Below, one piece after another: positions 1 to 64,000 of a stretch of 64,000 bases of DNA. The stretch is taken from positions 8,934-72,933 of the forward strand of contig PCUV01000104.1 in NCBI GenBank assembly GCA_002786915.1. The letters are read 5' to 3'. The DNA is from Comamonadaceae bacterium CG12_big_fil_rev_8_21_14_0_65_59_15. Lineage in GTDB: Bacteria; Pseudomonadota; Gammaproteobacteria; Burkholderiales; Burkholderiaceae_C. The position numbers and the translations under genes were made by a program. Within the stretch, counting starts at the first letter, position 1. Each line of letters opens with the position of its first letter. The notes below the pieces were generated by a model. That model made no database searches. It was given only the letters and a program-made list of their open reading frames with translations, and was not told the origin of the DNA.

Positions 1-546
1 GCCCCCCAACACGCCTTTGACTTGCCCCCGCGCGTTGTGCAACGGTACCAACAGCGAAAAAGCTGCCAGCTTACCCCCTTGCAGCAGCAGAACCCGGCCA
101 ACGTGTTCTTTGCCCGTACCCAGTACCTCTGCCAAATCCTTCGGGTCCACCACACTGCCACCGAGGTCGTCAGTTTTCTCAGGCGCGTCTGACATTAAAC
201 CGCCTTGCGCATCCCAGACTTTCACACCGCCATTGAAGACATCTGTCAAATAGGCGTTTTGACTCAGTAACTGCTGTACCGCTTGTGCGCTGTCGAAGGG
301 TAGTACCAAGGTGCTGACCGCCGCCTTTTTGAGCGCTTGGAAACGTTCTTCGAGCCCCCGCTTCACTTCGGATGTCAACAGCCTCAGCACCGAACGCTGC
401 TGCTCGCCCGCAAACACCAGCAGTTGGTCTTGCATCAGGCCTTTGACAAAGGCGGCCATGGCCAAAAACGCCAGCAACACAATGCCCAACACCAGCAAAA
501 TGATGCGGGCTTTGAGCGAATTCAGTTGAAAACGTGGCAAGGCCAT
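1..546 (-). CDS. N-terminal part of a membrane sensor protein (TM helix plus Cache-like periplasmic domain); runs off the window edge
   Basis: Manual minus-strand translation MALPRFQLNSLKARIILLVLGIVLLAFLAMAAFVKGLMQDQLL..., open to the window edge; alternative ATG at 579. Output domain not visible. Confidence 0.65.
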   Translation of the reverse strand, partial: MALPRFQLNSLKARIILLVLGIVLLAFLAMAAFVKGLMQDQLLVFAGEQQRSVLRLLTSEVKRGLEERFQALKKAAVSTLVLPFDSAQAVQQLLSQNAYLTDVFNGGVKVWDAQGGLMSDAPEKTDDLGGSVVDPKDLAEVLGTGKEHVGRVLLLQGGKLAAFSLLVPLHNARGQVKGVLGG

Positions 547-672
547 GTATGCGGTGTGCAGCGAACTGAAAATGGTCATTATGCGGCCAAGCAAAAGTCC
601 ATGCAGGGGCCAGCCTTGGCCCGCATGTCCCTGCAAACCCCGGGTTTGAGTGCCAACTAGGACAATCCCGCC

Positions 673-2154
673 ATGCACTACCGTTCTACCCCGGCCCAGC
701 TCGTCAACACCCCCCTCAATTGGAACAACCGTTTTCACCAGTTGGGTGCGGGCTTTTACACCCCGCTGATGCCACAGCCGGTGCCCTCCCCCTACTGGGT
801 GGCTCACAGCCAGCCAGCCGCACAACTGCTGGGGCTGAACGACGACTGGGTGAAAAGCAACGCGCTGCTGCAAGCTTTCAGCGGCAACCAGATTTTGGCG
901 GGGTGCCAACCGCTGGCCAGCGTGTACAGCGGCCACCAGTTTGGCCAATGGGCCGGGCAATTGGGCGACGGCCGCGCCCTGTTGCTGGGCGAGGCCAACG
1001 GGCTTGAAGTGCAATTAAAGGGCTCTGGCCTGACGCCCTATTCACGCATGGGCGACGGGCGCGCCGTGCTGCGCAGCAGCATCCGGGAGTTTTTGTGCAG
1101 CGAAGCCATGCAAGCGCTGGGCATCCCCACCACACGCGCGCTGTGCGTCACGGGTTCCGACTTGCCGGTGCGCCGCGAAACCATGGAAACCGCTGCCGTG
1201 GTGACGCGCGTGGCGCCAAGTTTTATCCGCTTTGGTCACTTTGAACACTTTGCCGCACGCGGTCAGACCGACGCACTGCGCACCTTGGCCGACTATGTCA
1301 TCGAGCGCTATTACCCGGCCTGCCTTCACACCGAAGCACCCGGCGGCAACGCCTATGCCGCTTTGTTGCAACAAGTGGTCGAGCGCACGGCGCTGATGCT
1401 GGCGCACTGGCAGGCAGTGGGCTTTTGCCACGGGGTGATGAACACCGACAACATGAACATTTTGGGCCTGACACTCGACTACGGGCCGTTTGCCTTGATG
1501 GATGCATTCAACCCGGGGCACATCTGCAACCATACCGACCACGCCGGACGCTATGCGTTTGACGCGCAACCCGACATCGCGCACTGGAACCTGTACGCGC
1601 TGGCGCAGGCCCTGCTGCCGCTGGTTGAAAGCCAGGAGTTGGCATTGCAGGCGCTGGATACTTTCAAGCCCTTGTTTGCGAAGCACTACCACCGCCTGAT
1701 GTGTGCCAAGCTGGGGCTGCGTGAAGACTCGAGCGCAGACGCAGGCACATTGATTGAGGACCTGCTGGTGCTGCTGGCGCACGACCGCGTGGACTACCCC
1801 ATCTTCTGGCGCCGCTTGAGTCATGCACGCATGCAGAGCCACTACGAACCGGTGCGCGACCTGTTCATCGACCGGCTCGCCTGGGACGCCTGGCTGCTAC
1901 GCTATCAAGAGCTGATAGCACTTTACCAACAAGGGCCAGAGGCCGATTTGATGCTTAAAACCAACCCCAAGTACGTGCTGCGCAACTACCTGTGTGAAGA
2001 AGCCATTGAGGCCGCACGGCACAAGGATTTTTCGGCCGTGCAGCGCCTGTTGCAGGTCGTTACGCACCCGTTTGACGAGCAGCCGCAGGCGCAGGCGATG
2101 GCGGGTTTTCCGCCCGAATGGGCCAGCCGCATCGAGATCAGTTGCAGTTCATGA
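673..2154 (+). CDS. selO: Protein adenylyltransferase SelO (YdiU family)
   Basis: [47 protein letters not shown] motifs; C-terminal SCSS. Confidence 0.97.
1895..1960 (+). repeat. ~60-bp fixed-spacing dispersed motif, copy inside selO
   Basis: TGCTAC-N7-AGAGCT-N17-AAGGGCCAGAGGCCGATTT. Confidence 0.7.
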
Positions 2155-2187
2155 CCTTTTAAAAAACCTTTTCAAGGACTTCTTGCC

Positions 2188-2598
2188 ATGACTTTCCCGA
2201 TCCACAAACCCGATGACCAATGGCTGACCGAGTTGCAAGCCAACCCCAACGCCGAACCCGTGGTGTACCAGGTCACACGCCACAAGGCCACCGAGCGCCC
2301 TTTTAGCGGCAAGTACGAACGCCATTGGGCAGATGGCAGCTACCACTGCATCTGCTGCGGCAACAAGCTGTTTGACTCGGGCACCAAGTTCGACGCGCAC
2401 TGTGGCTGGCCAAGTTTTTCGCAAGCGTTGCCCGGTGCCATCACAGAGATCACCGACCGCAGCCACGGCATGGTCCGGGTGGAAACCGTGTGCAGCCAGT
2501 GCGGCGCGCATCTGGGCCATGTGTTTGACGACGGCCCCACCAACACGGGCTTGCGCTACTGCATGAACTCGGCTTCGTTAAACTTCACCCCTGCATGA
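2188..2598 (+). CDS. msrB: Peptide-methionine (R)-S-oxide reductase
   Basis: TERPFSG, two CxxC, CGWPSF, HLGHVF, RYCMNS. Confidence 0.97.
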
Positions 2599-3143
2599 AG
2601 ATCCTGATCGACTTTTTCCCCATCCTGCTGTTTTTCGGTGCGTACAAGTTGTACGACATCTACGCGGGCACCGCCGTGCTGATGGCCGCCACCGTGGTGC
2701 AGATGGCACTGATCTACGGCATCGACCACAAACTAAGCGCCATGCACAAGGCCACGCTGGCGCTGGTGCTGGTGTTTGGTACGCTCACGCTGGTGTTGCA
2801 CGACGAGCGTTTCATCAAATGGAAGCCCACCGTGCTGTACGCGGCCATGGCGTTGGCGCTGGCTGTGGCGGTGTGGGTCTACAAAAAAAACTTCCTGAAG
2901 ATGCTGCTGGGCAGCCAGCTCACCCTGCCAGAGCCGGTGTGGATGCGGCTAAACGCCATCTGGGTCGGCTACTGCGCCTTCATGGCGGCCATCAACGGCT
3001 ACGTGGCGGCCTTTTACAGTACCGAAGCGTGGGGCAACTTCAAGCTGTGGGGGTATGCTTTTCCGCTGATTTTCATCATCGGCCAGGGCTTTTACATTGC
3101 GCGCTACCTCAAGGCCGACGAAGCGCAACCGCCCACGCCATGA
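2595..3143 (+). CDS. yciB: Intracellular septation protein A (YciB/IspZ)
   Basis: [14 protein letters not shown] start, FIKWKPT, W.NFKLWG; overlaps msrB stop. Confidence 0.93.
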
Positions 3144-3430
3144 CCAACCCTGCAACTTTTCCCACCGTCGACCAATTGCAAGCCAGATTGCAAGAAGTCT
3201 TGCAACCCAGCACGCTGCAAGTGATCGACGAAAGCAACCTGCACCACGGCCACGCAGGCGCCAATGGCACGGGTTCTGGCACGCATTTCAGGGTGCGTAT
3301 TGCTTCACATTTTTTTACCGGCAAAAGCCGCGTGGCGCGCCATCGCCTTGTGTATGATGCGCTGCAAGATTTCATGGCTGCGGGTCTGCACGCGTTGGCC
3401 ATCGAAGCCGAAACGCCCTCCATCCACTGA
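3140..3430 (+). CDS. bolA: BolA family protein
   Basis: [35 protein letters not shown]; ATG at 3140 overlaps yciB stop. Confidence 0.93.
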
Positions 3431-3473
3431 TGCGGCTGACTTATTTTTTTCTTTTTTAACCCAGGAAATTCGC

Positions 3474-4259
3474 ATGAAGAACAAGCTTGTGACAAGTTTT
3501 GCGCTGGCCGCTTTGCTAAGCGCGCTCGCACCCGTGGGCTACGCCCAGAACGTGGCCATCGTGAACGGCAAGGCCGTGCCCAAAGCGCGTGTCGAGGCGC
3601 TCAGCCAGCAGGTGGCGCGCTCAGGTCAGCAGATCACGCCTGAACTTGAACAGCAGATCAAAAACGAGATCATCACGCGTGAAATCTTCATGCAGGAAGC
3701 CCAGAAAAAAGGACTGGAAACCTCAGCAAGCTTTCGTGCCCAGATGGAACTGGCACGCCAATCGATCCTGATCCGTGAACTGTTTACCAACTACCAGACC
3801 ACTAACGCAGTGACCGACGAAGAAATCAAGGCCGAGTACGACAAATTCGTCGCGGCCAACGTCGGCAAGGAATACCGCGCCAGCCACATCTTGGTCGAGA
3901 AGGAAGCCGAAGCGCAAGCCATTCTTGCAGAGCTCAAAAAAGGCGGTAACTTTTCAGATATCGCCAAAAAGTCCAGCAAGGACCCAGGTTCTGGTGCCAA
4001 AGGCGGTGACCTGGACTGGGCCCCGGCCAGCAACTACGTGGCTGAATTTGCCCACGCCTTGACCAGTATGACCAAGGGCCAGACCAGCGAAGCCCCCGTT
4101 AAATCACAGTTTGGCTACCACATCATCCGTCTGGACGACGTGCGTGACGCCCAGTTGCCAACGCTGGAACAGGTCAAACCACAGGTCAAGCAGCAACTGG
4201 AACAGAAAAAACTGGCGAAGTACCAGGAAGCATTGCGCAGCAAGGCCCGTGTCGAATAA
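3474..4259 (+). CDS. Periplasmic parvulin (PpiC-type) peptidyl-prolyl isomerase
   Basis: Signal peptide; YRASHILVE, SKDPGS..GGDLDW, SQFGYHIIRL. Confidence 0.92.
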   Translation: MKNKLVTSFALAALLSALAPVGYAQNVAIVNGKAVPKARVEALSQQVARSGQQITPELEQQIKNEIITREIFMQEAQKKGLETSASFRAQMELARQSILIRELFTNYQTTNAVTDEEIKAEYDKFVAANVGKEYRASHILVEKEAEAQAILAELKKGGNFSDIAKKSSKDPGSGAKGGDLDWAPASNYVAEFAHALTSMTKGQTSEAPVKSQFGYHIIRLDDVRDAQLPTLEQVKPQVKQQLEQKKLAKYQEALRSKARVE

Positions 4260-4352
4260 CTACCGGACGTGACAGGCGGCAGACCAGAGTCAGGCCCTCT
4301 GGTTTGAGTCGATGTCGTTGTCTCACCCGTCAATGCCCGGCTGTCATCCTGG

Positions 4353-4778
4353 ATGAGTACGCACAGCATCAGTGACTCCGTGTTGGTCGCGTGCCTGTGC
4401 GCCCAATGGTGCGGTGTTTGCCGCGACTATCGACAACGCTTTGACGAGGTGCGCGGATTGGTGCAGGCCGAACATCCGCAGGTGCAATTCTTGTGGATCG
4501 ACATCGAGGACGAAGCCGATCTGTTGGGCCCGGTGGACGTAGAAGACTTTCCCACAATACTGCTGGCGCGTGGGTCGCAACCGCATTTTTTTGGCCCGCT
4601 TACGCCGCAGGTATCGACCCTGGTGCGCATGATCGACACGCAAGCGCTGGACGCCAGCGCCAAGGCGCTCACCAGCCCCGAGCTGGTGGCGCTGGTGCCG
4701 CGCATCCGCGCAGCTTATCCGGCCAGTGCGTTGCCGGCGGCGTCAAACAGCCCTTCAAACAGCACCGAGCTCAGGTAG
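4353..4778 (+). CDS. Thioredoxin family protein
   Basis: [25 protein letters not shown]; 3' end overlaps convergent cysK by 64 bp. Confidence 0.85.
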
Positions 4779-5695
4779 CGCTCACCCGAGTCGGGCAACA
4801 CCACCACAATGGTCTTACCCGCGTTCTCCGGGCGCTGCGCCACGCGTACCGCCACCGCTGCGGCCGCACCACAACTGATGCCGCACAAGATACCTTCTTC
4901 ACGCGCGAGGCGGCGCGCAAACGCCACCGCGTCTTCGCTGCTGATCTGCTCCACCGCGTCAATCAGCGACAGGTCCAGCACGCCGGGCACAAAGCCGGCA
5001 CCGATGCCCTGGATCTTGTGCGGGCCGGGTTGAATGGCTTGGCCAGCGCGTGCTTGCGTGAGCACCGGGCTGGTGGTGGGCTCTACCGCAATCGACTGGA
5101 TGGCTTTGCCCTGTGTGCGCTTGAGGTAGCGTGTGACGCCGGTGATGGTGCCGCCGGTGCCCACACCGCTGACAAAAATATCGACCTTGCCGTCGGTGTC
5201 TTGCCAGATTTCGGGGCCAGTCGTCGCTTCGTGAATGGCCGGGTTGGCCGGGTTGGTGAACTGTTGCAGCAGCACGTATTTGGGGTCACTGGCGGCAATT
5301 TCTTCGGCCTTGGCAATGGCGCCTTTCATGCCTTTGGCGCCTTCGGTCAGCACCAGTTTGGCGCCGTAGGCCAGCAGCAGTTTGCGCCGCTCGATGCTCA
5401 TGGTGTCGGGCATGGTCAGCGTGATCGGAATGCCGCGCGCGGCCGCCACAAAGGCCAGCGCAATGCCGGTGTTGCCGCTGGTCGGTTCCACAATCTCCTT
5501 GCCCGGGCCGAGCAGGCCACGCTTTTCGGCGTCCCACACCATGGCCGCGCCAATGCGGCACTTGACCGAATACGCCGGGTTGCGGCCTTCAATCTTGGCC
5601 AGCACGGTGGCCTTGGCACCGTCGGTGACGCGGTTCAGGCGCACCAGCGGCGTGCGGCCGATGGACAGCGAGTTGTCATTGAAAAAGTTAGCCAT
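4715..5695 (-). CDS. cysK: Cysteine synthase A
   Basis: [19 protein letters not shown] (PLP Lys), [31 protein letters not shown]. Confidence 0.97.
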
Positions 5696-5778
5696 TCGAT
5701 GCTCCTTAAAAAATAGTTGTCAATGCAATGATGACGTGGATCGGGATAAATTTGTTCTCGCGCCAAGTCGTTGCTTTA

Positions 5779-5865
5779 CCGTCATTCCCGCGGAGGCATT
5801 CGCCGTCATTCCCGCGCAGGCGGGAATCTAGTGCGCGCTGGATTCCCGCCTGCGCGGGAATGACG
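5779..5865. repeat. REP-like hairpin (GTCATTCCCGCGCAGGCGGGAATC family) with an extra partial copy
   Basis: Perfect 25-bp inverted arms at 5804-5828 and 5841-5865; partial direct copy at 5779-5797; ATTCCC-N8-GGGAAT core. Confidence 0.9.
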
Positions 5866-5895
5866 AAGATGGCTGAGCACAAACTTACCCTGCTA

Positions 5896-7191
5896 TCAGA
5901 CGGCTTCCAGCGCTTGCGTCAAATCAGCCAGCAGGTCGTCAATGTGTTCGATGCCGATCGACAGGCGCACGGCATCTTCCGGGATGCCTGCCTTGGCCAG
6001 TTCATCCGGCGACAACTGCCGGTGCGTGGTGGAGGCCGGGTGCGTGGCCAGCGACTTGGAATCGCCAATATTGACCAGCCGGGTAAAAAGTTTGAGTGCA
6101 TCCAGAAAAGCGGCCCCGGCCACACGGCCCTGTCCCGCCACAGCCTTGACGCCAAAGGTAAACAGGCCCGACGCCTTGCCGCCCATGTACTTTTGCGCCA
6201 GCGCATGGTCTGGATGGTTCGGCAAACCGGCGTAGCTGACCCAAGCCACCTTGGGATGGTTCTGCAAATACTGCGTGATCTGGGCCGTGTTGTCGTTGAT
6301 GCGATCCATGCGCAGCGCCAGCGTCTCGATGCCTTGCAAGATCAAGAAAGCGTTGAAAGGCGACAGCGCTGCGCCCATGTTGCGCAGCGGCACCACGCGC
6401 GCGCGCCCAATGTACGCGGCCGGGCCAAGTGCTTCGGTATAGACCACGCCGTGGTAACTCACGTCCGGCTCGTTCAGGCGTTTGAAGCGCGCCTTGTGCT
6501 GCGCCCACGGGAACTTGCCCGAATCAACAATGGCCCCGCCAATGCTGTTGCCGTGACCACCCAAATATTTGGTAAGCGACTGCACCACGATGTCGGCGCC
6601 GTGCTCAATCGGGCGCCACAGGTAGGGCGTGGCCACCGTGTTATCTACGATCAACGGCACGCCGTTGCGGTGCGCCACCTCTGCAATGGCGGCAATGTCT
6701 GAAAGCCGCCCCTGCGGGTTGCTGATCGATTCGACATACACCGCCTTGGTCTTGTCGTCGATCTGCGCCTGCAAGGCGGCCAGATCATTAGGGTCAACAA
6801 AACGCACCTGAATGCCCAGTTGCGGAAAGGTGTGCGCAAACAGGTTGTAGGTGCCACCGTACAGCGCCTTGCTGGCCACAATGTTGTCGCCCACCTCGGC
6901 AATGGTCTGGATCGCGTACGTCACCGCCGCCGAACCCGAGGCCAGCGCCAGCCCGGCAATGCCCCCTTCGAGCGCGGCCAGACGCTGCTCGAGCACGTCG
7001 TTGGTGGGGTTCATGATGCGGGTGTAGATGTTGCCCGGCACCTTCAGGTCAAACAGGTCGGCGCCGTGTTGCGCACTGTCAAAGGCGTAGGCCACGGTCT
7101 GGTAGATCGGCACCGCCACCGATTTGGTGGTGGGGTCCGGGCTGTAACCGGCGTGCACCGATTGGGTTTCAAATTTCCAGTTGGCTGACAT
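5896..7191 (-). CDS. metY: O-acetylhomoserine aminocarboxypropyltransferase (sulfhydrylase)
   Basis: VPIYQT, GNIYTRIMNPT, SLTKYLGGHG, LVNIGDSKSLATHPASTTH. Confidence 0.95.
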   Translation of the reverse strand: MSANWKFETQSVHAGYSPDPTTKSVAVPIYQTVAYAFDSAQHGADLFDLKVPGNIYTRIMNPTNDVLEQRLAALEGGIAGLALASGSAAVTYAIQTIAEVGDNIVASKALYGGTYNLFAHTFPQLGIQVRFVDPNDLAALQAQIDDKTKAVYVESISNPQGRLSDIAAIAEVAHRNGVPLIVDNTVATPYLWRPIEHGADIVVQSLTKYLGGHGNSIGGAIVDSGKFPWAQHKARFKRLNEPDVSYHGVVYTEALGPAAYIGRARVVPLRNMGAALSPFNAFLILQGIETLALRMDRINDNTAQITQYLQNHPKVAWVSYAGLPNHPDHALAQKYMGGKASGLFTFGVKAVAGQGRVAGAAFLDALKLFTRLVNIGDSKSLATHPASTTHRQLSPDELAKAGIPEDAVRLSIGIEHIDDLLADLTQALEAV

Positions 7192-7335
7192 GCGTGGTTT
7201 CTCCGTGTGTTAATGGATGTTTGAAAGCAAGGCCCGAACTCTAACGGCCTTTGGTCACAATTCAAACGATTGAATGGTAAGTTCCTTACAACTAAAAATT
7301 GTTAAGAAACGCAGGGGAATGAGAATCTCGGGTTA

Positions 7336-7552
7336 AACCCGCACGGCGACTGGCTTTGGCGGCCTCCTCATACTGGAGTACCAGAAATCGTCGGCCGCCA
7401 AAGCCAGCCACCGCGCTAGACAGCGTCGTAGTTGATGATCAAACGCAGAACCGCTAGCCGGATGGGGCCCACAGGTGAGCGCCGATTTCGGGTACCCCCG
7501 TATGAGGCGCTCGCCTGTGGGCCCCGTCCGGCGGGTTGCAGCACAAGGCTTG
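7336..7552 (+). repeat. 217-bp structured dispersed repeat (REPIN/MITE-like), copy 1
   Basis: Colinear with 50422-50638; two long hairpins; AACCCGC/GCGGGTT ends. Confidence 0.85.
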
Positions 7553-7557
7553 GACTC

Positions 7558-7593
7558 GGGTTTGGGTTTGGGTTTGGGTTTGGGTTTGGGTTT
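7558..7593 (+). repeat. (GGGTTT)6 tandem repeat, potential G-quadruplex
   Basis: Six perfect units followed by a degenerate GGTTTTG. Confidence 0.95.
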
Positions 7594-7627
7594 GGTTTTG
7601 ACCTGTCACCATTGATAATTCAGCCCC

Positions 7628-9667
7628 ATGTCCCCCCTGCCCCACCAACTCGAACTGTTAGCCCCCGCGCGCGACGCAGCCATTGGCGTGGAAGCCGTCA
7701 ACCACGGGGCCGACGCGGTGTACATTGGCGGGCCGGGCTTTGGGGCCCGCTCCAGCGCTGACAATTCTGTAGCAGACATCGCCCGCTTGGTAAGCCACGC
7801 ACATCGTTTCAACAGCCGCATTTTGGTCACGCTCAACACCATTCTGCGCGACGACGAGCTCGAGCCAGCGCGCAAGCTGGCCTGGCAGTTGTATGACGCG
7901 GGCGCAGACGCGCTGATCATCCAGGACATGGGCCTGCTGGAGCTGGATTTGCCACCGATTCAGCTCCACGCCAGCACGCAATGCGACATCCGCACGCCCG
8001 AGAAAGCGCGTTTTTTGCAAGACGTGGGGCTGAACCAGATCGTGCTGGCGCGTGAGCTCACCTTGGCGCAGATTGCCGCCATCCGCGCCGCCACCGACCC
8101 CGGCCGCTGTACGCTTGAGTTTTTTGTGCACGGTGCGCTGTGCGTGGCTTACAGCGGCCAGTGTTTCATCTCTGAGGCCCACACCGGGCGCAGCGCCAAC
8201 CGGGGTGAATGCAGCCAGGCTTGCCGCCTGCCCTACCAGGTGGTCGATGACAAGGGCCGCTTTGCGGCACATGACAAACACGTTTTGAGCATGAAAGACA
8301 ACAACCAGAGCGCCAACATTACCGCGCTGGTCGATGCCGGCGTGCGCAGCTTCAAGATCGAAGGCCGCTACAAAGACATGGCCTACGTCAAAAACATCAC
8401 CGCACATTACCGCACGCTGCTTGACGCGCTGATCGAAGAACGCCAGCAGTCAGACCAACCCCTGGCGCGCGCCAGCAGTGGCCGTACCACCTTTACCTTC
8501 ACCCCCGACCCCAACCAGAACTTCAACCGCGCGTTCACCGACTACTTTGTCAACGGCCGTCAGGACGATATTGGCGCGTTTGACAGCCCCAAAAATCCGG
8601 GCCAACCCATTGGCTACGTGCTGCAGACCGGCCCCAACTGGGTTGAGCTGGAACTGGCCAACCGCACAACCGAGCTGCACAACGGCGACGGTCTGTGCTA
8701 CTACGACCTGCAAAAAGAGCTGGTCGGCCTGGCCATCAACCGCGCCGAGCTGATCAGCGCCAAAAAAGCCCGCTGGCGCGTGTTCCCCAAAGACGCGCTG
8801 GCCACTTTGAAGGATTTGCGCAAGGGGGTAGAGGTCAACCGCAATCGCGATGTGGCGTGGTTGCGCCAGCTCGACAAAAAGTCCAGTGACCGGCGCATCA
8901 GCGTCTGGGCACAGGTGCGTGTGTTGCCAGAAACCATCGAGTTGACCCTGACCGACGAAGACGGCCACAGCGCCACGGTGCAGCAGGCTTTTGCATCGGC
9001 CAACCGCCAACACAGTGACGATGCTGATGCCGTGCAGGCCCAGGTCAGCGCTCAGATCAGCCGCTTGGGTACAACTGATTTCATAGCGACTCACACAGGT
9101 ATTGACTGGGCTACAGGCCAATTTGGCCTATGTGTTTTGCCCAGCTCGCTGCTCAACGCGCTGCGCCGCGAGGCAGTGGATGCGCTGACCGCTGCACGCG
9201 CCAAAGCCTTCACCCCCCTGCCCCGCGCCGCGCCCGTGGAGCCGCCTGCACCCTACCCCGAGGACACGCTGAGCTACCTGGCCAACGTCTATAACCACAA
9301 GGCGCGTGACTTTTATGCGCGCCACGGCGTGAAAGTGATCGACGCAGCCTTTGAGAACCACCAGGAAACCGGCGAAGTCAGCCTGATGATCACGAAACAC
9401 TGCGTGCGCTATTCGCTCAGCCTGTGCCCCAAGCAGGCCAAGGGGGTGATTGGCGTGCAGGGCCAGGTGCGCGCCGAACCGCTGCAATTGGTCAACGGCA
9501 AAGACACCTTCACCCTGCGTTTTGACTGCAAGCCGTGCGAGATGCACGTCATGGGCCAATTGAAGCCAACTGCTGCCAAGCAGGCGCACGCCCTGCAATT
9601 GGCCAACGCGCACGGCGCACCGCTGACCTTTTACAAAACCCGCCCGCAGAGCAAGCTCAGAACCTAA
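7628..9667 (+). CDS. rlhA: U32 family protein, RlhA-like 23S rRNA C2501 hydroxylation protein
   Basis: LELLAPA, GADAVYIG, LHASTQCD, EFFVHGALCVAYSGQC, RSANRGECSQACR, SFKIEGR; long C-terminal extension. Confidence 0.85.
   Translation: MSPLPHQLELLAPARDAAIGVEAVNHGADAVYIGGPGFGARSSADNSVADIARLVSHAHRFNSRILVTLNTILRDDELEPARKLAWQLYDAGADALIIQDMGLLELDLPPIQLHASTQCDIRTPEKARFLQDVGLNQIVLARELTLAQIAAIRAATDPGRCTLEFFVHGALCVAYSGQCFISEAHTGRSANRGECSQACRLPYQVVDDKGRFAAHDKHVLSMKDNNQSANITALVDAGVRSFKIEGRYKDMAYVKNITAHYRTLLDALIEERQQSDQPLARASSGRTTFTFTPDPNQNFNRAFTDYFVNGRQDDIGAFDSPKNPGQPIGYVLQTGPNWVELELANRTTELHNGDGLCYYDLQKELVGLAINRAELISAKKARWRVFPKDALATLKDLRKGVEVNRNRDVAWLRQLDKKSSDRRISVWAQVRVLPETIELTLTDEDGHSATVQQAFASANRQHSDDADAVQAQVSAQISRLGTTDFIATHTGIDWATGQFGLCVLPSSLLNALRREAVDALTAARAKAFTPLPRAAPVEPPAPYPEDTLSYLANVYNHKARDFYARHGVKVIDAAFENHQETGEVSLMITKHCVRYSLSLCPKQAKGVIGVQGQVRAEPLQLVNGKDTFTLRFDCKPCEMHVMGQLKPTAAKQAHALQLANAHGAPLTFYKTRPQSKLRT
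9072..9132 (+). repeat. ~60-bp fixed-spacing motif, copy inside rlhA
   Basis: ATAGCG-N17-CTGGGCTACAGGCCAATTT. Confidence 0.7.
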
Positions 9668-11159
9668 GCGCGCGCACCTGGCTTGAAAGCGCCATCTTGC
9701 CATTGGCGAACTGGCTGCGGTGGCGGTCCAGCAGCTTCAGGTCGTACAGGTAGTTGACCATCATGCCGTACGACTGGCGTAACCCCTTGTCAGAGAAATC
9801 ACCGCCCCAATTGATGCGTTCAATGCGCGCCCCGTTGCCCAGATGAAAGCGCGCCACCGGGTCCACCGGCCGGCCATGGCGCAGTTCATGGCCCAGATAA
9901 TGCGCCGCGCACTGCGCCAGCCATTGGCGCAGGGCAGACTTTTCATCCAGCTGCGCTGCGCGCTGTGCCGCCGCCAGCAGGTCCGCCGCAACGAACTTGG
10001 CGTTGCATAGCTCGGCCGCCAGCGCGGCGCGCGCTTTGTCTTCCAATCCGTCGACCATGCGCTGCGCATTCTGGCCCAGCCAATAACGAAAACCCGGCAT
10101 GGGTGACAAGGTGGCAAACACCTTGAGCTGCGCAAACTCCCATTTCAGCGTTTCCACCACCTGCTTGATCAGCGAATCACCAAAGCTGACGCCGTGCAGT
10201 CCACGCTGTGTGTTGCTGATGGAATAAAAAATGGCGCACTGTGCCTTGTGGATGTCGGCTGCTGCAGCCGATTCGTCCAACAGCGGCGCAATGGTCTGCG
10301 GCAGCGCGTCAAGCAGAGCGACCTCCACAAAAATCAGCGGCTCATTGGGCAGGCGCGGATGGAAAAAACCGTAACAGCGGCGATCTGAATCGAGCCGGTT
10401 CTTCAAGTCGCTCCAGCCACGGATGTCGTGCACCGCCTCGTACTGAATCAGTTTTTCAAGCAGCGACGCGGGCGAATCCCAGCAGATGCGTCGCAGCTCC
10501 AGAAAAGCCACGTCAAACCAGGTTGAAAAAAGTGCCTCGAGCTCACCGTCAAGTGCCAGCAGACACGGATCGTCGTGTGACTCCAGCAACAACTGGGCAC
10601 GCAGATCGACTAGAAACCGCACGCCGCAATCAAACGCAGCAAAGCGCTGCAACAGGCGCGCGCGCGGCGACTCCAGCGCCTGCCTCAAGGCCACTTCGGC
10701 GGCACCCGCCTGCGCCGTCTCGCGTACCGATGCATACCGCGCGTGCGCCGCAGCGACCTGCGCTGCGTCGGGTGCAAACTGTTCGCTCATCAGTAGCCAG
10801 CAATCACGCCGCTGCGCCAAAGGTGCCTTGGCATACCAGGCGGCAAACTCGGCTGCGCGGCGACCGCCTTCGACCTCGCTGACGCGCTCATCCAGAATGG
10901 CACGCAGTTGCGCCAGCGTGTTGCGTAAATGCCGCGGTGACATGGTTTCTTCCCCTCGGCGCAGACTCGCCGCCAACCGCTGCGTCGTCGAACGCAGTGC
11001 CGCAACCGGGTGCTTGGACGACTGCACGACAGCGCCGACGGCATCCACAGGTGAAGCCGCAGACGTCTGCTTGTCAGCCACACGCGCCAGCTTGCGCCAG
11101 GAAACACTGGTGGGAATCCAGTGTGACACGTTACGGCTGATCCACTCTGCGGAATTCAT
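9657..11159 (-). CDS. Malonyl-CoA decarboxylase
   Basis: LEKLIQYEAVH, RRCYGFFHP, EPLIFVEVAL, FYSISNTQ.GL.GVSFG, TLSP, DPVARFHLGNGA. Confidence 0.95.
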   Translation of the reverse strand: MNSAEWISRNVSHWIPTSVSWRKLARVADKQTSAASPVDAVGAVVQSSKHPVAALRSTTQRLAASLRRGEETMSPRHLRNTLAQLRAILDERVSEVEGGRRAAEFAAWYAKAPLAQRRDCWLLMSEQFAPDAAQVAAAHARYASVRETAQAGAAEVALRQALESPRARLLQRFAAFDCGVRFLVDLRAQLLLESHDDPCLLALDGELEALFSTWFDVAFLELRRICWDSPASLLEKLIQYEAVHDIRGWSDLKNRLDSDRRCYGFFHPRLPNEPLIFVEVALLDALPQTIAPLLDESAAAADIHKAQCAIFYSISNTQRGLHGVSFGDSLIKQVVETLKWEFAQLKVFATLSPMPGFRYWLGQNAQRMVDGLEDKARAALAAELCNAKFVAADLLAAAQRAAQLDEKSALRQWLAQCAAHYLGHELRHGRPVDPVARFHLGNGARIERINWGGDFSDKGLRQSYGMMVNYLYDLKLLDRHRSQFANGKMALSSQVRALRF

Positions 11160-11262
11160 GCACTTGCCTCTTGTCGAGTTACGAAACACATACGATAGGT
11201 TCTAACGTATCCTGTTGAATTTGTCGAGAGCAATGAACACAAATAATCATGGCCTGATCCCA

Positions 11263-11278
11263 TGGCACCGGGCTTGCT
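11263..11278 (+). promoter_or_regulatory. sigma54 (-24/-12) promoter upstream of panE
   Basis: TGGCACCGGGCTTGCT matches TGGCAC-N5-TTGC. Confidence 0.7.
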
Positions 11279-11391
11279 AAACTGCTCTGCGTGCGAAACA
11301 GTGAAGCAAGCGAGCCCCCGGGCTGGACGGTGGCAAACACCAGATGCACAGTAAAAATGCTGACCAGAACACATACTTTTCGGAACCCACC

Positions 11392-12327
11392 ATGCCAGCT
11401 TCTCACCTCCCCCCCCTTTCCTTTGCCGTGATGGGAGCCGGTGCGGTGGGCTGCTTTTATGGCGGCATGCTGGCGCGCGCAGGTTTTGCCGTGACGCTGA
11501 TCGGCCGCACCACGCATATGCAGGCCATCCAGAGCCAGGGGCTGCGCCTGCAAACCCTGTCGTTTGACGAAGTGGTACACCCTGCCGTCAGCGAATTCCC
11601 CAGCGCAGTAATCAACGCTGACCTGGTGTTATTTGCCGTCAAGTCCACCGACACCGAAGCCGCCGGTACGCAAATTCGCCCCCATCTCAAGCCTGGCGCG
11701 TTGCTGCTGTGCCTGCAAAACGGTGTTGACAACGCCGAGCGTCTGCGTGCGGTGTTGCCGGGTGTCGAGGTGGCGGCAGCGGCGGTGTATGTGGCCGCAG
11801 AAATGGCTGGTCCCGGCCACCTGCGCCACCACGGGCGCGGCGAGCTGATCATTGAACCCAGCGCGCGCAGCGCCGCGCTAGCACAAGCGCTGCACGCTGC
11901 TGGTGTGCCAACGCACATCAGCGCCGATGTGCGCAACGTGCTGTGGACCAAGCTGGTCATCAACTGCGCGTACAACGGCCTGTCGGCCGTGGGCCAGATC
12001 GCCTATGGGCCATTGATGCAGCGCCCCGGTCTGCCCAAGGTGCTTGCTGATCTGGTGGTTGAATGCCGCGCCGTGGCCGTGGCCGACGGCGTTACCTTGC
12101 CCGCTGACCTTGAAGCACAGGTGCACGCCATTGCACACAGCATGGCCACGCAGATGTCGTCCACGGCGCACGATCTACGCCGTGGCAAACCGACCGAAAT
12201 CGATTTTCTGAACGGCCATATCGTGCGCCGGGGCGAGGCGCTGGGTATGCCAACGCCGACCAACCGCATGCTCTGGGAGGTTGTCAAATTACTTCAGGAT
12301 CAAAGCCTGCAAAACCCCAGTCATTAA
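11392..12327 (+). CDS. panE: 2-dehydropantoate 2-reductase (ketopantoate reductase family)
   Basis: GAGAVG.FYGG, LFAVKS, LQNGVDN, LWTKLVINCAYN, SSTAHDL..GKPTEIDFLNG. Confidence 0.9.
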   Translation: MPASHLPPLSFAVMGAGAVGCFYGGMLARAGFAVTLIGRTTHMQAIQSQGLRLQTLSFDEVVHPAVSEFPSAVINADLVLFAVKSTDTEAAGTQIRPHLKPGALLLCLQNGVDNAERLRAVLPGVEVAAAAVYVAAEMAGPGHLRHHGRGELIIEPSARSAALAQALHAAGVPTHISADVRNVLWTKLVINCAYNGLSAVGQIAYGPLMQRPGLPKVLADLVVECRAVAVADGVTLPADLEAQVHAIAHSMATQMSSTAHDLRRGKPTEIDFLNGHIVRRGEALGMPTPTNRMLWEVVKLLQDQSLQNPSH

Positions 12328-12394
12328 CTGCATTTGCAGCAACTCTCTCACAGCTGTTGTCAGCGCAGCAGGAGTTTTTCAGCAGCAAACCCGG

Positions 12395-12718
12395 TTAATG
12401 TCTTGCCGGCTCAATGCGCTTGGACTCCACATCGGTCACCACGGTGACATCAGTCACATCTTGCGCTTGAACATCGACCACGTTGTCGGTCGACGATGCC
12501 GCACGCGGCCCAAAACCGCGCTGGTTGAAGCGCTGCCACACCGCTTGCCGGTTGACCTGAAATGTCCACGGACTCACAGGCTGGCCAGTTAGCTTGGCCC
12601 ACAGGGCGCGCAGCAGCCACAGCATCAACACCACCAAGCCGGCCGCCAGCAGGCTGGCAAAGAACACCAGCCCCGCCAGCAACAAACCCAGTCGCAGCAC
12701 AAAACCCAGCAATTTCAT
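12395..12718 (-). CDS. Small single-TM hypothetical protein
   Basis: Hydrophobic N-terminus, acidic C-terminus (VVDVQAQDV); start may be upstream (ORF open to 12784). Confidence 0.65.
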   Translation of the reverse strand: MKLLGFVLRLGLLLAGLVFFASLLAAGLVVLMLWLLRALWAKLTGQPVSPWTFQVNRQAVWQRFNQRGFGPRAASSTDNVVDVQAQDVTDVTVVTDVESKRIEPARH

Positions 12719-12828
12719 CACGACATCACTCAAAGCTTCACTCCAGTCAAAACCGGCAATTGCGTCCAGCAGGGGCCATTGCAAGCCACTTCACAATCTA
12801 CTTTACACAGGCAGCGCTTAAAGCGCAC

Positions 12829-15003
12829 TTAAACCGGCACGATCAACCCGCGCACTCGCCGCAGCACCGCATACGGCGGCAAGCCCTGCAACATACGCCT
12901 GCCATACGATTGGCTCAGCAATCGCTTGTCGTAACACACTACCCGTGCCCGATCTGTTTCGGTGCGGATGGCGCGGCCGGTCCATTGCAGCAGGCGGATG
13001 CCGGTGGCAGGCACCACCAGTTCAGTGAACGGGTCACGCCCTTCACGTTTAAGCCATTCAGCGCGCGCTTCTTCTACCGGGTCAGAGGGCGATGCAAACG
13101 GCAGCTTGGCAATAAAGACGGTTTCACACAGCAAGCCGGGCAAATCCAGCCCCTCGCCAAACGACTGCATGCCAAAGATCACCGACGGCTGGCCGGATTC
13201 CACGCGCGCCATGTGGCTGGCAATCAAACGATTGCGTGACATCTGGCCCTGCACCAGCACCAGCGCCTGCAAAGCAGTGTCCAGCGCGGCGACGGCGGCC
13301 TTCATCTGCATGCGTGAGGTAAACAACACCAACGCACCGTGAGGGACCTGGCGCAGGTCGCCCAGCAGGATGGTGACCATTTCTTGCGTGTAGGCATCGA
13401 CGTGGCGCGGGTCGGCTTGCGTATCGACGACCGTCAGCTCGCCCTGCTGGCGGTAATCAAACGGGCTTTCGACAGCCAGTGTTGATACCTGCGGCAGCTC
13501 TGCCAGCCCGGCCTCGGCCATAAAAAAATCAAACGTGCCGCAACTCGTCAGCGTGGCCGAGGTGACCACCGCGCCACGCACCTGCGCCCACAGGTGCTGG
13601 CGCAGCAAATCGCCCGGCACCAGCGGGCACGCGTGCGCGCTCAGGGCCACCACGCCTGTGCTTGAGTCGGCCTTGAGCCATTTAGCCATCGGTTGCGCCT
13701 CGTGCGTGAGCAACATCGTGCTGGTGGCCACCACACTGGTCAGGCGCGGTGCCATTTGCCCCAGGCGCGCGTAGTGCAGCGCCAGCTGCGCCGCGCGCGA
13801 CGGGTCTTCCTTGGCCTGAGCCTTGAGCTCTGCGCCCAGCTCTTCCAAAACATCAGAAAGCGCCCCCGCATGCGCATGGATCAGTGTCATGGGCGCGGTC
13901 AACGCATCGGGCAGCACGCCGTCTTTAAAGCGATAGACCGTGTCAAAACTGGCCGTCACACCGCGCAGCAAGTCCATGCTGATGCGGCCTGCGTCCAGCA
14001 AGGCGCCGCGCAGTTGCTGCGCCAGCGTGGGCAAGTCTTGCGCAATAGCCACCTCCAGTTGGTCAGCCACGTCGTGCAAAGTTTTAGGCAATCTCTCGAG
14101 CCAGCGCAAACTCGTTAGATCCATCGCGCTTGAAAATTGGCCTAGCGCCACCGCAGGCAGGTGGTGACCTTCGTCAAACACCAACAGGCATTTGTTCAGC
14201 TCAGGCAAGGCGTTCATGCCCAATGAGGCCAGTACCAGGTCGTGGTTGGCCACAATCACCTGTGCCTGAGCCAGCGCAGCGCGCGCGTTGTAGTAGCTGC
14301 AATCACGAAAACGAGGGCAGTGCCGCGCGGTGCAGGTGTGGCGCTCGGCGGCGATGGTGGACCAGTCGCGCGGGTCGGGTTGTTCGGGCAGACTGTCGCG
14401 GTCACCGTCCCACTGCCCTGCTGCCAGCGCCTCGGCCAGGGTATCCAAGAGCTGCATGCGACGCTGCATCGGATCCATGCCGTCCGCACCCTTTGCGCAC
14501 TTGCCCGGCAGGCCTGCGCTCGTGGGCGTGGGAGCATCGTCTTCGTCCGTAAAAAAATCGGTGGTAGCGTCGCCGCCGGCACCGGCCAGGCGCTCGAGTT
14601 TGAGCTTGCACACGTAGCGCCCACGCCCTTTGGCCAGCGCGTAAGCAAACGGCTGCGCCAACACCGTTGCCAGCGCGGGCAGGTCTTTGGTCATGAGCTG
14701 CTCTTGCAGCGCCACCGTGGCGGTGGAGACCACCACGCGCGTCTTGCGCTGTAGTGCCAGCGCGACCGTGGTGGACAGATAGGCTGCTGATTTTCCCACG
14801 CCGGTGCCGGCCTGGATGACGGCGATGGCGCAGTCGGGCTCCACGCTGTCGCCCAGCGTCACGTCGTGCAGCTTTTGAGCAATGCACTCGGCCATGGCAC
14901 GCTGACCCGCTCGCGCCCTGAAGCCAGGCGTGGCCGCAACGACCCGGTCAAACGCGGCCAGCGACAAGGCCGCCAGGTCCGCGTCGGTGTCAGCGTTGCT
15001 CAA
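12829..15003 (-). CDS. dinG: ATP-dependent DNA helicase DinG
   Basis: QAGTGVGKS, four Fe-S Cys, VANHDL, DEGHHL, TSATL, EGLDLPG, GRAIRTE; TTG start overlaps upstream stop. Confidence 0.95.
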   Translation of the reverse strand: MSNADTDADLAALSLAAFDRVVAATPGFRARAGQRAMAECIAQKLHDVTLGDSVEPDCAIAVIQAGTGVGKSAAYLSTTVALALQRKTRVVVSTATVALQEQLMTKDLPALATVLAQPFAYALAKGRGRYVCKLKLERLAGAGGDATTDFFTDEDDAPTPTSAGLPGKCAKGADGMDPMQRRMQLLDTLAEALAAGQWDGDRDSLPEQPDPRDWSTIAAERHTCTARHCPRFRDCSYYNARAALAQAQVIVANHDLVLASLGMNALPELNKCLLVFDEGHHLPAVALGQFSSAMDLTSLRWLERLPKTLHDVADQLEVAIAQDLPTLAQQLRGALLDAGRISMDLLRGVTASFDTVYRFKDGVLPDALTAPMTLIHAHAGALSDVLEELGAELKAQAKEDPSRAAQLALHYARLGQMAPRLTSVVATSTMLLTHEAQPMAKWLKADSSTGVVALSAHACPLVPGDLLRQHLWAQVRGAVVTSATLTSCGTFDFFMAEAGLAELPQVSTLAVESPFDYRQQGELTVVDTQADPRHVDAYTQEMVTILLGDLRQVPHGALVLFTSRMQMKAAVAALDTALQALVLVQGQMSRNRLIASHMARVESGQPSVIFGMQSFGEGLDLPGLLCETVFIAKLPFASPSDPVEEARAEWLKREGRDPFTELVVPATGIRLLQWTGRAIRTETDRARVVCYDKRLLSQSYGRRMLQGLPPYAVLRRVRGLIVPV

Positions 15004-16178
15004 TCGAGCACCGCCGCGTAGACCAGGTTGCGAAACAGCATGCGGTAGTACTCGCGCTGGTTGGGTGCTTGCAGCATCAAAATGGCAAACAGGTCCAGTG
15101 CGGGGTCAACAAAAAACGTGGTGCCGGCCAGCCCGCCCCAAAAATACGTACCCACCGACCCCGGCACCGGCGCACCGCCCAACTGTTTGCGTACCGCAAA
15201 GCCCAGGCCAAAGCCGTGCCCCGGAGGCAGCAGTGCCCGCGTGCCCGCGCTGGCCACGGGAATGTCGCCCAAGTGGTCGCAGGTCATGAAGTCCACCATG
15301 CTCGGCCCCAGCAGACGCACGCCGTCCAACTCGCCCCGGTTCAGCATGAACTGCAAAAAGCGCGCGTAGTCCTGCGCGGTGGAAATCAGCCCGCCGCCGC
15401 CCGAGGCGAACGCCGCGTCGCTGCGCACGTCGATCACCTTCATCTGGATGCCGCCGTCGGGGTCTCGGGCAAAGGGCTCGGCCACGTGGTCGTGAAACTG
15501 CGCCGGCACGGTGAACCCGGTATGGGGCATACCCAGCGGCTCAAAGATATGTTCACGCAAAAAGTCTTGCAGACTCTGCCCCGACACGACCTCGACCACG
15601 CGCCCCAACACGTCGGTGGCGCGGCTGTATTCAAACGCGCTGCCGGGCTGGAACATCAAGGGCATGGCAGCCAGTTGCTGGGTGAACTCGGCCAGCGTGC
15701 GCTGGCGTGAGCCAATGCGCAGCTGCGTGTACTGGCGCTGCACCGGGCTGGCGCCCAGAAATTCATACGTCATGCCCGCCGTGTGGCGCATCAGGTCATG
15801 CACCGTGGCATCAACGTGCACCGGCTCCAAACCGTCGTTACCGGCCACCTGCTGCCCGGCAAATTCCGGCAGGTGCCGGCTGACCGCGTCGCTGAGCAGC
15901 AAACGCCCCTGCTCCACCAGCATCATCGCCGCCACCGAGACGATCGGCTTGGTCATGGAATAGATGCGAAAGCGCGCCTGCAGGTGCATCGCCTCACCGG
16001 TGGCCGGGTTGAGCTGGCCCACGCTGTTCAGCAGCGCAGTCTTGCCGTGGCGCGCTACCACCGCAACCGCGCCGGGCAAACGACGCTTGTCCACCTCCTG
16101 TTGCAGCACGTCCATCAGACGCTGCAGACGGGGCGTGTTCAAGCCGATTTTTTCAGGGGAAACGGATGCCAAAGTCAT
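15000..16178 (-). CDS. Serine hydrolase (beta-lactamase family)
   Basis: SMTK (SxxK), LMRHTAG, FEYS..TDVLG, GGGLISTAQDY, WGG.AGT. Confidence 0.92.
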   Translation of the reverse strand: MTLASVSPEKIGLNTPRLQRLMDVLQQEVDKRRLPGAVAVVARHGKTALLNSVGQLNPATGEAMHLQARFRIYSMTKPIVSVAAMMLVEQGRLLLSDAVSRHLPEFAGQQVAGNDGLEPVHVDATVHDLMRHTAGMTYEFLGASPVQRQYTQLRIGSRQRTLAEFTQQLAAMPLMFQPGSAFEYSRATDVLGRVVEVVSGQSLQDFLREHIFEPLGMPHTGFTVPAQFHDHVAEPFARDPDGGIQMKVIDVRSDAAFASGGGGLISTAQDYARFLQFMLNRGELDGVRLLGPSMVDFMTCDHLGDIPVASAGTRALLPPGHGFGLGFAVRKQLGGAPVPGSVGTYFWGGLAGTTFFVDPALDLFAILMLQAPNQREYYRMLFRNLVYAAVLD

Positions 16179-16238
16179 ATCATTTGTATAGCTGTCTGCG
16201 CTTATTTTATAAGCTCTGGAGGCCAAAAATACCACTAA
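16177..16238 (+). repeat. ~60-bp fixed-spacing motif, intergenic copy
   Basis: ATAGCT-N17-AAGCTCTGGAGGCCAAAAAT. Confidence 0.8.
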
Positions 16239-16289
16239 CTTTCATGACATCCGAAGAACCCAGAAGCCTGCAACGGTGCAGCATACTTG

Positions 16290-16409
16290 CCCCCATCCCA
16301 GCCTTCCCCCAAAGGCGGGAAGGAGCAACAACCGGGTTGCCAGCCACAACCGGGTTGCCGGTGATTGGTATTTCTCCCTCCCCCGCTGGGGGAGGGCAGG
16401 GGTGGGGGC
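16290..16409. repeat. Inverted pair of C/G-rich REP elements (BIME-like) around a 14-bp direct repeat
   Basis: 16290-16326 and 16374-16409 are imperfect inverted copies; ACAACCGGGTTGCC at 16328-16341 and 16346-16359. Confidence 0.8.
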
Positions 16410-16435
16410 TGGCTGTTTTGGAACCATGTTTCACG

Positions 16436-17455
16436 TTATCCATGCCGCGCTCGCGCCAGCGCGGCACCAGCGGCCAGCGCCTGCAATTTGGCCAGCGCAA
16501 TGTCGCGGTTCATGGGGGCCATGCCGCAGTTGGTGCACGGGAACAGGCGTTGCTTGGGCACGTATTGCAGGGCCTGACCGATGGTGTCGGCCACCTGTTC
16601 GGGCGTTTCCACCACGTCGCTGGCCACGTCAATCACGCCCACCATCACGTCTTTGCCCGCCAGCAATGCCATCAGGTGCGGCGGCACGTGCGAGTGGTAG
16701 CACTCCAGACTGACTTGCTGGATGCTGCTGGCGGCGATGGCCGGAAAGATCGCCTCATACTGTCGCCATTCCTGACCCAGGGTTTCCTTCCAGTCCAGGT
16801 TTGCTTTGATGCCGTAGCCGTAGCAGATGTGCACAGCGGTGGTGCAGGTGAGCCCTTTGGCGGCGCGCTCCAGCGCCTGCACGCCCCAAGTTGCTGCATC
16901 CTTCAGGTACACGTTGAAGGCGGGTTCGTCAAACTGGATGATGTCCACACCATCGGCCTGCAGCGCCCTTGCCTCCTGGTTGAGCAAATCGGCAAACGCC
17001 ATCGCCATGTCCACCTTGCTGCCGTAAAAACGGTCGGCCACGGTATCGACGATCGTCATCGGGCCAGGTAGCGTGAACTTGATTTTCTTCTTGGTGTGGG
17101 CACGCAACAGTTGCGCCTCCAGCGCGTGCACGCGGCCCTTGAGCTTGAGCGGCGCCACCACTTGCGGCACCTGCGCGTCATAACGGCCGTCGCGAATGCC
17201 CATCGTCACCTTGTGCTCAAAGTCGATGCCCTCGACTTGCTCCAGAAAGCCGTGCACAAAGTGTTGACGCGCTTGTTCGCCGTCGCCAATGATGTCCAGA
17301 CCCGCGTCTTCCTGCAATTTGACCCACAACAGCGTGGCGTCGCGCTTGGCTTGCAGCAGTTCGTCGCCTTGTGCTTTCCACTGCGGCCACAGTTTTTGCG
17401 TTTCAGCCAGCCACGCGGGTTTGGGCAAGCTGCCCGCAATCAGGGATTCAAACAT
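16436..17455 (-). CDS. Short (catalytic-domain-only) cobalamin-independent methionine synthase, MesD-like
   Basis: GSLPKP, DGEQ.RQHFV, LPGPMT, IQFDEPAFN, HICYGYGIKAN, PCTNCGMAP; about 340 aa; GGAGA RBS. Confidence 0.88.
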   Translation of the reverse strand: MFESLIAGSLPKPAWLAETQKLWPQWKAQGDELLQAKRDATLLWVKLQEDAGLDIIGDGEQARQHFVHGFLEQVEGIDFEHKVTMGIRDGRYDAQVPQVVAPLKLKGRVHALEAQLLRAHTKKKIKFTLPGPMTIVDTVADRFYGSKVDMAMAFADLLNQEARALQADGVDIIQFDEPAFNVYLKDAATWGVQALERAAKGLTCTTAVHICYGYGIKANLDWKETLGQEWRQYEAIFPAIAASSIQQVSLECYHSHVPPHLMALLAGKDVMVGVIDVASDVVETPEQVADTIGQALQYVPKQRLFPCTNCGMAPMNRDIALAKLQALAAGAALARARHG

Positions 17456-17504
17456 GGAGGTCTCCAATAAAACGGCGATGCTATCCCAGCGCGCCTGCCC
17501 ATTG

Positions 17505-18359
17505 CTACTCATGGTTATAAGCTGGCAAACGCGCGCCGCAGTGGCGGCAAAAGTTGGCCTCGGGCAGGTGGCCTTCGGTCAGGCATTCATGGCAGGTGCG
17601 CGTGGTGGTGGGAGACTTGCGGGCAAAGGTCATTTCTGCCGTCACGATACCGGTGGGAACGGCCAGCGTGCCCCAGCCCAGCAGCATCATGGCCGACGCA
17701 ATCATGCGGCCCAGGTCGGTCTTGGGCGTGATGTCGCCAAAACCGACCGTGGTCATGGTGGTGATGGCCCAATAGATCGACACCGGAATGCTGGTGTAGC
17801 CGTTCTCTGGGCCTTCCACCACGTACATCAGCGTGCCAATCACCAGCACGATCATCAACACCCCGGCCAGAAATACCATGATCTTGCGCTGGCTGGCACG
17901 CAGCGCCTGCCCGATGTGCTGGTACTCGGACACATACGCCGTCAACTTGAAAACCCGGAACACGCGCAGCAGCCGCAAAATGCGCACGTCGATCAGCACC
18001 GCTACCTCGGGCACCAGCAGCGCCAGATAAGTAGGCAGCAACGCCAGCAGGTCGATGATGCCAAAGAAGCTCAGCGCATAGCGCAGCGGGTGGCGCACGC
18101 AGGCCAGGCGCGCGGCATATTCCAGGGTGAAGATCACGGTAAAAAACCACTCCGCAGCCACCAACCACACATGCCAACCCTGCCGCACGGTCTGCACACT
18201 GTCGGCCATGACGACCGCCACACTTGCCAGAATGATGCCAATCACTGCTTGGTCAAACCAGCGCCCGGCACGGGTGTCGGCCTCAAAAATGATGGTGTAA
18301 AGCCGCAGCCGCCAGCCGGCCAGGGGCTTGCCCAGAATGTCCGCTTTTGTACTACCCAT
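17505..18359 (-). CDS. Ion transporter (K+ channel-like) with C-terminal zinc ribbon
   Basis: S4-like RILRLLRVFRVFK, pore TTVGFGD, CxxC...CxxC tail. Confidence 0.9.
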   Translation of the reverse strand: MGSTKADILGKPLAGWRLRLYTIIFEADTRAGRWFDQAVIGIILASVAVVMADSVQTVRQGWHVWLVAAEWFFTVIFTLEYAARLACVRHPLRYALSFFGIIDLLALLPTYLALLVPEVAVLIDVRILRLLRVFRVFKLTAYVSEYQHIGQALRASQRKIMVFLAGVLMIVLVIGTLMYVVEGPENGYTSIPVSIYWAITTMTTVGFGDITPKTDLGRMIASAMMLLGWGTLAVPTGIVTAEMTFARKSPTTTRTCHECLTEGHLPEANFCRHCGARLPAYNHE

Positions 18360-18411
18360 TACCTGTCCAGTCCGGGTCTCGGCGAATTTGCATACAGCAT
18401 GGGTTTGATCA

Positions 18412-18427
18412 TGGCACGTTTGCTGCT
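18412..18427 (+). promoter_or_regulatory. sigma54 promoter upstream of aapJ
   Basis: TGGCACGTTTGCTGCT, GG-N10-GC spacing; fits nitrogen control of amino-acid uptake. Confidence 0.6.
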
Positions 18428-18593
18428 TTCATTGCTGTGGTGAATGGCCTGAATGAAATTATGAAAATATTGCATAGCATCCAAGCGTAAACCCGTAGTT
18501 TGTCTTTATGACCGCACTGTTAAAGTGTCTCCTGTGGATTTTGCAGCGGTTTCAGGCCGCGTTCCCTCTTTTTTTATTCAACAACTGGAGTTC

Positions 18594-19634
18594 ATGCCCA
18601 TGCGTCTTACCCCTCTCAAAACACTGGCTGTCGTTGCAGCCGGCCTGAGCACTCTGGCCGCCCTTCCCGCCCACGCCGGCAAAACACTCGATGGCATCAA
18701 GGCACGTGGCCAGGTGGTATGCGGTGTCAACACGGGCCTGGCTGGCTTTGGCGCTGCCGATTCCAACGGTAAATGGACAGGGCTGGACGTGGATATTTGC
18801 CGCGCTGTGGCCGCAGCCACCCTGGGCGATGCAGAAAAAGTCAAGTACGTGCCGCTGAATGCGCAACAGCGTTTCACCGCACTGCAATCCGGTGAGGTGG
18901 ATGTGTTGTCACGCAACACCACGTTCACCCTGACGCGCGACGCCTCGCTGGGTCTGAACGCTACGGCAGTCACCTATTACGACGGCCAGGGCTTCATGGT
19001 GCCCGTCAAAAGCAAGATCAAGAGCGCCAAGCAGCTCAAGGGCCAGACGGTGTGCGTGCAATCTGGCACCACCACCGAAAAGAACCTGACCGACTATTCC
19101 AAAGCCAACAAGCTCAATATCAAACCCGTGGTGTTTGAAAAGCTCGAAGCCGCTGAAAATGCTTACTTTACCGGCCGCTGCATCTCCTACACCACCGACG
19201 CATCCGGCTTGGCATCCACCCGCAACAAAGTGGCCAAAGACCCCAAAGACCACGTTATCCTGCCCGAGTTGATCTCCAAGGAACCACTGGGGCCGATGGT
19301 GCGCCGGGGTGACGACGAATGGTTTGCCATTGTCAAGTGGACCATTTATGGCCTGCTTGAAGCCGAGGAATACGGCATCACGCAAGCCAATGTGGACAAG
19401 CTCAAGGCTGAAAGCGCCGATCCCGTGGTCAAGCGTATTCTGGGTGTCTCGGAAGACACCGGCAAACTGCTGGGCTTGTCCAAAGACTGGATGGCCAACG
19501 CCATCAAGGCCACCGGCAACTACGGTGAAATTTTTGACCGCAACGTCGGCCCCAAATCTCCCCTGGGTCTGCCACGTGGCGTCAACAACCAATGGAACAA
19601 AGGCGGCTTGATGTACGCCTACCCGGTGCGTTGA
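18594..19634 (+). CDS. aapJ: General L-amino acid ABC transporter, periplasmic protein
   Basis: CGVNTGL.GF, G.DVDICRAVAAA, RFTALQSGEVD.LSRN, ISKEPLGP, GNYGEIF.RN. Confidence 0.93.
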   Translation: MPMRLTPLKTLAVVAAGLSTLAALPAHAGKTLDGIKARGQVVCGVNTGLAGFGAADSNGKWTGLDVDICRAVAAATLGDAEKVKYVPLNAQQRFTALQSGEVDVLSRNTTFTLTRDASLGLNATAVTYYDGQGFMVPVKSKIKSAKQLKGQTVCVQSGTTTEKNLTDYSKANKLNIKPVVFEKLEAAENAYFTGRCISYTTDASGLASTRNKVAKDPKDHVILPELISKEPLGPMVRRGDDEWFAIVKWTIYGLLEAEEYGITQANVDKLKAESADPVVKRILGVSEDTGKLLGLSKDWMANAIKATGNYGEIFDRNVGPKSPLGLPRGVNNQWNKGGLMYAYPVR

Positions 19635-19725
19635 TTTAACGGTTAGCGCAACCCGCGCCGCTTGATGTCGCCACGAGCGATTCATGCGGCGCTTTTCTTT
19701 CAGAGACACCCCACCTGAAGGCACC

Positions 19726-20901
19726 ATGGCACAAGACAATCCTCCGAAAAAAAACAACTGGTCCTGGCGCAGCCAGGCGTTTCGCGGCCTGATTTATCAG
19801 GTCATCGCCATCACCGTCATCGCTGGCGTGGTTTGGTTTCTGGCGCACAACACGCTCACCAACATGCGGGTGCGCGGCATCCAGAGCGGGTTTGACTTTT
19901 TAGGCCAGGCGGCGGGTTTTGACATTGGCGAAAGCCTGTTTCCGTTTGACTCGGGTGAGTCATACTGGCGCGCCTTCTGGGTGGGTGTCACCAACACCCT
20001 GCGCGTGGCGGTACTGGGCATTGTGCTGGCCACCGTACTGGGAACGCTGCTGGGTGTGGGCCGCTTTTCGCGCAACGCGCTGGTGCGTGGACTGTGCCTG
20101 AGTTATGTGGAATTTTTCCGCAACATTCCCGTGCTGCTCCAATTGTTGATGTGGTACGTGATCATGACCGAAGTGCTGCCCATGTCTTCTGAGGCTTGGC
20201 AGATCGGCCACTTTTTTCTGAGCAAAGGCGGCGTCAACTACCCCATACCGGTCTGGCAGACGGGTCAACTCTGGGCCGCTTATGGTCTGCTGCCGGGTTT
20301 GCTGTTGGGCTGGCTGTACCGGCGCTGGGCGGTGGCGCGGTTTGAAGCAACGGGGCAGCCACGCAGTATGGTGGTGCTGCCGCTGTTGATCGTGCTGCTG
20401 GCCAGCCTGGCGGGCTGGGCGCTGGGCGGTGCGCCGACCGAGTTCAACTTTCCAAAGCGGGGAGAATTCGCCATTGAAAACGGTGGCGCGCTGACGCCTG
20501 AATTCATGGCGGTGCTGCTGGGGCTGACGCTTTACACCGCGTCATTTATCGCCGAAGTAGTGCGCGGTGGCATCGCCTCGGTAGCGCGGGGTCAAAGTGA
20601 GGCAGCGTCGGCGCTGGGCCTGAACAAGGCACAAGAAATGCGTCTGGTGATGCTGCCGCAAGCGCTGCGAGTGATTATTCCACCCCTGACCAACCAGTAC
20701 CTGAACCTGACCAAAAACTCGTCGCTGGCGGTGGCCATTGGCTACCCCGACGTGGTCTCGATCGCCAACACTGCGCTGAACCAGACCGGCCGCGCGGTCG
20801 AGTGCATTGCCATTGTGATGCTGGTCTATCTGACCACGTCGCTGGGCACCGCCTTGCTGATGAACTGGTACAACAGCCGCTCGGCGATCAAGGAGCGCTG
20901 A
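19726..20901 (+). CDS. aapQ: Amino acid ABC transporter permease
   Basis: YVEFFRNIPVLL, EVVRGGI, GQSEAA.ALGL, NLTKNSSLA. Confidence 0.92.
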   Translation: MAQDNPPKKNNWSWRSQAFRGLIYQVIAITVIAGVVWFLAHNTLTNMRVRGIQSGFDFLGQAAGFDIGESLFPFDSGESYWRAFWVGVTNTLRVAVLGIVLATVLGTLLGVGRFSRNALVRGLCLSYVEFFRNIPVLLQLLMWYVIMTEVLPMSSEAWQIGHFFLSKGGVNYPIPVWQTGQLWAAYGLLPGLLLGWLYRRWAVARFEATGQPRSMVVLPLLIVLLASLAGWALGGAPTEFNFPKRGEFAIENGGALTPEFMAVLLGLTLYTASFIAEVVRGGIASVARGQSEAASALGLNKAQEMRLVMLPQALRVIIPPLTNQYLNLTKNSSLAVAIGYPDVVSIANTALNQTGRAVECIAIVMLVYLTTSLGTALLMNWYNSRSAIKER

Positions 20902-20902
20902 C

Positions 20903-22018
20903 ATGACCACTACAACGCAAACAACTGTCTTCCAGCCCATTGCAGCCCGCCCGGCACCGGTCAACACGGAAGGCGCTTTGGCCTGGATCAGGGCCAACTT
21001 GTTTGGTGACTGGAAAACGTCACTGGCAACGATTGTCATCGGCGCGGTGCTGCTGCGACTGTTGCCGGGTCTCGTCGATTGGGCTTTTTTAAGCGCCGTC
21101 TGGCAACCCAGCTTTGACGCGTGCCGCGCAGATGGTGCGGGTGCCTGCTGGGGTGTCATCGTTGAAAAATACCGCGTCATCATCTTTGGCCGCTACCCGT
21201 TTGAGGAGCAATGGCGACCGCTGGTGGCGACCGCGTTGCTAATTGCCTTGCTGGTGGCGAGTTGCATCCGGTATTTCTGGAAAGCCTGGCTGCCCGTGTT
21301 GTGGGTCGTCGTTCTGGGACTCTTCTTTGCCCTCATGTATGGCAATGTGGCGGGCTTGAGCCAAGTGGACACCGACCGCTGGGGCGGGTTGCCACTGACC
21401 ATTCTGCTGGCGTCGCTGTCGCTGGTGGCGTCGTTTCCGATTGCCTTGCTGGTGGCGTTGGGGCGGCGTTCCAACCTGCCGGCCATCAAGACGTTTTGCA
21501 CCATTTACGTCGAACTGATCCGTGGCGTGCCGCTGATCTCGGTGCTGTTCATGGCGTCTTTCATGTTCCCGCTGTTCATGCCACCAGGCGTCAAGATTGA
21601 CGTGTTGCTGCGTGTGCTGGTGGGCATCACCCTGTTTGCTGCCGCGTATTCGGCCGAAGTGATTCGCGGTGGCTTGCAGGCGGTGCCCAAAGGCCAGGTG
21701 GAGGCAGCCGCCACGCTGGGCCTGACCTATTGGCAAACGCAACGCAAGATCGTGCTGCCCCAGGCGCTGGCCATGGTGGTACCGGGCATCATGAACAACT
21801 TCATCAGCACCTTCAAAGACACCTCGCTGGTCACCATCGTCAGTCTGTATGAGCTGATGGGTGCCATGAGCCTCGCGCTCAATTCCGATGCCGACTGGCG
21901 TCCCTTCACCATTGAAGGCTACATCTTCATTGCGCTGATTTACTTTGTGTTCTGCTTTTCCATGTCGCGCTACAGCCACTGGGTTGAGAAGCAGGTGAAC
22001 AAGAGCAAATTGCGATAA
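20903..22018 (+). CDS. aapM: Amino acid ABC transporter permease
   Basis: WGGLPLT, RGVPLISVLFM, EVIRGGLQAVPKGQ.EAA. Confidence 0.92.
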   Translation: MTTTTQTTVFQPIAARPAPVNTEGALAWIRANLFGDWKTSLATIVIGAVLLRLLPGLVDWAFLSAVWQPSFDACRADGAGACWGVIVEKYRVIIFGRYPFEEQWRPLVATALLIALLVASCIRYFWKAWLPVLWVVVLGLFFALMYGNVAGLSQVDTDRWGGLPLTILLASLSLVASFPIALLVALGRRSNLPAIKTFCTIYVELIRGVPLISVLFMASFMFPLFMPPGVKIDVLLRVLVGITLFAAAYSAEVIRGGLQAVPKGQVEAAATLGLTYWQTQRKIVLPQALAMVVPGIMNNFISTFKDTSLVTIVSLYELMGAMSLALNSDADWRPFTIEGYIFIALIYFVFCFSMSRYSHWVEKQVNKSKLR

Positions 22019-22019
22019 C

Positions 22020-22184
22020 TTGCGGGACAGACCAATAAACTTTTAATTTGCGGGACAGACCAACATTTGCGCAGCAAATTTGCTCTGTCCCCAACACTTG
22101 AAGATTTGCTCTGTCCTCAACTGATTAAAACTTGCGGGACAGATCAGAAACAATTTTTGAATTTGCACTGTCCCCAACTGATTA
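22020..22184. repeat. Cluster of six short GGGACAG/CTGTCCC-core repeats
   Basis: TTGCGGGACAGA at 22020, 22048 and 22132; reverse-type ATTTGC(T/A)CTGTCC(C/T)CAAC at about 22078, 22104 and 22161. Confidence 0.85.
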
Positions 22185-22200
22185 GAAACTGGAATCAATC

Positions 22201-22956
22201 ATGGCAGAGACTTCCCCCTCCCCCATCATCACGTTTGACAAAGTCAACAAGTGGTACGGCAACAACTTTCACGTGTTGCGCGACATTGACCTGAGCGTGG
22301 CCAAAGGCGAACGCATCGTCATTTGCGGCCCATCAGGCTCGGGCAAGTCCACGCTGATTCGCTGCATCAACCGTCTTGAAGAACACCAGCAAGGCCACCT
22401 GACCGTCGATGGCACTGAACTGACCGACGACGTCAAAGCGATTGACCGGGTGCGCAAAGAAGTGGGCATGGTGTTCCAACAGTTCAACCTTTTCCCGCAC
22501 CTGACGGTGCTGGAAAACCTGACGCTGTCGCCCATGTGGGTGGGCAAGATGCCCAAAAAAGAAGCCGAAGAAAAAGCCATGGCGCAGTTGCAGCGCGTGC
22601 GCATTGCCGAGCAGGCGGGCAAATACCCGCTGCAACTCTCCGGCGGCCAGCAGCAACGCGTGGCGATTGCACGCGCGTTGTGCCTCAAGCCAAAGATTAT
22701 GCTGTTTGACGAGCCCACCAGCGCGCTCGACCCCGAGATGATCAAGGAAGTGCTCGACGTAATGATTGCCATGGCCGACGAGGGCATCACCATGTTGTGC
22801 GTGACGCACGAAATGGGCTTTGCCAAAGCGGTGGCCGACCGCGTGATCTTTATGGACCAGGGTCAGATCGTCGAGCAAAACAACCCGCACGACTTCTTCA
22901 ACAACCCGCAGAGCGAGCGCAGCAAAGATTTTTTATCGAAGATTCTGGGGCATTGA
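22201..22956 (+). CDS. aapP: Amino acid ABC transporter ATP-binding protein
   Basis: [30 protein letters not shown]. Confidence 0.95.
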
Positions 22957-23009
22957 GCGGACACACCTGTAGATCGTAGGCGTGTCGGGCTGTTGCATCA
23001 AAGCAGCCA

Positions 23010-23714
23010 TCAATAGCCCCCAGAACCGCCACCGCGCCGAAAATATCGGCCATAAAACGGCGGCCAGCGCCCTACCAGGCCTTCAAGCATTGTCAGCTCG
23101 TCGTCCGAGTGATTGATGACACTTGCAGGCACCATCATCTTGGGCATATTTGCTTTGTTGTAGATGTAATACGGGCGATCGTGGTGGATCGTGCTGTAGC
23201 TTGTACGCTCTTGGGGTGCGGCCGTTGGTATCAGCTCGACGCTGCCGTAACACAGACAAAAATAGGTTCGTGCAGTCTCACCGCTGCCCTCGTCTTCGAT
23301 GTAACAACCTGTTCCACGGATGCCAAGGGTTGCTGTGGATACATGCACTGTGCGCTGTTGCTTGCTTTTACCAAACACCGACAGCACCCTGCCGGTGATT
23401 ACCCGAAACAAACTCTTCACCGCATCTTCACCAAACACCAACGTCGTTTGATCCCGCTGCAAGAAAGCATCCTGACCGACAACGTATATTGCTTCACTAT
23501 CGACGCCGGTCTTGACCGTATCCCCAGGCCCGATCAATTGCCCTGGGTGCGCGGATTTACCATTAACTGTCACTTCACCGCGCAGCCTGTGCATACCAGG
23601 TGCAACCGGTACCTTACCCATCGCCAGCGCCTGACTGATAAAACCTGAAATGCCAGCCGGTCCAAACACACCGGCCGCTGCCAACAGCTTCAAACATCCA
23701 CGACGTAGTTGCAT
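23010..23714 (-). CDS. FecR-domain exported protein with Tat-like signal
   Basis: MQLRRGCLKLLAAAG, GD.VKTG.DS, TATLGIRGTG. Confidence 0.75.
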   Translation of the reverse strand: MQLRRGCLKLLAAAGVFGPAGISGFISQALAMGKVPVAPGMHRLRGEVTVNGKSAHPGQLIGPGDTVKTGVDSEAIYVVGQDAFLQRDQTTLVFGEDAVKSLFRVITGRVLSVFGKSKQQRTVHVSTATLGIRGTGCYIEDEGSGETARTYFCLCYGSVELIPTAAPQERTSYSTIHHDRPYYIYNKANMPKMMVPASVINHSDDELTMLEGLVGRWPPFYGRYFRRGGGSGGY

Positions 23715-23801
23715 AAAAATCTCCTGGAGGTTGAAAAGACTGATCGGTGATAGCTGTGACGACAAACCCTTCACGCTGCAACTCACCATGGCACCAACGG
23801 T

Positions 23802-25244
23802 CTAACTCCCCGCCACCTTCATCTTGCCAATCAGCACCGAACCAACGGTCTTGGCACCATAGGCATAAGCGTCGGCACCCACGGCCACAATGTCCTTGAA
23901 CATGGTTTTTAGGTTACCCGCAATGGTAATTTCTTGCACCGGGAACGCAATGCGGCCGTTTTTTACCCAGAAGCCACTGGCCCCACGGGAGTAGTCGCCC
24001 GTGACCGGATTGGTGCCACTGCCCATCAGCTCGGTCACAAACAAGCCCGTGCCCAAACGTTGCAGCATGGCGTCCAGATCGTCGCCCGGGCGTGTCAGGC
24101 GCGAGGTCAGCGTCAGGTTGTGCGAGCCTCCCGCGTTGCCGGTGGTCTTCATGCCGAGTTTGCGCGCCGAATAGCTGCCCAGAAAGTAGCCCTGCACGCG
24201 CCCTGCCTCAACCACACTGCGTGCCTGCACACGCACGCCCTCGTCGTCAAACGGCGAACTGCCTTTGCCACGTTTGACAAACGGGTCTTCCAGAATATCA
24301 ATGTGCTTGGCAAACACCGGCTTGCCCAGGCAATCCAGTAAAAAAGAACTTTTGCGGTACAGCGCACCGCCACTGACCGCCTGCACAAAACTGCCCAGCA
24401 AACCTGCCGCCACAGGGGATTCGAACAACACCGCGCATTCGGTGGTGGCGATCTTGCGCGCATTCAGTCGGCTCAGCGCCCGCTTGGCAGCGTAGCGCCC
24501 AATGGCCTGGGGCGTTGCCAGATCGGCCGCGTCACGCTCGGAGCTGTACCAATAGTCACGCTGCATGGCGTCGCCCTTGCCTGCAATGGGCGAGACCGAC
24601 ACCGAATGGCGCGAGCTGGCGTAGCCACCCCGAAAGCCGTGCGTGTGCGCGCTGACAAAATGCGACTGCTGGGCCGACACGCTGGCGCCTTCGCTGTTGG
24701 TGATGCGCTTGTCCACCCGCAACGCAGCGCGCTCGGTCTGTAGCGCCAGATCAATCGCCTGATCGCTGGTAATGGCCCACGGAAAAAACAGCTCCAGATC
24801 GGTGCGCTGCTCCTGCGCCTGCGCAATATCGGTGGCGTCGGGCAGCGCTGCAAACGGGTCTTCAGCGGTAAAGCGGGCAATGTCAAACGCTGCCTGCACC
24901 GTTTGTTCGATCGCAGCCTGAGAAAAATCTGAGGTGCTGGCGTTGCCGCGGCGCTGCCCCAGATGCACCGTGACGCCCAGCGACTTGTCGCGGTTGCGCT
25001 CAATGTTTTCCAGCTCGCCCTTGCGCACTGACACGCTCAGGCCGCAGCCTTCACTGGCATGCGCCACGCAATCTGTAGCGCCCAGTTTTTTGGCGTGCAC
25101 CATGGCCTGGTCCACCAGGCTTTCAAAAAAGGCACGGCTGTAGGCAAAGCCGTCACCAGTTCTGGCCGCAGATGTGGAAGCTTGGGTGGGTTTTCGTTGC
25201 GCAGTTGAATGCGCGGCGCGCGTTTTCGGTGTGGGTGTGTTCAT
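23802..25244 (-). CDS. pmbA: Metalloprotease PmbA (TldE)
   Basis: GNASTSDFS, NSEGA, SPFDDEGV, GDYSRGASGFW, QEITIAGNL. Confidence 0.95.
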   Translation of the reverse strand: MNTPTPKTRAAHSTAQRKPTQASTSAARTGDGFAYSRAFFESLVDQAMVHAKKLGATDCVAHASEGCGLSVSVRKGELENIERNRDKSLGVTVHLGQRRGNASTSDFSQAAIEQTVQAAFDIARFTAEDPFAALPDATDIAQAQEQRTDLELFFPWAITSDQAIDLALQTERAALRVDKRITNSEGASVSAQQSHFVSAHTHGFRGGYASSRHSVSVSPIAGKGDAMQRDYWYSSERDAADLATPQAIGRYAAKRALSRLNARKIATTECAVLFESPVAAGLLGSFVQAVSGGALYRKSSFLLDCLGKPVFAKHIDILEDPFVKRGKGSSPFDDEGVRVQARSVVEAGRVQGYFLGSYSARKLGMKTTGNAGGSHNLTLTSRLTRPGDDLDAMLQRLGTGLFVTELMGSGTNPVTGDYSRGASGFWVKNGRIAFPVQEITIAGNLKTMFKDIVAVGADAYAYGAKTVGSVLIGKMKVAGS

Positions 25245-25261
25245 AGCGGCGGCTATGATAC

Positions 25262-25921
25262 TTGGCTATGGCAAAAAAACTGAAAAAAGGCTACTTCGTG
25301 CGCGGTGAGTTTGTAGCAGAAGGCAGCGAACGCGACCTGGAGCTCAAGGCCGAACTCAAGGGCACCGACGAGGCAAGCCGCACCGACCTCAAACGCGAAA
25401 GCGACGCGCTGCAAAAGCTGGGCGAGGCCTTGCTGACCCTGCGCGGCGATTTGCTGGACAAGCTGGGCCTGTCCGACAAGCTGCTCGATGCCATTGCGGA
25501 TGCCAAGCGCATCACCAATTTTGAGGGCAAGCGCCGCCAGATGCAGTTCATCGGCAAGCTCATGCGCAAGCTCGAAGCTGAAGAAGTGGATGCGGTGCGC
25601 GCCGCGCTGGACGAGCAGGCCAACGGCTCGGCCGCCGAAAATCTGGCGCTGCACGAGGCGGAACTGTGGCGCGACCGGCTGATTGCCGAAGACGACGCAG
25701 CGGGTCTGTGGATTGCCCAGCATCCCCGCACCGACACGCAACAATTGCGCGCCCTGATCCGCCAAGCCCGCAAAGACGCCGTGCCCGAAAAGCCCGGTGC
25801 TGCCGTGCGCCACGGCCGCGCCTACCGCGACATTTTTCAGCTGGTGCGCAACGGCCTGAGCGACAGGCCGGAGCCGGACCTGCTACCGCCTTCTTTCAAC
25901 ATCAGTCACGAAGCATCATGA
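25262..25921 (+). CDS. yjgA: Ribosome biogenesis factor YjgA (DUF615)
   Basis: SRTDLKRE..ALQKLG, KRRQMQFIGKLMR, D.QQLRALIRQAR, RAYR.IFQ; divergent from pmbA. Confidence 0.92.
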   Translation: MAMAKKLKKGYFVRGEFVAEGSERDLELKAELKGTDEASRTDLKRESDALQKLGEALLTLRGDLLDKLGLSDKLLDAIADAKRITNFEGKRRQMQFIGKLMRKLEAEEVDAVRAALDEQANGSAAENLALHEAELWRDRLIAEDDAAGLWIAQHPRTDTQQLRALIRQARKDAVPEKPGAAVRHGRAYRDIFQLVRNGLSDRPEPDLLPPSFNISHEAS

Positions 25922-26520
25922 GCACGTCCAACCCCTACCCGCCCATCAAGATCGGCATCGTCTCGGTGAGCGACCGCGCCAGCGCCGGCATCTACGAAGA
26001 CAAAGGCCTACCCGCGCTGCAAGCGTGGCTGACACGTGCGCTCAAAAACCCGTTGCAGTTTGAACCGCGCCTGATTCCCGACGAGCAGGCCACCATTGAA
26101 GCCACGCTAATCGAGCTGGTGGATGCGGCGCACTGCGCGCTGGTGCTCACCACCGGCGGCACCGGCCCGGCCCTGCGCGACGTGACGCCTGAGGCCACGC
26201 TGGCGGTGGCGCACAAAGAGATGCCCGGTTTTGGTGAGCAGATGCGCCAGATCGGCCTGCGGTTTGTGCCCACCGCCATCCTGTCGCGCCAGGTGGCGGT
26301 GATCCGGGCGCAGAGCCTGATCATCAACCTGCCGGGTCAACCCAAGTCGATTGCCGAAACGCTGGAAGGACTGCGTGACGCCGATGGCAAGTCGGTGGTA
26401 CCCGGCATTTTTGCCGCCGTGCCGTATTGCATTGACTTGATTGGCGGGCCGTATCTGGAAGCCGATGAGGCGGTATGCAAGGCCTTCCGGCCCAAGGCAG
26501 CGGTACGGACTTATACATAA
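25918..26520 (+). CDS. mog: Molybdopterin adenylyltransferase
   Basis: VSDRASAG.YED, TTGGTGPA.RDVTPEAT, PTAILSRQ, NLPGQPKSI. Confidence 0.95.
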   Translation: MSTSNPYPPIKIGIVSVSDRASAGIYEDKGLPALQAWLTRALKNPLQFEPRLIPDEQATIEATLIELVDAAHCALVLTTGGTGPALRDVTPEATLAVAHKEMPGFGEQMRQIGLRFVPTAILSRQVAVIRAQSLIINLPGQPKSIAETLEGLRDADGKSVVPGIFAAVPYCIDLIGGPYLEADEAVCKAFRPKAAVRTYT

Positions 26521-26575
26521 GAAATATGCCTCTAGCCCTTATTGAATAAGGGCAAGCAGCTCTTATAAAGAGAGT
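26515..26575 (-). repeat. ~60-bp fixed-spacing motif at the mog stop
   Basis: Reverse strand AGAGCT-N17-AAGGGCTAGAGGCATATTT. Confidence 0.8.
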
Positions 26576-26621
26576 ATTTCTCTGCTTCTTACTGCGGTGA
26601 GTCGCTTCAAAATGAAGCTTG

Positions 26622-26912
26622 CTACACCAGCCTGCCTGCCAGATGCAACGAAGCCCGTAATGTGTCGTTAATGCGAGTTTGCCAACCGTCACCGGTAGCG
26701 CGCAGGGCAGCCAGTACATCGGTATCAAGACGGATTTTGATCGGCTCTTTGGTGACCGCCTGCACGCTTCCCGCCGGACGACCACGGCGGCGCGCCACGA
26801 TCACCTCTGGCGTATGCACAGAGGCAAACTCGCCGCGCTTGGCTTGGCGGATTGATTCAGCCACATCATTGGCAAACACAAGCATTTCAGCGTCCATCTT
26901 CACATCAGGCAT
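26622..26912 (-). CDS. Antitoxin with BrnA-like RHH C-terminus
   Basis: RGRP...TKEPIKIRLDTDVLAALRATGDGWQTRIND.LR. Confidence 0.85.
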   Translation of the reverse strand: MPDVKMDAEMLVFANDVAESIRQAKRGEFASVHTPEVIVARRRGRPAGSVQAVTKEPIKIRLDTDVLAALRATGDGWQTRINDTLRASLHLAGRLV

Positions 26913-27216
26913 CGCAAGCATCCTTCCACATTTTCAAAATTCCAAGAGGCATGTTGTCATACTTGGCCTTGGCATAAGTAGCCACCAAAACCACCACGCC
27001 ACTGGCAAGACGGTTGTAATAAATGACCCTTGCACCACCACGTTTGCCCATACCAGCACGCGACCAGCGCACCTTGCGCAAGTCCCCCGCTCCCGGAATC
27101 ACATCACCTGCCAGAGGTGTCGCGCTGATGAATGTGATGAACTCATCCAATTCAGCCTGGCCCATCACATCACGCCTCATACGTTGGAATATCGGGGTTT
27201 CAACGACCGTGAGCAT
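26905..27216 (-). CDS. RelE/HigB-like type II toxin
   Basis: MLTVVETP.F, P.AGDVIPG.G.LRKVRW...G.GKRGGARVIYY. Confidence 0.88.
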   Translation of the reverse strand: MLTVVETPIFQRMRRDVMGQAELDEFITFISATPLAGDVIPGAGDLRKVRWSRAGMGKRGGARVIYYNRLASGVVVLVATYAKAKYDNMPLGILKMWKDACDA

Positions 27217-27217
27217 G

Positions 27218-27241
27218 ATTTAATTGTAAACCCAATTAAAT
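27218..27241. promoter_or_regulatory. Putative TA operator palindrome
   Basis: Perfect ATTTAATTG-N6-CAATTAAAT immediately upstream of the toxin start. Confidence 0.7.
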
Positions 27242-27355
27242 GAATTAAAGGTAGATTTCTGAACCATGCGGTCATTGAAAAGCACATCATCTGCAACTGC
27301 ACGCTGAAAAGCCGTTCATGTTTTTTTTGGCAACAAGTCTGGCGCAACCTCTCGG

Positions 27356-27520
27356 CTACTGGTTCTGTTTGAGCCGCTGCTTTTCTTTTTCGACGTGCTT
27401 TGAGTAAAAGTAAACCACCAACGGCTTGACGCTGAACATGAAAGCAAAAAAGAGCAAACCCAGCGAAAAACCGACCAGCGGATGGTCGCGCAACAAATTG
27501 ATAAAGCCGATCACGCTCAT
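27356..27520 (-). CDS. Small (54 aa) single-pass membrane protein, below the ORF-track cutoff
   Basis: MSVIGFINLLRDHPLVGFSLGLLFFAFMFSVKPLVVYFYSKHVEKEKQRLKQNQ; AAGGA 6 nt before ATG. Confidence 0.55.
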   Translation of the reverse strand: MSVIGFINLLRDHPLVGFSLGLLFFAFMFSVKPLVVYFYSKHVEKEKQRLKQNQ

Positions 27521-27572
27521 CGCCATTCCTTTTTCATCGGCAAACAGGTGCTGACAACCTGTTCCACCAAAG

Positions 27573-28346
27573 TTACTTTCCTACCAGCTGATTGAGTTTG
27601 TCGGCCTCAAAGTGTTCTTGCCGCGCGGCGTCTTGCGGCACGATCGACACCACCTGGCGCGGGCAGTTGAGCTGTTCGATGGCTTTCCAGATCATGGCGA
27701 TCTGGTGCTCTTGGGTGGCGGCACTGTCAATCAGCCCGCGCATGGCCTGGCTTAGTGGGTCGTCGTTTTGTGTCACGCCGTAGGCTGAAAACCCCATCTT
27801 GGCCGCCACTTCTTCGCGCTTGACGTCCTGCTCGGCCTGGATGATGCGCGCCGGGTTGCCTACCGCTGTGGCCCCTGCGGGCACCGGTTTGGTGACCACC
27901 GCGTTGGAACCCACCTTGGCGCCGTCGCCCACGCTAAAGCCGCCCAGCACTTGCGCGCCCGCACCCACCACCACGCCTTTGCCCAGCGTGGGGTGGCGCT
28001 TGGTGCCCTTGTAGAGCGACGTGCCGCCCAACGTCACGCCCTGGTAAATGGTGCAGTCGTCGCCAATTTCAGCGGTTTCACCCACCACCACACCCATGGC
28101 GTGGTCAAAAAACACGCGCTCACCAATGCGCGCGCCCGGGTGAATTTCGATACCAGTCAGAAAGCGTGCCAGGTGCGAGGTAAAACGCCCCAGCCATTTC
28201 AGCCCGTGCGTCCAGAACCAGTGCGCGGGCCGGTGCAGGATGACCGCGTGCAGACCAGGGTAGCAGGTCAGCACCTCCCAGGTGCTGCGCGCGGCGGGGT
28301 CGCGCTCCAGAATGCATTGAACGTCGGCTCGGATGCTTGAAAACAT
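27573..28346 (-). CDS. cysE: Serine O-acetyltransferase
   Basis: RDPAARS, YPGLHA, TGIEIHPGA, DHAMG, GVTLGGT..KRHPT. Confidence 0.96.
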   Translation of the reverse strand: MFSSIRADVQCILERDPAARSTWEVLTCYPGLHAVILHRPAHWFWTHGLKWLGRFTSHLARFLTGIEIHPGARIGERVFFDHAMGVVVGETAEIGDDCTIYQGVTLGGTSLYKGTKRHPTLGKGVVVGAGAQVLGGFSVGDGAKVGSNAVVTKPVPAGATAVGNPARIIQAEQDVKREEVAAKMGFSAYGVTQNDDPLSQAMRGLIDSAATQEHQIAMIWKAIEQLNCPRQVVSIVPQDAARQEHFEADKLNQLVGK

Positions 28347-28392
28347 AGGGGGCAAGTCTAGCGAGGTTGAATCGATATCAGTGCCAAACGGG

Positions 28393-29163
28393 TCATGCGC
28401 CAGGCCCAGTGGCCTTGAGCATCATCTTGGCCACACCGCGCAGAATGTGGATTTCTTCCTGCGTGACCTGGGCACGGTTGAACAGCGCGTTCAGCCGCGG
28501 CATCAGTTTTTTGGGCGCCTGCGGGTCCAGAAAGCGGATATGCACCAGCGCCTGCTCCAGGTGCGCCAGCATCCCGGCCACCTGCGCTGCATCGGCCAGC
28601 ACGGCGTCACCGGTGGCCGCCTGCACCGGGTAGGCCGCCAGCGCGCAGCGCCAGTCGTAGGCAATCACCTGCACCGCGGCACCCAGGTTGAGCGAGCCAA
28701 ACTGCGGGTTGCTGGGAATGCTCAGACACACGTGGCAGCGATAGACGTCTTCGTTGCGCATGCCAAAGCGCTCGGAACCAAACAAAAACGCGATCCCGGA
28801 AATAGCAGAATTTTCGGCCTCCAGCTTTTGCCCGGAATGCAGCAATAGCTCTTTTTTCAGAAGCATTTCAAAGTGCTGGCGTGGTGTCGTGGTGGGTGGA
28901 CCGAAGTCGCGTGGCGTCATGGCCGTGGCGCACAGGTGCGTCATGCCGTGCAGCGCCTCGTCGAGCGTATCGACAATGCGAGCGTTTTTCAGCACGTCGG
29001 TGGCGCCGCTGGCGCGCTGGATGGTTTCTTCGCGGCGCAACACGTTGGGCCAGCGCGGTGCCACCAGCACCAGGTCGTCAAAACCCATGGTTTTCATGGC
29101 CCGCGCCACGGCCCCGACGTTGCCCGCCGAGCTGGTGTTGATCAGGATAAAGCGGGTCTGCAT
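28393..29163 (-). CDS. trmJ: tRNA (cytidine/uridine-2'-O)-methyltransferase TrmJ family
   Basis: [36 protein letters not shown]; internal repeat-encoded segment. Confidence 0.92.
28800..28867 (-). repeat. ~60-bp fixed-spacing motif, copy inside trmJ
   Basis: Reverse strand TGCTTC-N7-AGAGCT-N17-AAAAGCTGGAGGCCGAAAAT; encodes [20 protein letters not shown]. Confidence 0.75.
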
Positions 29164-29288
29164 GGGCGGCCGTTAAAATGACACTATTGTCGCCGAGCCC
29201 ATTGACGCTTGACGCTGTTGCTCCTGACACCGCCCTTTCCACTCGACGCAGGTCCGCCCCGGCTGGCCTGCCCACCTGTAAACCAACC

Positions 29289-30137
29289 ATGACCTCCCCC
29301 AATCTGCACCCAATGATCAATGTGGCCGTGAAGGCCGCGCGCGCTGCGGGCAACCTGATCAACCGTGCCGCACTCGACGTTGAATCAGTGCGCGTGTCGC
29401 AAAAGCAAGCCAATGATTTTGTCACCGAGGTGGACCAGGCTGCGGAAAGCGCCATCATCGAAACGCTGCTAACAGCCTACCCCGGGCACGCCATCTGGGC
29501 CGAAGAATCGGGCCGCGAGCACGGCGCGCAAGACTCCGAGTTTGTCTGGATCATCGACCCGCTGGACGGTACCACCAACTTCATCCACGGTCTGCCGATT
29601 TACTGCGTCAGCATCGCATTGGCGGTCAAAGGCAAGATTGAGCAAGCCGTGGTGTACGACCCCACGCGCAACGACCTGTTTACCGCCACCAAAGGGCGCG
29701 GCGCTTACATGAACAACCGGCGTCTGCGCGTGGCCAAACGCACGCGGTTGCAAGAGTGTCTGATTTCTACCGGTTTCCCTTACCGGGTGGACGACGACAT
29801 CAACCACTATTTGCGCATGATGGGCGACATCCTGCCGCGCACCGCCGGACTGCGCCGCCCGGGGGCCGCCGCGCTGGACCTGGCTTATTTGGCTGCGGGT
29901 TTTACCGACGGTTTTTTTGAGCTTGGGCTACAGCCCTGGGACGTGGCTGCGGGCTCGCTGCTGATCACCGAAGCCGGGGGGCTGGTGGGCAATCTGTCAG
30001 GAGACTCTGACTTTCTGGAGCAGCGCGAATGCCTGGCCGCCAACCCGCGCATCTATGGCCAAATGGTCGCGCTGCTGGGCAAATACAGCAAATTTGCCAG
30101 CGCTACTGACAAAGCCAGTGTGCAAGCTTTGACTTAA
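29289..30137 (+). CDS. suhB: Inositol monophosphatase SuhB
   Basis: [36 protein letters not shown]. Confidence 0.96.
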
Positions 30138-30242
30138 CGCATCTTTTGTCGTCAGCTGCCAGCGTACGATGCCATCGGCGTCACCAACCTGCGCCACCAA
30201 CAAGCGCGCCATGTCGCCGCGCCTTTGATCAAGGGGAACATC

Positions 30243-31976
30243 ATGTCAGATCAGCCAGACCACACACCTAACCTGCAAAATCCGTTGGAAGCCGCCAGCA
30301 AAACGCTCAAACAAGCGTTCGATCCGTTTGGCATGGTGTCGTCGCAGATCAATGCGCAACTGGCCTGGCTGGCGCATCCGCGCGAATTCATGCGCGCCGC
30401 CGATGCCTTCACCTCCGACCTGATCAAACTCACCAGCCAGACCCTATTTCGCCCACTGGGCTTGAGCGAAGACGAAATCCACATCGACAACCCCGCCGAC
30501 GCACGCTTTGCCGACCCCGCCTGGTCGCAATCGGTACGCTGGGATTTGCTCAAGGACTGGTACCTGAGCATCACGCACCGGTTGCAAGACCTGATACTGG
30601 AAACGCCGGGGCTGTCGGAGCACGACCGCCATACCGCCGCGTTCTGGCAGCGTAATTGGCTCAACATGGTGGCCCCCACCAATTTTTTCTGGCTCAACCC
30701 GCAGGCCATGGATCGCTGTGCGCAGACGCGCGGTGCCAGCATCACGCGCGGCCTGCAAAATTTTGTGCGCGACGCGCAGGCGCAAAACATCCAGATGGTC
30801 GATGCCAGCGCCTTCAAGGTGGGCCAAAACCTGGGAACCACGGCGGGCAAGGTGATCTTTCGCAACGAGTTGGTGGAGCTGATTCACTACACGCCGACCA
30901 CCGCGCAAGTGCGGCAAACGCCGCTGCTGATCATCACGCCATGGATCAACAAGTTTTACATCCTGGACCTGACCGAAAAGAAAAGCCTGGTCAAGCACCT
31001 CACCGACCAGGGCTTTTCGGTGTTCATCGTCAGTTGGCGCAACCCGCCCGCCGAGATGCGCAACACCACCTTTGACGACTACCTGCTGCAAGGCGTGAAT
31101 GAGCTGGTGCGCGTGACCACCGCGTTCTGCAAGGTACCACAGGTGCATCTGGTGGGCTACTGCATTGGCGGCACGCTGGTCAGCAGCTACATGGCGTGGG
31201 CCAACAAACATTACCCGGCGAACAAGTTGCCGGTGGCGCAGTGGACGCTGCTGGCCACCCTGACCGATTTTTCGCACCCGGGCGAGATCAATATCTTCAT
31301 CGACGACAAAGCGCTCGACGAACTGGAAGACCTGATGGCCCGCAAAGGCTATCTGGACGGTTCTGAAATGGCCGCGTCGTTCCGCTTGCTGCGCTCCAAC
31401 AGCCTGATCTGGAACTACTGGGTGCACAGCTACCTGCTGGGTGAAGAACTGGTGCCGTTTGACGTGCTGTTCTGGAACGTGGACGCCACGCGCATGCCGC
31501 AGGCCATGCACTCGTACTACCTGCGCCAGATGTATCTGCACAATAACCTGATCCAGCCCGAAGCGCTGACGATCGGCGGCGAGCCCATTAGCCTGGGGCG
31601 CATCACGCAAGAGCTGTACGCGGTGACCGCTGAAGAAGACCACATTGCGCCCTGGACGTCTTGCTACCAGATTCGTAAAACAATCGCCCCCAAGACCAAG
31701 GTGCGCTTTGTGCGCTCGACCTCAGGGCATATCCTGGGCATCGTCAACCCGCCGGTGAACCCGCCCAAACGTTCCTATTGGGTGGGCGAGCCCAGCGCCA
31801 AAGACAGCGCACAAGACTGGCTGGAACACGCCGAAAAACACCCCGGCACCTGGTGGACCGACTGGATCAGCTGGCTCAACGAGCGCACCGGCCCGATGGT
31901 CAAGGCCTACCCGGCGTCCAACCGCCAGTTTCCGGCGCTGGCCGATGCGCCGGGCACGTACGTGATGGAAAAGTAA
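30243..31976 (+). CDS. phaC: Class I polyhydroxyalkanoate synthase
   Basis: PWINKFYILDL, GYCIGG lipase box, EEDHIAPW, SGHILG, WW.DW. Confidence 0.93.
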   Translation: MSDQPDHTPNLQNPLEAASKTLKQAFDPFGMVSSQINAQLAWLAHPREFMRAADAFTSDLIKLTSQTLFRPLGLSEDEIHIDNPADARFADPAWSQSVRWDLLKDWYLSITHRLQDLILETPGLSEHDRHTAAFWQRNWLNMVAPTNFFWLNPQAMDRCAQTRGASITRGLQNFVRDAQAQNIQMVDASAFKVGQNLGTTAGKVIFRNELVELIHYTPTTAQVRQTPLLIITPWINKFYILDLTEKKSLVKHLTDQGFSVFIVSWRNPPAEMRNTTFDDYLLQGVNELVRVTTAFCKVPQVHLVGYCIGGTLVSSYMAWANKHYPANKLPVAQWTLLATLTDFSHPGEINIFIDDKALDELEDLMARKGYLDGSEMAASFRLLRSNSLIWNYWVHSYLLGEELVPFDVLFWNVDATRMPQAMHSYYLRQMYLHNNLIQPEALTIGGEPISLGRITQELYAVTAEEDHIAPWTSCYQIRKTIAPKTKVRFVRSTSGHILGIVNPPVNPPKRSYWVGEPSAKDSAQDWLEHAEKHPGTWWTDWISWLNERTGPMVKAYPASNRQFPALADAPGTYVMEK

Positions 31977-31983
31977 CGCAAAG

Positions 31984-32045
31984 CCATCAACTTTGATAGC
32001 TGTTTGCGCTTATTTCGCAAGGGCTAGAGACTGTTTTAATGCTTA
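31984..32045 (+). repeat. ~60-bp fixed-spacing motif between convergent phaC and proQ
   Basis: ATAGCT-N17-AAGGGCTAGAGACTGTTTT. Confidence 0.8.
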
Positions 32046-32720
32046 TTTCAGGGCTGCCAGCGCGGCCCTGATTTCTTGCACATCGCGGCCCACCATGGCG
32101 GCAAAATCTTCTGGCGTTTTGCCACTGGCCTGATACGCCTGTAGCAGTGCGGCACGGCGAGCGCGCTGTTGATCCACCTGGTTGATGGCTTCATCCAGCA
32201 CCGCAGCCACTGCGGCATCAGGTGTACCCACGCGCGCCAAGTAATCGCCACGTGCCAGACCAGACTTGTCATACGCTTTCGTCAATTGCTGTTGCAGTTT
32301 GGGCAACAGGTCTTCCTGCGTGCGCGCCTGGCGGCGCGTGAACACCTCTACCAGCGACAAAAACACATGCTCTGCGGCGACCGGTTCCACTGGCTGGCCC
32401 TGCAGATCATGGCGCGGCAAACCTGACGCCACCGCTTGCAGGTAGCGCGTGGAACGGGTGTGCACGCCCAGCGCCAGCTTGAGCTCGTCGCGCTTGAAAG
32501 TGTCCGGGTGCGCGGCCATCAGCTCCTGAAAAACCCCGAGCTTGAGCGGCAAAAAATGCTGGCCAAAGAGTTTGGGATACAACTCAAACAGCTTTTCCAG
32601 CACCGGCTGTGCGCTGGCAAAGCGGCCTGCGCCCTTGGGCGCTTTGGCCTGATTGGCTGGATTGGCTGGGGGCGCTTCTTGCGGCGCAAGAACGGTGGAT
32701 GCAGAGACGGTGTCGCTCAT
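32043..32720 (-). CDS. proQ: ProQ/FinO family RNA chaperone
   Basis: PLKLGVFQEL, LKLALGVHTRSTRYL, RHDLQG.P. Confidence 0.88.
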   Translation of the reverse strand: MSDTVSASTVLAPQEAPPANPANQAKAPKGAGRFASAQPVLEKLFELYPKLFGQHFLPLKLGVFQELMAAHPDTFKRDELKLALGVHTRSTRYLQAVASGLPRHDLQGQPVEPVAAEHVFLSLVEVFTRRQARTQEDLLPKLQQQLTKAYDKSGLARGDYLARVGTPDAAVAAVLDEAINQVDQQRARRAALLQAYQASGKTPEDFAAMVGRDVQEIRAALAALK

Positions 32721-32818
32721 GGGTGTGCATTGACTTTTCAAGTAAAGCTGGCAATTGTCGGTCAAAGCGCCACTTCGCTGGCATACTTCGCCGCATGAAG
32801 CAGTTTCAGGCCCAAACC

Positions 32819-35491
32819 ATGAACGCCGCTGCGACGTTGCCTGACGCGCCTGCGCTGGCGCAGCAGGTAGCCGCCGTACAAGCCGCCCCCGGGCACTACG
32901 ATGAGTGGCACGGCCGGGTTGCGCAGGCAACGTCTGGGCAGTCTCAAAATGCTACATTTTCTGAAGCTGCCCAAGAAGATTTGACAAGTGCCTGGGCCGA
33001 TTTTTTTAGTCCACTGCAACATGAATCCAAGGTACAGCTGGCGCAGCGCAGCGCCCAGCTGGCGCGCCAGGTGCGCGACAACGGCATCACCTACAACGTG
33101 TATGCAGACCAGGACGGCCCGCAGCGCCCCTGGTCGCTGGACTTGTTCCCGCTGATTCTGGACAGTGCCGACTGGCAACACATAGAAGCCGGTGTTTTGC
33201 AGCGCGCGCGCTTGCTTGAGCACATCATGGCCGATATCTATGGTGCGCAAACGCTGCTTTCCAAGGGCTTGCTGCCGCCCGCACTGGTACAAGGGCATCC
33301 CGGGTATTTACGCGCCATGTGCGGTGCGCAGCCCGTGGGAGGGCGCTTTTTGCACATTGCCGCGTTCGATCTGGCGCGTGGGCCAGACGGCAACTGGTGG
33401 CTGGTAGGGCAGCGCACGCAGGCACCCTCGGGGTTGGGTTATCTGCTGGAAAACCGGCTCGCTATTTCAGCTCAGTTTGAAGCGGCATTTGAATCCATGA
33501 AAGTGCAGCGCCTGGCCAGCACGTACCGCACACTGATGGACAGCCTGCGCGCGCTCAGCCCGATGGGGCGCGGCGCACACCTGGCGCTACTGACGCCCGG
33601 CCCCTACAACGAAACTTATTTTGAGCACGCCTATCTGGCGCGCTACCTGGGCCTGACGCTGGTGGAAGGCAGTGATTTGCTGGTACGCGATGAGCATCTG
33701 TACCTGAAAACGCTCAAGGGCCTGGTGCCAGTGCACGGTTTGCTCAAACGGGTGGACGACCCGTACATGGATCCGTTGGAGCTGCGCGCGGACTCCACCT
33801 TGGGCGTACCGGGCTTGTTGCAGGCCATCCGCACCGGCCATGTGCTGGTGGCCAACGCGCCCGGCTCGGCTTTTCTGGAGTCGCCCGCCCTGCTGGGGTT
33901 TTTACCCGCCCTGGCGCGCCATTTGTTTGACCAGGAACTGTGCCTGCCAGCGCTGCCCACCTGGTGGTGCGGCGAGCGCAGCGCCATGCTCGAGGCGCTA
34001 ACCAAACTGCCGGAATGTGCCATCAAGCCCACTTACCCTGGCAGCGACAACCACAATACATTTGACGCGGTGCTGGGGGCGCGGCAAGACGCGCACACGC
34101 TGGACGAATGGGCTGGCCGCATGGTGCGCAACCCGCAAGACTACACCGTGCAAACATATATGCCCTACTCGCAACTGCCCGTGTGGCAAGAAGAGCGTGA
34201 CGGCGCGGGGGATGGCACGTTGCAGGCTCGCTCAGTGGTGTTGCGCGTGTTTGCCGTCTCTGACGGTGCGCAAGGATGGCGTGTGTTGCCAGGCGGGCTG
34301 GCACGCGTGGCCAGCGGGCTGGAAGACGTGACGTCGATGCAGCGCGGCGGCAGCAGTGTGGATGTATGGGCCATCACGCAAACCGAGATCGATCGCACCA
34401 CGCTGCTGCACCCGCACCTGACGCCCGAAAGCCTGATGCAACGCAAGCGCATGGTGACCAGTCGCGCCGCAGAAAACCTGTTTTGGCTCGGCCGCTACAC
34501 CGAGCGCACGGAAAACGCCCTGCGCCTGGCACGCCTGACGCTGGGTTGTTTGCACGGGGACATGCACGACACCGCCGAACTGAAAACGTGGCTGGGCCAA
34601 TTGGCTGTACTCAATACGTTGGTGTTGCCAAGCGTACCCACCCCCAACCAGGCACCGCATATCTTTGAGCGCGCCCTGATTGACAGCCTCACCGCCACCA
34701 ACCAGGCCACCAGCGTGGGCTACTGCCTGCGCGCGCTCAAGCTGGCGGCATCCAGCGTGCGTGAGCGCCTGTCGCTGGAACATTGGCGCATCATCACACG
34801 CACCGAAGAATCGCTGTTTGCCCGCTTCGCGCAATACCACCAGCAAGGCGACTGCACGGCCCAGAACGCGCTGCACATCCTCAAGGACATCAGCGACCAC
34901 ATGGCCGCCATCACCGGTGCCCAAACCGACCGCATGACGCGCGACGACGGTTGGCGGCTGCTGAGCATTGGCCGGCACATTGAGCGACTGGCGTTTCTGT
35001 CCACCGCCTTGAACCGGGCCATTGACTGCCAAAGCCTGCAAACTGACGCTGGCTTCGACGCTGCCATCGAGTTGTTTGACAACGCCATCACTTTTCATGC
35101 CCAGTTCCAGCAAAGCCGCGACATGGCCGCGCTGATTGATTTGCTGGTGCTGGACCGCGACAACCCACGCTCCATCTACTGGGTGGCCAAGACGCTGCGT
35201 GGTCGGCTGGCCAAACTGGCGGGGAGTGAACCGAATCAACTCAGCGAACTGTCGCTGCAAGTGCCCAACCCTGACGTGTGGAATCTGGCGCAATTGTGCG
35301 AGCGGGCTTACGATCTGATTGATCCGCTACCCTGCGACGGTGACGCGCCCAGCAAGCAGGCACCCGGCTATTTGCTGCTGCGCTCGCTGTTGCACGACTG
35401 TACCAACGCTGCGTATGCGGTGTCAGAGGCGGTCAGCGCCACTTATTTCACCCACGCTGGCATCACCAACCGGAGCGTGCGGGCATCATGA
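32819..35491 (+). CDS. Circularly permuted type 2 ATP-grasp protein fused to an alpha-E domain
   Basis: AFDLARG, RTQAPSGLGY.LENR, LTPGPYNETYFEHAYLARYLG, PGGLARVA, QRGGSS.DVW, FWLGRYTERTE, GRHIER; start may be 32795. Confidence 0.93.
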   Translation: MNAAATLPDAPALAQQVAAVQAAPGHYDEWHGRVAQATSGQSQNATFSEAAQEDLTSAWADFFSPLQHESKVQLAQRSAQLARQVRDNGITYNVYADQDGPQRPWSLDLFPLILDSADWQHIEAGVLQRARLLEHIMADIYGAQTLLSKGLLPPALVQGHPGYLRAMCGAQPVGGRFLHIAAFDLARGPDGNWWLVGQRTQAPSGLGYLLENRLAISAQFEAAFESMKVQRLASTYRTLMDSLRALSPMGRGAHLALLTPGPYNETYFEHAYLARYLGLTLVEGSDLLVRDEHLYLKTLKGLVPVHGLLKRVDDPYMDPLELRADSTLGVPGLLQAIRTGHVLVANAPGSAFLESPALLGFLPALARHLFDQELCLPALPTWWCGERSAMLEALTKLPECAIKPTYPGSDNHNTFDAVLGARQDAHTLDEWAGRMVRNPQDYTVQTYMPYSQLPVWQEERDGAGDGTLQARSVVLRVFAVSDGAQGWRVLPGGLARVASGLEDVTSMQRGGSSVDVWAITQTEIDRTTLLHPHLTPESLMQRKRMVTSRAAENLFWLGRYTERTENALRLARLTLGCLHGDMHDTAELKTWLGQLAVLNTLVLPSVPTPNQAPHIFERALIDSLTATNQATSVGYCLRALKLAASSVRERLSLEHWRIITRTEESLFARFAQYHQQGDCTAQNALHILKDISDHMAAITGAQTDRMTRDDGWRLLSIGRHIERLAFLSTALNRAIDCQSLQTDAGFDAAIELFDNAITFHAQFQQSRDMAALIDLLVLDRDNPRSIYWVAKTLRGRLAKLAGSEPNQLSELSLQVPNPDVWNLAQLCERAYDLIDPLPCDGDAPSKQAPGYLLLRSLLHDCTNAAYAVSEAVSATYFTHAGITNRSVRAS
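32950..33007 (+). repeat. ~60-bp fixed-spacing motif, degenerate copy inside the ATP-grasp gene
   Basis: TGCTAC-N7-GAAGCT-N17-AAGTGCCTGGGCCGATTT (1 nt shorter than consensus). Confidence 0.55.
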
Positions 35492-36402
35492 AGCTGGCTG
35501 TCACGCACGAAACCACATACGACTACCCGTCGTCGGTTGAAGCGGCACAGCACCTGGTGTACCTGACACCGCGCCGCACCGACGCGCAGCAGTTGCTGGC
35601 GCACCGGCTTGATATTTACCCGCGCCCAGAGCAAATCCACAGCTCGGTAGATGTGTTTGGTAACACACGCAGTTTTTTTGCGCTGCACCTACCGCACCGG
35701 CAACTGCGCGTAGTGGGCATCAGTGAGGTTGTGACCAGCGCCAGCACGCTGCCTGAGAACCCAGTCATCTGGGAACAGGCGCGTGAGCATTTTCGCTACC
35801 AGGCAGGTGCCGCTTTTGACCCGGCCTGCGAATTTACCTTTGCCTCACCCATGGCGCCGGTGCACGCAGAATTTGCCGCTTACGCGCGCGCCAGCTTTGC
35901 GCCGGGTCACCGTCTGTTGTTGTGCGCGCTGGACCTGATGCATCGCATCTATGACGACTTTAGCTACGAAAGCGCCAGCACAGAAGTCAGTACCCCCGCA
36001 CTTCAGGCACTGCACCAGCGTCAAGGTGTGTGCCAGGATTTTGCGCATATTTTTGTCGCCTGCTTGCGATCGATGGGCCTGGCGGCACGCTACGTGAGTG
36101 GCTACTTGCTGACGCAACCGGCCCCGGGAACGATCAAACTGCGCGGCAGCGACGCGTCCCACGCGTGGGGCGCGGTGTACTTACCCGTGCTGCCCGGCAA
36201 CACCACGCAGCCCAATGCCACAGCGTGCTGGGTGGACATGGACCCCACCAATGACCGCGCAGGCTGGCAGTCGCCGGGCGCAGACTACGTGACCTTGGCT
36301 GTAGGGCGCGATTTTTCAGACGTGTCTCCGATGCGCGGCGTCATCCACGGCGGTGCCAGCCATACCCTGCGCGTTGGGGTGACGGTGGAGCCCGTGGCAT
36401 GA
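35488..36402 (+). CDS. Transglutaminase-like protein
   Basis: GVCQDFAH, AARYVSGYL, ASHAW, DPTN, GRDFSDVSP.RG. Confidence 0.93.
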   Translation: MKLAVTHETTYDYPSSVEAAQHLVYLTPRRTDAQQLLAHRLDIYPRPEQIHSSVDVFGNTRSFFALHLPHRQLRVVGISEVVTSASTLPENPVIWEQAREHFRYQAGAAFDPACEFTFASPMAPVHAEFAAYARASFAPGHRLLLCALDLMHRIYDDFSYESASTEVSTPALQALHQRQGVCQDFAHIFVACLRSMGLAARYVSGYLLTQPAPGTIKLRGSDASHAWGAVYLPVLPGNTTQPNATACWVDMDPTNDRAGWQSPGADYVTLAVGRDFSDVSPMRGVIHGGASHTLRVGVTVEPVA

Positions 36403-36535
36403 CGCCAGGAATATCTTGCTGATTGTTTCAAGCTCTTCGGGTAAGACCATGCGCAGACCTACCCGCCCCTGCAAGATGCGCTGTTGACACAAAGCTGGCA
36501 GGGCGACGTGGTTTCCGAGAACTTTTGTCCTGCTC

Positions 36536-36606
36536 AACTATGATTTGAAATTGATAGCTTATCAAGCTTATCTGATAGGGGCCAGACGCACTTTTATCCC
36601 GTAAAA
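36536..36606 (+). repeat. ~60-bp fixed-spacing motif at the 3' end of the PfkB kinase gene
   Basis: ATAGCT-N17-AGGGGCCAGACGCACTTTT. Confidence 0.65.
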
Positions 36607-37589
36607 GCAAGGCCACCCCGGGCCACGTACGCACGCACCTCGGCACGCGTTGGCGGCACACAGCCGCGCTGCATCACGCACAGGCTGGCACTGGCAATGG
36701 CGCTGCCTAGCAAGTCATGCGCCACCGGGGTGGCAACCGCCATGGCACCCCAGTCTGGCGGCAGATCATGCGCCAACATGGCCGTCACCAGTCCGGCCAG
36801 AAAGCAGTCACCCGCACCTACGGTGTCCAGCACAGTCAGGGGCTGGGTTTCGTGGGCCGCAAAGGTTTGACCAAACCGTGTCAGCAAGGCCGCCCCGTCG
36901 CCACCGCGCGTGAGCGCCAGCACACTGGCGCGGCTGGTTTTCAGCAACTGCCTGGCCTGGGCCATGGCATCGGCACCGGGCAGCGCTAGGCAAGCCAGGT
37001 CTTCATCGCTGGCCTTGATCACATCAGCGTATTGCAGGGCGGTGAGCACATGCCGGCGGTACAGGTCCAGGTTGGGCATGACTGAGGGCCGCAGGTTGGC
37101 ATCAATCACCACCGTGCGCCCGGCCTGGCGTTGCGCCGCAAGCCAGGGCAAATAGGTTAGCGCGTCGTCCGGCGACAAGGCCAGCGCACCGGTGCAGACC
37201 AGCTGCAATCCCTCGGCCGTGCTGCAAGCCTGCGTCAGCTCGTCAGCGCTGGTGGCACGGTCGGCCACGCCCTCGCGGTAAAACGCGTAATCGGGGTGGC
37301 CGTGGCCATCCACATTTACCACCGCCAGCGATGTCACGGGGAGCACCGGCTCCGGCACGGCCAGGTGTACACCGTCTTGCACCATTTGCGCGGCCAGTTG
37401 CCTGCCCAGCCGGTCTTTCGACAGCGGGTTGAGGTAGAGCGTTTCAATACCCTGTCGCGCCAAGGCCCGCGTCAGGTTGTAAACCGCACCGCCCAGACAG
37501 GGCTCAAACCGACCATCCGGGCCAGCGATCAGGTCGATCAGGGCCTCACCAGCGGTGGCCACTTGTATCATGGTATTTTTTTGCATCAT
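36594..37589 (-). CDS. PfkB family carbohydrate kinase (probable fructokinase)
   Basis: GEALIDL, GGA.YN, DANLRP, DTVGAGDCF; divergent from frc operon; start uncertain. Confidence 0.88.
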   Translation of the reverse strand: MMQKNTMIQVATAGEALIDLIAGPDGRFEPCLGGAVYNLTRALARQGIETLYLNPLSKDRLGRQLAAQMVQDGVHLAVPEPVLPVTSLAVVNVDGHGHPDYAFYREGVADRATSADELTQACSTAEGLQLVCTGALALSPDDALTYLPWLAAQRQAGRTVVIDANLRPSVMPNLDLYRRHVLTALQYADVIKASDEDLACLALPGADAMAQARQLLKTSRASVLALTRGGDGAALLTRFGQTFAAHETQPLTVLDTVGAGDCFLAGLVTAMLAHDLPPDWGAMAVATPVAHDLLGSAIASASLCVMQRGCVPPTRAEVRAYVARGGLAFTG

Positions 37590-37755
37590 CTCAGGGTTTT
37601 CCATAACTAAAACAACTTGATTTATTAACTATTCTGCCACTATAGTTCAGCCACGCTGATCCGGCAAGCGGCATTTCCCGAAGAAGTGCGTCGTTGGACA
37701 GCGCTGCACCCAACCACCAACCCGCCGCAAGGCTTGAAACACACGAGGACACCGC

Positions 37756-38742
37756 ATGAAACTCTCCACCACCCTGATTCTGAGCAGCCTGACCCTGGCC
37801 ATTGGCAGCGCGTTTGCCGCCGATGCACCGGTGATCGGCCTGATCACCAAAACCGAAACCAACCCCTTCTTCGTCAAGATGAAGGAAGGCGCTCAACAAG
37901 AAGCCAAGAAAGCCGGAGCCAAGCTGATGACTGCCACCGGCAAAAAGGATGGCGACACCGCCAGCCAGATCACGGCACTGGAAAACATGGCCGCTGCCGG
38001 AGCCAAGACCATTCTGATCACCTCCACGGGCGATGCCATCATCCCGACCGTGAAAAAAGTGCAGGCCAAGGGCGTACAAGTGATTGCGCTGGACAGCCCG
38101 TTTGACGGCGCGGATGCCCTGTTTGCTACCGACAACTACAAAGCCGGGGTGCTGATTGGCCAATACGCCAAAGCCGCGTTGGGCAACAAACCCGCCAAGA
38201 TCGCCATGCTCGACCTGTTTCCCGGCCACCCGGTGGGCGCACAACGCCACAACGGCTTCATGACCGGCTTTGGCCTGAAAGCCAACGATGCCAAATCCAA
38301 CGAACTCTCCAGCACGGCCGAGACCGTGTGCGCTGGCGACACCGACGGCAACCAGGCCAAAGGCCAAACCGCGATGGAAAACTGCCTGCAAAAAAATCCC
38401 GATATCAATGTGGTCTACACCATCAATGAACCCGCCGCCGCGGGTGCTTTCAACGCTTTGAAGAAAGCCGGTAAAGACAAAGGCGTGATCATCGTGTCGG
38501 TGGACGGTGGCTGCCAGGGCATCCGTGACACGGCCGCAGGCAAGATTGCTGCCACCAGCCAACAATACCCGCTGAAGATGGCGTCCATGGGCGTTGCCGC
38601 TGGTGTGGAATACGCAAAAACCGGCAAGAAGGTTTCCGGCTACACCGACACCGGCGTGACCCTGATCGCCAACAAAGCCGTGGCGGGTGTGGACAGCAAG
38701 GACACCAAGACCGGTTTGAACCTGTGCTGGGGTAACAAGTAA
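37756..38742 (+). CDS. frcB: Sugar (fructose-type) ABC transporter periplasmic protein
   Basis: LITKTETNPFFVKMKEGA, FATDN.KAG.LIG, VYTINEPAAAG, SQQYPLKMA. Confidence 0.88.
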   Translation: MKLSTTLILSSLTLAIGSAFAADAPVIGLITKTETNPFFVKMKEGAQQEAKKAGAKLMTATGKKDGDTASQITALENMAAAGAKTILITSTGDAIIPTVKKVQAKGVQVIALDSPFDGADALFATDNYKAGVLIGQYAKAALGNKPAKIAMLDLFPGHPVGAQRHNGFMTGFGLKANDAKSNELSSTAETVCAGDTDGNQAKGQTAMENCLQKNPDINVVYTINEPAAAGAFNALKKAGKDKGVIIVSVDGGCQGIRDTAAGKIAATSQQYPLKMASMGVAAGVEYAKTGKKVSGYTDTGVTLIANKAVAGVDSKDTKTGLNLCWGNK

Positions 38743-38863
38743 ACAAGCCCCAGCCCCTCGCCCAAGGGCTGGACTCCTGCACAGCCGCATGAACTTGCCA
38801 CCGCAGAAGCCCAGCCCATGGGGTGAAAGCCCTCCTGTATTCATATTTCACCTGGAGTCTGTG

Positions 38864-39823
38864 ATGTCAACGTCCAACAAACGCCCCATTCCTTGGGGGG
38901 CTCTTGGCCCCTGGATCGCACTGGCGGTCACCTGCCTGTTTTTTACCGTCCAGACCGAACGCTTTTTGAGTGGCACCAACCTGTCTTTGGTGCTGCAGCA
39001 AGTCATGGTGGTGGGTGTGCTGGCCATTGGCCAGTCCTTGATTATTCTGACCGCCGGCATTGACTTGTCGTGCGGCATGGTGATGGCCCTGAGCGGTGTG
39101 GTCATGACCAAATTTGCCATTGATTTCGGCATGAATCCCTATCTGGCCACAGCCTGCGGCCTGGGCGTGGCGGTGGGTTTTGGCCTGCTCAACGGCCTGC
39201 TGGTGACGCGCATGAAGTTGCCACCCTTCATTGTCACGTTGGGAACACTGAACATTGCGTTTGCCGTCACCCAAATCTATTCTGAATCGCAAACCATCAC
39301 CGACCTGCCCGAGGCCATGACGACGCTGGGCAACACCTTTAACATTGGCAGCACCGAAGTCAGCCTGGGCACCGTCACCATGCTGCTGCTGTACCTGCTG
39401 GCCTGGTTTGTGTTGCGTGAGACCTCGCCGGGTCGCCACTTGTACGCCGTGGGCAACAACCCCGAAGCGGCGCGCCTGACGGGCATCAGCGTCGACCGGG
39501 TGTTAATCACGGTGTATGCGATGGCCGGTTTGTTTTATGGCATTGCAGCGATGCTTTCAGTCGCCAGAACGGGCGTGGGTGACCCCAATGCCGGGCAGAC
39601 CGAAAACCTCGATGCGATCACCGCCGTGGTGCTGGGCGGCACCAGCCTGTTTGGTGGGCGCGGGCTGATTCTGGGCTCGCTGGTCGGGGCCGTGATTGTG
39701 GGCGTGTTCCGCAACGGACTGACCCTGATGGGCGTGGCCTCGGTGTATCAAACCCTCATTACCGGCATCCTGGTCATCCTGGCAGTAGCCGCCGACCAAA
39801 TGTCGCGCAAAGGAGCAAGGTGA
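38864..39823 (+). CDS. frcC: Sugar ABC transporter permease
   Basis: ILTAGIDLSCG, PPFIVTLGT, GNNPEAARLTG, AVVLGGTSLFGG. Confidence 0.88.
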   Translation: MSTSNKRPIPWGALGPWIALAVTCLFFTVQTERFLSGTNLSLVLQQVMVVGVLAIGQSLIILTAGIDLSCGMVMALSGVVMTKFAIDFGMNPYLATACGLGVAVGFGLLNGLLVTRMKLPPFIVTLGTLNIAFAVTQIYSESQTITDLPEAMTTLGNTFNIGSTEVSLGTVTMLLLYLLAWFVLRETSPGRHLYAVGNNPEAARLTGISVDRVLITVYAMAGLFYGIAAMLSVARTGVGDPNAGQTENLDAITAVVLGGTSLFGGRGLILGSLVGAVIVGVFRNGLTLMGVASVYQTLITGILVILAVAADQMSRKGAR

Positions 39824-40620
39824 TGAAACCAAATACTTCACAACCCTTGGTGATGCAGGCCAAAGGCATCGTCAAGCGCTATGGCCAGGTCACGGCGCTC
39901 GACGGCACCGACTTTGAGCTGCGCGCCGGCGAAATTCTGGCCGTGATTGGCGACAACGGCGCGGGCAAATCGTCGCTGATCAAAGCCTTGTCCGGGGCGA
40001 CCGTCCCGGACGAGGGCGAACTGCTGCTGGATGGCAAACCGGTGCATTTCAAATCACCCATTGACGCGCGCAAGGCGGGCATCGAGACCGTCTATCAGGA
40101 CTTGGCCGTAGCGCCAGCCATGAGCATTGCTGAAAACCTGTTTCTGGGCCGCGAACTGCTTAAGCCCGGTCTGATGGGCCAATGGCTCAAGTTGCTGGAC
40201 AAGAAGGAAATGCTCAAGCAGGCTATTTCGCGCATGAACGACCTCAAGGTCGGCATCCGTTCCATGACGCAGGCGGTCGAGACCCTCTCGGGCGGCCAGC
40301 GCCAATGTGTGGCCGTGGCCCGTGCAGCGGCGTTTGCCCAGCACGTGGTCATCATGGACGAACCCACCGCCGCGCTGGGCGTGAAAGAGGGCAACATGGT
40401 GCTGGAGCTGATCCGGCGCGTGCGCGACAAAGGCCTGCCGGTGATTCTGATTAGCCACAACATGCCGCATGTGTTTGAGGTGGCCGACCGCATCCACATC
40501 CAGCGCTTGGGGCGGCGCGCGGCGGTGGTCAACCCCAAGACCATCAGCATGAGCGACACCGTGGCGGTGATGACCGGTGCCAAGACGGTCGACGAGCTGC
40601 CGCTGGAAGCGCTGGCCTGA
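39820..40620 (+). CDS. frcA: Sugar ABC transporter ATP-binding protein
   Basis: GDNGAGKS, LSGGQRQ, DEPTAALG. Confidence 0.9.
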   Translation: MMKPNTSQPLVMQAKGIVKRYGQVTALDGTDFELRAGEILAVIGDNGAGKSSLIKALSGATVPDEGELLLDGKPVHFKSPIDARKAGIETVYQDLAVAPAMSIAENLFLGRELLKPGLMGQWLKLLDKKEMLKQAISRMNDLKVGIRSMTQAVETLSGGQRQCVAVARAAAFAQHVVIMDEPTAALGVKEGNMVLELIRRVRDKGLPVILISHNMPHVFEVADRIHIQRLGRRAAVVNPKTISMSDTVAVMTGAKTVDELPLEALA

Positions 40621-40639
40621 ACGCACCGCAAGGCCACCC

Positions 40640-41092
40640 ATGCTCAAAGGAATCCCGCCCCTGCTCACGCCCGAGCTGCTGAAAATCATGATGGAAATGG
40701 GCCACGACGACGCGCTGGTGCTGTGTGATGCCAACTTCACCGTGCACAGCCTCGCCGCTGGCAAACCGGTGGTGCACCTGCCGGGCACGTCCATGGTGCA
40801 AGTGGTGGTGGCCATCACCGCCCTGCTCCCCTTGGCCAGCGACGTGCCGCACCCCGCGGCTTTTATGGCCGTGAGCGGCCAGCCCGACAGCTACCGCAGC
40901 GCCCTGCAGCGTGAAGTGATGGCTGCGTTGACCCCTGAAATGCAGCCTGGACAAAGCGCAGAGCGCGTAGAGCGCTATGCTTTTTATGATCTGGCACGCG
41001 CCGCCTACGCGTATGTACTGACCGGCGAGCTGCAGCCCTTTGGCAACTTCATCCTGCGCAAGGGCGTCATCGGCGAAAATCTGCGCCCATGA
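40640..41092 (+). CDS. RbsD/FucU family sugar mutarotase/pyranase
   Basis: MLKGIPPLL.PELL, MGHDD..VL.DANF, TGE..PFGNFIL.KG. Confidence 0.9.
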   Translation: MLKGIPPLLTPELLKIMMEMGHDDALVLCDANFTVHSLAAGKPVVHLPGTSMVQVVVAITALLPLASDVPHPAAFMAVSGQPDSYRSALQREVMAALTPEMQPGQSAERVERYAFYDLARAAYAYVLTGELQPFGNFILRKGVIGENLRP

Positions 41093-42327
41093 CCCCACGC
41101 CAGACCACCGCCAACGCAGCCGCACCAACGCTGCTGCGCCCGCGCGGCTCCAACCACGTGGGTATGCGCCAGTTCAACGAACGCGTGGTGCTGCAAGCCA
41201 TTCGCCTGAACGGCAGCCTGCCCAAGGCCGACCTGGCACGCCTGACGGGCCTGACGGCGCAAACCATTGGCCTGATCACCACCCGGCTGGAAGACGATCA
41301 GCTGATCATCAAGCAAGAGCGCGTGCGCGGGCGCATTGGGCAACCCTCGGTGCCGCTGGCGTTGAACCCGGACGGGGCCTTTGCCATCGGCATCAAGATC
41401 GGGCGGCGCAATACCGACTGGCTGCTGGTCGATTTCACCGGCCAGGTACGCCAGCGGCACACCCTGGACTATGCTTTTCCGGACAGCGTCACGCTGCTGC
41501 CGACCATCGCCGAGCGACTGCAAGCCATGCATGCATCGCTGGGGCCGCTGAAAGACCGGCTGGTGGGCGTGGGTGTGGCGGCACCTTTTCAAATGGGGGG
41601 CTGGCACCGGCTGCTGGGCTTGTCGCAGGCCACATCCGACGCCTGGAACCAGATTGATCTGCGCGCCCAGGTGCAGGCGCAGACCGACGTGCCGGTCAGC
41701 TTTGCCAAAGACACCTCGGCCGCCTGCGTGGCCGAGCTGGTACAGGGGCGCGGGCGCGACCTGAAAAATTTTCTGTACCTGTTTGTCGATACTTTTGTCG
41801 GCGGTGGTCTGGTCATCAATTCGCGATTGCACGGGGGTGTGCACGGCAATGCCGGGGCCGTTGCGTCACTGCCGCTGAACCTGGCACCCGATGCGCAGGG
41901 CAGCGCGACGCTGCCCGACCAGTTAATCAGCCACGCCTCACTGTGGGAATTGGAGCGCCGCTTTGAAGCACTGGGCCTGGATGCCCACGCCGCCTACGAC
42001 GAACGTGCCCTGCAGCCCCCGTTTGCGGTTGAAACCACCGCTTGGGTGACACGCGCCGCACAGGCGCTGGCGCAAACCGTGGTCAGCGGCACAGCTTTTC
42101 TGGACATTGACGCGGTGGTCATCGACGGTTCGTTCTGCCGCGCCTTGCAGGGCCAGGTGATTGCCTCCACGCAGGTGGCACTGGCACAGTACAACTGGGA
42201 AGGCCTGTGGCCGGCCCGTCTGACCGCTGGCCTGGTTGGCCCCGACGCGCGCGCCCTGGGCGGCGCGCTGATGCCGCTGCACGCCAACTTTGCGCCGGAT
42301 CAGGATGTGTTTTTAAAGACGGCGTAA
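41089..42327 (+). CDS. ROK family transcriptional regulator (FrcR-like)
   Basis: N-terminal HTH, RGRIGQPS, GVGVAAPF, TFVGGG, GNAG. Confidence 0.9.
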   Translation: MTPRQTTANAAAPTLLRPRGSNHVGMRQFNERVVLQAIRLNGSLPKADLARLTGLTAQTIGLITTRLEDDQLIIKQERVRGRIGQPSVPLALNPDGAFAIGIKIGRRNTDWLLVDFTGQVRQRHTLDYAFPDSVTLLPTIAERLQAMHASLGPLKDRLVGVGVAAPFQMGGWHRLLGLSQATSDAWNQIDLRAQVQAQTDVPVSFAKDTSAACVAELVQGRGRDLKNFLYLFVDTFVGGGLVINSRLHGGVHGNAGAVASLPLNLAPDAQGSATLPDQLISHASLWELERRFEALGLDAHAAYDERALQPPFAVETTAWVTRAAQALAQTVVSGTAFLDIDAVVIDGSFCRALQGQVIASTQVALAQYNWEGLWPARLTAGLVGPDARALGGALMPLHANFAPDQDVFLKTA

Positions 42328-42362
42328 CCCGTGCTGCCCACCTTCGCTCAAACGCGCTAGAC

Positions 42363-42384
42363 TTCCTTACCACACCGTAAGGAA
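42363..42384. promoter_or_regulatory. AbrB/VapB-type operator palindrome
   Basis: TTCCTTAC-N6-GTAAGGAA, 4 bp before ATG 42389. Confidence 0.7.
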
Positions 42385-42388
42385 TTTC

Positions 42389-42809
42389 ATGCTGGCTACC
42401 TTAACCACCAAGTCGCAGATCACCCTGCCCAAGACTCGTCACCAACGACGACCCGGTGCTGGCCCAGCAGGTACAAGAAGCGCTGGACGCAGAACTGGAC
42501 GCTGGCCGCGAATGCCTGGTGGGCCAAATCGTGCTGTGTGAGCTGGTCTGGGTGTTAAACCGGTTATATAACTACACCACAGCACAGTGCCAGCACACCG
42601 TGGCCAGCTTGCTGGGCTTTGCCGGGCTGCGCTTTGAAGCTCTGCCCACCGTGATGGCCGCATTCAAGGCTTTGCAACACCACGGCGGCGATTGGACCGA
42701 CCACTAGATCGGTGCACAAATGCAATCCTTGGGCTGTGATGCCGTTCTGACGCTGGACCACCGTGCCAGCCGGGCGCCAACCCACCAGCTGCTTTCAGTG
42801 GCCCCGTAA
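42389..42809 (+). pseudogene. Decayed vapBC (AbrB antitoxin plus PIN toxin)
   Basis: MLATLTTKSQITLPK abuts RLVTNDDP...LCELVWVL in another frame; TAG at 42705-42707 interrupts DWTDH*IGAQMQSLGCDAVLTLD. Confidence 0.8.
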
Positions 42810-42931
42810 CCGCGCTCGCACAGCTTCACCCTTGCCAACCCATCGGATTGTTTGGGTTGAACGCTCGCGTGGCAACCACTTGACTTGTTCCTGCCTACAA
42901 TGCCAATGTTCCTACACCAAAGGAGAACATC

Positions 42932-43288
42932 ATGCAGACCATCAACGTTCGGCAACTCAAATCCAATCCATCGACCGCTTTGCGTGATGCGCGCTCCGAA
43001 CTGGTGGTGGTGATGAACCGCGACAAACCCGATGCCGTCATGATCGGGCTCAATCAACTCCAGGGGCTGACCGATATGACGCATGTGCGCCAGGCCATGG
43101 CTGTGAGCCTGTTCCAAGACCGTTTGATGAGCGTCACCGCCGCTGCCAAACTGGCTGGTGAGTCCACGGCAGATATGCTCAGTCGCTTGGCGAAGTTGGG
43201 CATTGCCGTGGCCGACTACGACGGCGCAACGCTGGCCGCTGAGGTGGACACTGCCGCACAGTGGCTCACGCCCGCAGCCACGCACTGA
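42932..43288 (+). CDS. Antitoxin: Phd/YefM-like N-terminus plus UPF0175-like C-terminus
   Basis: MQTINVRQLKSNPS...VVVMNRDKPDAV; AVSLFQDRLMSVTAAAKLAG. Confidence 0.75.
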   Translation: MQTINVRQLKSNPSTALRDARSELVVVMNRDKPDAVMIGLNQLQGLTDMTHVRQAMAVSLFQDRLMSVTAAAKLAGESTADMLSRLAKLGIAVADYDGATLAAEVDTAAQWLTPAATH

Positions 43289-43289
43289 C

Positions 43290-43811
43290 ATGGCGCGCAT
43301 CGTCATCGCCGATGCGGGACCCTTGATTGCGCTGGCACGCATTAACCAGATTGATTTGCTCAACGATCTTTTCGGCCCTGTGAAGGTGACATCGGTCGTC
43401 GCTGATGAAGTTCTTCGTGGCGGCGATTTTCCGGATGCTTCCTTGCTGTCACAGGCTTTCAGCCAAACCATGCTATGGCGTGTCACCCGTCAAAGTCAGG
43501 ACAATCTCAGCCAAGCCAAGAGCTTGATGAACCTGTACCAAATTGATGAAGGTGAAGCCAGTTCGATGGTGTTGGCGCAGCAGGCACAGACTGAAGGCGA
43601 CCAGGCCTTGCTGATCATGGATGATTGGCGTGGACGCAGCGCGGCACAACACGCCGGTTTGCCCGTGGTTGGCACCGTTGGCGTGTTGCTACTGGCCAAA
43701 CAACAAGGGCAGGTCAAACACATCAAACCACTGCTTCTGGATTTGCACCAACACGGCTACTTTTTGAGCCAGCGCCTGATTGACAGTGCGCTTGAGCAAG
43801 CGGGAGAGTGA
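43290..43811 (+). CDS. PIN-domain protein, DUF3368-like (putative toxin)
   Basis: IVIADAGPLIAL, IDEGEA, LIMDDWRGR, GTVGVLL.AK. Confidence 0.85.
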   Translation: MARIVIADAGPLIALARINQIDLLNDLFGPVKVTSVVADEVLRGGDFPDASLLSQAFSQTMLWRVTRQSQDNLSQAKSLMNLYQIDEGEASSMVLAQQAQTEGDQALLIMDDWRGRSAAQHAGLPVVGTVGVLLLAKQQGQVKHIKPLLLDLHQHGYFLSQRLIDSALEQAGE

Positions 43812-44023
43812 ACATGGCAGCGTCTAACGCAAGCGCCCGAATGGCCACAATTGGAGCGCTGGCCACTGCAACGTCAGGACCAACTGAACATCGCGGCGAC
43901 CAAAAGGCTCAACCGCAACGTCGGCACGCTGGCTTTTTTGCTCGGTTTGTTCTGGCTGAATTGATCCCGTGCCGCTGTGGCGGCGGCTTGACGGCTCCCT
44001 GTTGACAGAAAAATTGATCAACG

Positions 44024-44668
44024 CTATGCGTTCGCCTTGCCTCTGCTCTTCCAGGCTCCAAACAGCACCACCATCCCCGGCACCAAAATCATCGCCCAGA
44101 TGATTTTGTCAAGGTGCAGTTTGACCCACGGGATGTTGCCAAAGAAGTAGCCCACGGTGACGATGCCGCCGACCCACAGCGTGCCGCCCAGCACGTCGTA
44201 CATGCTGAATTTGCGCCGCGTCATCTGCGCCACACCCGCCACAAACGGCGCAAAGGTGCGCAAAAACGGCATGAAGCGCGCCGCCACGATGGTGATGCCG
44301 CCGTATTTTTCATAAAAACCGTGCGCCTGGTCAAAAGCTTTTTTGTTGAACCAGCGCGAGTCTTCCCACTGAAAAACCTTGGGGCCAAAGTAGCGCCCGA
44401 TGGTGTAGTTGCTCTGGTTGCCCAAAATGGCCGCCGCCAAAAGCAAACTCACCGACAGCGGGTAACTCATCAGCCCCACACCGCACATGGCCCCGACGAC
44501 AAACAGCAGCGAGTCGCCGGGCAAAAACGGCATTACCACCACGCCGGTTTCGACAAAAATAATCAAAAACAGCAGCGCATACACCCAGGTGCCGTAGTTC
44601 TGCACGAACAGCTCCAGGTGCTTGTCCACGTGCAGGATGAAATCCAGAAGTGTCATGAGAATGTCCAT
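44024..44668 (-). CDS. dedA: DedA family membrane protein
   Basis: IFVETG, PFLPGDSLLF, ARFMPFLRTFAPFVAG. Confidence 0.93.
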   Translation of the reverse strand: MDILMTLLDFILHVDKHLELFVQNYGTWVYALLFLIIFVETGVVVMPFLPGDSLLFVVGAMCGVGLMSYPLSVSLLLAAAILGNQSNYTIGRYFGPKVFQWEDSRWFNKKAFDQAHGFYEKYGGITIVAARFMPFLRTFAPFVAGVAQMTRRKFSMYDVLGGTLWVGGIVTVGYFFGNIPWVKLHLDKIIWAMILVPGMVVLFGAWKSRGKANA

Positions 44669-44782
44669 GGAGCGGCATTATCCATGGCAGGTTATCTGCT
44701 GGCGGGGGTGGCGGGGCTGATTTGAGATAGCCCCATCCACGGTCAAGTGGGCTGCAGGGCTGCGTGCATCAAACCACGCTAA

Positions 44783-44802
44783 ACTAGTCAGAGTACTAGT
44801 CA
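44783..44802. promoter_or_regulatory. Putative Phd operator
   Basis: ACTAGTCA repeated at a 12-bp period, each copy containing palindromic ACTAGT, just upstream of the RBS. Confidence 0.55.
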
Positions 44803-44816
44803 TTGAAGGAGCCACG

Positions 44817-45071
44817 ATGAACACTTGGCCGGTTCAGGATGCCAAAGCCCGGTTCAGCGAGTTTTTGCAAGCGTGCCTGGCTAGCGGGCCGCAGCTGGTC
44901 ACCAAGCGTGGGCAAGAAGCCGCTGTGCTGGTGCCTGTCGGTCAATGGCGGCAGTTGCAAGCCAACAGCCGACCATCGCTCAAACAGGTGTTACTGGACG
45001 CGGCAGCGCGAGCTGACTTGCCCATTCCACCACGCGGCACCTCCCCGCGCCGTGCCGCACCGAAGTTGTGA
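44817..45071 (+). CDS. Phd/YefM family antitoxin
   Basis: WPVQDAKARFSE, GPQLVTKRG.EAAVLV. Confidence 0.92.
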   Translation: MNTWPVQDAKARFSEFLQACLASGPQLVTKRGQEAAVLVPVGQWRQLQANSRPSLKQVLLDAAARADLPIPPRGTSPRRAAPKL

Positions 45072-45551
45072 TGTTTTTGCTGGACACCAACGTGGTTTCC
45101 GAGCTGCGCAAGACCAGGCCACACGGCGCGGTGCTGGCCTGGCTGACCGCCACGCCCGAGTCTGACCTGTTCATCTCGGCCGTAACTTTGGGTGAAATTC
45201 AGCGCGGCATTGAACTCACCCGCGACCAAAACCCAGCCAAGGCGCTTGAACTGTCCCATTGGGCTGACCTCAAGGCACATGCTTTGTGGTCAGTATGCTG
45301 CACCAGCCAAGGCGCTTGAACTGTCCCATTGGGCTGACCAGCTCGCCACCACGACCAACCTGCTGCCCATGGACGCCGCCGCTTTTCGCGCCTGCGCGCG
45401 CCTGATGCACCACCAGTCAGGCGCATTGTTTGAAGATGCCATGATTGCCGCCACCGCCCAAGTGCATCAACTCACCGTGGTGACGCGCAACACGCGCGAC
45501 TTTGCCGGGTTTGGCGTGCCGTTGTTTAACCCTTTCAGCCAACCTGTTTAA
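45068..45551 (+). pseudogene. vapC: VapC PIN toxin frameshifted by a 70-bp insertion
   Basis: FLLDTNVVSEL...EIQRGIE in one frame, EDAMIAATA..VVTRNTRDF in another; removing 70 bp joins them. Confidence 0.9.
45233..45339 (+). repeat. Perfect 37-bp direct repeat flanking 33 bp of unrelated DNA
   Basis: CCAGCCAAGGCGCTTGAACTGTCCCATTGGGCTGACC at 45233-45269 and 45303-45339. Confidence 0.95.
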
Positions 45552-45561
45552 ATTGCTTTCT

Positions 45562-47649
45562 GTGAACATTTCCCCGCCAAATCCCCCTCCCCGCCGACCG
45601 ATCCGCGAACTGCCCGACGCGCTGATCAGCCAGATCGCCGCTGGCGAGGTAGTGGAGCGCCCGGCCTCGGTGGTGCGTGAGCTGCTGGACAACGCACTCG
45701 ATGCCGGGGCCACGCAGGTCACCGTGCGGCTGCTGGCCGGTGGTGTGCGCCTGATCAGTGTGGAAGACAACGGCTGCGGCATCTTGCCCGACGAGTTACC
45801 CATCGCCCTCAAACGCCACGCCACGAGCAAGATTGGCAGCCTCTCTGACCTGGAGTCGGTGGCCACCATGGGCTTTCGGGGGGAGGCCCTGGCTGCTATC
45901 AACTCCATTGCTGACTGTGCATTGCTGTCAAGGGCTGAAGGCAAAAATCATGCTTACCTTTTGGAGGGGCAAACGGGCGAATTGAAACCGGTGGCGCGCA
46001 GCACAGGCACCACGGTCGAGGTCAAAGAGCTGTTTTTTGCCACCCCCGCGCGGCGCAAGTTCCTCAAGACCGATGCCACCGAACAGGCACACTGTGTGGA
46101 GGCCGTTCGCCGCCACGCGCTGGCCCGGCCCGACGTAGGCTTTGCCATCTGGGCCGACGGCAAGCTCATTGAGCAATGGCGCCGCTGCGGCGATGCAGGC
46201 AGCCTGCCCGCGCTGGAGCAGCGCCTGGCCGACGTGCTGGGCAGCGACTTTGTCGAGCGCGCGGTGTGGGTTGACTTCAGCAACCAAAGCGCCGCATTGA
46301 CGGGCAGCTTGCAGCCTGCCATCAAGGTCTGGGGCCGCGCTGGCATTCCAGATGCCGCACGCTCCAGAGCTGACCAGCAGTTTTGCTATGTGAACGGCCG
46401 TTTTGTGCGCGACAAGGTCATCACCCACGCCGCCCGCAGCGCCTACGAAGACGTGTTGCACGGCCAGCGCCAGCCGGTGTACGTGCTCTATGTTGAGATC
46501 GACCCCACGCGCGTGGACGTGAACGTGCACCCAACCAAGATCGAGGTGCGGTTCAGGGACAGCCGTGAGGTGCATCAGGCGGTGCGCCATGCGGTCGAAT
46601 CCGCGCTGGCCACACCGCGCGCCGGAACGGCTGCGGCTGTGCCGTTGCTGACGGGATGGCCGCACCCAGCCCCACTGGGCGCAGGCAACCCCAATGCTGC
46701 AAGCGCCCATGGTGACCCGTTTAGCCGGGCAGACGCGAGCGCAGGCAGCGCTACAGCTTCTGATTTTTATAAGCAAAATAAGCCTCTAGCGCCTGTGCAG
46801 TATGCACAAGCAGCTATGCACTTTGAAGCACCTCCGGGCCATCGCGTGAGCGACCTGGGTGCGCTGTGGGGGCCATCCAGCGCACCGCACCCTGCCCGAG
46901 TGGCCGAAGATACCGCACCGCTTACACCCGACGAGTCGGACAAGATGAACCCGGTTTTTCTCCCTCCCCCACAGGGGGAAGGAGCCATCCATCCACAGCA
47001 CCTGGATTCTTCAAACGCTTTCACCACCCCCCCAAACGACTGGCCGCTCGGCCGCGCCCTGGCGCAGCTGATGGGGGTGTACATCCTGGCCGAAAACGCG
47101 CAGGGGTTGGTGATTGTCGATATGCACGCCGCGCACGAACGCATCGTTTATGAACGCCTGAAAGCGCAGTGGGACGCGGTGCAAACCAGCGCCGCGTCCG
47201 CGCAGGCCGCCCTGTCCAGCCAGCCGCTGCTGATTCCCGCCACCTTTGCCGCCACACCGCTGGAAGTGGCCACCGCCGAGGCCAGCGCAGACACCTTGCA
47301 CGCGCTGGGGCTGGACATCACGCCGTTTTCTGACAAAACGCTGGCGGTGCGCGCCGTGCCGACCACGCTGGCACAAGGCGACGCAGTGGAGCTGGCGCGC
47401 AGCGTGCTGGCCGAGCTGGCACAACACGATGCCAGCACGGTGCTGGCGCGCGCCCACAATGAGCTGCTGAGCAGCATGGCCTGCCACGGCGCGGTGCGTG
47501 CCAACCGCCGCCTCACCCTGGAAGAAATGAACGCGCTATTGCGCCAGATGGAAGCCACCGAACGCAGCGACCAGTGCAACCATGGCCGCCCCACCTGGCG
47601 CCAACTCAGCCTGCGTGAGCTGGATGCGCTGTTTCTACGCGGGCGCTGA
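45562..47649 (+). CDS. mutL: DNA mismatch repair endonuclease MutL
   Basis: SQIAAGEVVERPASVVRELLDN, MGFRGEAL, DVNVHPTK.EVRF, DMHAAHER, MACH, CNHGRPTW; GTG start inferred. Confidence 0.97.
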   Translation: MNISPPNPPPRRPIRELPDALISQIAAGEVVERPASVVRELLDNALDAGATQVTVRLLAGGVRLISVEDNGCGILPDELPIALKRHATSKIGSLSDLESVATMGFRGEALAAINSIADCALLSRAEGKNHAYLLEGQTGELKPVARSTGTTVEVKELFFATPARRKFLKTDATEQAHCVEAVRRHALARPDVGFAIWADGKLIEQWRRCGDAGSLPALEQRLADVLGSDFVERAVWVDFSNQSAALTGSLQPAIKVWGRAGIPDAARSRADQQFCYVNGRFVRDKVITHAARSAYEDVLHGQRQPVYVLYVEIDPTRVDVNVHPTKIEVRFRDSREVHQAVRHAVESALATPRAGTAAAVPLLTGWPHPAPLGAGNPNAASAHGDPFSRADASAGSATASDFYKQNKPLAPVQYAQAAMHFEAPPGHRVSDLGALWGPSSAPHPARVAEDTAPLTPDESDKMNPVFLPPPQGEGAIHPQHLDSSNAFTTPPNDWPLGRALAQLMGVYILAENAQGLVIVDMHAAHERIVYERLKAQWDAVQTSAASAQAALSSQPLLIPATFAATPLEVATAEASADTLHALGLDITPFSDKTLAVRAVPTTLAQGDAVELARSVLAELAQHDASTVLARAHNELLSSMACHGAVRANRRLTLEEMNALLRQMEATERSDQCNHGRPTWRQLSLRELDALFLRGR
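45894..45956 (+). repeat. ~60-bp fixed-spacing motif inside the MutL ATPase domain
   Basis: TGCTAT-N7-ATTGCT-N17-AAGGGCTGAAGGCAAAAAT. Confidence 0.7.
46765..46830 (-). repeat. ~60-bp fixed-spacing motif in the MutL linker
   Basis: Reverse strand TGCTTC-N7-ATAGCT-N17-AGGCGCTAGAGGCTTATTTT. Confidence 0.85.
46960..46985. repeat. C/G-rich REP half-element in the MutL linker
   Basis: CTCCCTCCCCCACAGGGGGAAGGAGC resembles the elements at 16290-16409. Confidence 0.7.
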
Positions 47650-47658
47650 CGGCAGAGC

Positions 47659-48876
47659 TCAGACGCAGTAGCGCTCGATCAAGGCGCAGACGCGCTGCAC
47701 AGCGTGCACGGCGGCGTCATGGTCTTGTGAAAAATTCAACCGAAAACTATCGCAGGTATGCGGCCCGAACTCGGCACCGGGTGTGACCGTTACCGCCGCC
47801 TGATGACGCAGCAGCGCCACAAAAGTCTGCGGTGCCACGGCCATCTCAGGCAGCTGCACAAACAGGTAGCTGCCCGCCTGGGGAGTGCGCACCTGCACAC
47901 CGGCCACGGCGCGCAGCTCGGCCAGCAAGGCATCGCGGATGCGTTGGTGCGCTTCGATGCGCTCCTGCAACCAGCCCGCAGGTTCGGCAAACCAGGTCTG
48001 TAGCACAGCCTGACAGTAGCCCGGCGCGCGCAGCGACACAATCGCCTGTAGCTTTTCCATGCGGTCGATCAACGCCGCCGTGCCAAACGCCACACCCAGC
48101 CGGTAGCCGCTCAGCGACTCGGTCTTGGACGGCCCCATCACCGTGACCAGGTTGTCCGGTGCGTTCAGATCAGCGCGCAGATGTGTGTAGGTTTGCCCCG
48201 CATAAAGCAAACGTGAATAAAGTTGGTCCACGATCACCGTCGCACCGTACTCGCGCGCCAGCCGTGCAATGGTGGCGATTTCGGTGCTGGAATACACCGC
48301 ACCGGTGGGGTTGTTCGGGTTGGAAAACACGAACAGGCGCGCACCGCCTTTGAACGCGTCTTCCAGTTGCGACAAGTCCAGCCCGGCGTGCGCGTCGTTA
48401 CCCAGGTAATTCAATCGCACCGGCACCACTTGCGCGTCCAGAAACTGCACCAGCTTTCGGTTGGCAAAGTAGTCCGGCTGCACGATGGCCACCATGTCAC
48501 CGGCCCCGGCACACGCGGCCATGGCCAGAAACAGCGCGCCCTGCGAGCCGGGCGTGAGGATCAGCCCCTGCTGCGCCGACACGCCAGCCCCGGTAAACGC
48601 GGCCAGCCGCGCGGCCAGCATCTCGCGCAGACTCTTTTTGCCACGGTATTCGGTATAGGCCTGCTGCCCACCCGCCTGCACCCCGACAGTGAACGCGTCA
48701 AAAGCACCCGGCGTGGGTGTGAACGCATCGACATCACCGTGTGAAAAGTCAACCGGTTGGCCCGCCAAGGGTTCGCCGCGTAACACGTTGGTCAGGTCAG
48801 CCGTTTTTTGGCGACCTTCCTGTCCGGGTGCGTTGTCGGTGCCAAGCTGGGTAAATTTGGTTTCGAGTGGGTTCAT
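47659..48876 (-). CDS. PLP-dependent aminotransferase class I/II
   Basis: LTPGSQGAL, SNPNNPTG, DQLY, GPSKTESLSGYRLG. Confidence 0.92.
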   Translation of the reverse strand: MNPLETKFTQLGTDNAPGQEGRQKTADLTNVLRGEPLAGQPVDFSHGDVDAFTPTPGAFDAFTVGVQAGGQQAYTEYRGKKSLREMLAARLAAFTGAGVSAQQGLILTPGSQGALFLAMAACAGAGDMVAIVQPDYFANRKLVQFLDAQVVPVRLNYLGNDAHAGLDLSQLEDAFKGGARLFVFSNPNNPTGAVYSSTEIATIARLAREYGATVIVDQLYSRLLYAGQTYTHLRADLNAPDNLVTVMGPSKTESLSGYRLGVAFGTAALIDRMEKLQAIVSLRAPGYCQAVLQTWFAEPAGWLQERIEAHQRIRDALLAELRAVAGVQVRTPQAGSYLFVQLPEMAVAPQTFVALLRHQAAVTVTPGAEFGPHTCDSFRLNFSQDHDAAVHAVQRVCALIERYCV

Positions 48877-48902
48877 GGTGTCCTCGGGATGATGCGTTGA
48901 CG

Positions 48903-50378
48903 ATGCTAGCACCGCCTAGAATCCAGCGCCTCTTACCCCCACCCCGACACCCAGCATCTGCTGCCCTTGCCTTGACTACCCCCCTGCACCACCTGTTTCG
49001 CTACCCTGCCGCGCGCACCCGGCTAGGCGCAGAGGCGCGCGGCCTGTGGCACCTGGCGTGGCCGATTCTGGTGGGCCAGATGGCTTACGTCGGCATGGCC
49101 GTAGTGGACGTGGCCATGGCCGGGCACGCGTCGGCGCAAGACCTGGCTGGCGTGTCGCTGGGGGTGTCGATCTGGAACATGCTGATGCTGACCATCATGG
49201 GCGTGGTGATGGCCATCAACCCCATCGTGGCGCACCACGTCGGCGCGCGGGAGCTCAACCAGGTGCCGCCAGTGGTACGCCAGGCGCTGTGGAAGGCGCT
49301 GGGCGTGGGGCTGATCGGCTGCCTGCTGGCCAACGCGTCGGTGCTGCTGTTCGACCGGATGGCGCTGGAACCGTACGTGCACGACCTGGTGGTGCAATTT
49401 GTGCAGGTCACCAGCGTGGCGCTGCCGCTGTTTGCCTGTTACCGCGTGCTGTACGGTTACAGCACAAGCCTGAACCAGACCAAACCGCTGATGGTGATTG
49501 CCCTCATCTCGCTGGGCATCAACATTGTCGTCAACGGCTTGCTGGTGTTTGGTACGCTGGGTTTTCCACGCCTGGGCGGGCTGGGCTGCGCTTGGGCCAC
49601 ACTTGCCACCGTCAGCTTCAACCTGTGCGCGCTGGTGTGGTGGATGCACCGTGCACCCGCCTACCGCAGCACCTGGCCGCTGGGCCAGTGGGATGCACCA
49701 CACTGGCCGCAGATCAAAGGCCTGCTCAAGCTCGGCCTGCCCATTGGCATCACCTACTTTGCCGAAACCAGTGCCTTCAGTCTGATTGCGCTGTTGATCG
49801 CCCAGTTTGGCAGCACGCAAATGGCGGCGCACCAGATTGCGCTGAATTTTTCGTCGTTGATCTTCATGGTGCCGCTCAGTCTGGGCTTGGCGCTGCTCAC
49901 GCGTGTGGGGCATTCGCTGGGAGCCGGTGCACCCGTGCAGGCGCGTTACCAGGCCTGGGTGGGGGTGGGCATCGGGCTGGCGTTTGCCACCCTGTCGGCC
50001 ACGCTGATCGCGCTGCTGGCCACACCGATTGCGCGCGCCTACACCAGCGACGCGGCGGTGATTGCCCTGACCGCCAAGCTGTTGTTGCTGGCCGCGCTAT
50101 TTCAGTTGCCCGACGCCACGCAGGTGATCTCCAGTTGCGCGATTCGTGGCTACAAGGTGACGCGCGCGCCGATGGTGGTGCACATGACAGCGTTCTGGAT
50201 GTTTGGACTGCCCCTGGGCTACGTGCTGGGCATCGCGCCCGCGTGGTTGCCGTGGGCGCCCGCGCAGCCGATGGCGGCGCAGGGTTTCTGGATTTCGCTG
50301 ATCGTGGGGCTGAGCATTGCCGCTGTGGGCTTGACCGGATTGTTGCGGTATGTGGCACGGTCGCACGTGCCAAAGTAA
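48903..50378 (+). CDS. MATE family efflux transporter (NorM-like)
   Basis: LAWPILVGQ, VDVAMAG, LGLPIG, AAHQIALN, QLPDATQ, IRGYK; start uncertain. Confidence 0.92.
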   Translation: MLAPPRIQRLLPPPRHPASAALALTTPLHHLFRYPAARTRLGAEARGLWHLAWPILVGQMAYVGMAVVDVAMAGHASAQDLAGVSLGVSIWNMLMLTIMGVVMAINPIVAHHVGARELNQVPPVVRQALWKALGVGLIGCLLANASVLLFDRMALEPYVHDLVVQFVQVTSVALPLFACYRVLYGYSTSLNQTKPLMVIALISLGINIVVNGLLVFGTLGFPRLGGLGCAWATLATVSFNLCALVWWMHRAPAYRSTWPLGQWDAPHWPQIKGLLKLGLPIGITYFAETSAFSLIALLIAQFGSTQMAAHQIALNFSSLIFMVPLSLGLALLTRVGHSLGAGAPVQARYQAWVGVGIGLAFATLSATLIALLATPIARAYTSDAAVIALTAKLLLLAALFQLPDATQVISSCAIRGYKVTRAPMVVHMTAFWMFGLPLGYVLGIAPAWLPWAPAQPMAAQGFWISLIVGLSIAAVGLTGLLRYVARSHVPK

Positions 50379-50421
50379 AGATACGCAAACGGCAGTGCCC
50401 TATTCACAAGTTATCTTGTCG

Positions 50422-50638
50422 AACCCGCACGGCAACTGGTTTTGGCGGCCTCCTCATACGGGGGTACCCGAAATCGTCGGCCGCCAAAACCAGCCACCGC
50501 GCTGGACAGCGACGCAAAAGTGACTTGATGCAATAGCGGCTAGCCGGATGGGCACCACAGGTGAGCGCCGATTTCGGGTACCCCCGTATGAGGCACTCGC
50601 CTGTGGGGCCCGTCCGGCGGGTTGTGCGACAACGCTTG
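50422..50638 (+). repeat. 217-bp structured dispersed repeat, copy 2
   Basis: Colinear with 7336-7552. Confidence 0.85.
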
Positions 50639-50672
50639 TCAAGCCCTGCACAACACAACACCCACCCAAAAA

Positions 50673-51140
50673 CTACCCCTTGAGCCGGTCGTCCATCTCG
50701 GCTACCGCCGCAGCCACCGAGTTGCCCGACTGCTCCACCGCCAGCGCCAGGTTTTTTTCCAGTTGTTCCACGCGCGCCACCACAGCAGTCTGCACCGCTT
50801 TGTCAGACTCGGCCAGCTTGGTCAGTTCGGCCTCCAGGTAATGCCGCAACTCGGTAAAACGCGACGCCTCGGCTTCATCAGCCAGCTTGCGGTTGGTTTG
50901 CAGCTCTTTGGCGTTGGCGCGCGCGTCAAACATCACCGTCGTTTGCAGATACAACACGTAAATCAAAAAGAATGCCACCAGAAAAATCACAATCCCCAGC
51001 ATCACCAGACCCAGCGGTGCCTGCACGTCTGCCACGCCCAGGTTCAGCGCTGTCGGCGTCAAAATGGTGGTCCAATTCAGCGTGGTGAACCCCCCCACGG
51101 CCACCAGTACCAACAGTAACAACATGCTTCTCAATTTCAT
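50673..51140 (-). CDS. LapA-like membrane protein with coiled-coil tail
   Basis: Two TM segments, LNLGV..VQAPLGLVML, helical C-terminus. Confidence 0.7.
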   Translation of the reverse strand: MKLRSMLLLLVLVAVGGFTTLNWTTILTPTALNLGVADVQAPLGLVMLGIVIFLVAFFLIYVLYLQTTVMFDARANAKELQTNRKLADEAEASRFTELRHYLEAELTKLAESDKAVQTAVVARVEQLEKNLALAVEQSGNSVAAAVAEMDDRLKG

Positions 51141-51289
51141 TGTCCGATCCTTTCGTCTGAAGTTGACAACAAGCCAGTGTAACGACCGCACCCGAGCACA
51201 CCCAAACAATCAGTATCCTCGACCTCTACCGTTGTCCCAACACAGCCAACTGGTGCGAAAATTCATTCATCGCAACCAAGGAAAAAACC

Positions 51290-51685
51290 ATGGCCACCCG
51301 TACCACCCCAACTAGCGCCACAGCGAAACCCGCCGCCAAGGCAGCCGCCAAGCGCAGCGCTCCCAAAACTGCAGCAACCGCTACTCTGGCCCCAACCAAA
51401 GCCACGCCCACGGCAGCACCCGGAAAACCAAAGGTGGTCACTGCCAAACCGGTAGCGGCCAAGAAAGCCGTCAGCGAACCTAAAGACGCCAGCACCACGG
51501 TCATGAAGGCGTCCACCGCGCCGCGTCCAGCAATGACTTCAGAACAACGCAAGCACTATGTAGCAGTGGCCGCTTTTTACATTGCCGAGCGTCGTGGCTT
51601 TACGCTGGGCAACCCGCAAGAAGACTGGCTACAGGCCGAAGCCGAAATTGACCGCCTGATTGCCAGCGGCCACTTCGCCGTCTAA
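51290..51685 (+). CDS. DUF2934-domain protein with Lys/Ala/Thr-rich N-terminus
   Basis: VAAFYIAERRGF..G...EDWLQAEAEID. Confidence 0.85.
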   Translation: MATRTTPTSATAKPAAKAAAKRSAPKTAATATLAPTKATPTAAPGKPKVVTAKPVAAKKAVSEPKDASTTVMKASTAPRPAMTSEQRKHYVAVAAFYIAERRGFTLGNPQEDWLQAEAEIDRLIASGHFAV

Positions 51686-51702
51686 CGACTAAAGACTAAC
51701 AA

Positions 51703-52125
51703 CTAAAAACTGACCACCTCGCGCAGCCAGGGCGGCAGGTCGATCGCCTTTTGTTTGGGAAAGTCCACCCAGATGGCGGTGGCACCGCCGGCGGCGTAGA
51801 TCATGCCGGGCTCGTCCACCAGCTCCAGCGTGGTCCAGGTCTCGAACGTGGTGCGCGCGGCGTCGCTGGTGTACAGGCGGGCCAGCACGTCACCCGGGTA
51901 TTCCAGTTGCTTGTAAAAGTTGCAGAACGCGTTGGCAATCAGCGGGCCCTCACCCAGCGGGTTGGGCATGGCGTTGGCCGCGCGCATCCAGTCGAGCCGG
52001 ATCGTCTCCATGTAGCGAAAATAGCTGGTGTTGTTGACGTGGCCCATGGCGTCCATGTCGCCCCAGCGGATCGGGATCACCAGCTCAAACACCTGCTTTT
52101 TGCGCTCGGGAATCAATAGCTTCAT
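51703..52125 (-). CDS. Acyl-CoA thioesterase (4HBT family)
   Basis: IRWGDMDAMGHVNN..YFRYME. Confidence 0.92.
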   Translation of the reverse strand: MKLLIPERKKQVFELVIPIRWGDMDAMGHVNNTSYFRYMETIRLDWMRAANAMPNPLGEGPLIANAFCNFYKQLEYPGDVLARLYTSDAARTTFETWTTLELVDEPGMIYAAGGATAIWVDFPKQKAIDLPPWLREVVSF

Positions 52126-52703
52126 ATGCGTCTCCTGTGACTTGTCTTGACCTGGTCTGCGGCCGCCGTCCAGTGCCAGTGGTCGGCCACAAAAACTTCC
52201 ATCACCAGCAACACCGCCTGTCGGCGCACAAACGCCGAGCGGCGTGCAGACAGCGCCCGTGCGGTCAGGGTCTGGCCAGTGGCACGCTGCCAGCTTGCCG
52301 CCACATGGCGTTTCAAGGTACTGCCTGGCCCCAGCTTGGCAAACGCCAGCGGCGCGCGCGTGATGCCACCGCGCTTGAACAGCACATCGGCCAGCGGACG
52401 CGTGCCCAAACCACGCACCGAGCGCCATGCGGCCAATGAATCGGTATGCGCCGTCACGCTGCGCGCAAACACGCGCGGCACACCATCGACACGCAACACC
52501 ACCTCACGCACATAGCCCTTGCGTTGGCGGCCCTGACCCAGCACTCGCGCCTCATCCGCGCTCAGCGCCTGGTGTCCCTGCGCCAGCACCTGCACCGAAA
52601 ACTGTGTGCCCGTGGCGGCCAGGCGCGCGCTGAGCGACCCCGGCGCCTGCAACCAGCGGTGCAGCCCGCCACGACCGAAATTGCGACGCACCCACTGAAT
52701 CAT
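52122..52703 (-). CDS. ubiC: Chorismate-pyruvate lyase
   Basis: WL..PGSLSARL, REVVL, VFARSV, GTRPLA.VLF, ARRS.F, LVMEVF. Confidence 0.88.
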   Translation of the reverse strand: MIQWVRRNFGRGGLHRWLQAPGSLSARLAATGTQFSVQVLAQGHQALSADEARVLGQGRQRKGYVREVVLRVDGVPRVFARSVTAHTDSLAAWRSVRGLGTRPLADVLFKRGGITRAPLAFAKLGPGSTLKRHVAASWQRATGQTLTARALSARRSAFVRRQAVLLVMEVFVADHWHWTAAADQVKTSHRRRI

Positions 52704-53644
52704 CGGTGCGCCCTGACCGAAGCCACGATGCCCGCGGTAAACAAGGCTGCTGCCAGCCACTGCGCGGGCAGCGGCCACTGGCCGTCCCAGACAAAGGCAT
52801 AGAACAACGAAAACAGCGTTTCGCTCACGATCAGTTGCCCGCACAAACTCGGGCTCAGGTGGCGGCTGGCGGTGTTCCACAGCACGCTGGCGGCCCATCC
52901 GGCACCCAGTCCAGTTACTACGCAAACCGTAGCTATCAACGCTTTATTATCAAGCGCTAGAAGCTGATTTGGCTCTGAACCCGCAAGCAGCCACAAGAGC
53001 AGCGCACCACATCCGGTGGCCACGCCCAGCCAGTTGGCCCAAGCCAGCGCGCTAACTTTGGGGTGGCGCTTGAGCCAGGCGGCGTTGAGCAAGGCAAACG
53101 CGGTCCAGCTCACCATGGCTCCCAACGCCAACAACACACCCCACCAAAAACTCTGACCGGCCTGTGGCAGCGCTGCGGCTTGGGTCAGCGCCACCTGCAT
53201 CATCAGCACCAATCCGGCTCCCGTCAGCACCAAGCACGGCCAGAGCGCAGACCACTTCAGCCCCGCAGGTTTGCCCAACAGCATGACCCAGATTGGAATC
53301 GTGCCAATGATCAGTGTGGGCACCTCCACGCCACAGGCCAACACCGACAGCGCCAGCAGCAGGTAATAGCCGGTAGCACCCAGCGTGCTGAAAGCCACGG
53401 CGGTCGCCGCCTGGCGCGGCGTGGGCCAGGTGCGGCTGCGGCGCTGCAGCAGCATCACCAGCGTGGCAATCAGACCAAAGCTGACAAAGCGCGCGGCGGT
53501 CACATCCACCGCAGTGAGCCCCACCGTCATGCGCGGCACCACAAACACCATGCCCCACAAGGCACCCGCACCCAGACCTGCGGCAATACCGATCCAGGAC
53601 AAGGGTGCGCGGCCTGCGCCTGCGTCAAACGCCAAAACCGTCAT
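52700..53644 (-). CDS. DMT/EamA family transporter
   Basis: About 10 TM segments; GALWG..FVVP, LWN.AS..L, GQLIVSETLF. Confidence 0.85.
   Translation of the reverse strand: MTVLAFDAGAGRAPLSWIGIAAGLGAGALWGMVFVVPRMTVGLTAVDVTAARFVSFGLIATLVMLLQRRSRTWPTPRQAATAVAFSTLGATGYYLLLALSVLACGVEVPTLIIGTIPIWVMLLGKPAGLKWSALWPCLVLTGAGLVLMMQVALTQAAALPQAGQSFWWGVLLALGAMVSWTAFALLNAAWLKRHPKVSALAWANWLGVATGCGALLLWLLAGSEPNQLLALDNKALIATVCVVTGLGAGWAASVLWNTASRHLSPSLCGQLIVSETLFSLFYAFVWDGQWPLPAQWLAAALFTAGIVASVRAHR
52916..52979 (+). repeat. ~60-bp fixed-spacing motif inside the DMT gene (antisense)
   Basis: TACTAC-N7-GTAGCT-N17-AAGCGCTAGAAGCTGATTT. Confidence 0.8.
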
Positions 53645-54407
53645 CGGCCGAGATCACCGCACCGTTGATGAAATGGCTTTGATCCGAGCACAGCATCACC
53701 ATCAGCGCGTCCAGGTCTTGCGGCTGCCCGACGCGCTTGCGTGGCAGCATTTGCACCAGCTTCTGACCGGCCTCGGTCTGCCAGTGGTTGTGGTTGAGCT
53801 CGGTGTCGATATAACCCGGACAGATGGCGTTGACGTTGATGCCAAAGCGGCCCCACTCCTGCGCCATGGCGCGCGTCATCTGGATCACCGCCGCCTTGCT
53901 CATGCAGTAGATGCCGATCTTGGGCAACACGCGCAAGCCCGCCATCGACGCCACGTTGATGATGCGCCCGCCAGTGAAAGCACCGGGTGCTGACCCTTGC
54001 GCGCGCGCCAGCATGCGTTTGCCGACCTCCTGTGCCACAAAGAATGCACCCTTGACGTTGGTGTCAAAGACAAAGTCGTAGTCGCGCTCGCTCACGTCCT
54101 GAATGCGCTGCGTGGTGCTCACGCCCGAGTTGTTGACCAGAATGTCAATCGAACCGACCTCTGTTTCGGCGTGCGCTACCGCCGCCTTGATGGAAGCCTG
54201 GTCCGTCACATCCAGTTCAATCACGTGCGCGTCGCCGCCCTCAGCGTCGATCTGCGCGCGCAGTTCCTTGAGACGCTCCACGCGTCGGCTGGCCAATACC
54301 ACCGCCGCACCGGCGGCAGACAAAGTGCGTGAAAACTGCGCACCCAAGCCACCCGAGGCCCCGGTGATCAAAGCCACCCGGCCCGACAAATCAATGTTGT
54401 ATGACAT
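53625..54407 (-). CDS. SDR family oxidoreductase (FabG-like)
   Basis: TGASGGLG, LVNNSG, YCMSK, NAICPGYIDT. Confidence 0.93.
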   Translation of the reverse strand: MSYNIDLSGRVALITGASGGLGAQFSRTLSAAGAAVVLASRRVERLKELRAQIDAEGGDAHVIELDVTDQASIKAAVAHAETEVGSIDILVNNSGVSTTQRIQDVSERDYDFVFDTNVKGAFFVAQEVGKRMLARAQGSAPGAFTGGRIINVASMAGLRVLPKIGIYCMSKAAVIQMTRAMAQEWGRFGINVNAICPGYIDTELNHNHWQTEAGQKLVQMLPRKRVGQPQDLDALMVMLCSDQSHFINGAVISADDGFGV

Positions 54408-54603
54408 GAACCCACTCCAAATAAATAGTACGACCGTTCCGTTATGCTTGTGCGCAAAACTAGAATCGGGTTTTATCTCTGACAATCAACGTGCCAACAG
54501 GCACCCTGACCGTGCACCGATCTTAATCAGTTGAAGGAACGTCCCGGCCTGCGCCCAGCGGCTTTTTTCCAGCTCTTCTGTATTTAGCAAAGCGAGAATC
54601 ATC

Positions 54604-56295
54604 ATGACCCCTCAAGACATCCTGACCCAATTCGGCCCGCGTGAATCGATGGAATACGACGTGGTCGTGGTCGGCGCCGGCCCGGCTGGCCTGGCCACGG
54701 CCATCCGCATGAAGCAATTGGCGGCTGAAAAAGGGCAAGACGTATCGGTGGTGGTGCTGGAAAAAGGCTCCGAGCCCGGCGCCCACATCCTGTCAGGTGC
54801 GGTGCTCGACCCGCAGTCGCTCACTGAACTGTTCCCCGACTGGAAAGCGCTCGGCGCCCCGTTGGACCAACCGGTGACCGACGAAGCCATGCTGTTTTTG
54901 TCAGAAAAGACCGGCTACCGCACGCCCAACTTTCTGCTGCCCGCGTGCAGCCAGAACCACGGCAACTACATCATCAGCCTGGGTGCGCTCACGCGCTGGC
55001 TGGCCACCCAAGCCGAAGGGCTGGGCGTGGAAATCTTCCCCGGCTTTGCCGCCGCCGAGGTGCTGTACGACGACACCGGTGCCGTCAAAGGGGTGGCCAC
55101 CGGCAATATGGGCGTCGAGAAAAACGGTGAGCCTGGCGCCAACTTCCAGATCGGCATGGAGCTGCTGGGCAAGTACACCGTGTTTGCCGAAGGCGCACGC
55201 GGCCATCTGGGCAAACAGGTGATTGAAAAATTCAAGCTCGACGACGGCTGCGACCCGCAAAGCTACGGCATCGGCATCAAGGAACTGTGGGAGGTGGACC
55301 CCGCCCGCCACGAACCCGGCCTGGTGGTGCACACCGCCGGCTGGCCGCTGGACAACAGCACTTATGGCGGCTCTTTCATGTACCACATGGCGGGCAACAA
55401 GATTGCCATGGGTTTCATTACCGGGCTGAACTACCAGAACCCGTATTTGAGCCCGTTTGAAGAATTCCAGCGCTGGAAGACGCACCCCAACATCCGCTGG
55501 TACCTGACCAACGATGCCGGGGAAGTCACCGCAAAAAGAATAGCGTATGGCGCCCGTGCCATCGCGGCAGGGGGCCTGTTATCCTTGCCCAAAACAGTGT
55601 TCCCCGGCGGCGCGCTGGTGGGCTGCGATGCGGGGTTCTTGAATGTCAGCCGCATCAAGGGCAGCCACAGCGCCATTAAGAGCGGCATGCTGTGCGCCGA
55701 GGCCGCGTTTGAAGCGCTCACGGCTGGACGGGCGCATGATGAGTTGGGCACTTATCCGGAAAAGTTCGAGCAAAGCTGGCTGTACGCTGAACTGAACAAA
55801 TCTCGCAACTTCAAGAGCTGGTTCAAGTACGGGCTGCGCGTGGCGACCCTGATGAACGGTTTTGAGCAGTTTGGCCTGAAGGCGGCCATGCCCTGGACGG
55901 TGCACCGCGACAAGCCGGATCATGCGTACCTTAAACCAGCCGCAGAGTGCCAACCGATTGAGTACCCCAAGCCCGACGGCAAACTCACCTTTGATCGATT
56001 GAGCAGCGTGTTCATCAGCAGCGCCAACCACGAAGAAAATCAACCGTCGCACCTGACGCTGAAAGACGCCAGCGTGCCGGTCAACATCAATCTGGCCAAA
56101 TACGCCGGTCCCGAGGCGCGCTATTGCCCGGCCGGGGTGTATGAGTTTGTCAAGGACGAGGCGGGTGCCGACAAATTGCAGATCAACGCCGCCAACTGCG
56201 TGCATTGCAAAACCTGCGACATCAAGGACCCGACACAGAACATTGTGTGGGTCACGCCCGAAGGCGGCGGTGGGCCAAATTACGCAGAGATGTAA
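54604..56295 (+). CDS. Electron transfer flavoprotein-ubiquinone oxidoreductase
   Basis: GAGPAGLA, GAHILSGA, IKGSHSA, YCPAGVYE, NCVHCKTCDIKDP. Confidence 0.97.
   Translation: MTPQDILTQFGPRESMEYDVVVVGAGPAGLATAIRMKQLAAEKGQDVSVVVLEKGSEPGAHILSGAVLDPQSLTELFPDWKALGAPLDQPVTDEAMLFLSEKTGYRTPNFLLPACSQNHGNYIISLGALTRWLATQAEGLGVEIFPGFAAAEVLYDDTGAVKGVATGNMGVEKNGEPGANFQIGMELLGKYTVFAEGARGHLGKQVIEKFKLDDGCDPQSYGIGIKELWEVDPARHEPGLVVHTAGWPLDNSTYGGSFMYHMAGNKIAMGFITGLNYQNPYLSPFEEFQRWKTHPNIRWYLTNDAGEVTAKRIAYGARAIAAGGLLSLPKTVFPGGALVGCDAGFLNVSRIKGSHSAIKSGMLCAEAAFEALTAGRAHDELGTYPEKFEQSWLYAELNKSRNFKSWFKYGLRVATLMNGFEQFGLKAAMPWTVHRDKPDHAYLKPAAECQPIEYPKPDGKLTFDRLSSVFISSANHEENQPSHLTLKDASVPVNINLAKYAGPEARYCPAGVYEFVKDEAGADKLQINAANCVHCKTCDIKDPTQNIVWVTPEGGGGPNYAEM
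55531..55594 (+). repeat. ~60-bp fixed-spacing motif, degenerate copy inside ETF-QO
   Basis: ATAGCG-N17-CGCGGCAGGGGGCCTGTTA with locally AT-rich codons. Confidence 0.5.
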
Positions 56296-56307
56296 GCCAG
56301 CGCCACT

Positions 56308-56892
56308 TTACCGCACCGCGCGACGCCGCTCGGGTCGTGCGGCGCGGCCTTGCGGAATCACCTGATCAAGCGCGTTCAGCGCTTGCTGCACGGCAGCCCC
56401 GTCGCCCGCTTGCTGCGCTGCAACCAGTTGTGTGAGCCGGTTGCGTACTGCAGTCAACCGCTCGCGGTCCATTCGGCGCTGCTGCTCGGTCAGGTCGAGC
56501 AACTGGTGGCGGCGCTGCAAGGTTGAATCAACGCTGAAGTCAAGCGCGGCCGTTTTCGCCATCATTTGTCTGAAGGCTCTCAGAATCGACTGCACATAGC
56601 GGCGCCACAGCCAGTCACCCAGCAACAGCGCCACCGCGTTGACCAGCACAAAAATGCCCAGCAACCGCGCCGATTCATGCAGCAGTTGCGTGGCAATCGG
56701 TTGCGTGTCGGCCATGTGGATGCGGTACAGGTTGTCTTCCACCACCGCGCTCAGGCGCGCATACATCAGCCAGGCCAGGCCAGCAGCCAGCGCCACCTCC
56801 AGCACCACCAGGCCCACAAGCAACCATTTCTGGATCGATTCATCCACGTAATGAATGCGGCGCTGGTATCGGGGGGCAATTTTTTGTTCCAC
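56308..56892 (-). CDS. Two-TM hypothetical membrane protein with helical C-terminus
   Basis: ORF; QRRIHYVD..IQKWLL then two hydrophobic segments. Confidence 0.75.
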   Translation of the reverse strand: MEQKIAPRYQRRIHYVDESIQKWLLVGLVVLEVALAAGLAWLMYARLSAVVEDNLYRIHMADTQPIATQLLHESARLLGIFVLVNAVALLLGDWLWRRYVQSILRAFRQMMAKTAALDFSVDSTLQRRHQLLDLTEQQRRMDRERLTAVRNRLTQLVAAQQAGDGAAVQQALNALDQVIPQGRAARPERRRAVR

Positions 56893-56909
56893 GGCAAGCC
56901 TTTATGGGT

Positions 56910-57695
56910 TCAGAGTGAATGACATTGCAGGCACAACTTGGAGCCACTGTTGGTCACCACCAGTTGCCCATGCTGCTTTTTGTAGGGTTCGTGGCAAGAC
57001 ACACAACTGAGCTTGCCAGCGGGCAACCAGATCTCTTTGGGCAGCGACGACCGGGCTTTGAAGGATCCCCCCATGGCCGGGTAATTAATGCCAATCGGGT
57101 GGTTGGCACCGCCACTGCTGTGGCGCACCAAGCCTTGCGCCGTGACGCGCACGCCGGCCGCATCCCCCTCGGTGTTGTGGCACCCCAGGCACTGTAGCGA
57201 CAGCGCATCCACATTGCCCAGCCGGTTGATTTGCGCCATGTCCGCAATGGCGTGGCCCGACTGTTGCAGCGACACCCCGCCGTCTTTCATGCCACTGAAG
57301 AACGCCGCGTCGTGGCACGCCATGCACAGCGCCTTGCCACGACGCTTGTCGCGCATCAACCCCGGCGTAGAGCCGTGCACGGCGTGGCAGGTGCTGCACG
57401 TCATGTCGCCTTTCCAGTCCAGCGGCAAGTCAGCCGGGGGCTTGACCCTGGGCGCAAAGCCGCTGGGATGGCTCATGCGCTTCACATCTTTATGACAAAT
57501 GCCACACAACATCTCTTGCGATCCAATCAGCCGCCCAGCCTTGTCGGGCGTCACGTTTTGCCCGGCCAGGTGGCAATGGCTGCACTGTTTGTCCATCAGA
57601 TGCGCGCCGTCGCCAAAAGCCGCATACAGCCAGGCTACAGCGCCCAACAGCAACACGGCCAACGCAGCCAGCCCGGCTCTTTTAAAGTTGGCCAC
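56910..57695 (-). CDS. Heptaheme c-type cytochrome (doubled-CxxCH type)
   Basis: Seven CxxCH motifs: CSHCH, CGICH, CSTCH, CMACH, CLGCH, CVSCH, CLQCH; N-terminal signal/anchor. Confidence 0.93.
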   Translation of the reverse strand: MANFKRAGLAALAVLLLGAVAWLYAAFGDGAHLMDKQCSHCHLAGQNVTPDKAGRLIGSQEMLCGICHKDVKRMSHPSGFAPRVKPPADLPLDWKGDMTCSTCHAVHGSTPGLMRDKRRGKALCMACHDAAFFSGMKDGGVSLQQSGHAIADMAQINRLGNVDALSLQCLGCHNTEGDAAGVRVTAQGLVRHSSGGANHPIGINYPAMGGSFKARSSLPKEIWLPAGKLSCVSCHEPYKKQHGQLVVTNSGSKLCLQCHSL

Positions 57696-58209
57696 GATGC
57701 TCTACCTCCTGCAATCGGGCCAGCGCTTGTGGCAACGCCTCACCAGATGGCACCTTGCGGCAATCCGCCAGCGCGTCGCGCAGGGCACCGTAGTGCTCAC
57801 GCAGGTGCGCTTGCGCTGTCTCAAACTCAATCCACTCCTGCTGTAGTGCGTCGCCGACGCGAATCGACAACGGCCGGGCAAACGGGTCCTGCAAAATTGT
57901 TTTGAGGTTTTGCGCAAAGCGAAACAGCGGCCCGGCAATGCGGTGACTGCTGTAAAGCGAAATCAGCCACGTGGCCAGCGCCGCCACGGTCACCGACAGC
58001 AGACCAAACACCAGCATCACCGGCCCCAGTTTTTGTTGTGTCAAGCTGGTGCTCATCACAATAGCGCTGTAGTTGCTGCCTTGCGCGTCGGTAGCCCAGG
58101 TAATGGCGGCCAACAGTCCGGCAGCAGAGACCAACGCCACCAGCAGGGCAATTTTTCCCACCCATTTCACAGGCAACAGTTCAGACGGTTGGGGTTCAGA
58201 AGTGGACAT
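57682..58209 (-). CDS. Two-TM protein with HAMP-like segment
   Basis: Two TM segments, then SHRIAGPLFRF....IR.GD. Confidence 0.75.
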   Translation of the reverse strand: MSTSEPQPSELLPVKWVGKIALLVALVSAAGLLAAITWATDAQGSNYSAIVMSTSLTQQKLGPVMLVFGLLSVTVAALATWLISLYSSHRIAGPLFRFAQNLKTILQDPFARPLSIRVGDALQQEWIEFETAQAHLREHYGALRDALADCRKVPSGEALPQALARLQEVEHRGQL

Positions 58210-58217
58210 GGTGCGAC

Positions 58218-59309
58218 CTACTGGGAAAGAAGTGGAGCAACCGCGCGGCGCTGCACCGAACGGTAAACATCAAGCCGTACATACCATTGGTCCAGCACAT
58301 ACAGGCGCGCGTCGGTGTCAATCGCCAGGCCAGACGGCAGCATGTAAGTAGCCGCTGCCCCCACATCACCACGACTGCCAATCACGTAACGATAGTCGCC
58401 CCCGGGGCCAAACACCTGAATATTGCCAAACGAGGCATCGGTCACATACACCAGGCCTTGCGCGTCAGTGGCAATTTCCTTGGGCCGTTGAAACTGCCCC
58501 GGACGTTTGCCCGCACTGCCAAAGCTTTTGAGGTACTGCCCATGCGCATCAAAAATCTGGATGCGATAGTTTCCACTGTCCACCACATACAAGCGGCCGT
58601 CTTGCCCCACTGCGGCATCCAGCGGCCGATCAAATTCACCCGGGCCTTCACCGCCGTTGCCGATATCCATCAGGTGGCTGCCCGTGACCGCGTTGAACAC
58701 GCGCACCCGGTGCTGCCCTTCGGTCTGGTCAACGGCATAGACGCGCTGACGATCGGAATCCACCGCCACATTGATCAGCTTGCGCAGCCAGCGCGACCCG
58801 CCCAGCTTACGCAACTCTCGCCCCTGCGCGTCCAGCACCAGCACATAGCCCGACAAACCGTCGGCCACATACCAGTTGCCGCTACGGTCCACGCTGATGC
58901 CCACTGGCATGCGCTGCCCCCCCTGCGCCGACAAATCAACACTGAAAAATTGGCGTTGTGCAAAGTCAAACACGCTCAGCGACGAGTCCAGCGCGTTGAT
59001 CACCGCCACCCGCCCCTGGTGCGCAGCCAGCGCCAGCGGCCGACTCAAACCTTTACCGCCGCCACGTTTAGCACCCACCAGCAGGGTCAAAAAACCGCTG
59101 TCAGCGCCTTGATTGGCCAGGTCATTGGCCTCAAACACACTGCGCTCAAACTGGTAGGCCGGTGCCGCCGGTGGTGGCGGAAACACGCGCGGTGCCTCGG
59201 GCTCAGTGCTCTGTGGCCCGGTGGCACCACAGCCTGCCAGCACCAGCATACAAGCCAGCACCAGCGCCACCACCCCACGCCGCCCATTAAAGTTGTTTGT
59301 CATCACCAA
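58218..59309 (-). CDS. NHL-repeat beta-propeller lipoprotein
   Basis: Lipobox LAGC; repeats such as G.GPGEF.RP..., GRLYVVDSGN.RIQIFD, VYVTD. Confidence 0.9.
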   Translation of the reverse strand: MVMTNNFNGRRGVVALVLACMLVLAGCGATGPQSTEPEAPRVFPPPPAAPAYQFERSVFEANDLANQGADSGFLTLLVGAKRGGGKGLSRPLALAAHQGRVAVINALDSSLSVFDFAQRQFFSVDLSAQGGQRMPVGISVDRSGNWYVADGLSGYVLVLDAQGRELRKLGGSRWLRKLINVAVDSDRQRVYAVDQTEGQHRVRVFNAVTGSHLMDIGNGGEGPGEFDRPLDAAVGQDGRLYVVDSGNYRIQIFDAHGQYLKSFGSAGKRPGQFQRPKEIATDAQGLVYVTDASFGNIQVFGPGGDYRYVIGSRGDVGAAATYMLPSGLAIDTDARLYVLDQWYVRLDVYRSVQRRAVAPLLSQ

Positions 59310-60630
59310 TGCCCAGCTTTTTCATTTTTTCCCACAGGTTTTTGCGGCTGATGCCCAGCACGGCAGCGGTTTCGGCAATCTTGCCCTGCTTGCTTTTCAG
59401 AATCTGCTCAATGTACTGGCGCTCGTAGCTGCCCAGGTAGTCGTTGAGCGATGTTGCCTGTTGCTGCTCTTCTGGTTCAGGGTCCTGCACGCCACCAAAC
59501 AGCGCATTCGGCGTCAGCACCGCCTGGCTCGACAAAATGCAGGCGCGCTCCAACACACTCTTGAGCTCACGAATGTTGCCCGGCCAAGGGTGTTCCAGCA
59601 GCGCCTGTTCGGCCTGCGGGCTCAGCTCGCGCCGCGCGCGGCCGTGCTGCACTGCCTCGGCGTCGAGCATCAGGCCCGCCAGCCACAAAATGTCTTCCTT
59701 GCGCTCGCGCAGCGGTGGAATCTGCAGCTCCAGCACGTTGACACGGTAAAACAGGTCTTCGCGAAACTCGTTCGCTTCCACCATCTTCTTGAGGTTGCGG
59801 TTGGTGGCACACACCAGGTTGATGCTGATCGGAATCAGCTTTTCTGCGCCCACGCGCACCACCTTGCGCTCCTGGATCACGCGCAACAGCTTGACCTGCA
59901 TCGACAGCGGCATCTCGCCCACTTCGTCCAGAAACAGCGTGCCACCGTCGGCCTGTTCAAAATAGCCTTCCTTGTCGCGGATGGCGCCGGTGTAAGCGCC
60001 CTTGACGTAACCAAACATTTCGGCTTCCATCAGTGTCTCGGTGATGGCACCGCAGTTGACTGAAATAAACGGCTTCTTGTTGTCAGGGTCGCGCATACGA
60101 TGCAGCGCGCGCGCCACCACCTCTTTGCCCACGCCCGACTCACCGGTAATCAGCACCGTGATGTTGTCGGCCACCAGCCGTGGCAGCAGCGACTCGATAT
60201 GCCGCATCGGTTTGGAAATGCCCAGCACCGCCTTGCCGTCTGACGCGCCCTCGCCGATGGAGTTGCGGCTCAAAATATTGCGCACCATCTCGATCAGTAC
60301 GCGGATGTCAACCGGCTTGGTCAGATAGTCTTCAGCGCCCAGCTTGAGCAAGCTCACCGCACGGTCAATGGCACCATAGCCGGTCATAAAGATATACGGC
60401 GGCAATTCCACACCAGCGGCGCGCATCTCCTGAAACAGGCGCTCGCCGTCAATGTCTGGCAGCTTGATGTCGCTGATCACCACGCCAAACTTGTCTTTTG
60501 TCAGCGCAGCGCGCGCCGACTCGCCGGTCTTGAACCAGGTCCAATCCAAGCCCTCGATCTCAAAGCGGTCTGACACCGCCTCACCCATGATCTCGTCGTC
60601 TTCTATCAAACAAATGCGGTTCGAACTCAT
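59287..60630 (-). CDS. sigma54-dependent response regulator (NtrC family)
   Basis: Receiver IEDD/SD, GESGVGKE, EMFGYVKGAYTGA, FLDEVGE, WPGNIREL, Fis HTH. Confidence 0.95.
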   Translation of the reverse strand: MSSNRICLIEDDEIMGEAVSDRFEIEGLDWTWFKTGESARAALTKDKFGVVISDIKLPDIDGERLFQEMRAAGVELPPYIFMTGYGAIDRAVSLLKLGAEDYLTKPVDIRVLIEMVRNILSRNSIGEGASDGKAVLGISKPMRHIESLLPRLVADNITVLITGESGVGKEVVARALHRMRDPDNKKPFISVNCGAITETLMEAEMFGYVKGAYTGAIRDKEGYFEQADGGTLFLDEVGEMPLSMQVKLLRVIQERKVVRVGAEKLIPISINLVCATNRNLKKMVEANEFREDLFYRVNVLELQIPPLRERKEDILWLAGLMLDAEAVQHGRARRELSPQAEQALLEHPWPGNIRELKSVLERACILSSQAVLTPNALFGGVQDPEPEEQQQATSLNDYLGSYERQYIEQILKSKQGKIAETAAVLGISRKNLWEKMKKLGIGDDKQL

Positions 60631-62096
60631 GCTTGCTTTGTCTCTGCCATTGGCAATGTGACCGAGAACCTGACCCGGCCATTTTCTTGCTGCAAGTCTA
60701 TCTTGCCGCCCAGCTGCTGCACGATCTGGTACGTCACCCACAGCCCCAAACCATGGCCCTGGCCCGATTGGCTCAGCGGCGAAAACGGCTCAAACAAATG
60801 CGCGCGCTGCTCGGGCGTAAAGTCCTTGCCATCGTTTTCCACCCACAGCAACAACTGTTCGCCCTGATCTTGCACCCGGCACTCCACCACACCCCGGCAA
60901 TTGGCTGCCTGGATCGCGTTAAGAAGCAGGTTGATCAGCACCTGGCGCACCTGATTGGCCTGTAGCGGCACAGCGCGCGCCAGGTCGCTTGCCCACTGCA
61001 ATTGCAGCTCTTTCTTTTGCACCTGCGGGAACACCAGCGAACGCACATCTTCCACGTCTTGCGGCTCCAGATCACGGTTGCGCACACGCGCTTCCACCAG
61101 CAGCGCCCCTACCGTCTGCTTGATTTGCTTGAGCCCGCGCTGGATCAATGCCACCGTCTTGGCCGTGCGGGCATCCATGTTGCCATAAGCATTGAGCGTA
61201 TCAATGGCGGTGAGCATGCCGCCCAGCGGGTTGTTGATCTCATGCGCCACCCCGGCGGCCAGATGCCCGACGGCAGCCAGCCGCTCAGAGTGCACCACTT
61301 GTTTTTCTAACGCATCTTTGTCCTGTTGTTCGATCAACATTCGTTTGTAAGCCTGAAACAGCACCCCCAGTTCATCGTGGTAGGGATAGAGCTGGTCCAC
61401 CACCTCGGTGGCGGCGTTCAGGTCGTTTTCTCGCATGCGCTGACTGATCAGCACCAGCGGCCGTACCGTGCGGTGTGCCCAGTACCAGTTAACCGGCAGC
61501 AACACCGCCAGCGCAATCAAGCCCATGGTGGCACCGTGGATCAGAATCTGGAAGAAGCGTGGCCACAAAATCTCGTCTTTGGCGTGCACCACAATCAAGG
61601 TGCCCAGCGTAAAGCCGTCGTGCATGATGGGCGCAGCAATGTAAAAATTTTTCTCGTCCTGCATGTCGTAGGTCGAGTTGGTCAGATTTTTCGACTCGGT
61701 AATACGCTGCACAAACATGCTGTATTCGGGCGTCAACTGGTTCACCGTCGTGCCCATCGGGATCAACATCGGGTCGGTCGATGTGACCACCTTGAGCTCG
61801 TTGTCAAGCACCAGAATAAAGCGCGGCTTTTGAATATCTTTGGCGTGGGATGAAACCAGCGGCGCATTGATGATGCCAAAAGCGCGCCACAGGTCGTCTT
61901 CCATCAACGGATGAAACAAATCGTCAGCCAGCCGGTGCGCCAGGCTGGACGAGCCCGCCAGCAGGTTCTGGCGCAAGTCGTCATACGCCTTATAGACCAG
62001 CGACAGTGACACCAGCAGCGTCGTCACAACAATCAAAAAGCTGCCCCAGATCGGAATCTTGTAGCGCAGGCTCAGGTCAAAAAAGCGTTTCATCAT
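60627..62096 (-). CDS. HAMP-domain sensor histidine kinase
   Basis: Two TM, HDELG, AHEINNPL, NLLLNA, GHGLGL. Confidence 0.94.
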   Translation of the reverse strand: MMKRFFDLSLRYKIPIWGSFLIVVTTLLVSLSLVYKAYDDLRQNLLAGSSSLAHRLADDLFHPLMEDDLWRAFGIINAPLVSSHAKDIQKPRFILVLDNELKVVTSTDPMLIPMGTTVNQLTPEYSMFVQRITESKNLTNSTYDMQDEKNFYIAAPIMHDGFTLGTLIVVHAKDEILWPRFFQILIHGATMGLIALAVLLPVNWYWAHRTVRPLVLISQRMRENDLNAATEVVDQLYPYHDELGVLFQAYKRMLIEQQDKDALEKQVVHSERLAAVGHLAAGVAHEINNPLGGMLTAIDTLNAYGNMDARTAKTVALIQRGLKQIKQTVGALLVEARVRNRDLEPQDVEDVRSLVFPQVQKKELQLQWASDLARAVPLQANQVRQVLINLLLNAIQAANCRGVVECRVQDQGEQLLLWVENDGKDFTPEQRAHLFEPFSPLSQSGQGHGLGLWVTYQIVQQLGGKIDLQQENGRVRFSVTLPMAETKQA

Positions 62097-62974
62097 TCTT
62101 CACCCAAGGCGCGGCGCATCTGCACCTGGTGCTCGTAAACACGTTCATCGCCCGGCACAAACGCATCCACGCGCATACGCTTGAGCAGTTCTTTGCCTTT
62201 GGGGTCCTTGTCCATGCCCAACAACAAGCGCTGCACGTTACGCACATCCTGCGCGTCAGCGCTGCGGTTGGCAAGAAACGCCGGTGCACCGTAGGCTTGC
62301 GAGCGCGCCACTACGCGCACGGCTGCGCTCAGGCCTGGCTGCTCTTTGAGCATGCTGTCCCAGATTGCACTGTCAACCGCCCCCGCATGTGCCAGGCCCA
62401 GCGCCACTGCCTTGATCACGTCCTTGTGCGAGCGCGTAAAAAACGTGCGCTTGAAGAATCGCTCGGGGTTTTCACCGGCACTGAGCAATTGGTAGCGTAT
62501 GTCAAGATAACTGCCGTTGGACTGGCGATCGGCAAACACAAACACGGCACCGCGCAACTGCGCCAGTGAGGTCGTGTGCACGTTGTGCGCGGACACGATC
62601 AGGTACGACGACGCATACGGCTGCCCCTGGTACAGCGGTGTCGCCAGCAGTTGCGCGTGATCCTTGAACTGGCTGTCGGGGTGGTCTGTGACCCAGGCAA
62701 AGTCCATTTTGGCACGCACCATCTCGGCGGTGGTGTTGTTGAAGCGCCCATGCACGACGGTCTCGACGGAATGGTTCAGCCGTTTCTCCAGATAGACCCT
62801 GAATTCGTCAATCAGGAAATAGTCCAGCCCCAGTGTCTTGTGTGGAATGCCAATGCGGATCGGCAGCAGATGCGAGTCGGCGTGCGACACCACGGGTAGC
62901 CCGGCCAGGCAGGCTAAACCAAGTGCACCACAAAAATACCGTCGCGTTGAAATCAAACCAAGCCTCTTTGTCAA
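62093..62974 (-). CDS. PhnD-like periplasmic binding protein associated with the two-component system
   Basis: Tat-like STRRYFCGALG, PLYQGQPY..SYLIV, SHKDVIKAVA.GLA.AGAVD; start codon uncertain. Confidence 0.82.
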   Translation of the reverse strand: MTKRLGLISTRRYFCGALGLACLAGLPVVSHADSHLLPIRIGIPHKTLGLDYFLIDEFRVYLEKRLNHSVETVVHGRFNNTTAEMVRAKMDFAWVTDHPDSQFKDHAQLLATPLYQGQPYASSYLIVSAHNVHTTSLAQLRGAVFVFADRQSNGSYLDIRYQLLSAGENPERFFKRTFFTRSHKDVIKAVALGLAHAGAVDSAIWDSMLKEQPGLSAAVRVVARSQAYGAPAFLANRSADAQDVRNVQRLLLGMDKDPKGKELLKRMRVDAFVPGDERVYEHQVQMRRALGEE

Positions 62975-63067
62975 CTCATGAACCTTGCAAAAAAATTCAA
63001 GGGCCCAACACCGACCGCCATTTTTCCACCAACGCCCACAGCGCCGGGCGCGAGGTGCAACACAAAT

Positions 63068-63081
63068 ATGACATAAATCAA
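63068..63081. promoter_or_regulatory. FNR-like box
   Basis: ATGACATAAATCAA, one perfect half of TTGAT-N4-ATCAA. Confidence 0.35.
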
Positions 63082-63137
63082 AGAAAGCAAAATTAGCCCC
63101 CTCCACCCAACCCATGCTCCCTAAAATCGTCAACGCG

Positions 63138-63153
63138 TGGCAACGGGCATGCG
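63138..63153 (+). promoter_or_regulatory. Possible sigma54 promoter for the cytochrome c gene
   Basis: TGGCAACGGGCATGCG, GG-N10-GC. Confidence 0.45.
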
Positions 63154-63225
63154 TTACGGCGCAGTGGCAAGCAATTTCCACAACCGGTCAAGCACCATTT
63201 GTTCAACTTTTTAACGGGATTTTTT

Positions 63226-63549
63226 ATGAAGAAACTGAGCCTTTCCCTGATCGCCATCGCCGCCCTGGCAGTAGGCGCCTCCACCGCCGCTTTTGCTGAC
63301 GCCGAAGGCCTGCTCAAAACCAGCAAGTGCACCAAGTGCCACGCCGCTGACAAAGACAAATCAGGCCCGTCTTGGAAAAAAGTAGCTGAAAAATACAAGG
63401 GCAAGGCCGACGCCGAAGCCAAGCTGTTCACGCACGTGACCACCGGCCCCAAGGTCAAGATTGACGGCGAAGAAGAAACCCACGCCAAGATCAAGAGCAC
63501 CGACGAAGCCGCTATCAAAGAAGTGATTGGCTTCATCCTGAAGCACTAA
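63226..63549 (+). CDS. Monoheme class I cytochrome c, MtoD-like (probable bis-His)
   Basis: Signal peptide, CTKCH, GPSWKKVAEKYKGKADAEAKL, EETH; no Met in the mature sequence. Confidence 0.88.
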   Translation: MKKLSLSLIAIAALAVGASTAAFADAEGLLKTSKCTKCHAADKDKSGPSWKKVAEKYKGKADAEAKLFTHVTTGPKVKIDGEEETHAKIKSTDEAAIKEVIGFILKH

Positions 63550-63579
63550 GCGCGTCCTGGCTTCACCTTTTGAATGTAG

Positions 63580-63608
63580 CCCGCCAGCCCAAAGCTGGCG
63601 GGTTTTTT
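63580..63608 (+). terminator. Rho-independent terminator
   Basis: CCCGCCAGC-ccaaa-GCTGGCGGG-TTTTTT. Confidence 0.9.
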
Positions 63609-64000
63609 ATTGGGCGCTACGCACCACGTGATCAAGCCCATGCACACTGAGCAATTGCTGCACCACACTGGCTTGCAACACATCTTTGCGACGATTGAGC
63701 GGGTCGCGATCGGGCTGGTCACTGAGCGCGCTTTTGATACGCTGAAAACTCTGGGGCAAGGGCACATGCATGGTGGCCATCGTGCCGTTGGTCGCCACCA
63801 CCACCTGTGAAAAGCGCCCACCATCCAGCAACGCCTGCCCACTGGGCACCTGCACAGCCCAAAAATCATCTTCAAATTCAGACACCCGCAGGGGGTGTGG
63901 GTCGCTACCGGACCGGCTGTTGGCCATGCGGCGAATCACGTCAACCTCAAACCCGTGCGCGTTGACTGCGGTGTATTTTTGGTCGTCGCGCAACGCAAAT
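63607..64000 (-). CDS. C-terminal part of a probable GSU2403-family nucleotidyltransferase-fold protein
   Basis: AVNAHGFEVDVIRR, P.P..F..IK..LS..PDRDP..RRKD..QA; start outside window; family call from recall. Confidence 0.6.
   Translation of the reverse strand, partial: FALRDDQKYTAVNAHGFEVDVIRRMANSRSGSDPHPLRVSEFEDDFWAVQVPSGQALLDGGRFSQVVVATNGTMATMHVPLPQSFQRIKSALSDQPDRDPLNRRKDVLQASVVQQLLSVHGLDHVVRSAQ

Follow-up and report, generated by a model that had tools for sequence, protein, structure and literature searches.

The closest described systems to the motif reported here are the DNA uptake signals. The USS of Pasteurellaceae and the DUS of Neisseriaceae are family-specific motifs with cores of 9 to 12 nt (~30 nt with flanks), present at ~1 per kb, and ~65% of USS lie in genes. 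HIP1 of cyanobacteria, an 8-bp palindrome at ~1 per kb, is likewise over-represented in coding sequence, and its function is unknown. The RPEs of Rickettsia are in-frame insertions that add 30 to 50 residues to protein-coding genes. REPs are extragenic by definition and consist of 20- to 40-nt hairpins, often in inverted doublets, with a cognate RAYT. Here, we describe a repeat family in 64,000 nucleotides of DNA from a Comamonadaceae bacterium with a Rhodoferax-like genome (the whole stretch analyzed, hereafter the window). The family is real, and its motif is a lineage-specific signal in double-stranded DNA, ~55 to 70 bp long.

Results

An earlier note on this DNA had listed 12 copies of a bipartite motif. 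Nine of them are matched by a family HMM at E <= 1.2e-5 (at 1897, 9078, 16179, 26565(-), 31990, 36546, 45896, 46828(-), and 52918), and a tenth, in trmJ, is a decayed copy; an ATP-grasp candidate is marginal, and an ETF-QO site proved false. The copies and the marginal candidate are as follows.

1897..1950, + strand: copy in selO, sense (E = 2e-7, intergenic-only HMM)
9072..9126, + strand: copy in rlhA (U32 peptidase), sense (E = 2.9e-6, family HMM)
16177..16231, + strand: seed copy located at, or immediately upstream of, the 5' end of a minus-strand beta-lactamase-family ORF, downstream of a Meth_synt_2 gene (E = 3.8e-7, family HMM)
26520..26574, - strand: copy at the 3' end of a MoCF-biosynthesis-domain gene, directly at and beyond its stop codon, with one mismatch to the 19-mer box (E = 1.2e-8, family HMM)
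28803..28875, - strand: decayed copy in trmJ, sense (E = 5e-3 in one search, 1.0 with the intergenic-only HMM)
31985..32039, + strand: copy that takes up the 66-bp spacer separating the convergent PhaC and ProQ-like genes (E = 1.8e-9, family HMM)
32945..33017, + strand: marginal candidate, not counted as a copy, near the 5' end of an ATP-grasp-type gene (E = 0.09 to 0.2)
36543..36597, + strand: seed copy between a transglutaminase-like gene and a convergent PfkB kinase gene, overlapping the last PfkB codons (E = 1.2e-5, family HMM)
45896..45950, + strand: copy in the MutL ATPase domain, sense, AAINSIADCALLSRAEGKNHAY (E = 1.5e-3, intergenic-only HMM; 3e-7, family HMM)
46774..46828, - strand: copy in the MutL linker, antisense, read as NKPLAPVQYAQAAMHF (E = 3e-8, intergenic-only HMM; 1e-11, family HMM)
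52918..52972, + strand: copy in a DMT/EamA transporter gene, antisense (E = 5e-3, intergenic-only HMM; 3e-8, family HMM)

As the note had stated, copies lie on both strands. It had also placed eight of them in frame within genes; this holds for six (selO, rlhA, trmJ, mutL twice, and DMT), and four others are intergenic or at gene ends. The ETF-QO site (55531..55594, +) is not a family member: it matches with E = 1.2 over 25 nt of the left part only, lacks box B, and scores no better than codon shuffles. The ATP-grasp candidate is absent from the family-HMM matches in the window, and its score was reached by 1 of 500 codon shuffles. A terminator-like hairpin is present at 32048-32071, 3' of the copy between the PhaC and ProQ-like genes.

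Recurrence of the motif far exceeds chance, with six matches to the 19-mer box in the window versus 0.05 expected. An HMM seeded with the four copies at 16177, 26515(-), 31984, and 36536 (the intergenic-only HMM) recovers four non-seed copies (46765(-), 1895, 45894, and 52916) and misses the one in rlhA. In the codon-shuffle test that the note had named as a possible refutation, with the encoded protein and the codon counts of every gene left unchanged, none of 500 shuffles reached the observed score for selO (26.9 bits versus a shuffle maximum of 19.5), DMT (13.1 versus 3.9), mutL, or trmJ. The trmJ copy is a decayed true member, because an orthologous gene (L218:409-449, minus strand) has a good copy in the equivalent codons (GCAGAGCTGCTTACGC...AAAGAGCTAGAGGCCAAAAAAGC, E = 1.7e-5).

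The motif is bipartite and asymmetric. Box A (GCTAYnAAWtnnATAGCTGCTTGCGC) is followed by ~10 to 12 variable nt and then by box B (GGGCTAGAGGCC), after which comes an A/T run. The fixed spacing claimed earlier is borne out: in a metagenome scan with the pattern ATAGCTG-N{5,35}-GGCTAGAGGCC, in which gaps of 5 to 35 nt were allowed, the two parts stood exactly 19 nt apart in 115 of 120 matches, equivalent to the N17 of the note. The spacer had been described as free in sequence, which is true of ~10 nt but not of the CTTGCGC immediately 3' of box A, which is conserved. Spacer variants look genome- or clade-specific and common to unrelated sites of one genome, with few copies per genome behind this concerted pattern.

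Box A is a dyad (GCTAT...ATAGC), an imperfect palindrome with TAG adjacent. We considered whether the motif could act through its fold and not its sequence, as an RNA or single-stranded DNA structure such as a small RNA, a terminator, a stabilizer, or a hairpin for replication or transfer. Box A could pair with itself, a spacer hairpin is possible in several window copies (GCCCTTAT-TCA-ATAAGGGC at 26515), in one pair of orthologous copies GCTATC...AGGAGC changes to GCTCCT...AGGAGC, as if by compensation, and copies tend toward gene 3' ends. However, the fraction of paired columns equals the expectation from column composition in 53 copies and again in 113 independent metagenome copies. RNAalifold yields no consensus structure on either strand, a search of Rfam at E <= 5 was without a match, the copies contain neither a terminator nor a promoter consensus, and their strand with respect to the host gene varies. 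A structured element is thus very improbable.

The in-gene copies reveal how the motif arises. In open DNA, mostly at gene 3' ends, copies are near-perfect. Within coding sequence, base substitutions have turned existing codons into the motif to the extent that the protein permits, in contrast to the pasting-in of a transposon. The SelO copy shows no indel relative to P. syringae and E. coli SelO or to 120 orthologs. Its box B reads CAA GGG CCA GAG GCC GAT TTG ATG CTT AAA, the equivalent codons of R. antarcticus read GGG CTA GAG GCT GAT TTG ATG CTT AAA, and an outgroup (L091) has GC-rich codons at the site and no motif. In rlhA, box B reads TGG GCT ACA GGC CAA TTT; box B is perfect in the orthologs from R. 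antarcticus and R. fermentans (TGG GCT AGA GGC CAA/CGA TTT), and in the same outgroup the motif is absent and the region is 4 aa shorter. The TrmJ region in the window is ~14 aa longer than that of E. coli TrmJ.

The MutL ATPase-domain copy aligns without gaps to E. coli MutL and adds no residues relative to 79 MutL orthologs. Other Comamonadaceae have GC-rich codons at this site, encoding VSELALLSRT, whereas the Rhodoferax clade has ~18 substitutions in 49 bp, all toward the motif, between conserved flanks. The residue changes (V>I, S>A, E>D, L>C, T>A) are likewise toward the motif, and orthologs from five loci (L007, L008, L039, L058, and L025) fit the motif better than the window copy, with ATA, TTA, and AGG codons. 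One further MutL (L014) keeps the motif-derived residues INSIADCA, but in GC-rich codons. The motif-bearing state of this domain is thus derived. Native residues of MutL and SelO are also kept under the motif, as where Arg is recoded from CGC to AGG. The MutL linker copy, in a variable part of the protein, occupies the equivalent position in Rhodoferax, Polaromonas, Simplicispira, Diaphorobacter, and Acidovorax loci, and the DMT copy has an orthologous copy at L039:13911.

Codon usage bears the same mark: GC3 is 0.36 to 0.60 in motif codons versus 0.73 to 0.83 elsewhere in the same genes, and the interspecies retention of AT-ending codons is higher within the motif (58% versus 42%). Box B is read as GGG CTA GAG in selO, GCT AGA GGC in rlhA and mutL, and CCT CTA GCC, antisense, in the mutL linker; because frames and orientations differ between genes, a shared peptide motif is excluded. 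The RPE-like coding repeat that the note had entertained is rejected as well, since the SelO and MutL ATPase copies add no residues relative to solved homologs or to the orthologs above, and frames and orientations vary.

Beyond the window, chromosomes of Rhodoferax, Polaromonas, the Acidovorax group, and some Comamonas carry the motif on both strands at ~1 per 7 kb, a density that, like strand bias relative to ori/ter and genomic-island depletion, is extrapolated from ~1.5 Mb of loci. The family was not detected in the remaining sampled Comamonadaceae genera or outside Comamonadaceae; the L091 relative has no copies in 21.5 kb. A mosaic Diaphorobacter plasmid carries three copies in 150 kb, and GenBank phages carry none except for one integron-like record. 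Copies persist at orthologous sites across species and genera in selO, rlhA, mutL (two), trmJ, DMT, miaA, and an amidase linker. As an anecdotal observation on gene context, copies are found in mutL (two), mutS (L220), and miaA.

Such a distribution could reflect binding sites of an abundant protein that organizes the chromosome or belongs to the nucleoid; a dimer might, for instance, sit on the box A dyad and make a second contact at box B, four helical turns away. Each site would then be under ordinary selection for folding, segregation, or replication, with no involvement of uptake. The rigid distance between the boxes and the AT-rich tracts ~43 bp apart are consistent with this account, as is the dyad, whose lack of covariation would fit protein recognition of a duplex. 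So are the conserved orthologous sites, the sparse plasmid copies, and the spacing of the window copies, which is more regular than chance placement would give (CV 0.46, P = 0.015, in a post hoc test). However, known sites of this type (parS, matS, KOPS, Noc, SlmA) span 8 to 20 bp. Strong strand polarity also marks KOPS and recombination signals like Chi, whereas unique sites of the motif divide 17:10 between the two orientations, not a significant bias. The account must also explain why hundreds of sites each matter, some at the cost of amino acid changes in MutL, and it does not readily explain clade-specific spacer variants at unrelated sites of one genome. We regard a purely chromosome-organizing role as rather unlikely.

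The note knew of no named description of the motif. A literature search likewise found no paper describing it, but the integron cassette orfF (in dfrA12-orfF-aadA2 arrays) carries one perfect family copy (L093:2994-3040), and positions 1 to 26 of Pfam DUF1010 (PF06231) are the motif's reverse-strand translation (...ASSPxxASASSY...). The rest of the DUF1010 model is cassette-specific sequence, including the translated attC site, and chromosomal copies score only 15 to 17 bits against it (cut-off, 25). This database trace, the only one found, is catalogued as a protein family, whereas the motif described here is a DNA signal.

Capture by an integron cassette would also suit a selfish repeat of the REP/REPIN or MITE type, inserted into intergenic DNA by a RAYT or other transposase encoded elsewhere and carried into genes by short-patch gene conversion. 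In line with this possibility, 81 of 95 perfect copies lie outside any open frame. Three of the four non-coding window copies lie at gene 3' ends, two of those between convergent genes, the classic REP position. The imperfect palindrome beside TAG somewhat resembles the GTAG head of REPs, and genome-specific spacers would be expected of an amplifying family. Against this reading, copy flanks are no richer in target-site duplications or terminal inverted repeats than mismatched controls, the window encodes no transposase or RAYT, and the copies are singletons, with no inverted pairs seen and no stem covariation. The absence of transposase and target-site duplication asserted in the note is thereby upheld. 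Furthermore, the SelO and MutL ATPase copies lack indels, and a pasted or converted patch would keep native residues only by luck. Copies are retained at orthologous sites across genera, where an inert insertion would decay, and no presence/absence polymorphism was seen among close strains in a small sample. A classical REP or a MITE is rejected on the lack of target-site duplication, terminal inverted repeat, transposase, and covariation, which supports the note's preference for a DNA-level recognition signal over an ordinary MITE; the broader selfish-repeat model is improbable.

Discussion

We favor, at a probability of roughly 45%, the reading that the motif is a protein-recognized signal in double-stranded DNA, maintained by directional substitution and most like USS/DUS. 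That it acts at the DNA level and is imposed by substitution is highly probable. A sequence-specific protein would recognize the two boxes in duplex DNA, and the copies would be saved from decay by some directional process. The likeliest such process is that known for USS/DUS: competent cells would preferentially import DNA from their own kind that carries the motif and recombine it into the chromosome, and motif-creating substitutions would therefore spread. The uptake function itself is a tentative and somewhat doubtful part of this proposal. At 55 to 70 bp with a 19-nt gap, the motif is much longer than all known uptake signals and bipartite, and it is several-fold sparser. It lacks inverted pairs, its perfect copies fall mostly outside ORFs, a profile nearer REP than USS, and for these genera a literature search turned up no account of natural competence or of DNA uptake that depends on sequence.

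Comparison with described systems places the motif as follows. Like REP, BIME, and REPIN elements, it is expected to form hundreds of short, species-specific, partly palindromic repeats per genome, has no coding capacity of its own, and favors gene 3' ends and convergent spacers. It differs in that about half of its window copies lie in genes without indels, as singletons, with no hairpin covariation or RAYT seen. It shares with RPEs a location within protein-coding genes that stay intact, but the SelO and MutL ATPase copies add no residues. It resembles HIP1 as a DNA-level motif spread by substitution, although it is long, asymmetric, and bipartite. With USS and DUS it shares family specificity and dispersal over the chromosome on both strands, imposition by substitution inside genes without disrupting them, use of several reading frames with a preference for tolerant protein regions, enrichment in non-coding DNA at gene 3' ends, retention at orthologous sites with lineage-specific variants, and, anecdotally, copies in mismatch-repair genes.

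A two-box repeat recurs within and between genes

The right-hand 19-mer of the motif occurs six times in the window at ≤3 mismatches, against 0.05 occurrences expected by chance. The sites considered in the window are as follows, with the strand given where it is the reverse one.

1897, in selO
9072, in rlhA
16177, non-coding
26515, reverse strand, non-coding
28803, reverse strand, in trmJ
31984, non-coding
32950, at an ATP-grasp-type gene (marginal candidate)
36536, non-coding
45896, in mutL (ATPase domain)
46828, reverse strand, in mutL
52918, in a DMT transporter gene
55531, in the ETF-QO gene (not a member)

A non-circular HMM, built from only the four copies outside genes (16177, 26515(-), 31984, and 36536), recovered the reverse-strand mutL copy (46765(-), listed above at 46828; E=3e-8), the selO copy (2e-7), the MutL-ATPase copy (1.5e-3), and the DMT copy (5e-3). 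An earlier note, made from the sequence alone, had proposed 12 copies. A family HMM, refined in repeated rounds on the window and on related loci and including orthologous copies, found nine of these at E ≤ 1.2e-5. The trmJ copy matches weakly in the window, but we regard it as a decayed member because its ortholog in locus L218 carries a good copy at the same codon positions. The ATP-grasp candidate is marginal, and the ETF-QO copy was rejected as a member of the family by both the family HMM and the codon-shuffle test. Likewise, eight copies had been placed inside genes, and six in-gene sites were upheld (selO, rlhA, trmJ, two in mutL, and the DMT transporter) while the remainder was not. 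We ran the codon-shuffle test that the earlier note had named as a possible refutation, preserving the protein sequence and codon counts of each gene; the observed motif score was reached by 0 of 500 synonymous shuffles each for selO, mutL, DMT, and trmJ.

The longest open reading frame of the ATP-grasp-type gene starts from GTG and overlaps a divergent ProQ-like frame by ~320 bp (window 32609-32930). The true start codon of one or both is probably further in, and its placement bears on whether the marginal candidate at 32950 is coding.

The boxes are held at a fixed distance

A metagenome scan with ATAGCTG-N{5,35}-GGCTAGAGGCC gave 120 matches, among which the gap was exactly 19 nt in 115 and scattered in the other 5. 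The fixed spacing noticed in the window copies (there written as N17, which equals this gap) therefore extends far beyond the window. The consensus, which combines 53 copies from genomes with 113 from metagenomes, describes a bipartite motif of 55-70 bp that reads (a)attGCTAYnAAWtnnATAGCTGCTTGCGC, ~10-12 variable nucleotides, (a)aGGGCTAGAGGCC, nAWWWg, and a weak cttaaAA, and sequence conservation stops at its edges. The spacer had been described as free, which is true only in part: CTTGCGC is conserved, whereas the rest is variable and differs between clades. These spacer variants are clade-specific, and the “dialects” of single genomes rest on few copies. In the metagenome alignment of 113 copies, columns 16 (17 nt ahead of ATAGCTG) and 88 (55 nt past the first base of ATAGCTG) are complementary in 46% of cases versus 25% expected; this pair lies just outside the motif edges and is isolated, with no adjacent stacked pairs.

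We considered whether the motif could act as RNA or as a conventional regulatory site. Neither the hairpins seen by eye in the spacer nor the dyad in box A, the ATAGCTG-containing half, showed covariation in the 53 or in the 113 copies, and their paired-column fractions equal the prediction from column composition. RNAalifold gave no consensus structure on either strand, Rfam returned nothing at gathering thresholds (no copy matched at E<=5), and ARAGORN found nothing in its search. Only one metatranscriptome matched, with 7% of the words, and it gave no usable RNA evidence. Consensus scans detected no terminator within the copies and no promoter, including the reverse-strand reading TTGtg-N17-TAtTAA, and by eye the motif fits none of the IHF, FNR, sigma-54, and parS consensus sequences.

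Mobile repeats were compared in the same way. Direct and inverted flank matches of the 113 copies were no better than those of mismatched controls, leaving no sign of terminal inverted repeats or target-site duplications, and the window genes are ordinary housekeeping genes only, with no transposase among them. The earlier note had reported neither a transposase nor a target-site duplication and had doubted an ordinary MITE; both statements agree with these results and with the lack of indels at the SelO and MutL-ATPase copies. REP/REPIN-RAYT elements fit no better. Six of the window copies are not extragenic but sit within genes that remain intact, no palindromic stem is maintained (by covariation or by alifold structure), all copies are singletons with no inverted doublets, and neither the 64-kb window nor the genes called in the fetched loci include a RAYT (Y1 transposase).

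Genes probably acquire the motif by substitution

In SelO and the MutL ATPase domain, the copies replace codons without adding any. Every residue of the SelO copy has a counterpart in the solved Pseudomonas syringae and Escherichia coli SelO structures, and the copy shows zero gaps against 120 orthologs, and the MutL-ATPase copy is gap-free against E. coli MutL and 79 orthologs. An RPE-like coding repeat, which the earlier note had offered as an alternative, would add residues by in-frame insertion; the lengths of SelO and of the MutL ATPase domain are unchanged, and on this point the alternative fails. RlhA is 4 amino acids longer at its copy than in the motif-free L091, and TrmJ is ~14 amino acids longer than in E. 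coli; both differences are far below the motif length.

MutL displays the substitution most directly. Most Comamonadaceae encode the relevant stretch as GCC ATC AAC TCG GTG TCG GAA CTC GCC CTG CTC TCG CGC ACG (INSVSELALLSRT), whereas the Rhodoferax clade has GCT ATT AAT TCC ATA GCT GAT TGC GCA ATA TTA TCG AGG GCT AGC GGC C (INSIADCAILSRASG), a near-perfect motif that uses the rare codons ATA, TTA, and AGG. All residue changes in the Rhodoferax-clade stretch are toward the motif, and its flanks are unaltered. Box B, the 3' half, is almost perfect in SelO and RlhA of R. antarcticus and R. fermentans (codons GGG CTA GAG GCT GAT TTG ATG CTT AAA and TGG GCT AGA GGC CAA TTT, respectively), where the equivalent codons of L091, a relative that lacks the motif, are GC-rich. 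In the mutL gene of an uncultured Rhodoferax (L014:2618-2842), the motif-derived residues INSIADCAI are kept but the codons are GC-rich, and the 9.5-kb contig holds no copies. This MutL looks like an amino acid fossil that may have been left after the motif system was lost.

Across genes the motif is read in several frames, both sense and antisense, bearing out the earlier observation that copies occur on both strands relative to the host gene. Because frames and strands differ between genes, the similarity is one of DNA, not of protein. GC3 is 0.36-0.60 in motif codons versus 0.73-0.83 elsewhere in the same genes, and from species to species AT-ending codons are retained more often within the motif than outside it. 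Plain synonymous-site identity, unlike these two measures, did not set the motif apart from the surrounding gene; it is uninformative because strong codon bias alone gives ~60% identity. Together, these observations exclude chance, a shared peptide, and an RNA fold as explanations of the motif, and exclude insertional mobility for the in-gene copies. The motif is very probably a DNA-level feature imposed by substitution.

Placement and distribution of copies

Three of the four non-coding window copies lie at gene 3' ends, two of these between convergent genes, and one occupies the entire 66-bp PhaC/ProQ spacer; the fourth is at the 5' end of a beta-lactamase-family open reading frame. Directly after the copy at 31985-32039 is a strong terminator-like hairpin (10 pairs, then a T-run; window 32048-32071), which falls within the terminal codons of the ProQ-like gene that converges on this site. 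The sites of intergenic copies, including those next to PhaC, are not syntenic in the fetched relatives, and no empty sites were located among them. In a small sample of close strains, copy sets were identical. Additional in-gene copies occur in relatives, among them in miaA, an amidase linker, mutS, and purL.

Among perfect-box metagenome copies, 81 of 95 are in no open frame, which indicates that the best copies mainly lie outside coding sequence and that those within genes are compromised. A REP- or MITE-like repeat that enters genes via gene conversion is one way to read this division, but given the absence of inverted repeats, duplications, and doublets, we judge it unlikely.

A few copies are in genome-maintenance genes: mutS (L220:4749-4801), miaA (L007:17423, L008:20444, and L020:16447), and mutL (window 45896 and 46828). 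Enrichment of the uptake sequences DUS and USS in genome-maintenance genes has been reported in the literature.

The gaps between successive window copies, from 1897 to 52918, are 7.2, 7.1, 10.4, 5.4, 4.6, 9.4, 0.9, and 6.1 kb. This spacing is more even than that of 9 random sites (coefficient of variation 0.46, P=0.015 in a post hoc test), and related loci appear less regular. A strand polarity of 7:2 in the window fell to 17:10 over all loci after orthologous duplicates were removed and was not significant. A site for a chromosome-organising protein, kept by ordinary selection, is a main alternative reading of the motif, which we find rather doubtful. It would imply an abundant DNA-binding protein, so far unknown.

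The window comes from a Rhodoferax-like bacterium of the Comamonadaceae, also present in groundwater metagenomes. We found the motif in loci of Rhodoferax, Polaromonas, Simplicispira, Diaphorobacter, Acidovorax, and Comamonas; it was absent from those of Curvibacter, Hydrogenophaga, Limnohabitans, and Ramlibacter, and in those of Variovorax it was weak or missing. Within 1.45 Mb of loci, none from outside the Comamonadaceae had a match (Burkholderiaceae, Oxalobacteraceae, and Methylophilaceae included). Measured on the window and fetched loci, as was orientation, density in motif-bearing loci is ~1 per 5-7 kb (9 in the 64-kb window and 3-5 per 22 kb in related loci). The Diaphorobacter sp. HDW4A plasmid (L095-L097, 1-150 kb) has a mosaic structure, with Tn3-family transposons, IS elements, mer operons, and a class 1 integron. 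Over these 150 kb there are just 3 copies, around cobN and in the neighbouring region, which looks native to Comamonadaceae. Among GenBank phages, the motif appeared only in one integron-like record.

Just upstream of its ABC-transporter/selO block, R. antarcticus has a type III-A CRISPR-Cas module (Cas10/Csm1, Csm2, and RAMP genes; L089:1-4407); neither R. fermentans nor the organism of the window has one there. Contigs with identical SelO differ between their rotamase and PALP genes (window 4353-4778, L003:12710-13135, and L004:6480-6722): one has a thioredoxin-like open reading frame, one a short unknown frame, and one neither, marking a small strain-variable spot.

The motif is present in the integron cassette orfF

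A plasmid BLAST search matched >1,700 enterobacterial records at the orfF cassette of dfrA12-orfF-aadA2 arrays. This cassette, annotated as DUF1010 (PF06231), contains a perfect motif copy; in the Citrobacter freundii plasmid pCTX-M3 (L093:2994-3040), it lies in orfF, between dfrA12 and aadA2, ~90 bp upstream of attC. Translated from its reverse strand, the motif gives positions 1-26 of the DUF1010 model, and the end of the model is a translated attC site. These correspondences suggest that the orfF/DUF1010 “protein” is spurious and that the cassette derives from a Comamonadaceae genome. Searches by taxon, concept, and literal motif strings found no published description, as the earlier note had supposed, although DUF1010/orfF is an indirect trace of the motif in the catalogues. 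DUF1010-type “proteins” may therefore partly be repeat translations, which is a caution for annotation, and the motif provides a sequence tag that points to a Comamonadaceae origin of a clinically widespread cassette.

Interpretation and comparison with uptake sequences

The observations fit a duplex DNA signal whose two boxes are read by a putative protein; the function overall is one that we infer. A directional process would maintain the signal, strongly enough to recode genes, and the signal would relax in lineages that no longer have the system. For this process we adopt the molecular drive behind USS/DUS uptake sequences, because no other well-understood process leaves exactly such footprints. 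We propose, with a probability of roughly 0.3, that the Rhodoferax/Polaromonas/Acidovorax group has an undescribed genome-wide “self” DNA signal, long and bipartite, with a dedicated reader protein, that is spread by biased uptake, recombination, or repair and rewrites codons and amino acids in housekeeping genes such as mutL, mutS, selO, and miaA. That the motif functions in DNA uptake itself is a tentative suggestion by analogy. Its length and bipartite form, its lower density than that of USS/DUS, the mainly non-coding position of perfect copies, and the lack of known competence specificity in these bacteria (we found no literature on it for these genera) all weigh against uptake. Whether the motif is a self signal or a chromosome-organising site, it places a clear DNA-level constraint on protein sequence, visible in codon choice and in residue changes within a conserved MutL domain.

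Like USS and DUS, the motif is found in genes on both strands, arises there by substitution without indels (SelO and MutL-ATPase), and, among the loci covered, is confined to one family, the Comamonadaceae, with lineage dialects. The known sequences differ in having a core of 9-12 nt at ~1 per kb, whereas the motif is 55-70 bp, bipartite, and sparser. An uptake or self-recognition role would mean that signals of this kind may be both long and bipartite, and sequence-biased DNA exchange would then reach into a large family that is environmentally dominant in freshwater, groundwater, and wastewater. If the “self” signal is true, it would be the first USS/DUS-like system beyond Pasteurellaceae and Neisseriaceae, with a new architecture.

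Follow-up and report, generated by a model that had tools for sequence, protein, structure and literature searches.

An interrupted PIN toxin gene upstream of mutL carrying a 37+33+37-bp repeat-insert-repeat structure, a possible natural case of off-target spacer integration

The locus described here lies in a 64-kb stretch of DNA from a groundwater betaproteobacterium (Comamonadaceae); this stretch, taken as a whole, is referred to as the window, and it comprises three genes of the forward strand, namely vapB, vapC, and mutL. The vapB antitoxin gene (44817-45071) is intact and codes for an 84-aa protein of the Phd/YefM family (TIGR01552 phd_fam, 1.6e-11, above the curated cutoff; PF02604). 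Its TGA stop codon shares one nucleotide with the ATG of vapC (45071), the overlap lying at 45069-45073, and the PIN toxin gene that follows is divided into two parts: the 5' part (45071-45232), upstream of the duplication described below, corresponds to residues 1-54 of the restored toxin and aligns with intact homologues, and the 3' part (45340-45551), corresponding to residues 67-136, is now out of frame with it. The mutL gene (45562-47649; 695 aa; PF01119 and PF08676) starts 11 nt past the vapC stop codon. This vapBC-mutL adjacency (45551-45562 in the window) is kept in lineages that are 80-90% identical (L012-L016), with the vapC stop ~10 nt from the next start; the spacing suggests that the toxin-antitoxin (TA) module might be co-transcribed with the mismatch-repair gene.

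The interior of vapC contains two identical 37-nt direct repeats (CCAGCCAAGGCGCTTGAACTGTCCCATTGGGCTGACC), located at 45233-45269 and 45303-45339 (100% identity, 70 nt from start to start). They are the sole two copies of this sequence in the 64 kb when up to three mismatches are allowed, and none of 100 shuffles gave such a pair. The first copy is made up of native vapC codons (PAKALELSHWAD) and aligns to the single copy present in two related genomes discussed below (L011 and L016). The two copies enclose a 33-nt insert (45270-45302; TCAAGGCACATGCTTTGTGGTCAGTATGCTGCA), apparently foreign, whose GC content is 48%, that of the host being ~60%; even with three mismatches allowed, the window holds no second match to it, nor is any k-mer of at least 12 nt shared with the rest of the window, the longest common k-mer (11 nt) being at chance level. 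An earlier note on this DNA had described a perfect 37-bp duplication around 33 bp with no match elsewhere in the window, and the mismatch-tolerant and k-mer searches fully agree with this description. Since the bases outside the two copies differ on both sides, the 37/33/37 borders are blunt and unambiguous. No terminal inverted repeats were found in the insert, nor did folding reveal any significant structure in it, and the weak palindrome that had been perceived in the 37-mer does not rise above what is seen in shuffled sequence (fold z = -0.84; 40 of 200 shuffles fold equally well).

The vapC frame is normal through residue 66 (…HWAD), after which come the insert and then the second repeat copy, read out of frame. 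The 70-bp addition shifts the frame and leads to a premature TGA stop codon at 45317-45319, inside the second copy. In other assemblies, gene callers report vapC as two fragments of 82 and 90 aa, each with a weak PIN match, between which the acidic PIN residues are divided; the start chosen for the C-terminal fragment is an ATG at 45279, that is, inside the insert. When positions 45270-45339 are removed in silico, a 136-aa full-length FitB-like PIN protein is obtained, and, the insertion aside, the frame carries no other lesion; the frameshift and the inactivation of the toxin, as originally claimed, are confirmed by this stop codon and by the effect of deleting the 70 bp. The restored protein shares 96% identity with an intact protein (P0001), and its identity to over 100 further PIN proteins of full length is 70-91%; PF01850 is found in all these homologues, the VapC NCBIfam matches of the restored protein are sub-threshold, and its residues 1-132 align end to end with FitB of N. 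gonorrhoeae (2H1C, E = 5e-16).

The PIN toxin and the small, coupled upstream antitoxin that make up a VapBC/FitAB module are therefore both present, the frame of the toxin not being intact. To judge from its sequence, vapBC, which lies immediately 5' of mutL, is a toxin-antitoxin operon of type II resembling FitAB, and its PIN toxin gene was pseudogenised by a single 70-bp event. Indeed, it resembles the degenerate VapBC/FitAB modules in having an intact Phd-type antitoxin gene 5' of the PIN toxin gene, a 1-nt stop/start overlap, and a lost toxin; the difference lies in the lesion itself, toxin loss in those modules being usually due to point mutations, IS insertion, or deletion, and not to an insertion of CRISPR dimensions. 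The most fitting view of the vapC lesion is that the toxin was lost with a neutral or mildly beneficial effect, the antitoxin being still intact.

The structure is not confined to a single assembly. Ten metagenome contigs, each assembled separately (by ENA, JGI, and NCBI submitters), contain the exact 735-nt vapBC stretch including the 37+33+37 arrangement, and over 5-20 kb the identity of the contigs of this population to the window is 99.95% or higher. The assemblies of this population include GCA_001871935.1, ERZ27293414, and JGI 3300009004. Logan contigs (k = 31) were inspected for twelve groundwater/aquifer runs, nine of which cover the site. In these nine runs the graph breaks as a 37-nt repeat predicts, the left contig stopping 30 nt into the first copy and the right one starting 30 nt before the end of the second, and an unbranched unitig passes through the insert (93 nt, 45240-45332, in seven runs). 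In the six runs where the 37-mer forms a separate unitig, its depth is about twice that of the spacer, which implies exactly two copies. The assembled contigs and the runs are repeat sightings of one near-clonal population, in which the insertion is fixed, and not independent lineages. The possibility of an assembly error, raised in the earlier note, is refuted at the level of the contigs: with an identical structure in 10 assemblies produced by different pipelines, and with unitigs of consistent depths in nine runs, the probability of an assembly or sequencing artefact is practically nil.

The comparison with related genomes permits the state of the locus without the insertion to be recognized. 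The sister MAG L016 (GCA_036171975.1), which shares ~90% nucleotide identity with the window and a syntenic order of genes (rbs transporter, ROK kinase, VTT protein, vapB, vapC, and mutL), harbors a single 37-mer; in BLAST alignments with the window, the overlap of its HSPs coincides exactly with this 37-mer, which aligns to both copies. The same empty site is found in L011-L015, and vapC is uninterrupted in all of the 80 relatives retrieved from GTDB genomes (80/80). The existence in relatives of an empty site with a single 37-mer implies that the structure in the window is a target-site duplication around captured DNA; what had been proposed from one sequence, i.e., a target duplication of vapC coding sequence around an unrelated 33 bp, is thus borne out by L011-L016 and by the 80 further relatives. 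The same data bear on the age of the event, which had been held to be recent given the identity of the repeats: the insertion is later than the split from a sister lineage that is ~10% diverged, and the claim stands in this sense and not beyond it.

The substitution Q63H, which distinguishes the 37-mer of the host, is present in both copies and is therefore older than the duplication. The dN/dS value of vapC vs. its sister orthologue is ~0.13. Out of the seven amino acid differences from the sister, five are derived on the branch of the window (residues 63, 70, 81, 125, and 129 of the restored protein) and one on that of the sister; these small numbers give a hint that selection on the broken toxin may have been relaxed.

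The surroundings of vapBC also differ between the two genomes. The window carries a second TA-like pair at ~42.4-43.8 kb, between the ROK kinase and the VTT/DedA genes, consisting of a UPF0175/Phd-like gene and a DUF3368 PIN-like gene ending at 43811. This pair is missing at the L016 counterpart (4906-7066), and L016 has a DcuA/DcuB transporter between VTT and vapB. The difference in the TA-like pair and in DcuA/DcuB points to the mutL neighbourhood as an indel-variable spot collecting TA modules.

As regards the origin of the 33-mer, neither a protospacer nor a PAM was found in any collection searched, and the only matches retrieved were chance ones of 17-18 nt. The phage and plasmid databases, to which the earlier note had looked for a source and a PAM, were searched by blastn (50,697 INPHARED phages and 72,556 PLSDB plasmids) and gave no significant match to the 33-mer; the same is true for IMG/VR, which was queried with the exact 33-mer, two 20-mers, and three codon-wobble patterns. 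The GTDB genomes contained no match to the 33-mer and the JGI contigs none to its central 25-mer, both results being weak negatives in that the host's own locus and the host's own contigs, respectively, were not returned either. Most natural spacers are without a known match. In eight host-containing metagenomes with contigs spanning the whole insert (host at ~3-20x), the 31-mers of the insert have no second context. The unbranched unitig through the insert implies that neither another part of the host chromosome nor any co-assembled replicon served as its template, and the sequence data argue for captured foreign DNA rather than for a copy of a host sequence.

A further question concerns the mechanism that might have led to this structure. 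On the basis of its geometry and of published precedent, the best-fitting one is a full-site off-target (non-canonical) spacer integration by Cas1-Cas2, giving rise to a one-spacer “neo-CRISPR”, and we assign to it about even chances. According to this model, two strand transfers, one on each strand and staggered by 37 bp, would have joined a ~33-bp duplex into vapC, and the gap filling that followed would have produced the 37-bp duplication flanking the 33-bp insert. Lengths of 37 and 33 nt are within the usual ranges of CRISPR repeats and spacers, respectively, and, to our knowledge, Cas1-Cas2 is the only bacterial machinery that routinely joins a ~33-bp duplex with a duplication of 23-47 bp. 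We infer from this that Cas1-Cas2 might have been the enzyme of the vapC insertion.

Off-target integration generating neo-CRISPR units in vivo has been reported in E. coli, the natural cases mentioned in the accounts cited here being circumstantial (Nivala, Shipman & Church 2018, Nat Microbiol, via PMC7054753, PMC6698737, bioRxiv 10.1101/148544); purified Cas1-Cas2 also integrates off-target, at non-CRISPR sites (PMC6698737, PMC6895254). In the G. sulfurreducens I-U system, whose repeats are of 36-37 nt, the preferred spacers are of 36 bp and not of 33 (PMC6547450). The vapC structure shares with the neo-CRISPR units of Nivala et al. a unique spacer-sized insert, a perfect repeat-length duplication of a chromosomal non-CRISPR target, the presence of one spacer, and a location outside arrays. 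Indeed, perfect direct repeats of repeat length surround one unique insert of spacer length (37+33+37), and the repeat duplicates a pre-existing target that is single-copy and uninterrupted in relatives (L011-L016 and the 80 GTDB genomes). The published cases, as these accounts present them, concern E. coli over-expressing the I-E integrase, with a 28-bp duplication, a 33-bp spacer, and a known enzyme and spacer source; in the vapC case, in contrast, the duplication is of 37 bp, interrupts a coding gene, and has reached fixation in a population in the wild, and Cas1-Cas2 is putative.

The resemblance to a canonical CRISPR repeat-spacer-repeat unit concerns the 37/33/37 dimensions and the perfect identity of the repeats. 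The difference is that the vapC repeat is ordinary coding sequence with an empty-site homologue and that it is accompanied by neither a leader nor adjacent cas genes nor a match to an Rfam CRISPR-DR family. A functional array is not what lies here: there are two repeats and one spacer, with no further units, and nothing suggests that the unit functions as one. The PADLOC, Pfam, and NCBIfam scans detected no cas1/cas2 or other cas genes among the 57 ORFs of the window, the repeat scan and TRF detected no further CRISPR arrays in the 64 kb, and neither cas genes nor a CRISPR array were found in the 9 kb beyond its left end (73 kb examined in all). The comparison of the 37-mer with the Rfam CRISPR-DR families gave no match, the host metagenomes contain no repeated sequence with 80% or more similarity to it, and in the twelve runs, nine of which cover a repeat border, the repeat never leads into a different spacer. 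The idea of an off-target Cas1-Cas2 product, as put forward in the earlier note, therefore gains from the 37/33 dimensions and from the target duplication, and it loses from the 73 kb devoid of cas genes and arrays, from the failure of the searches for a protospacer and a PAM, from the lack of an Rfam repeat, from the presence of a single spacer, and from the preference of the G. sulfurreducens system for spacers of 36 bp.

The same end product, i.e., a duplication and an unrelated insert joined bluntly, might also be the outcome of break repair with filler capture, in which nicks or a staggered double-strand break ~37 nt apart would be filled in and then sealed by NHEJ or alternative end joining around a stray 33-bp fragment. 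The foreign-looking composition and the single-copy state of the insert fit captured extracellular or plasmid DNA, and the finding of no cas genes in the window is also in agreement with this possibility. However, bacterial NHEJ insertions are usually of a few nucleotides, no agent is known that would cut this site with a 37-nt stagger, and the match of both lengths to CRISPR dimensions would have to be a coincidence; on balance, we judge this mechanism unlikely. A comparable class is represented by the tandem duplications with filler generated by end joining, such as FLT3-ITD in human leukaemia, which likewise combine a short coding duplication with unrelated nucleotides at the junction; this class, however, is described mainly in eukaryotes, and we know of no documented bacterial pathway for a 33-bp filler with a blunt 37-bp duplication.

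Replication template switching (FoSTeS/MMBIR-like), which the earlier note had listed among its alternatives, would require that the polymerase left after the 37-mer, copied 33 nt elsewhere, and returned upstream of the 37-mer. Such switches can yield duplications with short templated inserts, but the window contains no donor on either strand (the 11-nt common k-mer being the longest), the 31-mers of the insert lack a second context in the host metagenomes, and the return junction, where the flanks differ immediately, shows no microhomology. A single-copy insert, lying on a unitig that is unbranched in the host metagenomes, renders this alternative quite improbable.

We see a slim chance that the structure is the scar of a mobile element, either an IS with long target-site duplications (IS1634/IS1549-type) or an element with a 37-bp att site, which integrated and was later deleted to 33 bp. 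It is true that some IS and integrated elements are flanked by long direct repeats, but the 33 nt are single-copy and without the terminal inverted repeats of an IS or a MITE, they have no significant match in the 50,697 phage and 72,556 plasmid records or in IMG/VR, and a deletion leaving exactly 33 nt between intact duplications would be a second unlikely event. Transposons and casposons share with the vapC case a staggered strand transfer followed by gap repair; nevertheless, their target-site duplications are typically of 2-15 bp (14-15 in casposons) and their inserts are kilobases long and bear inverted repeats, whereas here the duplication is of 37 bp and the insert is of 33 bp and bears none.

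It is very improbable that the structure is a functional device, in which either a repeat-repeat deletion restores the toxin, as in the reversible switch imagined in the earlier note, or the 70 nt are bypassed at the translational or transcriptional level. Recombination or slippage between direct repeats at a distance of 70 nt can lead to a precise deletion, and the vapC frame is otherwise free of lesions. Nevertheless, neither the assemblies nor the protein collections yielded a revertant allele: ~15 billion predicted proteins do not include the restored protein in its exact form, and a pattern search of the JGI contigs did not retrieve the empty allele with the host SNPs (a weak negative, since the host's own contigs were not returned there). 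The empty allele has no diagnostic k-mer, because the 37-nt repeat is longer than k = 31, and its frequency was evaluated from depths. For the six runs in which the repeat has a unitig of its own, the repeat depth minus twice the spacer depth was -0.2, +2.4, +1.4, -2.2, -1.3, and -2.0, values which are centred on zero, and the spacer depth is close to that of the flanks in the Logan unitigs; no room is thus left for a sizeable empty-site fraction, rare revertants being of a kind that contig data would miss. A bypass of the gene-60 type needs a stop codon directly after the take-off codon and a significant hairpin, and neither is present; moreover, the five of seven amino acid changes that fall on the branch of the window hint at relaxed constraint.

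Turning back to off-target integration by Cas1-Cas2, the vapC insertion is apparently a single, non-functional lesion in a dispensable toxin gene, and the lesion is most likely an example of a known but rarely observed kind, that is, a natural off-target spacer integration. The wider claim that a one-spacer CRISPR-like unit was born here by this route, in a chromosomal toxin gene and in nature, and became fixed in the population is advanced tentatively, its probability falling somewhat short of even; a remoter alternative is an unknown integrase able to join a ~33-bp DNA by means of ~37-bp staggered cuts. Laboratory work has demonstrated that spacers can be integrated off-target, and this process has been proposed both to give rise to new CRISPR loci and to burden adaptation with a fitness cost, the natural examples being circumstantial. 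If the claim is true, the locus would be among the very few wild examples of neo-CRISPR genesis, and it would imply that genes can be inactivated by stray adaptation under natural conditions. In this respect the vapC locus represents a clean case from the wild, in which the empty site is defined, the target duplication is exact, and the outcome is the inactivation of a gene, and it might serve as a substrate for testing the target rules of the integrase and for estimating how often the adaptation machinery mutates its own host. If, on the other hand, Cas1-Cas2 were excluded, the locus would belong to an unusual class of bacterial insertion-duplications needing another mechanism.

Some additional features of the window and of the metagenomes deserve to be mentioned. 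Two PADLOC matches turned out to be false leads for the annotation of defence genes. The “typeIV_DinG” match (1.6e-112; 12829-15003) is a housekeeping DinG (NF008729, above cutoff), and the “RtcR CARF_AAA_HTH” match (9e-107) was attributed to an NtrC-type REC-sigma54 regulator (59287-60741), the only sigma-54 AAA protein seen in the window.

The first ~44 nt of vapC (MFLLDTNVVSELRK; region 45051-45112) have matches of at least 90% in several far more abundant contigs of the same metagenomes, which reach a depth of up to ~180x vs. 5-16x for the host and carry a G>T change at 45082. Many related vapC genes, belonging to other organisms or representing paralogues, co-occur with the host in these metagenomes.

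Other repeats are also present in the window. Two interleaved families of short repeats occupy positions 22016-22187, between the genes for an ABC permease (20903-22018) and an ABC ATPase (22201-22956); they consist of three copies of ~27 nt (ATTTGCTCTGTCCCCAAC…) and three copies of 20 nt (TAACTTGCGGGACAGACCAA) and look partly mutually complementary (GGGACAGA / TCTGTCCC), and they may represent a regulatory or REP-like element. Finally, a hexamer microsatellite, (GGGTTT)x7, lies at 7558-7600, just upstream of a U32-peptidase/TrhP-like gene (7628-9667).

Follow-up and report, generated by a model that had tools for sequence, protein, structure and literature searches.

A dispersed repeat of about 60 nucleotides lies over conserved codons of mutL and selO in Comamonadaceae

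How can a repeated DNA element come to lie within a conserved protein-coding sequence and leave the length of the protein unchanged? The mutL gene of a Comamonadaceae bacterium (CG12_big_fil_rev_8_21_14_0_65_59_15; contig PCUV01000104.1) raises this question. In the 64,000-nt stretch of this contig that was analyzed, hereafter the window, positions 45894-45956 encode AAINSIADCALLSRAEGKNH straight after MGFRGEAL. A first-pass annotation proposed that here, as in selO and in an ETF-QO gene, a motif with unusual AT-rich codons falls on core domain sequence without any extra peptide, so that replacement or dual coding, rather than insertion, would be at work. The analysis described below bears this out for mutL and selO but not for ETF-QO, in which the region 55534-55593 is not a copy of the motif: its best PWM score, -2.8, is within noise, and nhmmer --max finds no match there with E up to 50.

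The 63 bases in mutL are one copy of a dispersed family of ~60-65 nt in Comamonadaceae, with the consensus TGCTATnAAnTnnATAGCTGCTTGCGCTTnnTnnnCAAGnGCTAGAGGCnGATTTGA derived from 20 mostly independent copies that align without gaps. Rhodoferax-like genomes are dense in it: ten copies are present in the window and five in 20.8 kb of R. antarcticus. The copies are single, occur at a density of about one per 6 kb, and have a GC content of ~0.48, as compared to 60% for the genome. Six of the ten copies in the window are intragenic, in ORFs supported by Pfam or PDB matches, and four are intergenic (Table 1). The mutL linker copy, the EamA copy and the four intergenic copies come in addition to those named in the annotation. 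The mutL N-terminal copy is recovered by an nhmmer profile built from the four intergenic copies (E 1.7e-4) and by a profile of seven non-mutL copies (E 5.2e-6). With a PWM trained only on 11 copies from other genomes, it scores 38.0 bits, against a maximum of 15.4 in 20 block-shuffles of the window. At an R. antarcticus locus, a copy likewise adjoins a MoCF gene (L164:12803-12850).

Table 1. Copies of the repeat in the window and the genes that host or flank them.
Feature	Position in window	Strand	Details
mutL, N-terminal ATPase-domain copy	45894..45953	+	sense, frame a (ATT GCT GAC TGT GCA ...); E 5.2e-6, 38 bits
mutL, linker copy	46771..46830	-	antisense; E 8e-8 with the intergenic-copy profile; encodes ...KPLAPVQYAQAAMHFE...
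mutL gene	45502..47649	+	maximal ORF, real start probably downstream of 45502; Pfam HATPase_c_3, DNA_mis_repair, MutL_C; PDB MutL E 1e-90
selO copy	1895..1954	+	sense, frame b; E 3.3e-9; PWM 56 bits; TAG of ATAGCT is GAG
selO gene (protein adenylyltransferase SelO)	673..2154	+	Pfam SelO E 1.8e-135
trmJ-like SpoU methyltransferase copy	28806..28865	-	sense, frame b; PWM 28.5 bits; gene 28393..29163 (-)
EamA/DMT transporter copy	52916..52975	+	antisense, gene 52700..53644 (-); PWM 54.6 bits; encodes SEPNQLLALDNKALIATVCVV
rlhA copy (U32 peptidase family)	9070..9129	+	weak or degraded; frame a, gene 7628..9667 (+); PWM 22.8
Intergenic copy by the start of a minus-strand beta-lactamase-family gene	16175..16234	+	PWM 32 bits
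Intergenic copy directly 3' of the stop of a MoCF_biosynth-domain gene	26517..26576	-	gene 25666..26520 (+)
Intergenic copy, convergent ORFs 30225..31976 (+) and 32043..32930 (-)	31983..32042	+	PWM 43.5 bits
Intergenic copy, convergent ORFs 35488..36402 (+) and 36594..37604 (-)	36541..36600	+	PWM 27 bits

The overlays use two reading frames and both orientations, leave the length of the host unchanged, and occupy orthologous sites across genera. Copies read in frame a (mutL) and frame b (selO) have nucleotides, not peptides, in common. In the 20-copy alignment, columns 26-29 mostly read ATAG, with GTAG in a few copies (the window copy at 52916, L091 and L098); coding copies read in frame b have GAG instead. 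A stop codon is avoided by GAG in place of TAG in all 17 selO copies and in trmJ.

In the N-terminal part of MutL, the motif sits exactly on ancestral codons. The alignment to 75 orthologues and E. coli MutL has zero gaps at the motif, and the motif-encoded residues IADCAxLSR match the ancestral IADMSLLSR and VSEMALLSR position by position. The codons are AT-rich, as the annotation had it, with GC3 of 0.38 in the segment versus 0.74 in the gene, and include the rare ATA, AGG and TTA; the amino-acid sequence of the patch is still typical of Comamonadaceae. The change from the ancestral ATY GCC GAC ATG AGC CTG ... to ATA GCT GAY TGC GCA ATM TTA TCR AGG GCT AGC GGC is mostly synonymous or conservative. 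Six mutL orthologues (window, L001, L002, L033, L052 and L019) score +27 to +45 with the PWM and group together in an NJ tree, in a Rhodoferax-like clade; the L001 copy agrees with ~39 of 49 specified consensus positions. The other orthologues score at background level, -18 to -68, with two in between (L048, +1.6; L007, -15.5). Taxon sampling is sparse, the nearest orthologue being 73% identical in the best aligned segment.

Whether the DNA itself is constrained was judged by the retention of unpreferred A/T-ending codons. Raw codon identity gives no contrast as a synonymous test (0.566 vs 0.55) and is uninformative because codon bias inflates the baseline. At the mutL N-terminal copy, the sharing of A/T-ending codons is 0.53-0.57, as compared to 0.35 elsewhere, a difference for which the Fisher p-values ignore phylogenetic non-independence. 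In an unselected clade of nine taxa, the value is 0.44 (mean, 0.31) and is reached or exceeded in 60 of 594 windows. The synonymous signal at this copy is only moderate, weaker than that of selO.

The selO copy provides the stronger case. Relative to P. syringae and E. coli SelO (PDB homologues), it adds no peptide, and no indel at the motif separates it from these proteins or from the orthologues retrieved, save L145 and L160, which are longer here by a few residues and lack an in-register motif. Of 80 orthologues, 58 have a recognizable motif at this position. Among 17 motif-bearing taxa, the sharing of A/T-ending codons is 0.72 in the motif and 0.29 in the rest of the gene; with all 80 taxa, taken unselected as a control for ascertainment bias, the values are 0.60 and 0.27, and none of 410 sliding windows along the gene reaches that of the motif. 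The motif persists even in genes with GC3 of 0.93-0.95, and its scores form a continuum from +58 down to below 0. As a candidate founder of the family, selO was rejected: the flank ADLML is found mainly in motif-bearing orthologues, and most motif-less ones have RAMLQ or ARMLR. The silent positions are unusually constant between species, and therefore something acts on the DNA and not on the protein alone. Together, the indel and synonymous results, the two tests by which the annotation's idea could have failed, support the view that the motif is an overlay or replacement under DNA-level constraint, not an insertion; they are compatible with both one-step replacement and a gradual reshaping of codons.

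The mutL linker and the EamA transporter gene each carry an antisense copy, and both copies follow the same overlay pattern as the mutL N-terminal and selO copies. The linker copy overlies a conserved linker peptide, (W/Y)(A/S)Q(A/P)A(I/M)xF, and no other stretch of mutL is as conserved at synonymous positions (sliding windows, nine-taxon clade); scores of 18-41 bits recur at this site in at least 16 further orthologues from Comamonadaceae, or at least 17 with that of the window. In the EamA gene, GC3 is 0.35 in the copy versus 0.75-0.9 in the remaining gene, and 120 of 120 orthologues have equal length and LLALDNKAL-like peptides at the site. In rlhA, GC3 falls to 0.35 at the copy, which scores 22.8 bits against the shuffle maximum of 15.4; by protein length, window-type RlhA orthologues exceed a second group by 3-4 aa.

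The trmJ copy is of a different kind, as the annotation had recognized. It is a net insertion, with a gain of 12 aa over three close orthologues that lack the motif (P0099, P0104 and P0115), whose genes are 36 nt shorter; the TrmJ proteins of E. coli, P. aeruginosa and Bordetella are 11-16 aa shorter than that of the window. An extra peptide of the RPE type is present only here (+12 aa) and absent from the mutL N-terminal and selO copies.

These patterns can be read as replacement in register, the probable mechanism being ectopic conversion anchored by homology, after which selection or drive would maintain the motif at the nucleotide level. We lean toward this reading tentatively, as one that is quite possible but short of probable. 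As the mutL alignment shows, the motif takes up the exact codons that motif-less orthologues use after GFRGEAL, at the same length. The presence of the mutL motif is bimodal and limited to one Rhodoferax-like clade, a distribution that fits one discrete event long ago, with later decay in part of the clade. The patch may have been copied from another member of the family, by short-patch ectopic gene conversion or by template switching, and the event would have been anchored on similarity present beforehand: of 16 specified positions in the left arm of the element, the ancestral GCCATCAACTCGATTGCCG agrees at 14, and ATGC agrees at the right end. Outcomes that shifted the frame, altered the length, brought in a stop or impaired function would have been lost. 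Once installed, the motif is kept in place by a nucleotide-level force. Rare A/T-ending codons stay fixed across family-level divergence, even at GC3 >0.9, and the force behind this constraint could be selection for a DNA-level role (e.g., a candidate extended protein-binding site with a weak dyad) or a drive of the conversion or uptake type. Several considerations count against conversion. Dispersed homeologous sequences of only ~60 nt should seldom convert one another. At the conserved Asp, the codon is GAY where the family consensus has GCT, a difference that requires a variant donor or a patchy tract. Conversion is also not the sole fit: the continuum of selO scores equally suits gradual build-up or decay.

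Gradual build-up through point mutations favored by a sequence-specific drive, of the kind seen with DNA uptake sequences, would need no insertion or replacement event at all: better-matching variants would be preferentially taken up, recombined or converted, and the motif would grow wherever the protein tolerates it. There is precedent, as uptake sequences occupy tolerant positions in coding DNA (Findlay and Redfield, 2009; PMC2817400). Such a process agrees with the preserved length, the two frames and both orientations, the overlays at orthologous sites across genera, the coding location of six of ten copies, the graded strength of the selO motif and its persistence against strong GC3 pressure, and a family set by primary sequence rather than by a hairpin. 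It agrees poorly with the ~60-nt length and high information content of the motif, when uptake sequence cores are short, with a density of ~1 per 6 kb rather than ~1 per kb, and with the jump of more than 60 bits, almost without intermediates, at the mutL N-terminal site. We know of no sequence-biased uptake in Comamonadaceae. Gradual build-up is on balance unlikely, if a serious contender.

The DNA constraint could also be imposed at the RNA level, if the motif were a processing or binding site, or engaged in sense-antisense pairing, and selection on the mRNA fixed the synonymous sites. Intragenic synonymous conservation is what such an element would leave behind, and the intergenic copies, located after stop codons or between convergent genes, are expected to be transcribed. 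The consensus also has a weak, imperfect dyad with arms of ~13 nt, in the central 11 pairs of which 78.6% of cells are paired. Folding argues the other way. RNAalifold predicts 0 pairs in the consensus structure of 20 copies, and covariation in three hand-proposed helices is not above that of shuffles. Ten of 11 copies have no folding advantage over shuffled sequence (z -1.5 to +1.2); a clearly stable hairpin forms only in the copy at 26517-26576 (DNA folding z -3.65). Rfam 15 yields nothing at the gathering threshold in the whole window, with only sub-threshold chance matches around two copies. Furthermore, copies run both sense and antisense to their hosts, the mutL linker and EamA copies being antisense. 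The 24 sequencing runs retrieved with this sequence are all metagenomic, from an uncultured groundwater/aquifer population, and none of them is classed as RNA. Structured RNA as the defining feature and a REP-type stable DNA hairpin, by which just one of 11 copies beats its own shuffles, were both rejected; primary sequence, not folding, defines the family. No promoter or terminator was found at the mutL copies, and no convincing match to sigma-70, sigma-54 or IHF sites was seen by eye in the consensus. An RNA element is distinctly improbable.

Ordinary in-frame insertion of a small mobile element, of the RPE or intragenic-REP type, followed by a deletion that restores the length, is a still poorer explanation and very improbable. 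The family does yield a net insertion in trmJ and possibly one of 3-4 aa in rlhA, and repair genes host many of the known intragenic REPs and RPEs (Di Nocera et al., 2013; PMC3733652). An exact compensating deletion that recreates the homologous peptide would nevertheless be required in at least two genes (the mutL N-terminal site and selO), and probably in EamA and the mutL linker as well, and MutL IADCAxLSR is collinear with the ancestral residues. Neither duplicated flanks, as expected of a target site, nor terminal inverted repeats beyond the internal dyad are seen in the 20 copies aligned with their flanks. Chance resemblance, in the form of a conserved cluster of rare codons (e.g., for translational pausing) or of a recombinant patch from an AT-richer donor, suits an AT-rich patch with rare codons, position-specific conservation of which is a known phenomenon, but is hardly credible and for practical purposes refuted by the profile statistics, as profiles that exclude the mutL copy still find it well above shuffles, L001 follows the consensus closely, mutL and selO share nucleotides and not peptides, non-coding copies exist, and the MutL patch residues remain typical of Comamonadaceae.

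Returning to in-register replacement with subsequent maintenance, one may go further and imagine a sequence-specific system of Comamonadaceae that writes a long DNA signal into genes in register and then keeps it there against codon pressure. Such a system, which could act via biased uptake, biased gene conversion, or a protein that binds a ~60-bp site, is a speculative and rather doubtful extension; its examples would be the MutL ATPase core, SelO, the MutL linker and a transporter, over family-level time. The motif would then represent a third kind of uptake-sequence-like genome signal, far longer than USS/DUS, or, alternatively, a new genome-wide class of protein-binding site that dictates codons and some residues of housekeeping enzymes. 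More generally, if the overlay under DNA-level constraint holds true, housekeeping genes of a whole family carry a second, non-protein layer of information of ~60 nt that overrides codon usage and fixes some amino acids. The motif also offers a natural system in which to ask how dispersed repeats enter coding DNA harmlessly, by replacement and not insertion, and whether motifs are maintained by selection for DNA binding or by molecular drive; in mutL, the states before and after the change can be compared, and deep conservation is found at the selO and mutL-linker copies. In practical terms, such patches will mislead scans of Comamonadaceae genomes for codon usage, dN/dS, horizontal transfer and recombination, and the motif can be used as bait for its own binding or processing factor.

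Among known systems, MITEs differ in having terminal inverted repeats of 15-30 bp and target-site duplications, neither of which accompanies the present family. BRE shares with it the Comamonadaceae host range, which includes Rhodoferax and Polaromonas, and the reported presence of some copies wholly within coding sequences (PMC3110155). Identity with BRE was rejected, as BRE is ~90 bp long, GC-rich (69%) and often arranged in tandem arrays (Hot et al., 2011; PMC3110155), whereas the motif is ~60 nt, with GC ~0.48, and single. Two GC-rich repeats in the window, 7336-7552 and 50422-50638, are better BRE candidates.

The resemblance to REP/REPIN is closer. Both are short dispersed repeats with dyad symmetry and many copies per genome, some of them within ORFs for functional proteins, DNA-repair genes included, and the (G/A)TAG that stands directly 5' of the dyad, as ATAG-CTGCTTGCGCTT ... 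AAGCGCTAG, may be a counterpart of the REP tag. Unlike REPs, which are extragenic and form stem-loops, most copies here lack a stable stem-loop and six of ten are intragenic; the element is also relatively AT-rich in a 60% GC genome, and its orthologous sites are conserved family-wide. Intragenic REPs with GTAG or CGTC tags have been described as insertions, by which the host protein gains 20-30 aa (Di Nocera et al., 2013; PMC3733652), while mutL and selO gain zero residues. RPEs contribute tens of extra residues in one segment (Ogata et al., 2000, as cited in PMC3733652). To judge from that account, the present motif is similarly an in-frame repeat in genes for functional conserved proteins, with the encoded peptide tolerated, but, with the exception of trmJ, it swaps resident codons one for one.

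The USS/DUS of Pasteurellaceae and Neisseriaceae differ mainly in scale. Their cores are 9-12 nt and occur roughly once per kb; the motif here is ~60 nt and present at 10 copies per 64 kb of the window and 5 per 20.8 kb of R. antarcticus. USS within coding regions are associated with preferred codons (Findlay and Redfield, 2009; PMC2817400), whereas this motif forces unpreferred A/T-ending ones. In their mode of residence, the systems are alike: a DNA motif lies on coding sequence with no change of length, in several frames and both orientations (PMC2817400), orthologous sites are common to related species, the local peptide and codon choice are shaped by the motif, and something other than protein function maintains the motif.

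A core of the form ATAGCTG..GCGCTT..AAGGGCTAGAG is shared by four intergenic sites found in a repeat search of the window. An nhmmer profile built from these four copies alone recovers the selO site (E 3.3e-9), the minus-strand mutL linker site (E 8.4e-8), the mutL N-terminal site (E 1.7e-4), trmJ and a fifth intergenic site; iteration yields exactly nine copies in the window, the lowest at 32 bits and cleanly separated from the next matches, which score below 9 bits. With a position weight matrix (PWM) derived from 11 copies, all from other genomes, the nine score 27-56 bits against a maximum of 15.4 in 20 block-shuffles, and a weak tenth copy appears in rlhA (22.8 bits). An alignment of twenty mostly independent copies runs over 85 columns without a gap (consensus TGCTATnAAnTnnATAGCTGCTTGCGCTTnnTnnnCAAGnGCTAGAGGCnGATTTGA). 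The ETF-QO segment, which the first-pass annotation had counted as a copy, does not belong here: its PWM score is -2.8 and it is absent from the nine nhmmer copies. Loci from other Burkholderiales, 1.76 Mb in all, contain only about seven independent copies; the R. antarcticus locus (L164) carries five per 20.8 kb, a high density. One R. antarcticus copy adjoins its MoCF_biosynth gene, as does a window copy, suggesting that the positions of intergenic copies, too, are conserved between orthologous loci.

The family is defined by primary sequence, since no Rfam family matches the element, the aligned copies have no consensus RNA structure, the proposed dyads show no covariation (paired in 73.2% vs 72.8% in shuffles, and 68.2% vs 69.2%), only one of 11 copies folds better than its own shuffles, and identity with BRE, which is GC-rich, ~90 bp long and tandem, is ruled out. 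No promoter-like or terminator-like site was found at the mutL copies. The dyad of the element is weak (CTTGCGCTT-N6/7-AAGCGCTAG); because the core has this symmetry, the same type of peptide is read from sense frame b and from the antisense strand, e.g., ELLALEDKAL in selO and QLLALDNKAL in EamA, respectively. Frame a (ATA GCT GCT TGC) is used by the mutL N-terminal, rlhA and signal-peptide copies, and frame b (GAG CTN CTT GCG CTT) by selO and trmJ. In frame b the TAG of the element is always GAG, including 17/17 selO orthologues: coding copies avoid stop codons.

Coordinates of the repeat copies and other features
Feature	Locus	Coordinates	Strand	Remarks
mutL ORF	window	45502..47649	+	Pfam HATPase_c_3, DNA_mis_repair, MutL_C
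mutL N-terminal copy	window	45894-45956		peptide AAINSIADCALLSRAEGKNH
mutL linker copy	window	46771-46830	antisense	encodes ...YAQAAMHFE...
selO copy	window	1895-1954		
trmJ copy	window	28806-28865		
EamA copy	window	52916-52975	antisense	encodes SEPNQLLALDNKALIATVCVV, GC3 0.35
rlhA copy	window	9070-9129		
Copy beside MoCF_biosynth	window	26517-26576		
R. antarcticus copies	L164	10313-10360; 11632-11682; 12803-12850; 18802-18852		
Signal-peptide copies	L087; L098; L152	975-1025; 661-713; 242-289		MKFAIKQIAACALFACATGVFA / MKFAIKQIAACALFACATGVFAQ...
GC-rich modules	window	7336-7552; 50422-50638		~215 nt each
Hairpin arms in one module	window	7457-7492; 7497-7532		
Inverted repeat	window	5804-5865		31-nt arms, 94% complementary, no spacer; CGTCATTCCCGCGCAGGCGGGAATCTAGTGC / GCGCTGGATTCCCGCCTGCGCGGGAATGACG
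Three direct repeats	window	22078-22187		~27 nt, ATTTGCTCTGTCCCCAACTGATTAGAA-like, spacing 26 and 57 nt
ORF beside direct repeats	window	22201..22956		
Direct duplication	window	45233-45269; 45303-45339		exact, 37 nt, 70 nt apart
PIN/VapC-like ORFs	window	45068..45319; 45192..45551		PAKALELSHWAD in both
Antitoxin-like ORF	window	44817..45071		small

Other repeats share the window. The two GC-rich modules, mutually 91% identical and each composed of two hairpin-forming units of ~95-100 nt, may correspond to the BRE of Hot et al. (2011). The inverted repeat resembles two copies of a CGTC-tagged REP-type stem-loop joined head to head and therefore represents a different family from the motif studied here. 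The three direct repeats lie immediately upstream of an ORF, in DNA richer in AT, and may form an operator or an array of the iteron type. Just upstream of mutL, the 37-nt duplication splits an apparent single PIN/VapC-like toxin gene into overlapping ORFs, near the antitoxin-like ORF; this reflects either a tandem duplication that shifts the reading frame or an error of assembly.

The window, with a GC content of ~60%, derives from an uncultured groundwater/aquifer population whose sequence is present in metagenome runs only, and its nearest mutL orthologues are from Rhodoferax MAGs (69-73% identity). The N-terminal motif peptide lies immediately C-terminal to the GHKL motif MGFRGEAL and is homologous between lineages (window AAINSIADCALLSRAEG vs Polaromonas AAINSIADMSLLSRSQD and Diaphorobacter AAIASVSEMALLSRTAE). 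Six mutL orthologues (window, L001, L002, L033, L052, L019) read ATA GCT GAY TGC GCA ATM TTA TCR AGG GCT AGC GGC, with a local GC3 of 0.33-0.52 vs 0.61-0.79 gene-wide, and the L001 copy agrees with the consensus at ~39/49 specified positions. Nearly all remaining orthologues have GC-rich codons at the site (GC3 0.71-1.0) and no motif, the exceptions being L048 (0.48) and L004 (0.57). Scores from a PWM lacking mutL N-terminal copies are bimodal: six orthologues reach +27 to +45, L048 has +1.6, L007 has -15.5, and the others fall between -18 and -68. Motif-bearing orthologues group in one Rhodoferax-like part of an NJ tree, with L005, L007 and L048 as apparent decayed members.

In selO, the motif is an in-register overlay, as at the mutL N-terminal site. 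Compared with P. syringae and E. coli SelO, the window protein has no added residues at the motif and is 3 aa shorter. Among 80 metagenomic orthologues (60-76% identity), indels at the motif are confined to L145 and L160; these two have a few additional residues and lack an in-register motif. A profile lacking the selO copy recovers the corresponding site in 20 or more of the 80 (best E 8.5e-8), and with a PWM from 18 non-selO copies 58/80 score higher than any of 6,129 null positions. Most of the major clades in the selO tree include high-scoring motifs. The AT3 peak of the gene coincides with the motif (0.389 vs a median of 0.178), the score correlates weakly with GC3 (rho -0.22), and the motif is kept even in genes with a GC3 of 0.93-0.95.

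Raw codon identity is uninformative about synonymous constraint because codon bias inflates the baseline; we therefore measured how often, where two orthologues encode the same amino acid and one has an unpreferred A/T-ending codon, the other shares that codon. Among 17 motif-bearing selO taxa, sharing is 0.719 in the motif vs 0.294 in the rest of the gene, and 0/410 sliding windows are as high (maximum 0.418). All 80 taxa, unselected, remove ascertainment bias and give 0.603 vs 0.266 (0/410 windows; maximum 0.421). The mutL N-terminal signal is weaker: 0.53-0.57 vs 0.35 in motif-bearing sets, for which p-values ignore shared ancestry, and 0.436 vs a mean of 0.31 in an unselected nine-taxon clade, where 60/594 windows are at least as high. 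The top windows of the entire mutL gene (0.72-0.76) cover the linker copy. Motif nucleotides are thus constrained or being homogenised.

At least 16 further Comamonadaceae orthologues, which bear the labels Rhodoferax, Polaromonas, Simplicispira, Diaphorobacter and Acidovorax, score 18-41 bits at the linker site. Here the motif overlies a conserved peptide, (W/Y)(A/S)Q(A/P)A(I/M)xF followed by GHRVSDLxALW (L003, L004, L014, L025, L031 and others), in an otherwise hypervariable linker; the repeat, read on its antisense strand, codes for the first part of this peptide. The peptide resembles the QxxΦxF clamp-binding motif and may have a clamp-binding-like role. In EamA, 120/120 orthologues are equal in length at the site and have similar peptides. 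Outside the window, an overlay occupies the same place in an apparent signal peptide, encoded by a neighbour gene of selO, in three different genomes (metagenome loci). Proteins of motif-type rlhA orthologues exceed those of a second group by 3-4 aa. The trmJ copy is, as first proposed, an insertion: LLKKELLAQSEQGLEAE-type sequence is present in nearly all of 120 close orthologues, three 240-aa forms lack 12 aa (36 nt), and Bordetella, E. coli and P. aeruginosa TrmJ are 11-16 aa shorter than the window protein, hence a net insertion shorter than the element itself. Local tandem duplications span the motif-encoded segment in some metagenomic TrmJ proteins (P0002, P0004, P0084), a hint of instability or of faulty assembly near the repeat.

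The change at the mutL N-terminal site looks like a single discrete jump. The overlay may have arisen by short ectopic conversion or template switching from another copy, anchored by pre-existing similarity: ancestral-type GCCATCAACTCGATTGCCG agrees with the left arm of the element at 14/16 specified positions, and the right end is matched by ATGC. Selection would then let through only equal-length, still functional products. The main rival is a gradual point-mutational build-up under a drive akin to that of uptake sequences or biased conversion, which the continuum of selO copies would fit equally well; the bimodal mutL scores speak against it. The segment from GFRGEAL to TPARRKF has no gap across the motif in 75/75 usable mutL orthologues, and E. 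coli MutL aligns through it without a gap. Insertion followed by an exactly compensating deletion is unlikely. Chance resemblance to the repeat is also unlikely, a profile built without both mutL copies finding the N-terminal site at E 5.2e-6. The first-pass interpretation, replacement or overlay under DNA-level constraint, is supported; an extended protein-binding site, or a drive of the kind just described, could maintain the motif.

Uptake sequences are short. No description of the present family was found in the literature searched, which is no proof of absence. Intragenic REPs and RPEs have been reported as peptide-adding insertions, often in repair genes (PMC3733652), and uptake sequences lie over coding DNA without changing its length and are associated with preferred codons (PMC2817400). 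In length and dispersal the present family is like a REP-like repeat, in its overlay behaviour like an uptake sequence, and it is conserved at orthologous sites across a bacterial family.

Follow-up and report, generated by a model that had tools for sequence, protein, structure and literature searches.

A heptahaem cytochrome of the OmcE superfamily and its two small membrane-protein partners: a conserved triad that may act as a periplasmic electron relay

The window analysed here, i.e. the whole stretch of 64,000 nucleotides from Comamonadaceae bacterium CG12_big_fil_rev_8_21_14_0_65_59_15, a Rhodoferax-like organism from groundwater, carries an operon whose functional core appears to be a triad: a heptahaem c-type cytochrome encoded between two small predicted inner-membrane proteins, TM2a and TM2b. 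The same triad was found in at least 188 species genomes, and no description of it was found in the literature searched. Among its cultured carriers are Noviherbaspirillum sp. ST 5-3 and Thalassotalea sp. G2M2-11. Tentatively, we favour the reading that the triad is a haem relay in the periplasm, docked on proteins of the inner membrane, which would form part of extracellular electron transfer of the OmcE/Uet type.

Seven minus-strand genes make up one operon, in the order PhnD-like binding protein, histidine kinase, sigma54 response regulator, NHL lipoprotein, TM2a, heptahaem and TM2b. They are tightly coupled (overlaps of 14, 17, 4 and 4 nt; gaps of 17 and 8 nt) and divergent from a plus-strand gene of an MtoD-type monohaem cytochrome. 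A preliminary description, made from the DNA alone, had reported this coupled run and the divergent cytochrome, and all eight genes were found where it had placed them. Gene calls made independently on identical metagenome contigs agree for all eight. The features of the region are as follows:

56308..56892, minus strand: TM2b, small predicted inner-membrane protein of 194 aa (ORF and identical call on metagenome contigs)
56910..57695, minus strand: heptahaem c-type cytochrome of 261 aa (seven CxxCH, Paired_CXXCH_1, OmcE comparisons)
57682..58209, minus strand: TM2a, small predicted inner-membrane protein of 175 aa (ORF, metagenome gene call, conservation)
58218..59303, minus strand: NHL-repeat six-bladed beta-propeller lipoprotein with lipobox LAGC (Pfam NHL 68 bits; PDB NHL domains E 1e-47)
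59287..60630, minus strand: NtrC-type sigma54-dependent response regulator of 447 aa (Pfam Sigma54_activat, Response_reg, HTH_8)
60627..62096, minus strand: membrane histidine kinase (two TM segments, HisKA, HATPase_c)
62093..62956, minus strand: PhnD-like periplasmic substrate-binding protein of 287 aa, first gene of the operon (Pfam Phosphonate-bd E 1e-47)
63226..63549, plus strand: MtoD-type class I monohaem cytochrome c of 107 aa, divergent (phmmer against 4xxl, E 1.8e-24)
63578..63604, plus strand: intrinsic terminator following the MtoD-like gene (stem of 11 bp, 8 of them GC pairs, then a T-run)
63607..64000, minus strand: 3' part of an NTP_transf_8 gene, the first of a toxin-antitoxin/IS island (metagenome contig gene calls, comparison with the related locus L001)

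The heptahaem has exactly seven CxxCH motifs, at C38, C64, C100, C124, C169, C231 and C255. It belongs to the Paired_CXXCH_1 / cytochrome c3 superfamily, scoring 68.4 bits against Pfam PF09699 (cut-off 20.6), with units at 99-130 and approximately 230-260, and 49.9 bits against TIGR01905 (cut-off 25.2). The seven additional histidines to which the preliminary description had ascribed a possible role as distal ligands proved to be conserved across 54 homologues: H32, H76, H107, H192, H199 and H242 are invariant, and H148 is kept in at least 90%. The protein thus has 14 conserved histidines for 7 haems, so that six-coordination is possible at every haem, as would suit electron transfer better than catalysis. 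Its dN/dS is 0.06-0.11. The MtrA/DmsE decahaem family was rejected as its home, given 44.6 bits against a TIGR03508 cut-off of 192.2 and a likeness confined to the paired-CxxCH units. An AF2 model built without haems reached a pLDDT of 55, and a Foldseek search with it gave zero matches at E <= 0.001.

To place the triad in its genomic context, we compared 80 loci from Beta-, Gamma- and Alphaproteobacteria and Magnetococcales, 40 of them well flanked. TM2a is present in 69 of the 80, and TM2b adjoins the heptahaem gene in 66. Within 10 kb of the triad, OmcE-like genes are found in 16 of the 40 well-flanked loci, NHL genes in 17 and a barrel gene in 9, and the strongest specific neighbours are electron-transfer genes. 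The OmcE-like neighbours are genuine homologues by profile search (7tfs, E 5e-53; 9yuq, E 5e-43), with four CxxCH and four distal histidines. They occur as up to six paralogues, whereas the heptahaem is single-copy in most loci (in L077 a second, weakly similar one occurs). A synteny survey had been proposed in the preliminary description; here, relatives of the window locus do lie in OmcE/Uet-type clusters, where the triad stands beside, or shares an operon with, genes for OmcE homologues, an undecahaem, NHL propellers and a large barrel.

In make-up, the clusters adjoining the triad match the published Uet and OmcE clusters; the uetABCDEFGHIJ cluster, for undecahaem electron transfer, is known from Ca. 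Tenderia electrophaga and Gallionellaceae (bioRxiv 10.1101/2022.05.06.490989; PMC10734462). An OmcE-like tetrahaem, a barrel, trihaems, two NHL proteins and an undecahaem stand beside the triad in L011, L064, L068, L072, L077 and L085, as in Uet, and full sets of UetJ undecahaem, UetC barrel, UetA tetrahaem and NHL are present in L064, L068, L072, L077 and L085. In the last of these, one strand encodes an OmcE-like protein, NHL, barrel, NHL, an 11-haem protein, a cytochrome, TM2a, heptahaem and TM2b. The triad itself is absent from the named Uet genes. Since OmcE-like genes are missing from within 10 kb of the triad in 24 of the 40 well-flanked loci and the triad of Sulfuritalea stands alone, the link to outer conduits is frequent, not obligatory.

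TM2b has two predicted TM helices and a cytoplasmic helical tail. Its conserved features are an N-terminal RR..YVD...Q motif, an invariant Glu32 in TM1 and Asn85 in TM2, and NxYxxH in the periplasmic loop; the family comprises 249 clusters, nearly all of standalone proteins of approximately 180-200 aa, and dN/dS is 0.18. TM2a is a predicted TM hairpin with a short periplasmic loop, cytoplasmic helices at its end and a conserved juxtamembrane helix (LYSS.RIAGPL.RF); in its AF2 model (pLDDT 72), a hairpin of helices is accompanied by further helices. The two proteins also occur naturally fused, in P0295. Neither could be assigned to a family of Pfam or NCBIfam. As no cofactor, quinone or signalling domain could be recognised in them, the docking role that we assign to the pair is a guess. 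The fact that the universal partners of the heptahaem are two small inner-membrane proteins, with no barrel, points to a periplasmic, inner-membrane-associated role over an extracellular filament.

The upstream genes of the operon are regulatory. The response regulator has the REC, AAA+ and HTH_8 domains of an NtrC-type enhancer-binding protein (Response_reg 7e-22, Sigma54_activat 1e-65, HTH_8 2.5e-10) and the activator loop GAYTGA. In the histidine kinase, a periplasmic domain of approximately 150 aa lies between two TM segments and is followed by HisKA and HATPase_c; the PhnD-like protein is probably its co-sensor. The order PhnD, kinase, regulator, NHL, triad recurs in L001, L089 and L091, and an NHL gene immediately upstream of the triad is found in the closest relatives (L001-L006) and also in L058, L089 and L091. 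No convincing candidate for a sigma54 promoter was found in the window. According to the preliminary description, omcS of Geobacter lies beside a sigma54 two-component system, and published work bears this out (GSU2506/2507): omcS (GSU2504) of G. sulfurreducens adjoins GSU2505-2507, whose products include a sensor kinase as well as a response regulator dependent on sigma54 (PMC10599522, PMC11077965). Both regions thus have a multihaem cytochrome gene near such a pair, but the cytochrome family differs, as does the sensor domain of the kinase (Cache/HAMP in the omcS region), and the PhnD-like partner of the window locus has no described equivalent near omcS.

This arrangement invites an alternative, in which the triad is a redox-sensing module: the heptahaem would report how oxidised or reduced the periplasm, or an electron-transfer chain, is, and TM2a and TM2b would signal through their cytoplasmic helices to the kinase and sigma54 regulator, or to other regulators in other genomes. 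The cytoplasmic juxtamembrane helices and tails of both proteins are indeed strongly conserved, within the membrane they carry neither conserved His pairs nor any further cofactor site, and in the lineage of the window the triad shares an operon with a two-component system. A kinase lies within 10 kb in 9 of the 40 well-flanked loci and a sigma54 regulator in 11, but such proximity is weak evidence, GGDEF and NtrC-type genes being common, and the strongest specific neighbours belong to electron transfer. Moreover, 29 TM2a and 17 TM2b members gave no match to HAMP (Pfam) or another signalling domain at E <= 1, the AGPL motif being a visual resemblance only; no fusion to an output domain occurs among the 249 clusters; Foldseek gave no matches; and seven bis-His haems far exceed known haem sensors. 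We consider redox sensing rather unlikely.

By sequence, the heptahaem belongs to the OmcE superfamily. OmcE (G. sulfurreducens, 7tfs; Desulfuromonas soudanensis, 9yuq) is the tetrahaem subunit of an extracellular cytochrome filament. The OmcE-like C-terminal haem spacing seen in the preliminary description is real: phmmer matches the heptahaem to 7tfs (E 8.3e-5, 173 residues), and hhalign with a profile built from true OmcE homologues gives 98.5-98.6% probability (E 3e-15) for residues 197-261, the C-terminal 65. Both proteins share the N(D)HPI motif with its distal His, as well as a paired CxxCH unit at the C-terminus, and these align with high confidence. When the heptahaem profile was searched against the PDB, OmcE was matched at 5e-6, in fragments and ranked below MtrA. 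A global profile alignment is colinear from the signal peptide to the C-terminus, including the N-terminal His, CxxCHD and overall length; longer alignments give two conflicting registers. A full-length colinear alignment is plausible, with an ambiguous register and low confidence upstream of residue 197. In OmcE all haems are bis-His, as those of the heptahaem appear to be, and both genes adjoin one for an NHL/beta-propeller lipoprotein.

It is worth stressing that the heptahaem is nevertheless a distinct family and no orthologue of OmcE, because it has seven haems and not four: an OmcE tetrahaem has four CxxCH and four distal histidines in approximately 200-230 aa, the heptahaem seven and seven. 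Its locus also differs from that of OmcE in having no barrel and two small inner-membrane proteins as neighbours. Petersen et al. 2025 (bioRxiv 10.1101/2025.10.22.684050) put forward OmcE-like proteins of similar length with extra CxxCH motifs as a possible new family of nanowires, and these five-CxxCH proteins resemble the heptahaem in combining the length of OmcE with additional haem motifs. In the global alignment, C169 sits between OmcE haem 2 and the NDHP motif, like the extra haem of five-haem proteins in related loci; the heptahaem has two more, at C38 and C100. The association with TM2a/TM2b is absent from that work.

The same likeness raises the question of whether the heptahaem is itself a polymerising nanowire-type subunit, whose OmcE-like filament would have three additional and partly exposed haems in each subunit, with the NHL lipoprotein aiding assembly. 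The colinear alignment, in which H32 matches the KHD histidine of the OmcE family a few residues into the mature N-terminus, would agree with this, as would the ratio of histidines to haems (14/7, and 8/4 in OmcE), the adjoining NHL propeller and the proposed nanowire family with extra CxxCH. However, the alignment is of low confidence upstream of residue 197, the locus has no barrel or other export route, and the heptahaem is mostly single-copy as opposed to up to six OmcE-like paralogues. Its conserved partners are inner-membrane proteins, and full clusters hold a separate OmcE-like tetrahaem, the obvious subunit. Taken together, a filament of heptahaem seems quite improbable to us.

The N-terminus of the heptahaem is of the Sec type. 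Across the family an uncharged run with a median of 22 residues is followed by the first CxxCH 11 residues further on, and the homologues' N-termini look cleavable (L-[YH]-A, with a conserved His 6-10 residues later). We regard as very improbable an inner-membrane-anchored quinol dehydrogenase of the CymA/NapC/NrfH kind, in which the run would stay as an uncleaved anchor with the first haem some 11 residues on and electrons would be exchanged with the quinone pool: the spacing, a confident AF2 helix at residues 3-26 and a WLYA[AG]FG motif kept in close relatives speak for it, but in the wider family the segment ends in ordinary signal-peptidase sites, classical AxA signals are seen in homologues that lack TM2 partners, the NrfH model aligns locally, with the C-terminus only (29.6 bits against a cut-off of 134), and every haem is apparently bis-His.

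The divergent gene encodes, as the preliminary description had it, an MtoD-like cytochrome. Its product is a full-length homologue of MtoD of Sideroxydans lithotrophicus ES-1 (4xxl; residues 8-105 against 15-115) with one CxxCH, and because the mature protein has no Met, His/His ligation is expected, in keeping with MtoD-type class I cytochromes c. Unlike in the MtoD setting, mtoAB and cymA do not adjoin it.

In the window, the outer arm seen in related clusters is missing. No OmcE-type tetrahaem, outer-membrane barrel or further multihaem cytochrome was found in the window or the next 9 kb; of the propeller lipoprotein(s), large barrel and further multihaems of an OmcE-type cluster, the locus has a single NHL lipoprotein. 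The absence of a porin gene had already been noted, and an HMM of the cluster-type barrel gives no match; neither barrel nor OmcE-like genes are matched by HMM anywhere in the window, the ~54 kb with annotation encode no visible outer-membrane partner, and housekeeping genes occupy the window from approximately 9.7 kb on. The locus is likewise no Uet cluster, since it shares one NHL protein with Uet and has no equivalent of UetA, UetC or UetJ. The "omcE/omcS-like architecture" of the preliminary description thus stands for the NHL and sigma54 parallels with Geobacter and is otherwise incomplete here, because tetrahaem and barrel are absent. In L001, the closest relative with a genome contig (79% identical), the divergent side carries MtoD-like, NHL and two OmcE-like genes. 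Likeness to it ends just before the terminator, and toxin-antitoxin/IS genes hold the place of the NHL and the two OmcE-like genes. In this lineage without an outer arm, all operon genes are under purifying selection (dN/dS 0.06-0.27). The runs holding the sequence are DNA metagenomes only.

Under the relay reading, the heptahaem would be exported by its Sec signal peptide and carry seven bis-His haems on an OmcE-like scaffold, i.e. the OmcE framework with three inserted haems. TM2a and TM2b may hold it at the periplasmic face of the inner membrane, where it could relay electrons between OmcE/Uet-type outer-membrane conduits and periplasmic or inner-membrane carriers. The conduits would comprise an OmcE/UetA-like tetrahaem, an undecahaem and a large barrel, with NHL propeller lipoproteins as scaffolds, and one of the carriers might be the MtoD-type cytochrome encoded next to the operon. 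A periplasmic signal may be sensed by the binding protein together with the kinase, upon which the regulator would switch on sigma54-dependent transcription. Since the outer arm is absent from the locus, the relay would either serve conduits encoded elsewhere or work within the periplasm only.

A further and improbable version is that the seven-haem OmcE-type block polymerises at the inner membrane on a TM2a/TM2b platform, or caps and primes OmcE-like filaments there. If true, it would provide a membrane anchor and electron entry point for cytochrome wires, or a periplasm-spanning wire.

Open questions about cytochrome nanowires and Uet-type conduits include their connection to the inner membrane, the point of electron entry and their assembly (PMC12307469; bioRxiv 10.1101/2025.10.22.684050). 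Of such a system, the window locus would represent the inner part alone, which is intact, regulated and under selection. The triad, which recurs in or near OmcE/Uet clusters of Proteobacteria that cycle iron and sulfur or are magnetotactic, offers a concrete candidate for the missing link.

The locus consists of seven minus-strand genes (56308-62956), with overlaps or gaps of no more than 17 nt between them, a divergent cytochrome gene and the beginning of a toxin-antitoxin/IS island:

62093-62956, minus strand: PhnD-like periplasmic binding protein, first gene of the operon in transcription order
60627-62096, minus strand: membrane histidine kinase, second gene
59287-60630, minus strand: NtrC-type sigma54 response regulator, third gene
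58218-59303, minus strand: NHL-repeat lipoprotein with the lipobox LAGC, fourth gene
57682-58209, minus strand: TM2a, 175 aa, two TM helices, fifth gene
56910-57695, minus strand: heptahaem cytochrome, 261 aa, exactly seven CxxCH motifs, sixth gene
56308-56892, minus strand: TM2b, 194 aa, two TM helices, seventh gene
63226-63549, divergent from the operon: monohaem cytochrome, 107 aa
63607-64000 and beyond, minus strand (10382-17114 of L081, a contig extending past the window end): toxin-antitoxin/IS island, directly after the monohaem cytochrome gene

Gene calls, families and coordinates agreed in every part with the gene content reported in the preliminary description, and identical calls were obtained on several metagenome contigs of the same sequence. 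Groundwater and aquifer metagenomes contain the sequence, and among its named relatives MAGs of Rhodoferax and Comamonadaceae are the nearest; when we searched for RNA evidence, it was matched in DNA metagenome runs only. The monohaem cytochrome is homologous to MtoD over its full length (4xxl, E 1.8e-24), its mature part contains no Met, and a strong terminator closes its gene. At the other end of the operon, the TM2b stop codon lies 12 nt from that of the plus-strand ETF-ubiquinone oxidoreductase gene (56296-56307), and no terminator-like hairpin was found between the two.

In a phmmer search of the PDB, the heptahaem cytochrome matched OmcE, the Geobacter tetrahaem nanowire subunit (7tfs), over residues 88-260 (E 8.3e-5), and OcwA at a similar level. 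With the family profile, the first match was the decahaem chain 6r2q_A (6.6e-8), which we take to be MtrA of the MtrCAB complex, and OmcE came second (5e-6). These profile matches were fragmented and ran via the paired-CxxCH unit, which indicates that plain HMMER similarity largely reflects a generic doubled-CxxCH motif. The PDB copy gives 6r2q_A the title 'Cystathionine beta-synthase', but its sequence is that of a 333-aa decahaem cytochrome, and the title is probably a labelling error.

We also built an OmcE-family profile from 13 true OmcE-like proteins drawn from related loci; it recognized 7tfs (5e-53) and the D. soudanensis OmcE 9yuq (5e-43). In hhalign, the heptahaem family aligned with this profile at 98.5-98.6% probability (E 3e-15 to 5e-16). 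The robust alignment covers residues 197-261, where NHPIG falls on NDHPI and is followed by GK.SCVSCH and S.LC..CH; this is exactly the C-terminal pattern in which a likeness to OmcE had first been suspected. Internal repeats make the register ambiguous for the part that precedes residue 197. In the local hhalign alignment, C100 and C169 fall on OmcE haems 1 and 2, while phmmer and the global hhalign register place C64 and C124 there instead. In the latter register, colinearity begins at the signal peptide and N-terminal His, and the haems at C38, C100 and C169 become insertions. Under either register, the profile comparison assigns the protein to the OmcE superfamily, with an OmcE-like length and three additional haems, but not as an OmcE orthologue. 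An AF2 model calculated without haems from the 54-sequence alignment was unusable (pLDDT 55), and Foldseek of this model against the PDB returned nothing at E <= 0.001.

When 54 homologues (44-91% identity) are aligned, conservation extends to all seven CxxCH motifs. The same alignment shows conservation of the seven additional His residues that had been proposed as possible distal ligands, complete for H32, H76, H107, H192, H199 and H242 and nearly so for H148. Since seven further His are conserved, every haem can be bis-His, which fits electron transfer and speaks against a catalytic haem with open coordination.

The N-terminus of the cytochrome carries a long uncharged run (median 22 residues), and the motif WLYA[AG]FG is common to close relatives, features that at first pointed to a signal anchor. 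In the wider family this segment ends in an ordinary L-[YH]-A site, with a conserved His 6-10 residues further on, and homologues without TM2 partners have textbook AxA signals. A membrane anchor at the N-terminus was consequently downgraded as an explanation, given the family-wide L-[YH]-A sites and the classical signals of the TM2-less homologues. By these features, the heptahaem cytochrome is more likely a cleaved, soluble periplasmic protein.

In the protein collection, 518 relatives of the heptahaem cytochrome were detectable. It is encoded in at least 188 scanned stretches of species-representative genomes; the loci analysed are the best 80 of these. Carriers among these 80 include Burkholderiales, Gallionellaceae, Rhodocyclaceae, Thiohalophilus/Thiohalomonas, Sedimenticola, Magnetococcales, Kiloniellaceae and others. 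Noviherbaspirillum sp. ST 5-3, N. denitrificans TSA40 and Thalassotalea sp. G2M2-11 are carriers that have been cultured. TM2a lies upstream of the heptahaem gene in 69 of these best 80 loci and TM2b downstream in 66, so that the three genes form a recurrent triad. After de novo clustering of all flanking ORFs, the next commonest specific neighbours were OmcE-like tetra-/pentahaems, NHL propellers, a large barrel, trihaem c7-type cytochromes and an undecahaem. The barrel found in triad neighbourhoods is the large one of published clusters (~700-750 aa, without a Pfam match). In alphaproteobacterial loci, TM2 partners are generally undetectable and the signal peptides classical; in one Kiloniellaceae MAG the homologue is extended to 408 aa with 11 CxxCH motifs and has no TM2a or TM2b neighbours (L068, 9884-11107).

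Forty loci are flanked by 8 kb or more on each side; an OmcE-like gene was present in 16 of them, an NHL gene in 17 and the barrel in 9, and no OmcE-like gene lay nearby in the remaining 24. The association of the triad with OmcE-like genes is strong for such rare genes, but not obligatory. Proximity to GGDEF genes (12/40) was rejected as a signal, being not above chance for genes so abundant. In locus L085, a single strand encodes an OmcE-like protein, NHL, barrel, NHL, an 11-haem protein, a cytochrome, TM2a, the heptahaem cytochrome and TM2b; in Sulfuritalea the triad stands alone. In another locus (L044), one triad copy lies amid six OmcE-like tetra/pentahaem paralogues; there the OmcE-like genes multiply and the heptahaem gene is single-copy. 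The L085-type gene make-up matches both the uetA-J cluster of Ca. Tenderia electrophaga, also found in Gallionellaceae (bioRxiv 10.1101/2022.05.06.490989; PMC10734462), and the minimal Desulfuromonadia OmcE cluster, which comprises two multihaem cytochromes, two beta-propeller lipoproteins, OmcE and a large beta-barrel.

The outer arm of such clusters (OmcE-like cytochromes, barrel and undecahaem) is absent from the locus in the window genome. The heptahaem cytochrome is the sole multihaem cytochrome within the 64-kb window, cluster-barrel and OmcE HMMs gave no other match there, and housekeeping genes fill its remainder from position ~9.7 kb on. The closest relative for which there is a genome contig is L001 (79% identity); its divergent side carries, in this order, the MtoD-like gene, NHL and two OmcE-like genes. 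Similarity between the two sequences ends directly after the MtoD-like gene, and no remnants of OmcE-like or second-NHL genes were found in the window genome. At this point the island begins, in the order NTP_transf_8, GNAT/TacA (toxin/antitoxin), Pol-beta nucleotidyltransferase and IS (DDE transposase), followed by CusF-DsbB-DsbA. A related island with MazE/PemK and TacA/GNAT occupies the same position in a 91%-identical Rhodoferax MAG (L089). The window is rich in toxin-antitoxin pairs; further modules lie amid its housekeeping genes at about 26.6 kb and 44.8-45.5 kb (a BrnA-like antitoxin; Phd/YefM with a split PIN gene).

The seven-gene operon recurs in L001, L089 and L091 (in the last, its first gene is cut by the contig end), and the downstream contexts differ. 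Values of dN/dS were 0.06-0.11 for the heptahaem gene and 0.09-0.27 for the other operon genes, that is, purifying selection. Because the operon recurs and is under such selection, it is a functional unit rather than debris.

The regulatory genes at the head of the operon include a kinase with a periplasmic domain, preceded by the gene for the PhnD-like binding protein. By analogy with TorT/TorS, an example of a binding-protein-dependent kinase, the two probably sense a periplasmic ligand. The response regulator has a full set of NtrC-type domains. A sigma54 consensus scan of the window gave 70 matches against 76 expected by chance, none of them well placed; a weak GG-N10-GC site (63138, plus strand) lies upstream of the MtoD-like gene. 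L001 offers a better candidate (1978-1993, minus strand; TGGCAC-GCACA-ATGCT), which precedes an OmcE-like gene (1032-1919, minus strand) by ~45 nt. As this element precedes an OmcE-like gene, it hints that the PhnD/kinase/sigma54 regulator system may drive such genes. A sigma54 two-component system also lies beside omcS (GSU2506/GSU2507; PMC10599522, PMC11077965), in agreement with the preliminary description. Additionally, the PhnD/MtoD-like intergenic regions of the window (63060-63165) and L001 (4480-4585) have two conserved blocks in common, AAATATGAC[AC]TA[AC]ATCAAA and AATCGTCAACGCG...GCGTTAC, the second of which has an inverted repeat (AACGC/GCGTT). Both might serve as operators or enhancers.

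Neither TM2a nor TM2b belongs to a Pfam or NCBIfam family. They do not appear to be paralogues, as hhalign (probability 1.5%) detected no homology between them. A natural fusion of 413 aa in the representative protein library (P0295) joins a TM2a-like N-terminal half to a TM2b-like C-terminal half, which suggests that the two function as one unit. The AF2 model of TM2a (pLDDT 72) has a TM hairpin followed by cytoplasmic helices and found only generic helical bundles in Foldseek. A HAMP-like stub, considered on account of an AGPL motif, was dropped, since Pfam HAMP matches no member even at E <= 1. TM2b conserves a Glu in TM1, an Asn in TM2, NxYxxH in the short periplasmic loop and cytoplasmic juxtamembrane helices. 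The membrane parts of both proteins contain no conserved His pairs; neither b-haem binding nor electron transport across the membrane by the two proteins themselves is likely.

The reading we favour, tentatively, is that the heptahaem cytochrome relays electrons in the periplasm through seven haems carried on an OmcE-like scaffold, as part of OmcE/Uet-type extracellular electron transfer. It would dock at the inner membrane via TM2a/TM2b, with the NHL lipoprotein as scaffold and the MtoD-type cytochrome as soluble partner. The main rival, somewhat less probable, is a redox-sensing device in which the small membrane proteins would signal to the cytoplasm. An exhaustive profile search with TM2b yielded 249 clusters, nearly all of standalone proteins of about 180-200 aa, none with an output domain.

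The filament subunit envisaged in the preliminary description appears unlikely. Its N-terminal His aligns with that of OmcE-family proteins, its His/haem count is balanced, and extra-haem proteins of OmcE length may, according to one proposal, form a new nanowire family (bioRxiv 10.1101/2025.10.22.684050). However, the locus has no barrel, the heptahaem gene is single-copy in most loci, its partners are inner-membrane proteins, and full clusters always hold separate OmcE-like subunits. Least plausible, and in our estimation very improbable, is a CymA-like quinol dehydrogenase.

Pseudomonadota OmcE homologues and Uet clusters are already published. In the literature we searched, coverage of which was incomplete, we found no description of the heptahaem/two-TM triad or of its recurrent attachment to Uet/OmcE clusters. 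The triad could be the inner-membrane end of cytochrome-wire systems, a possibility that can be tested.
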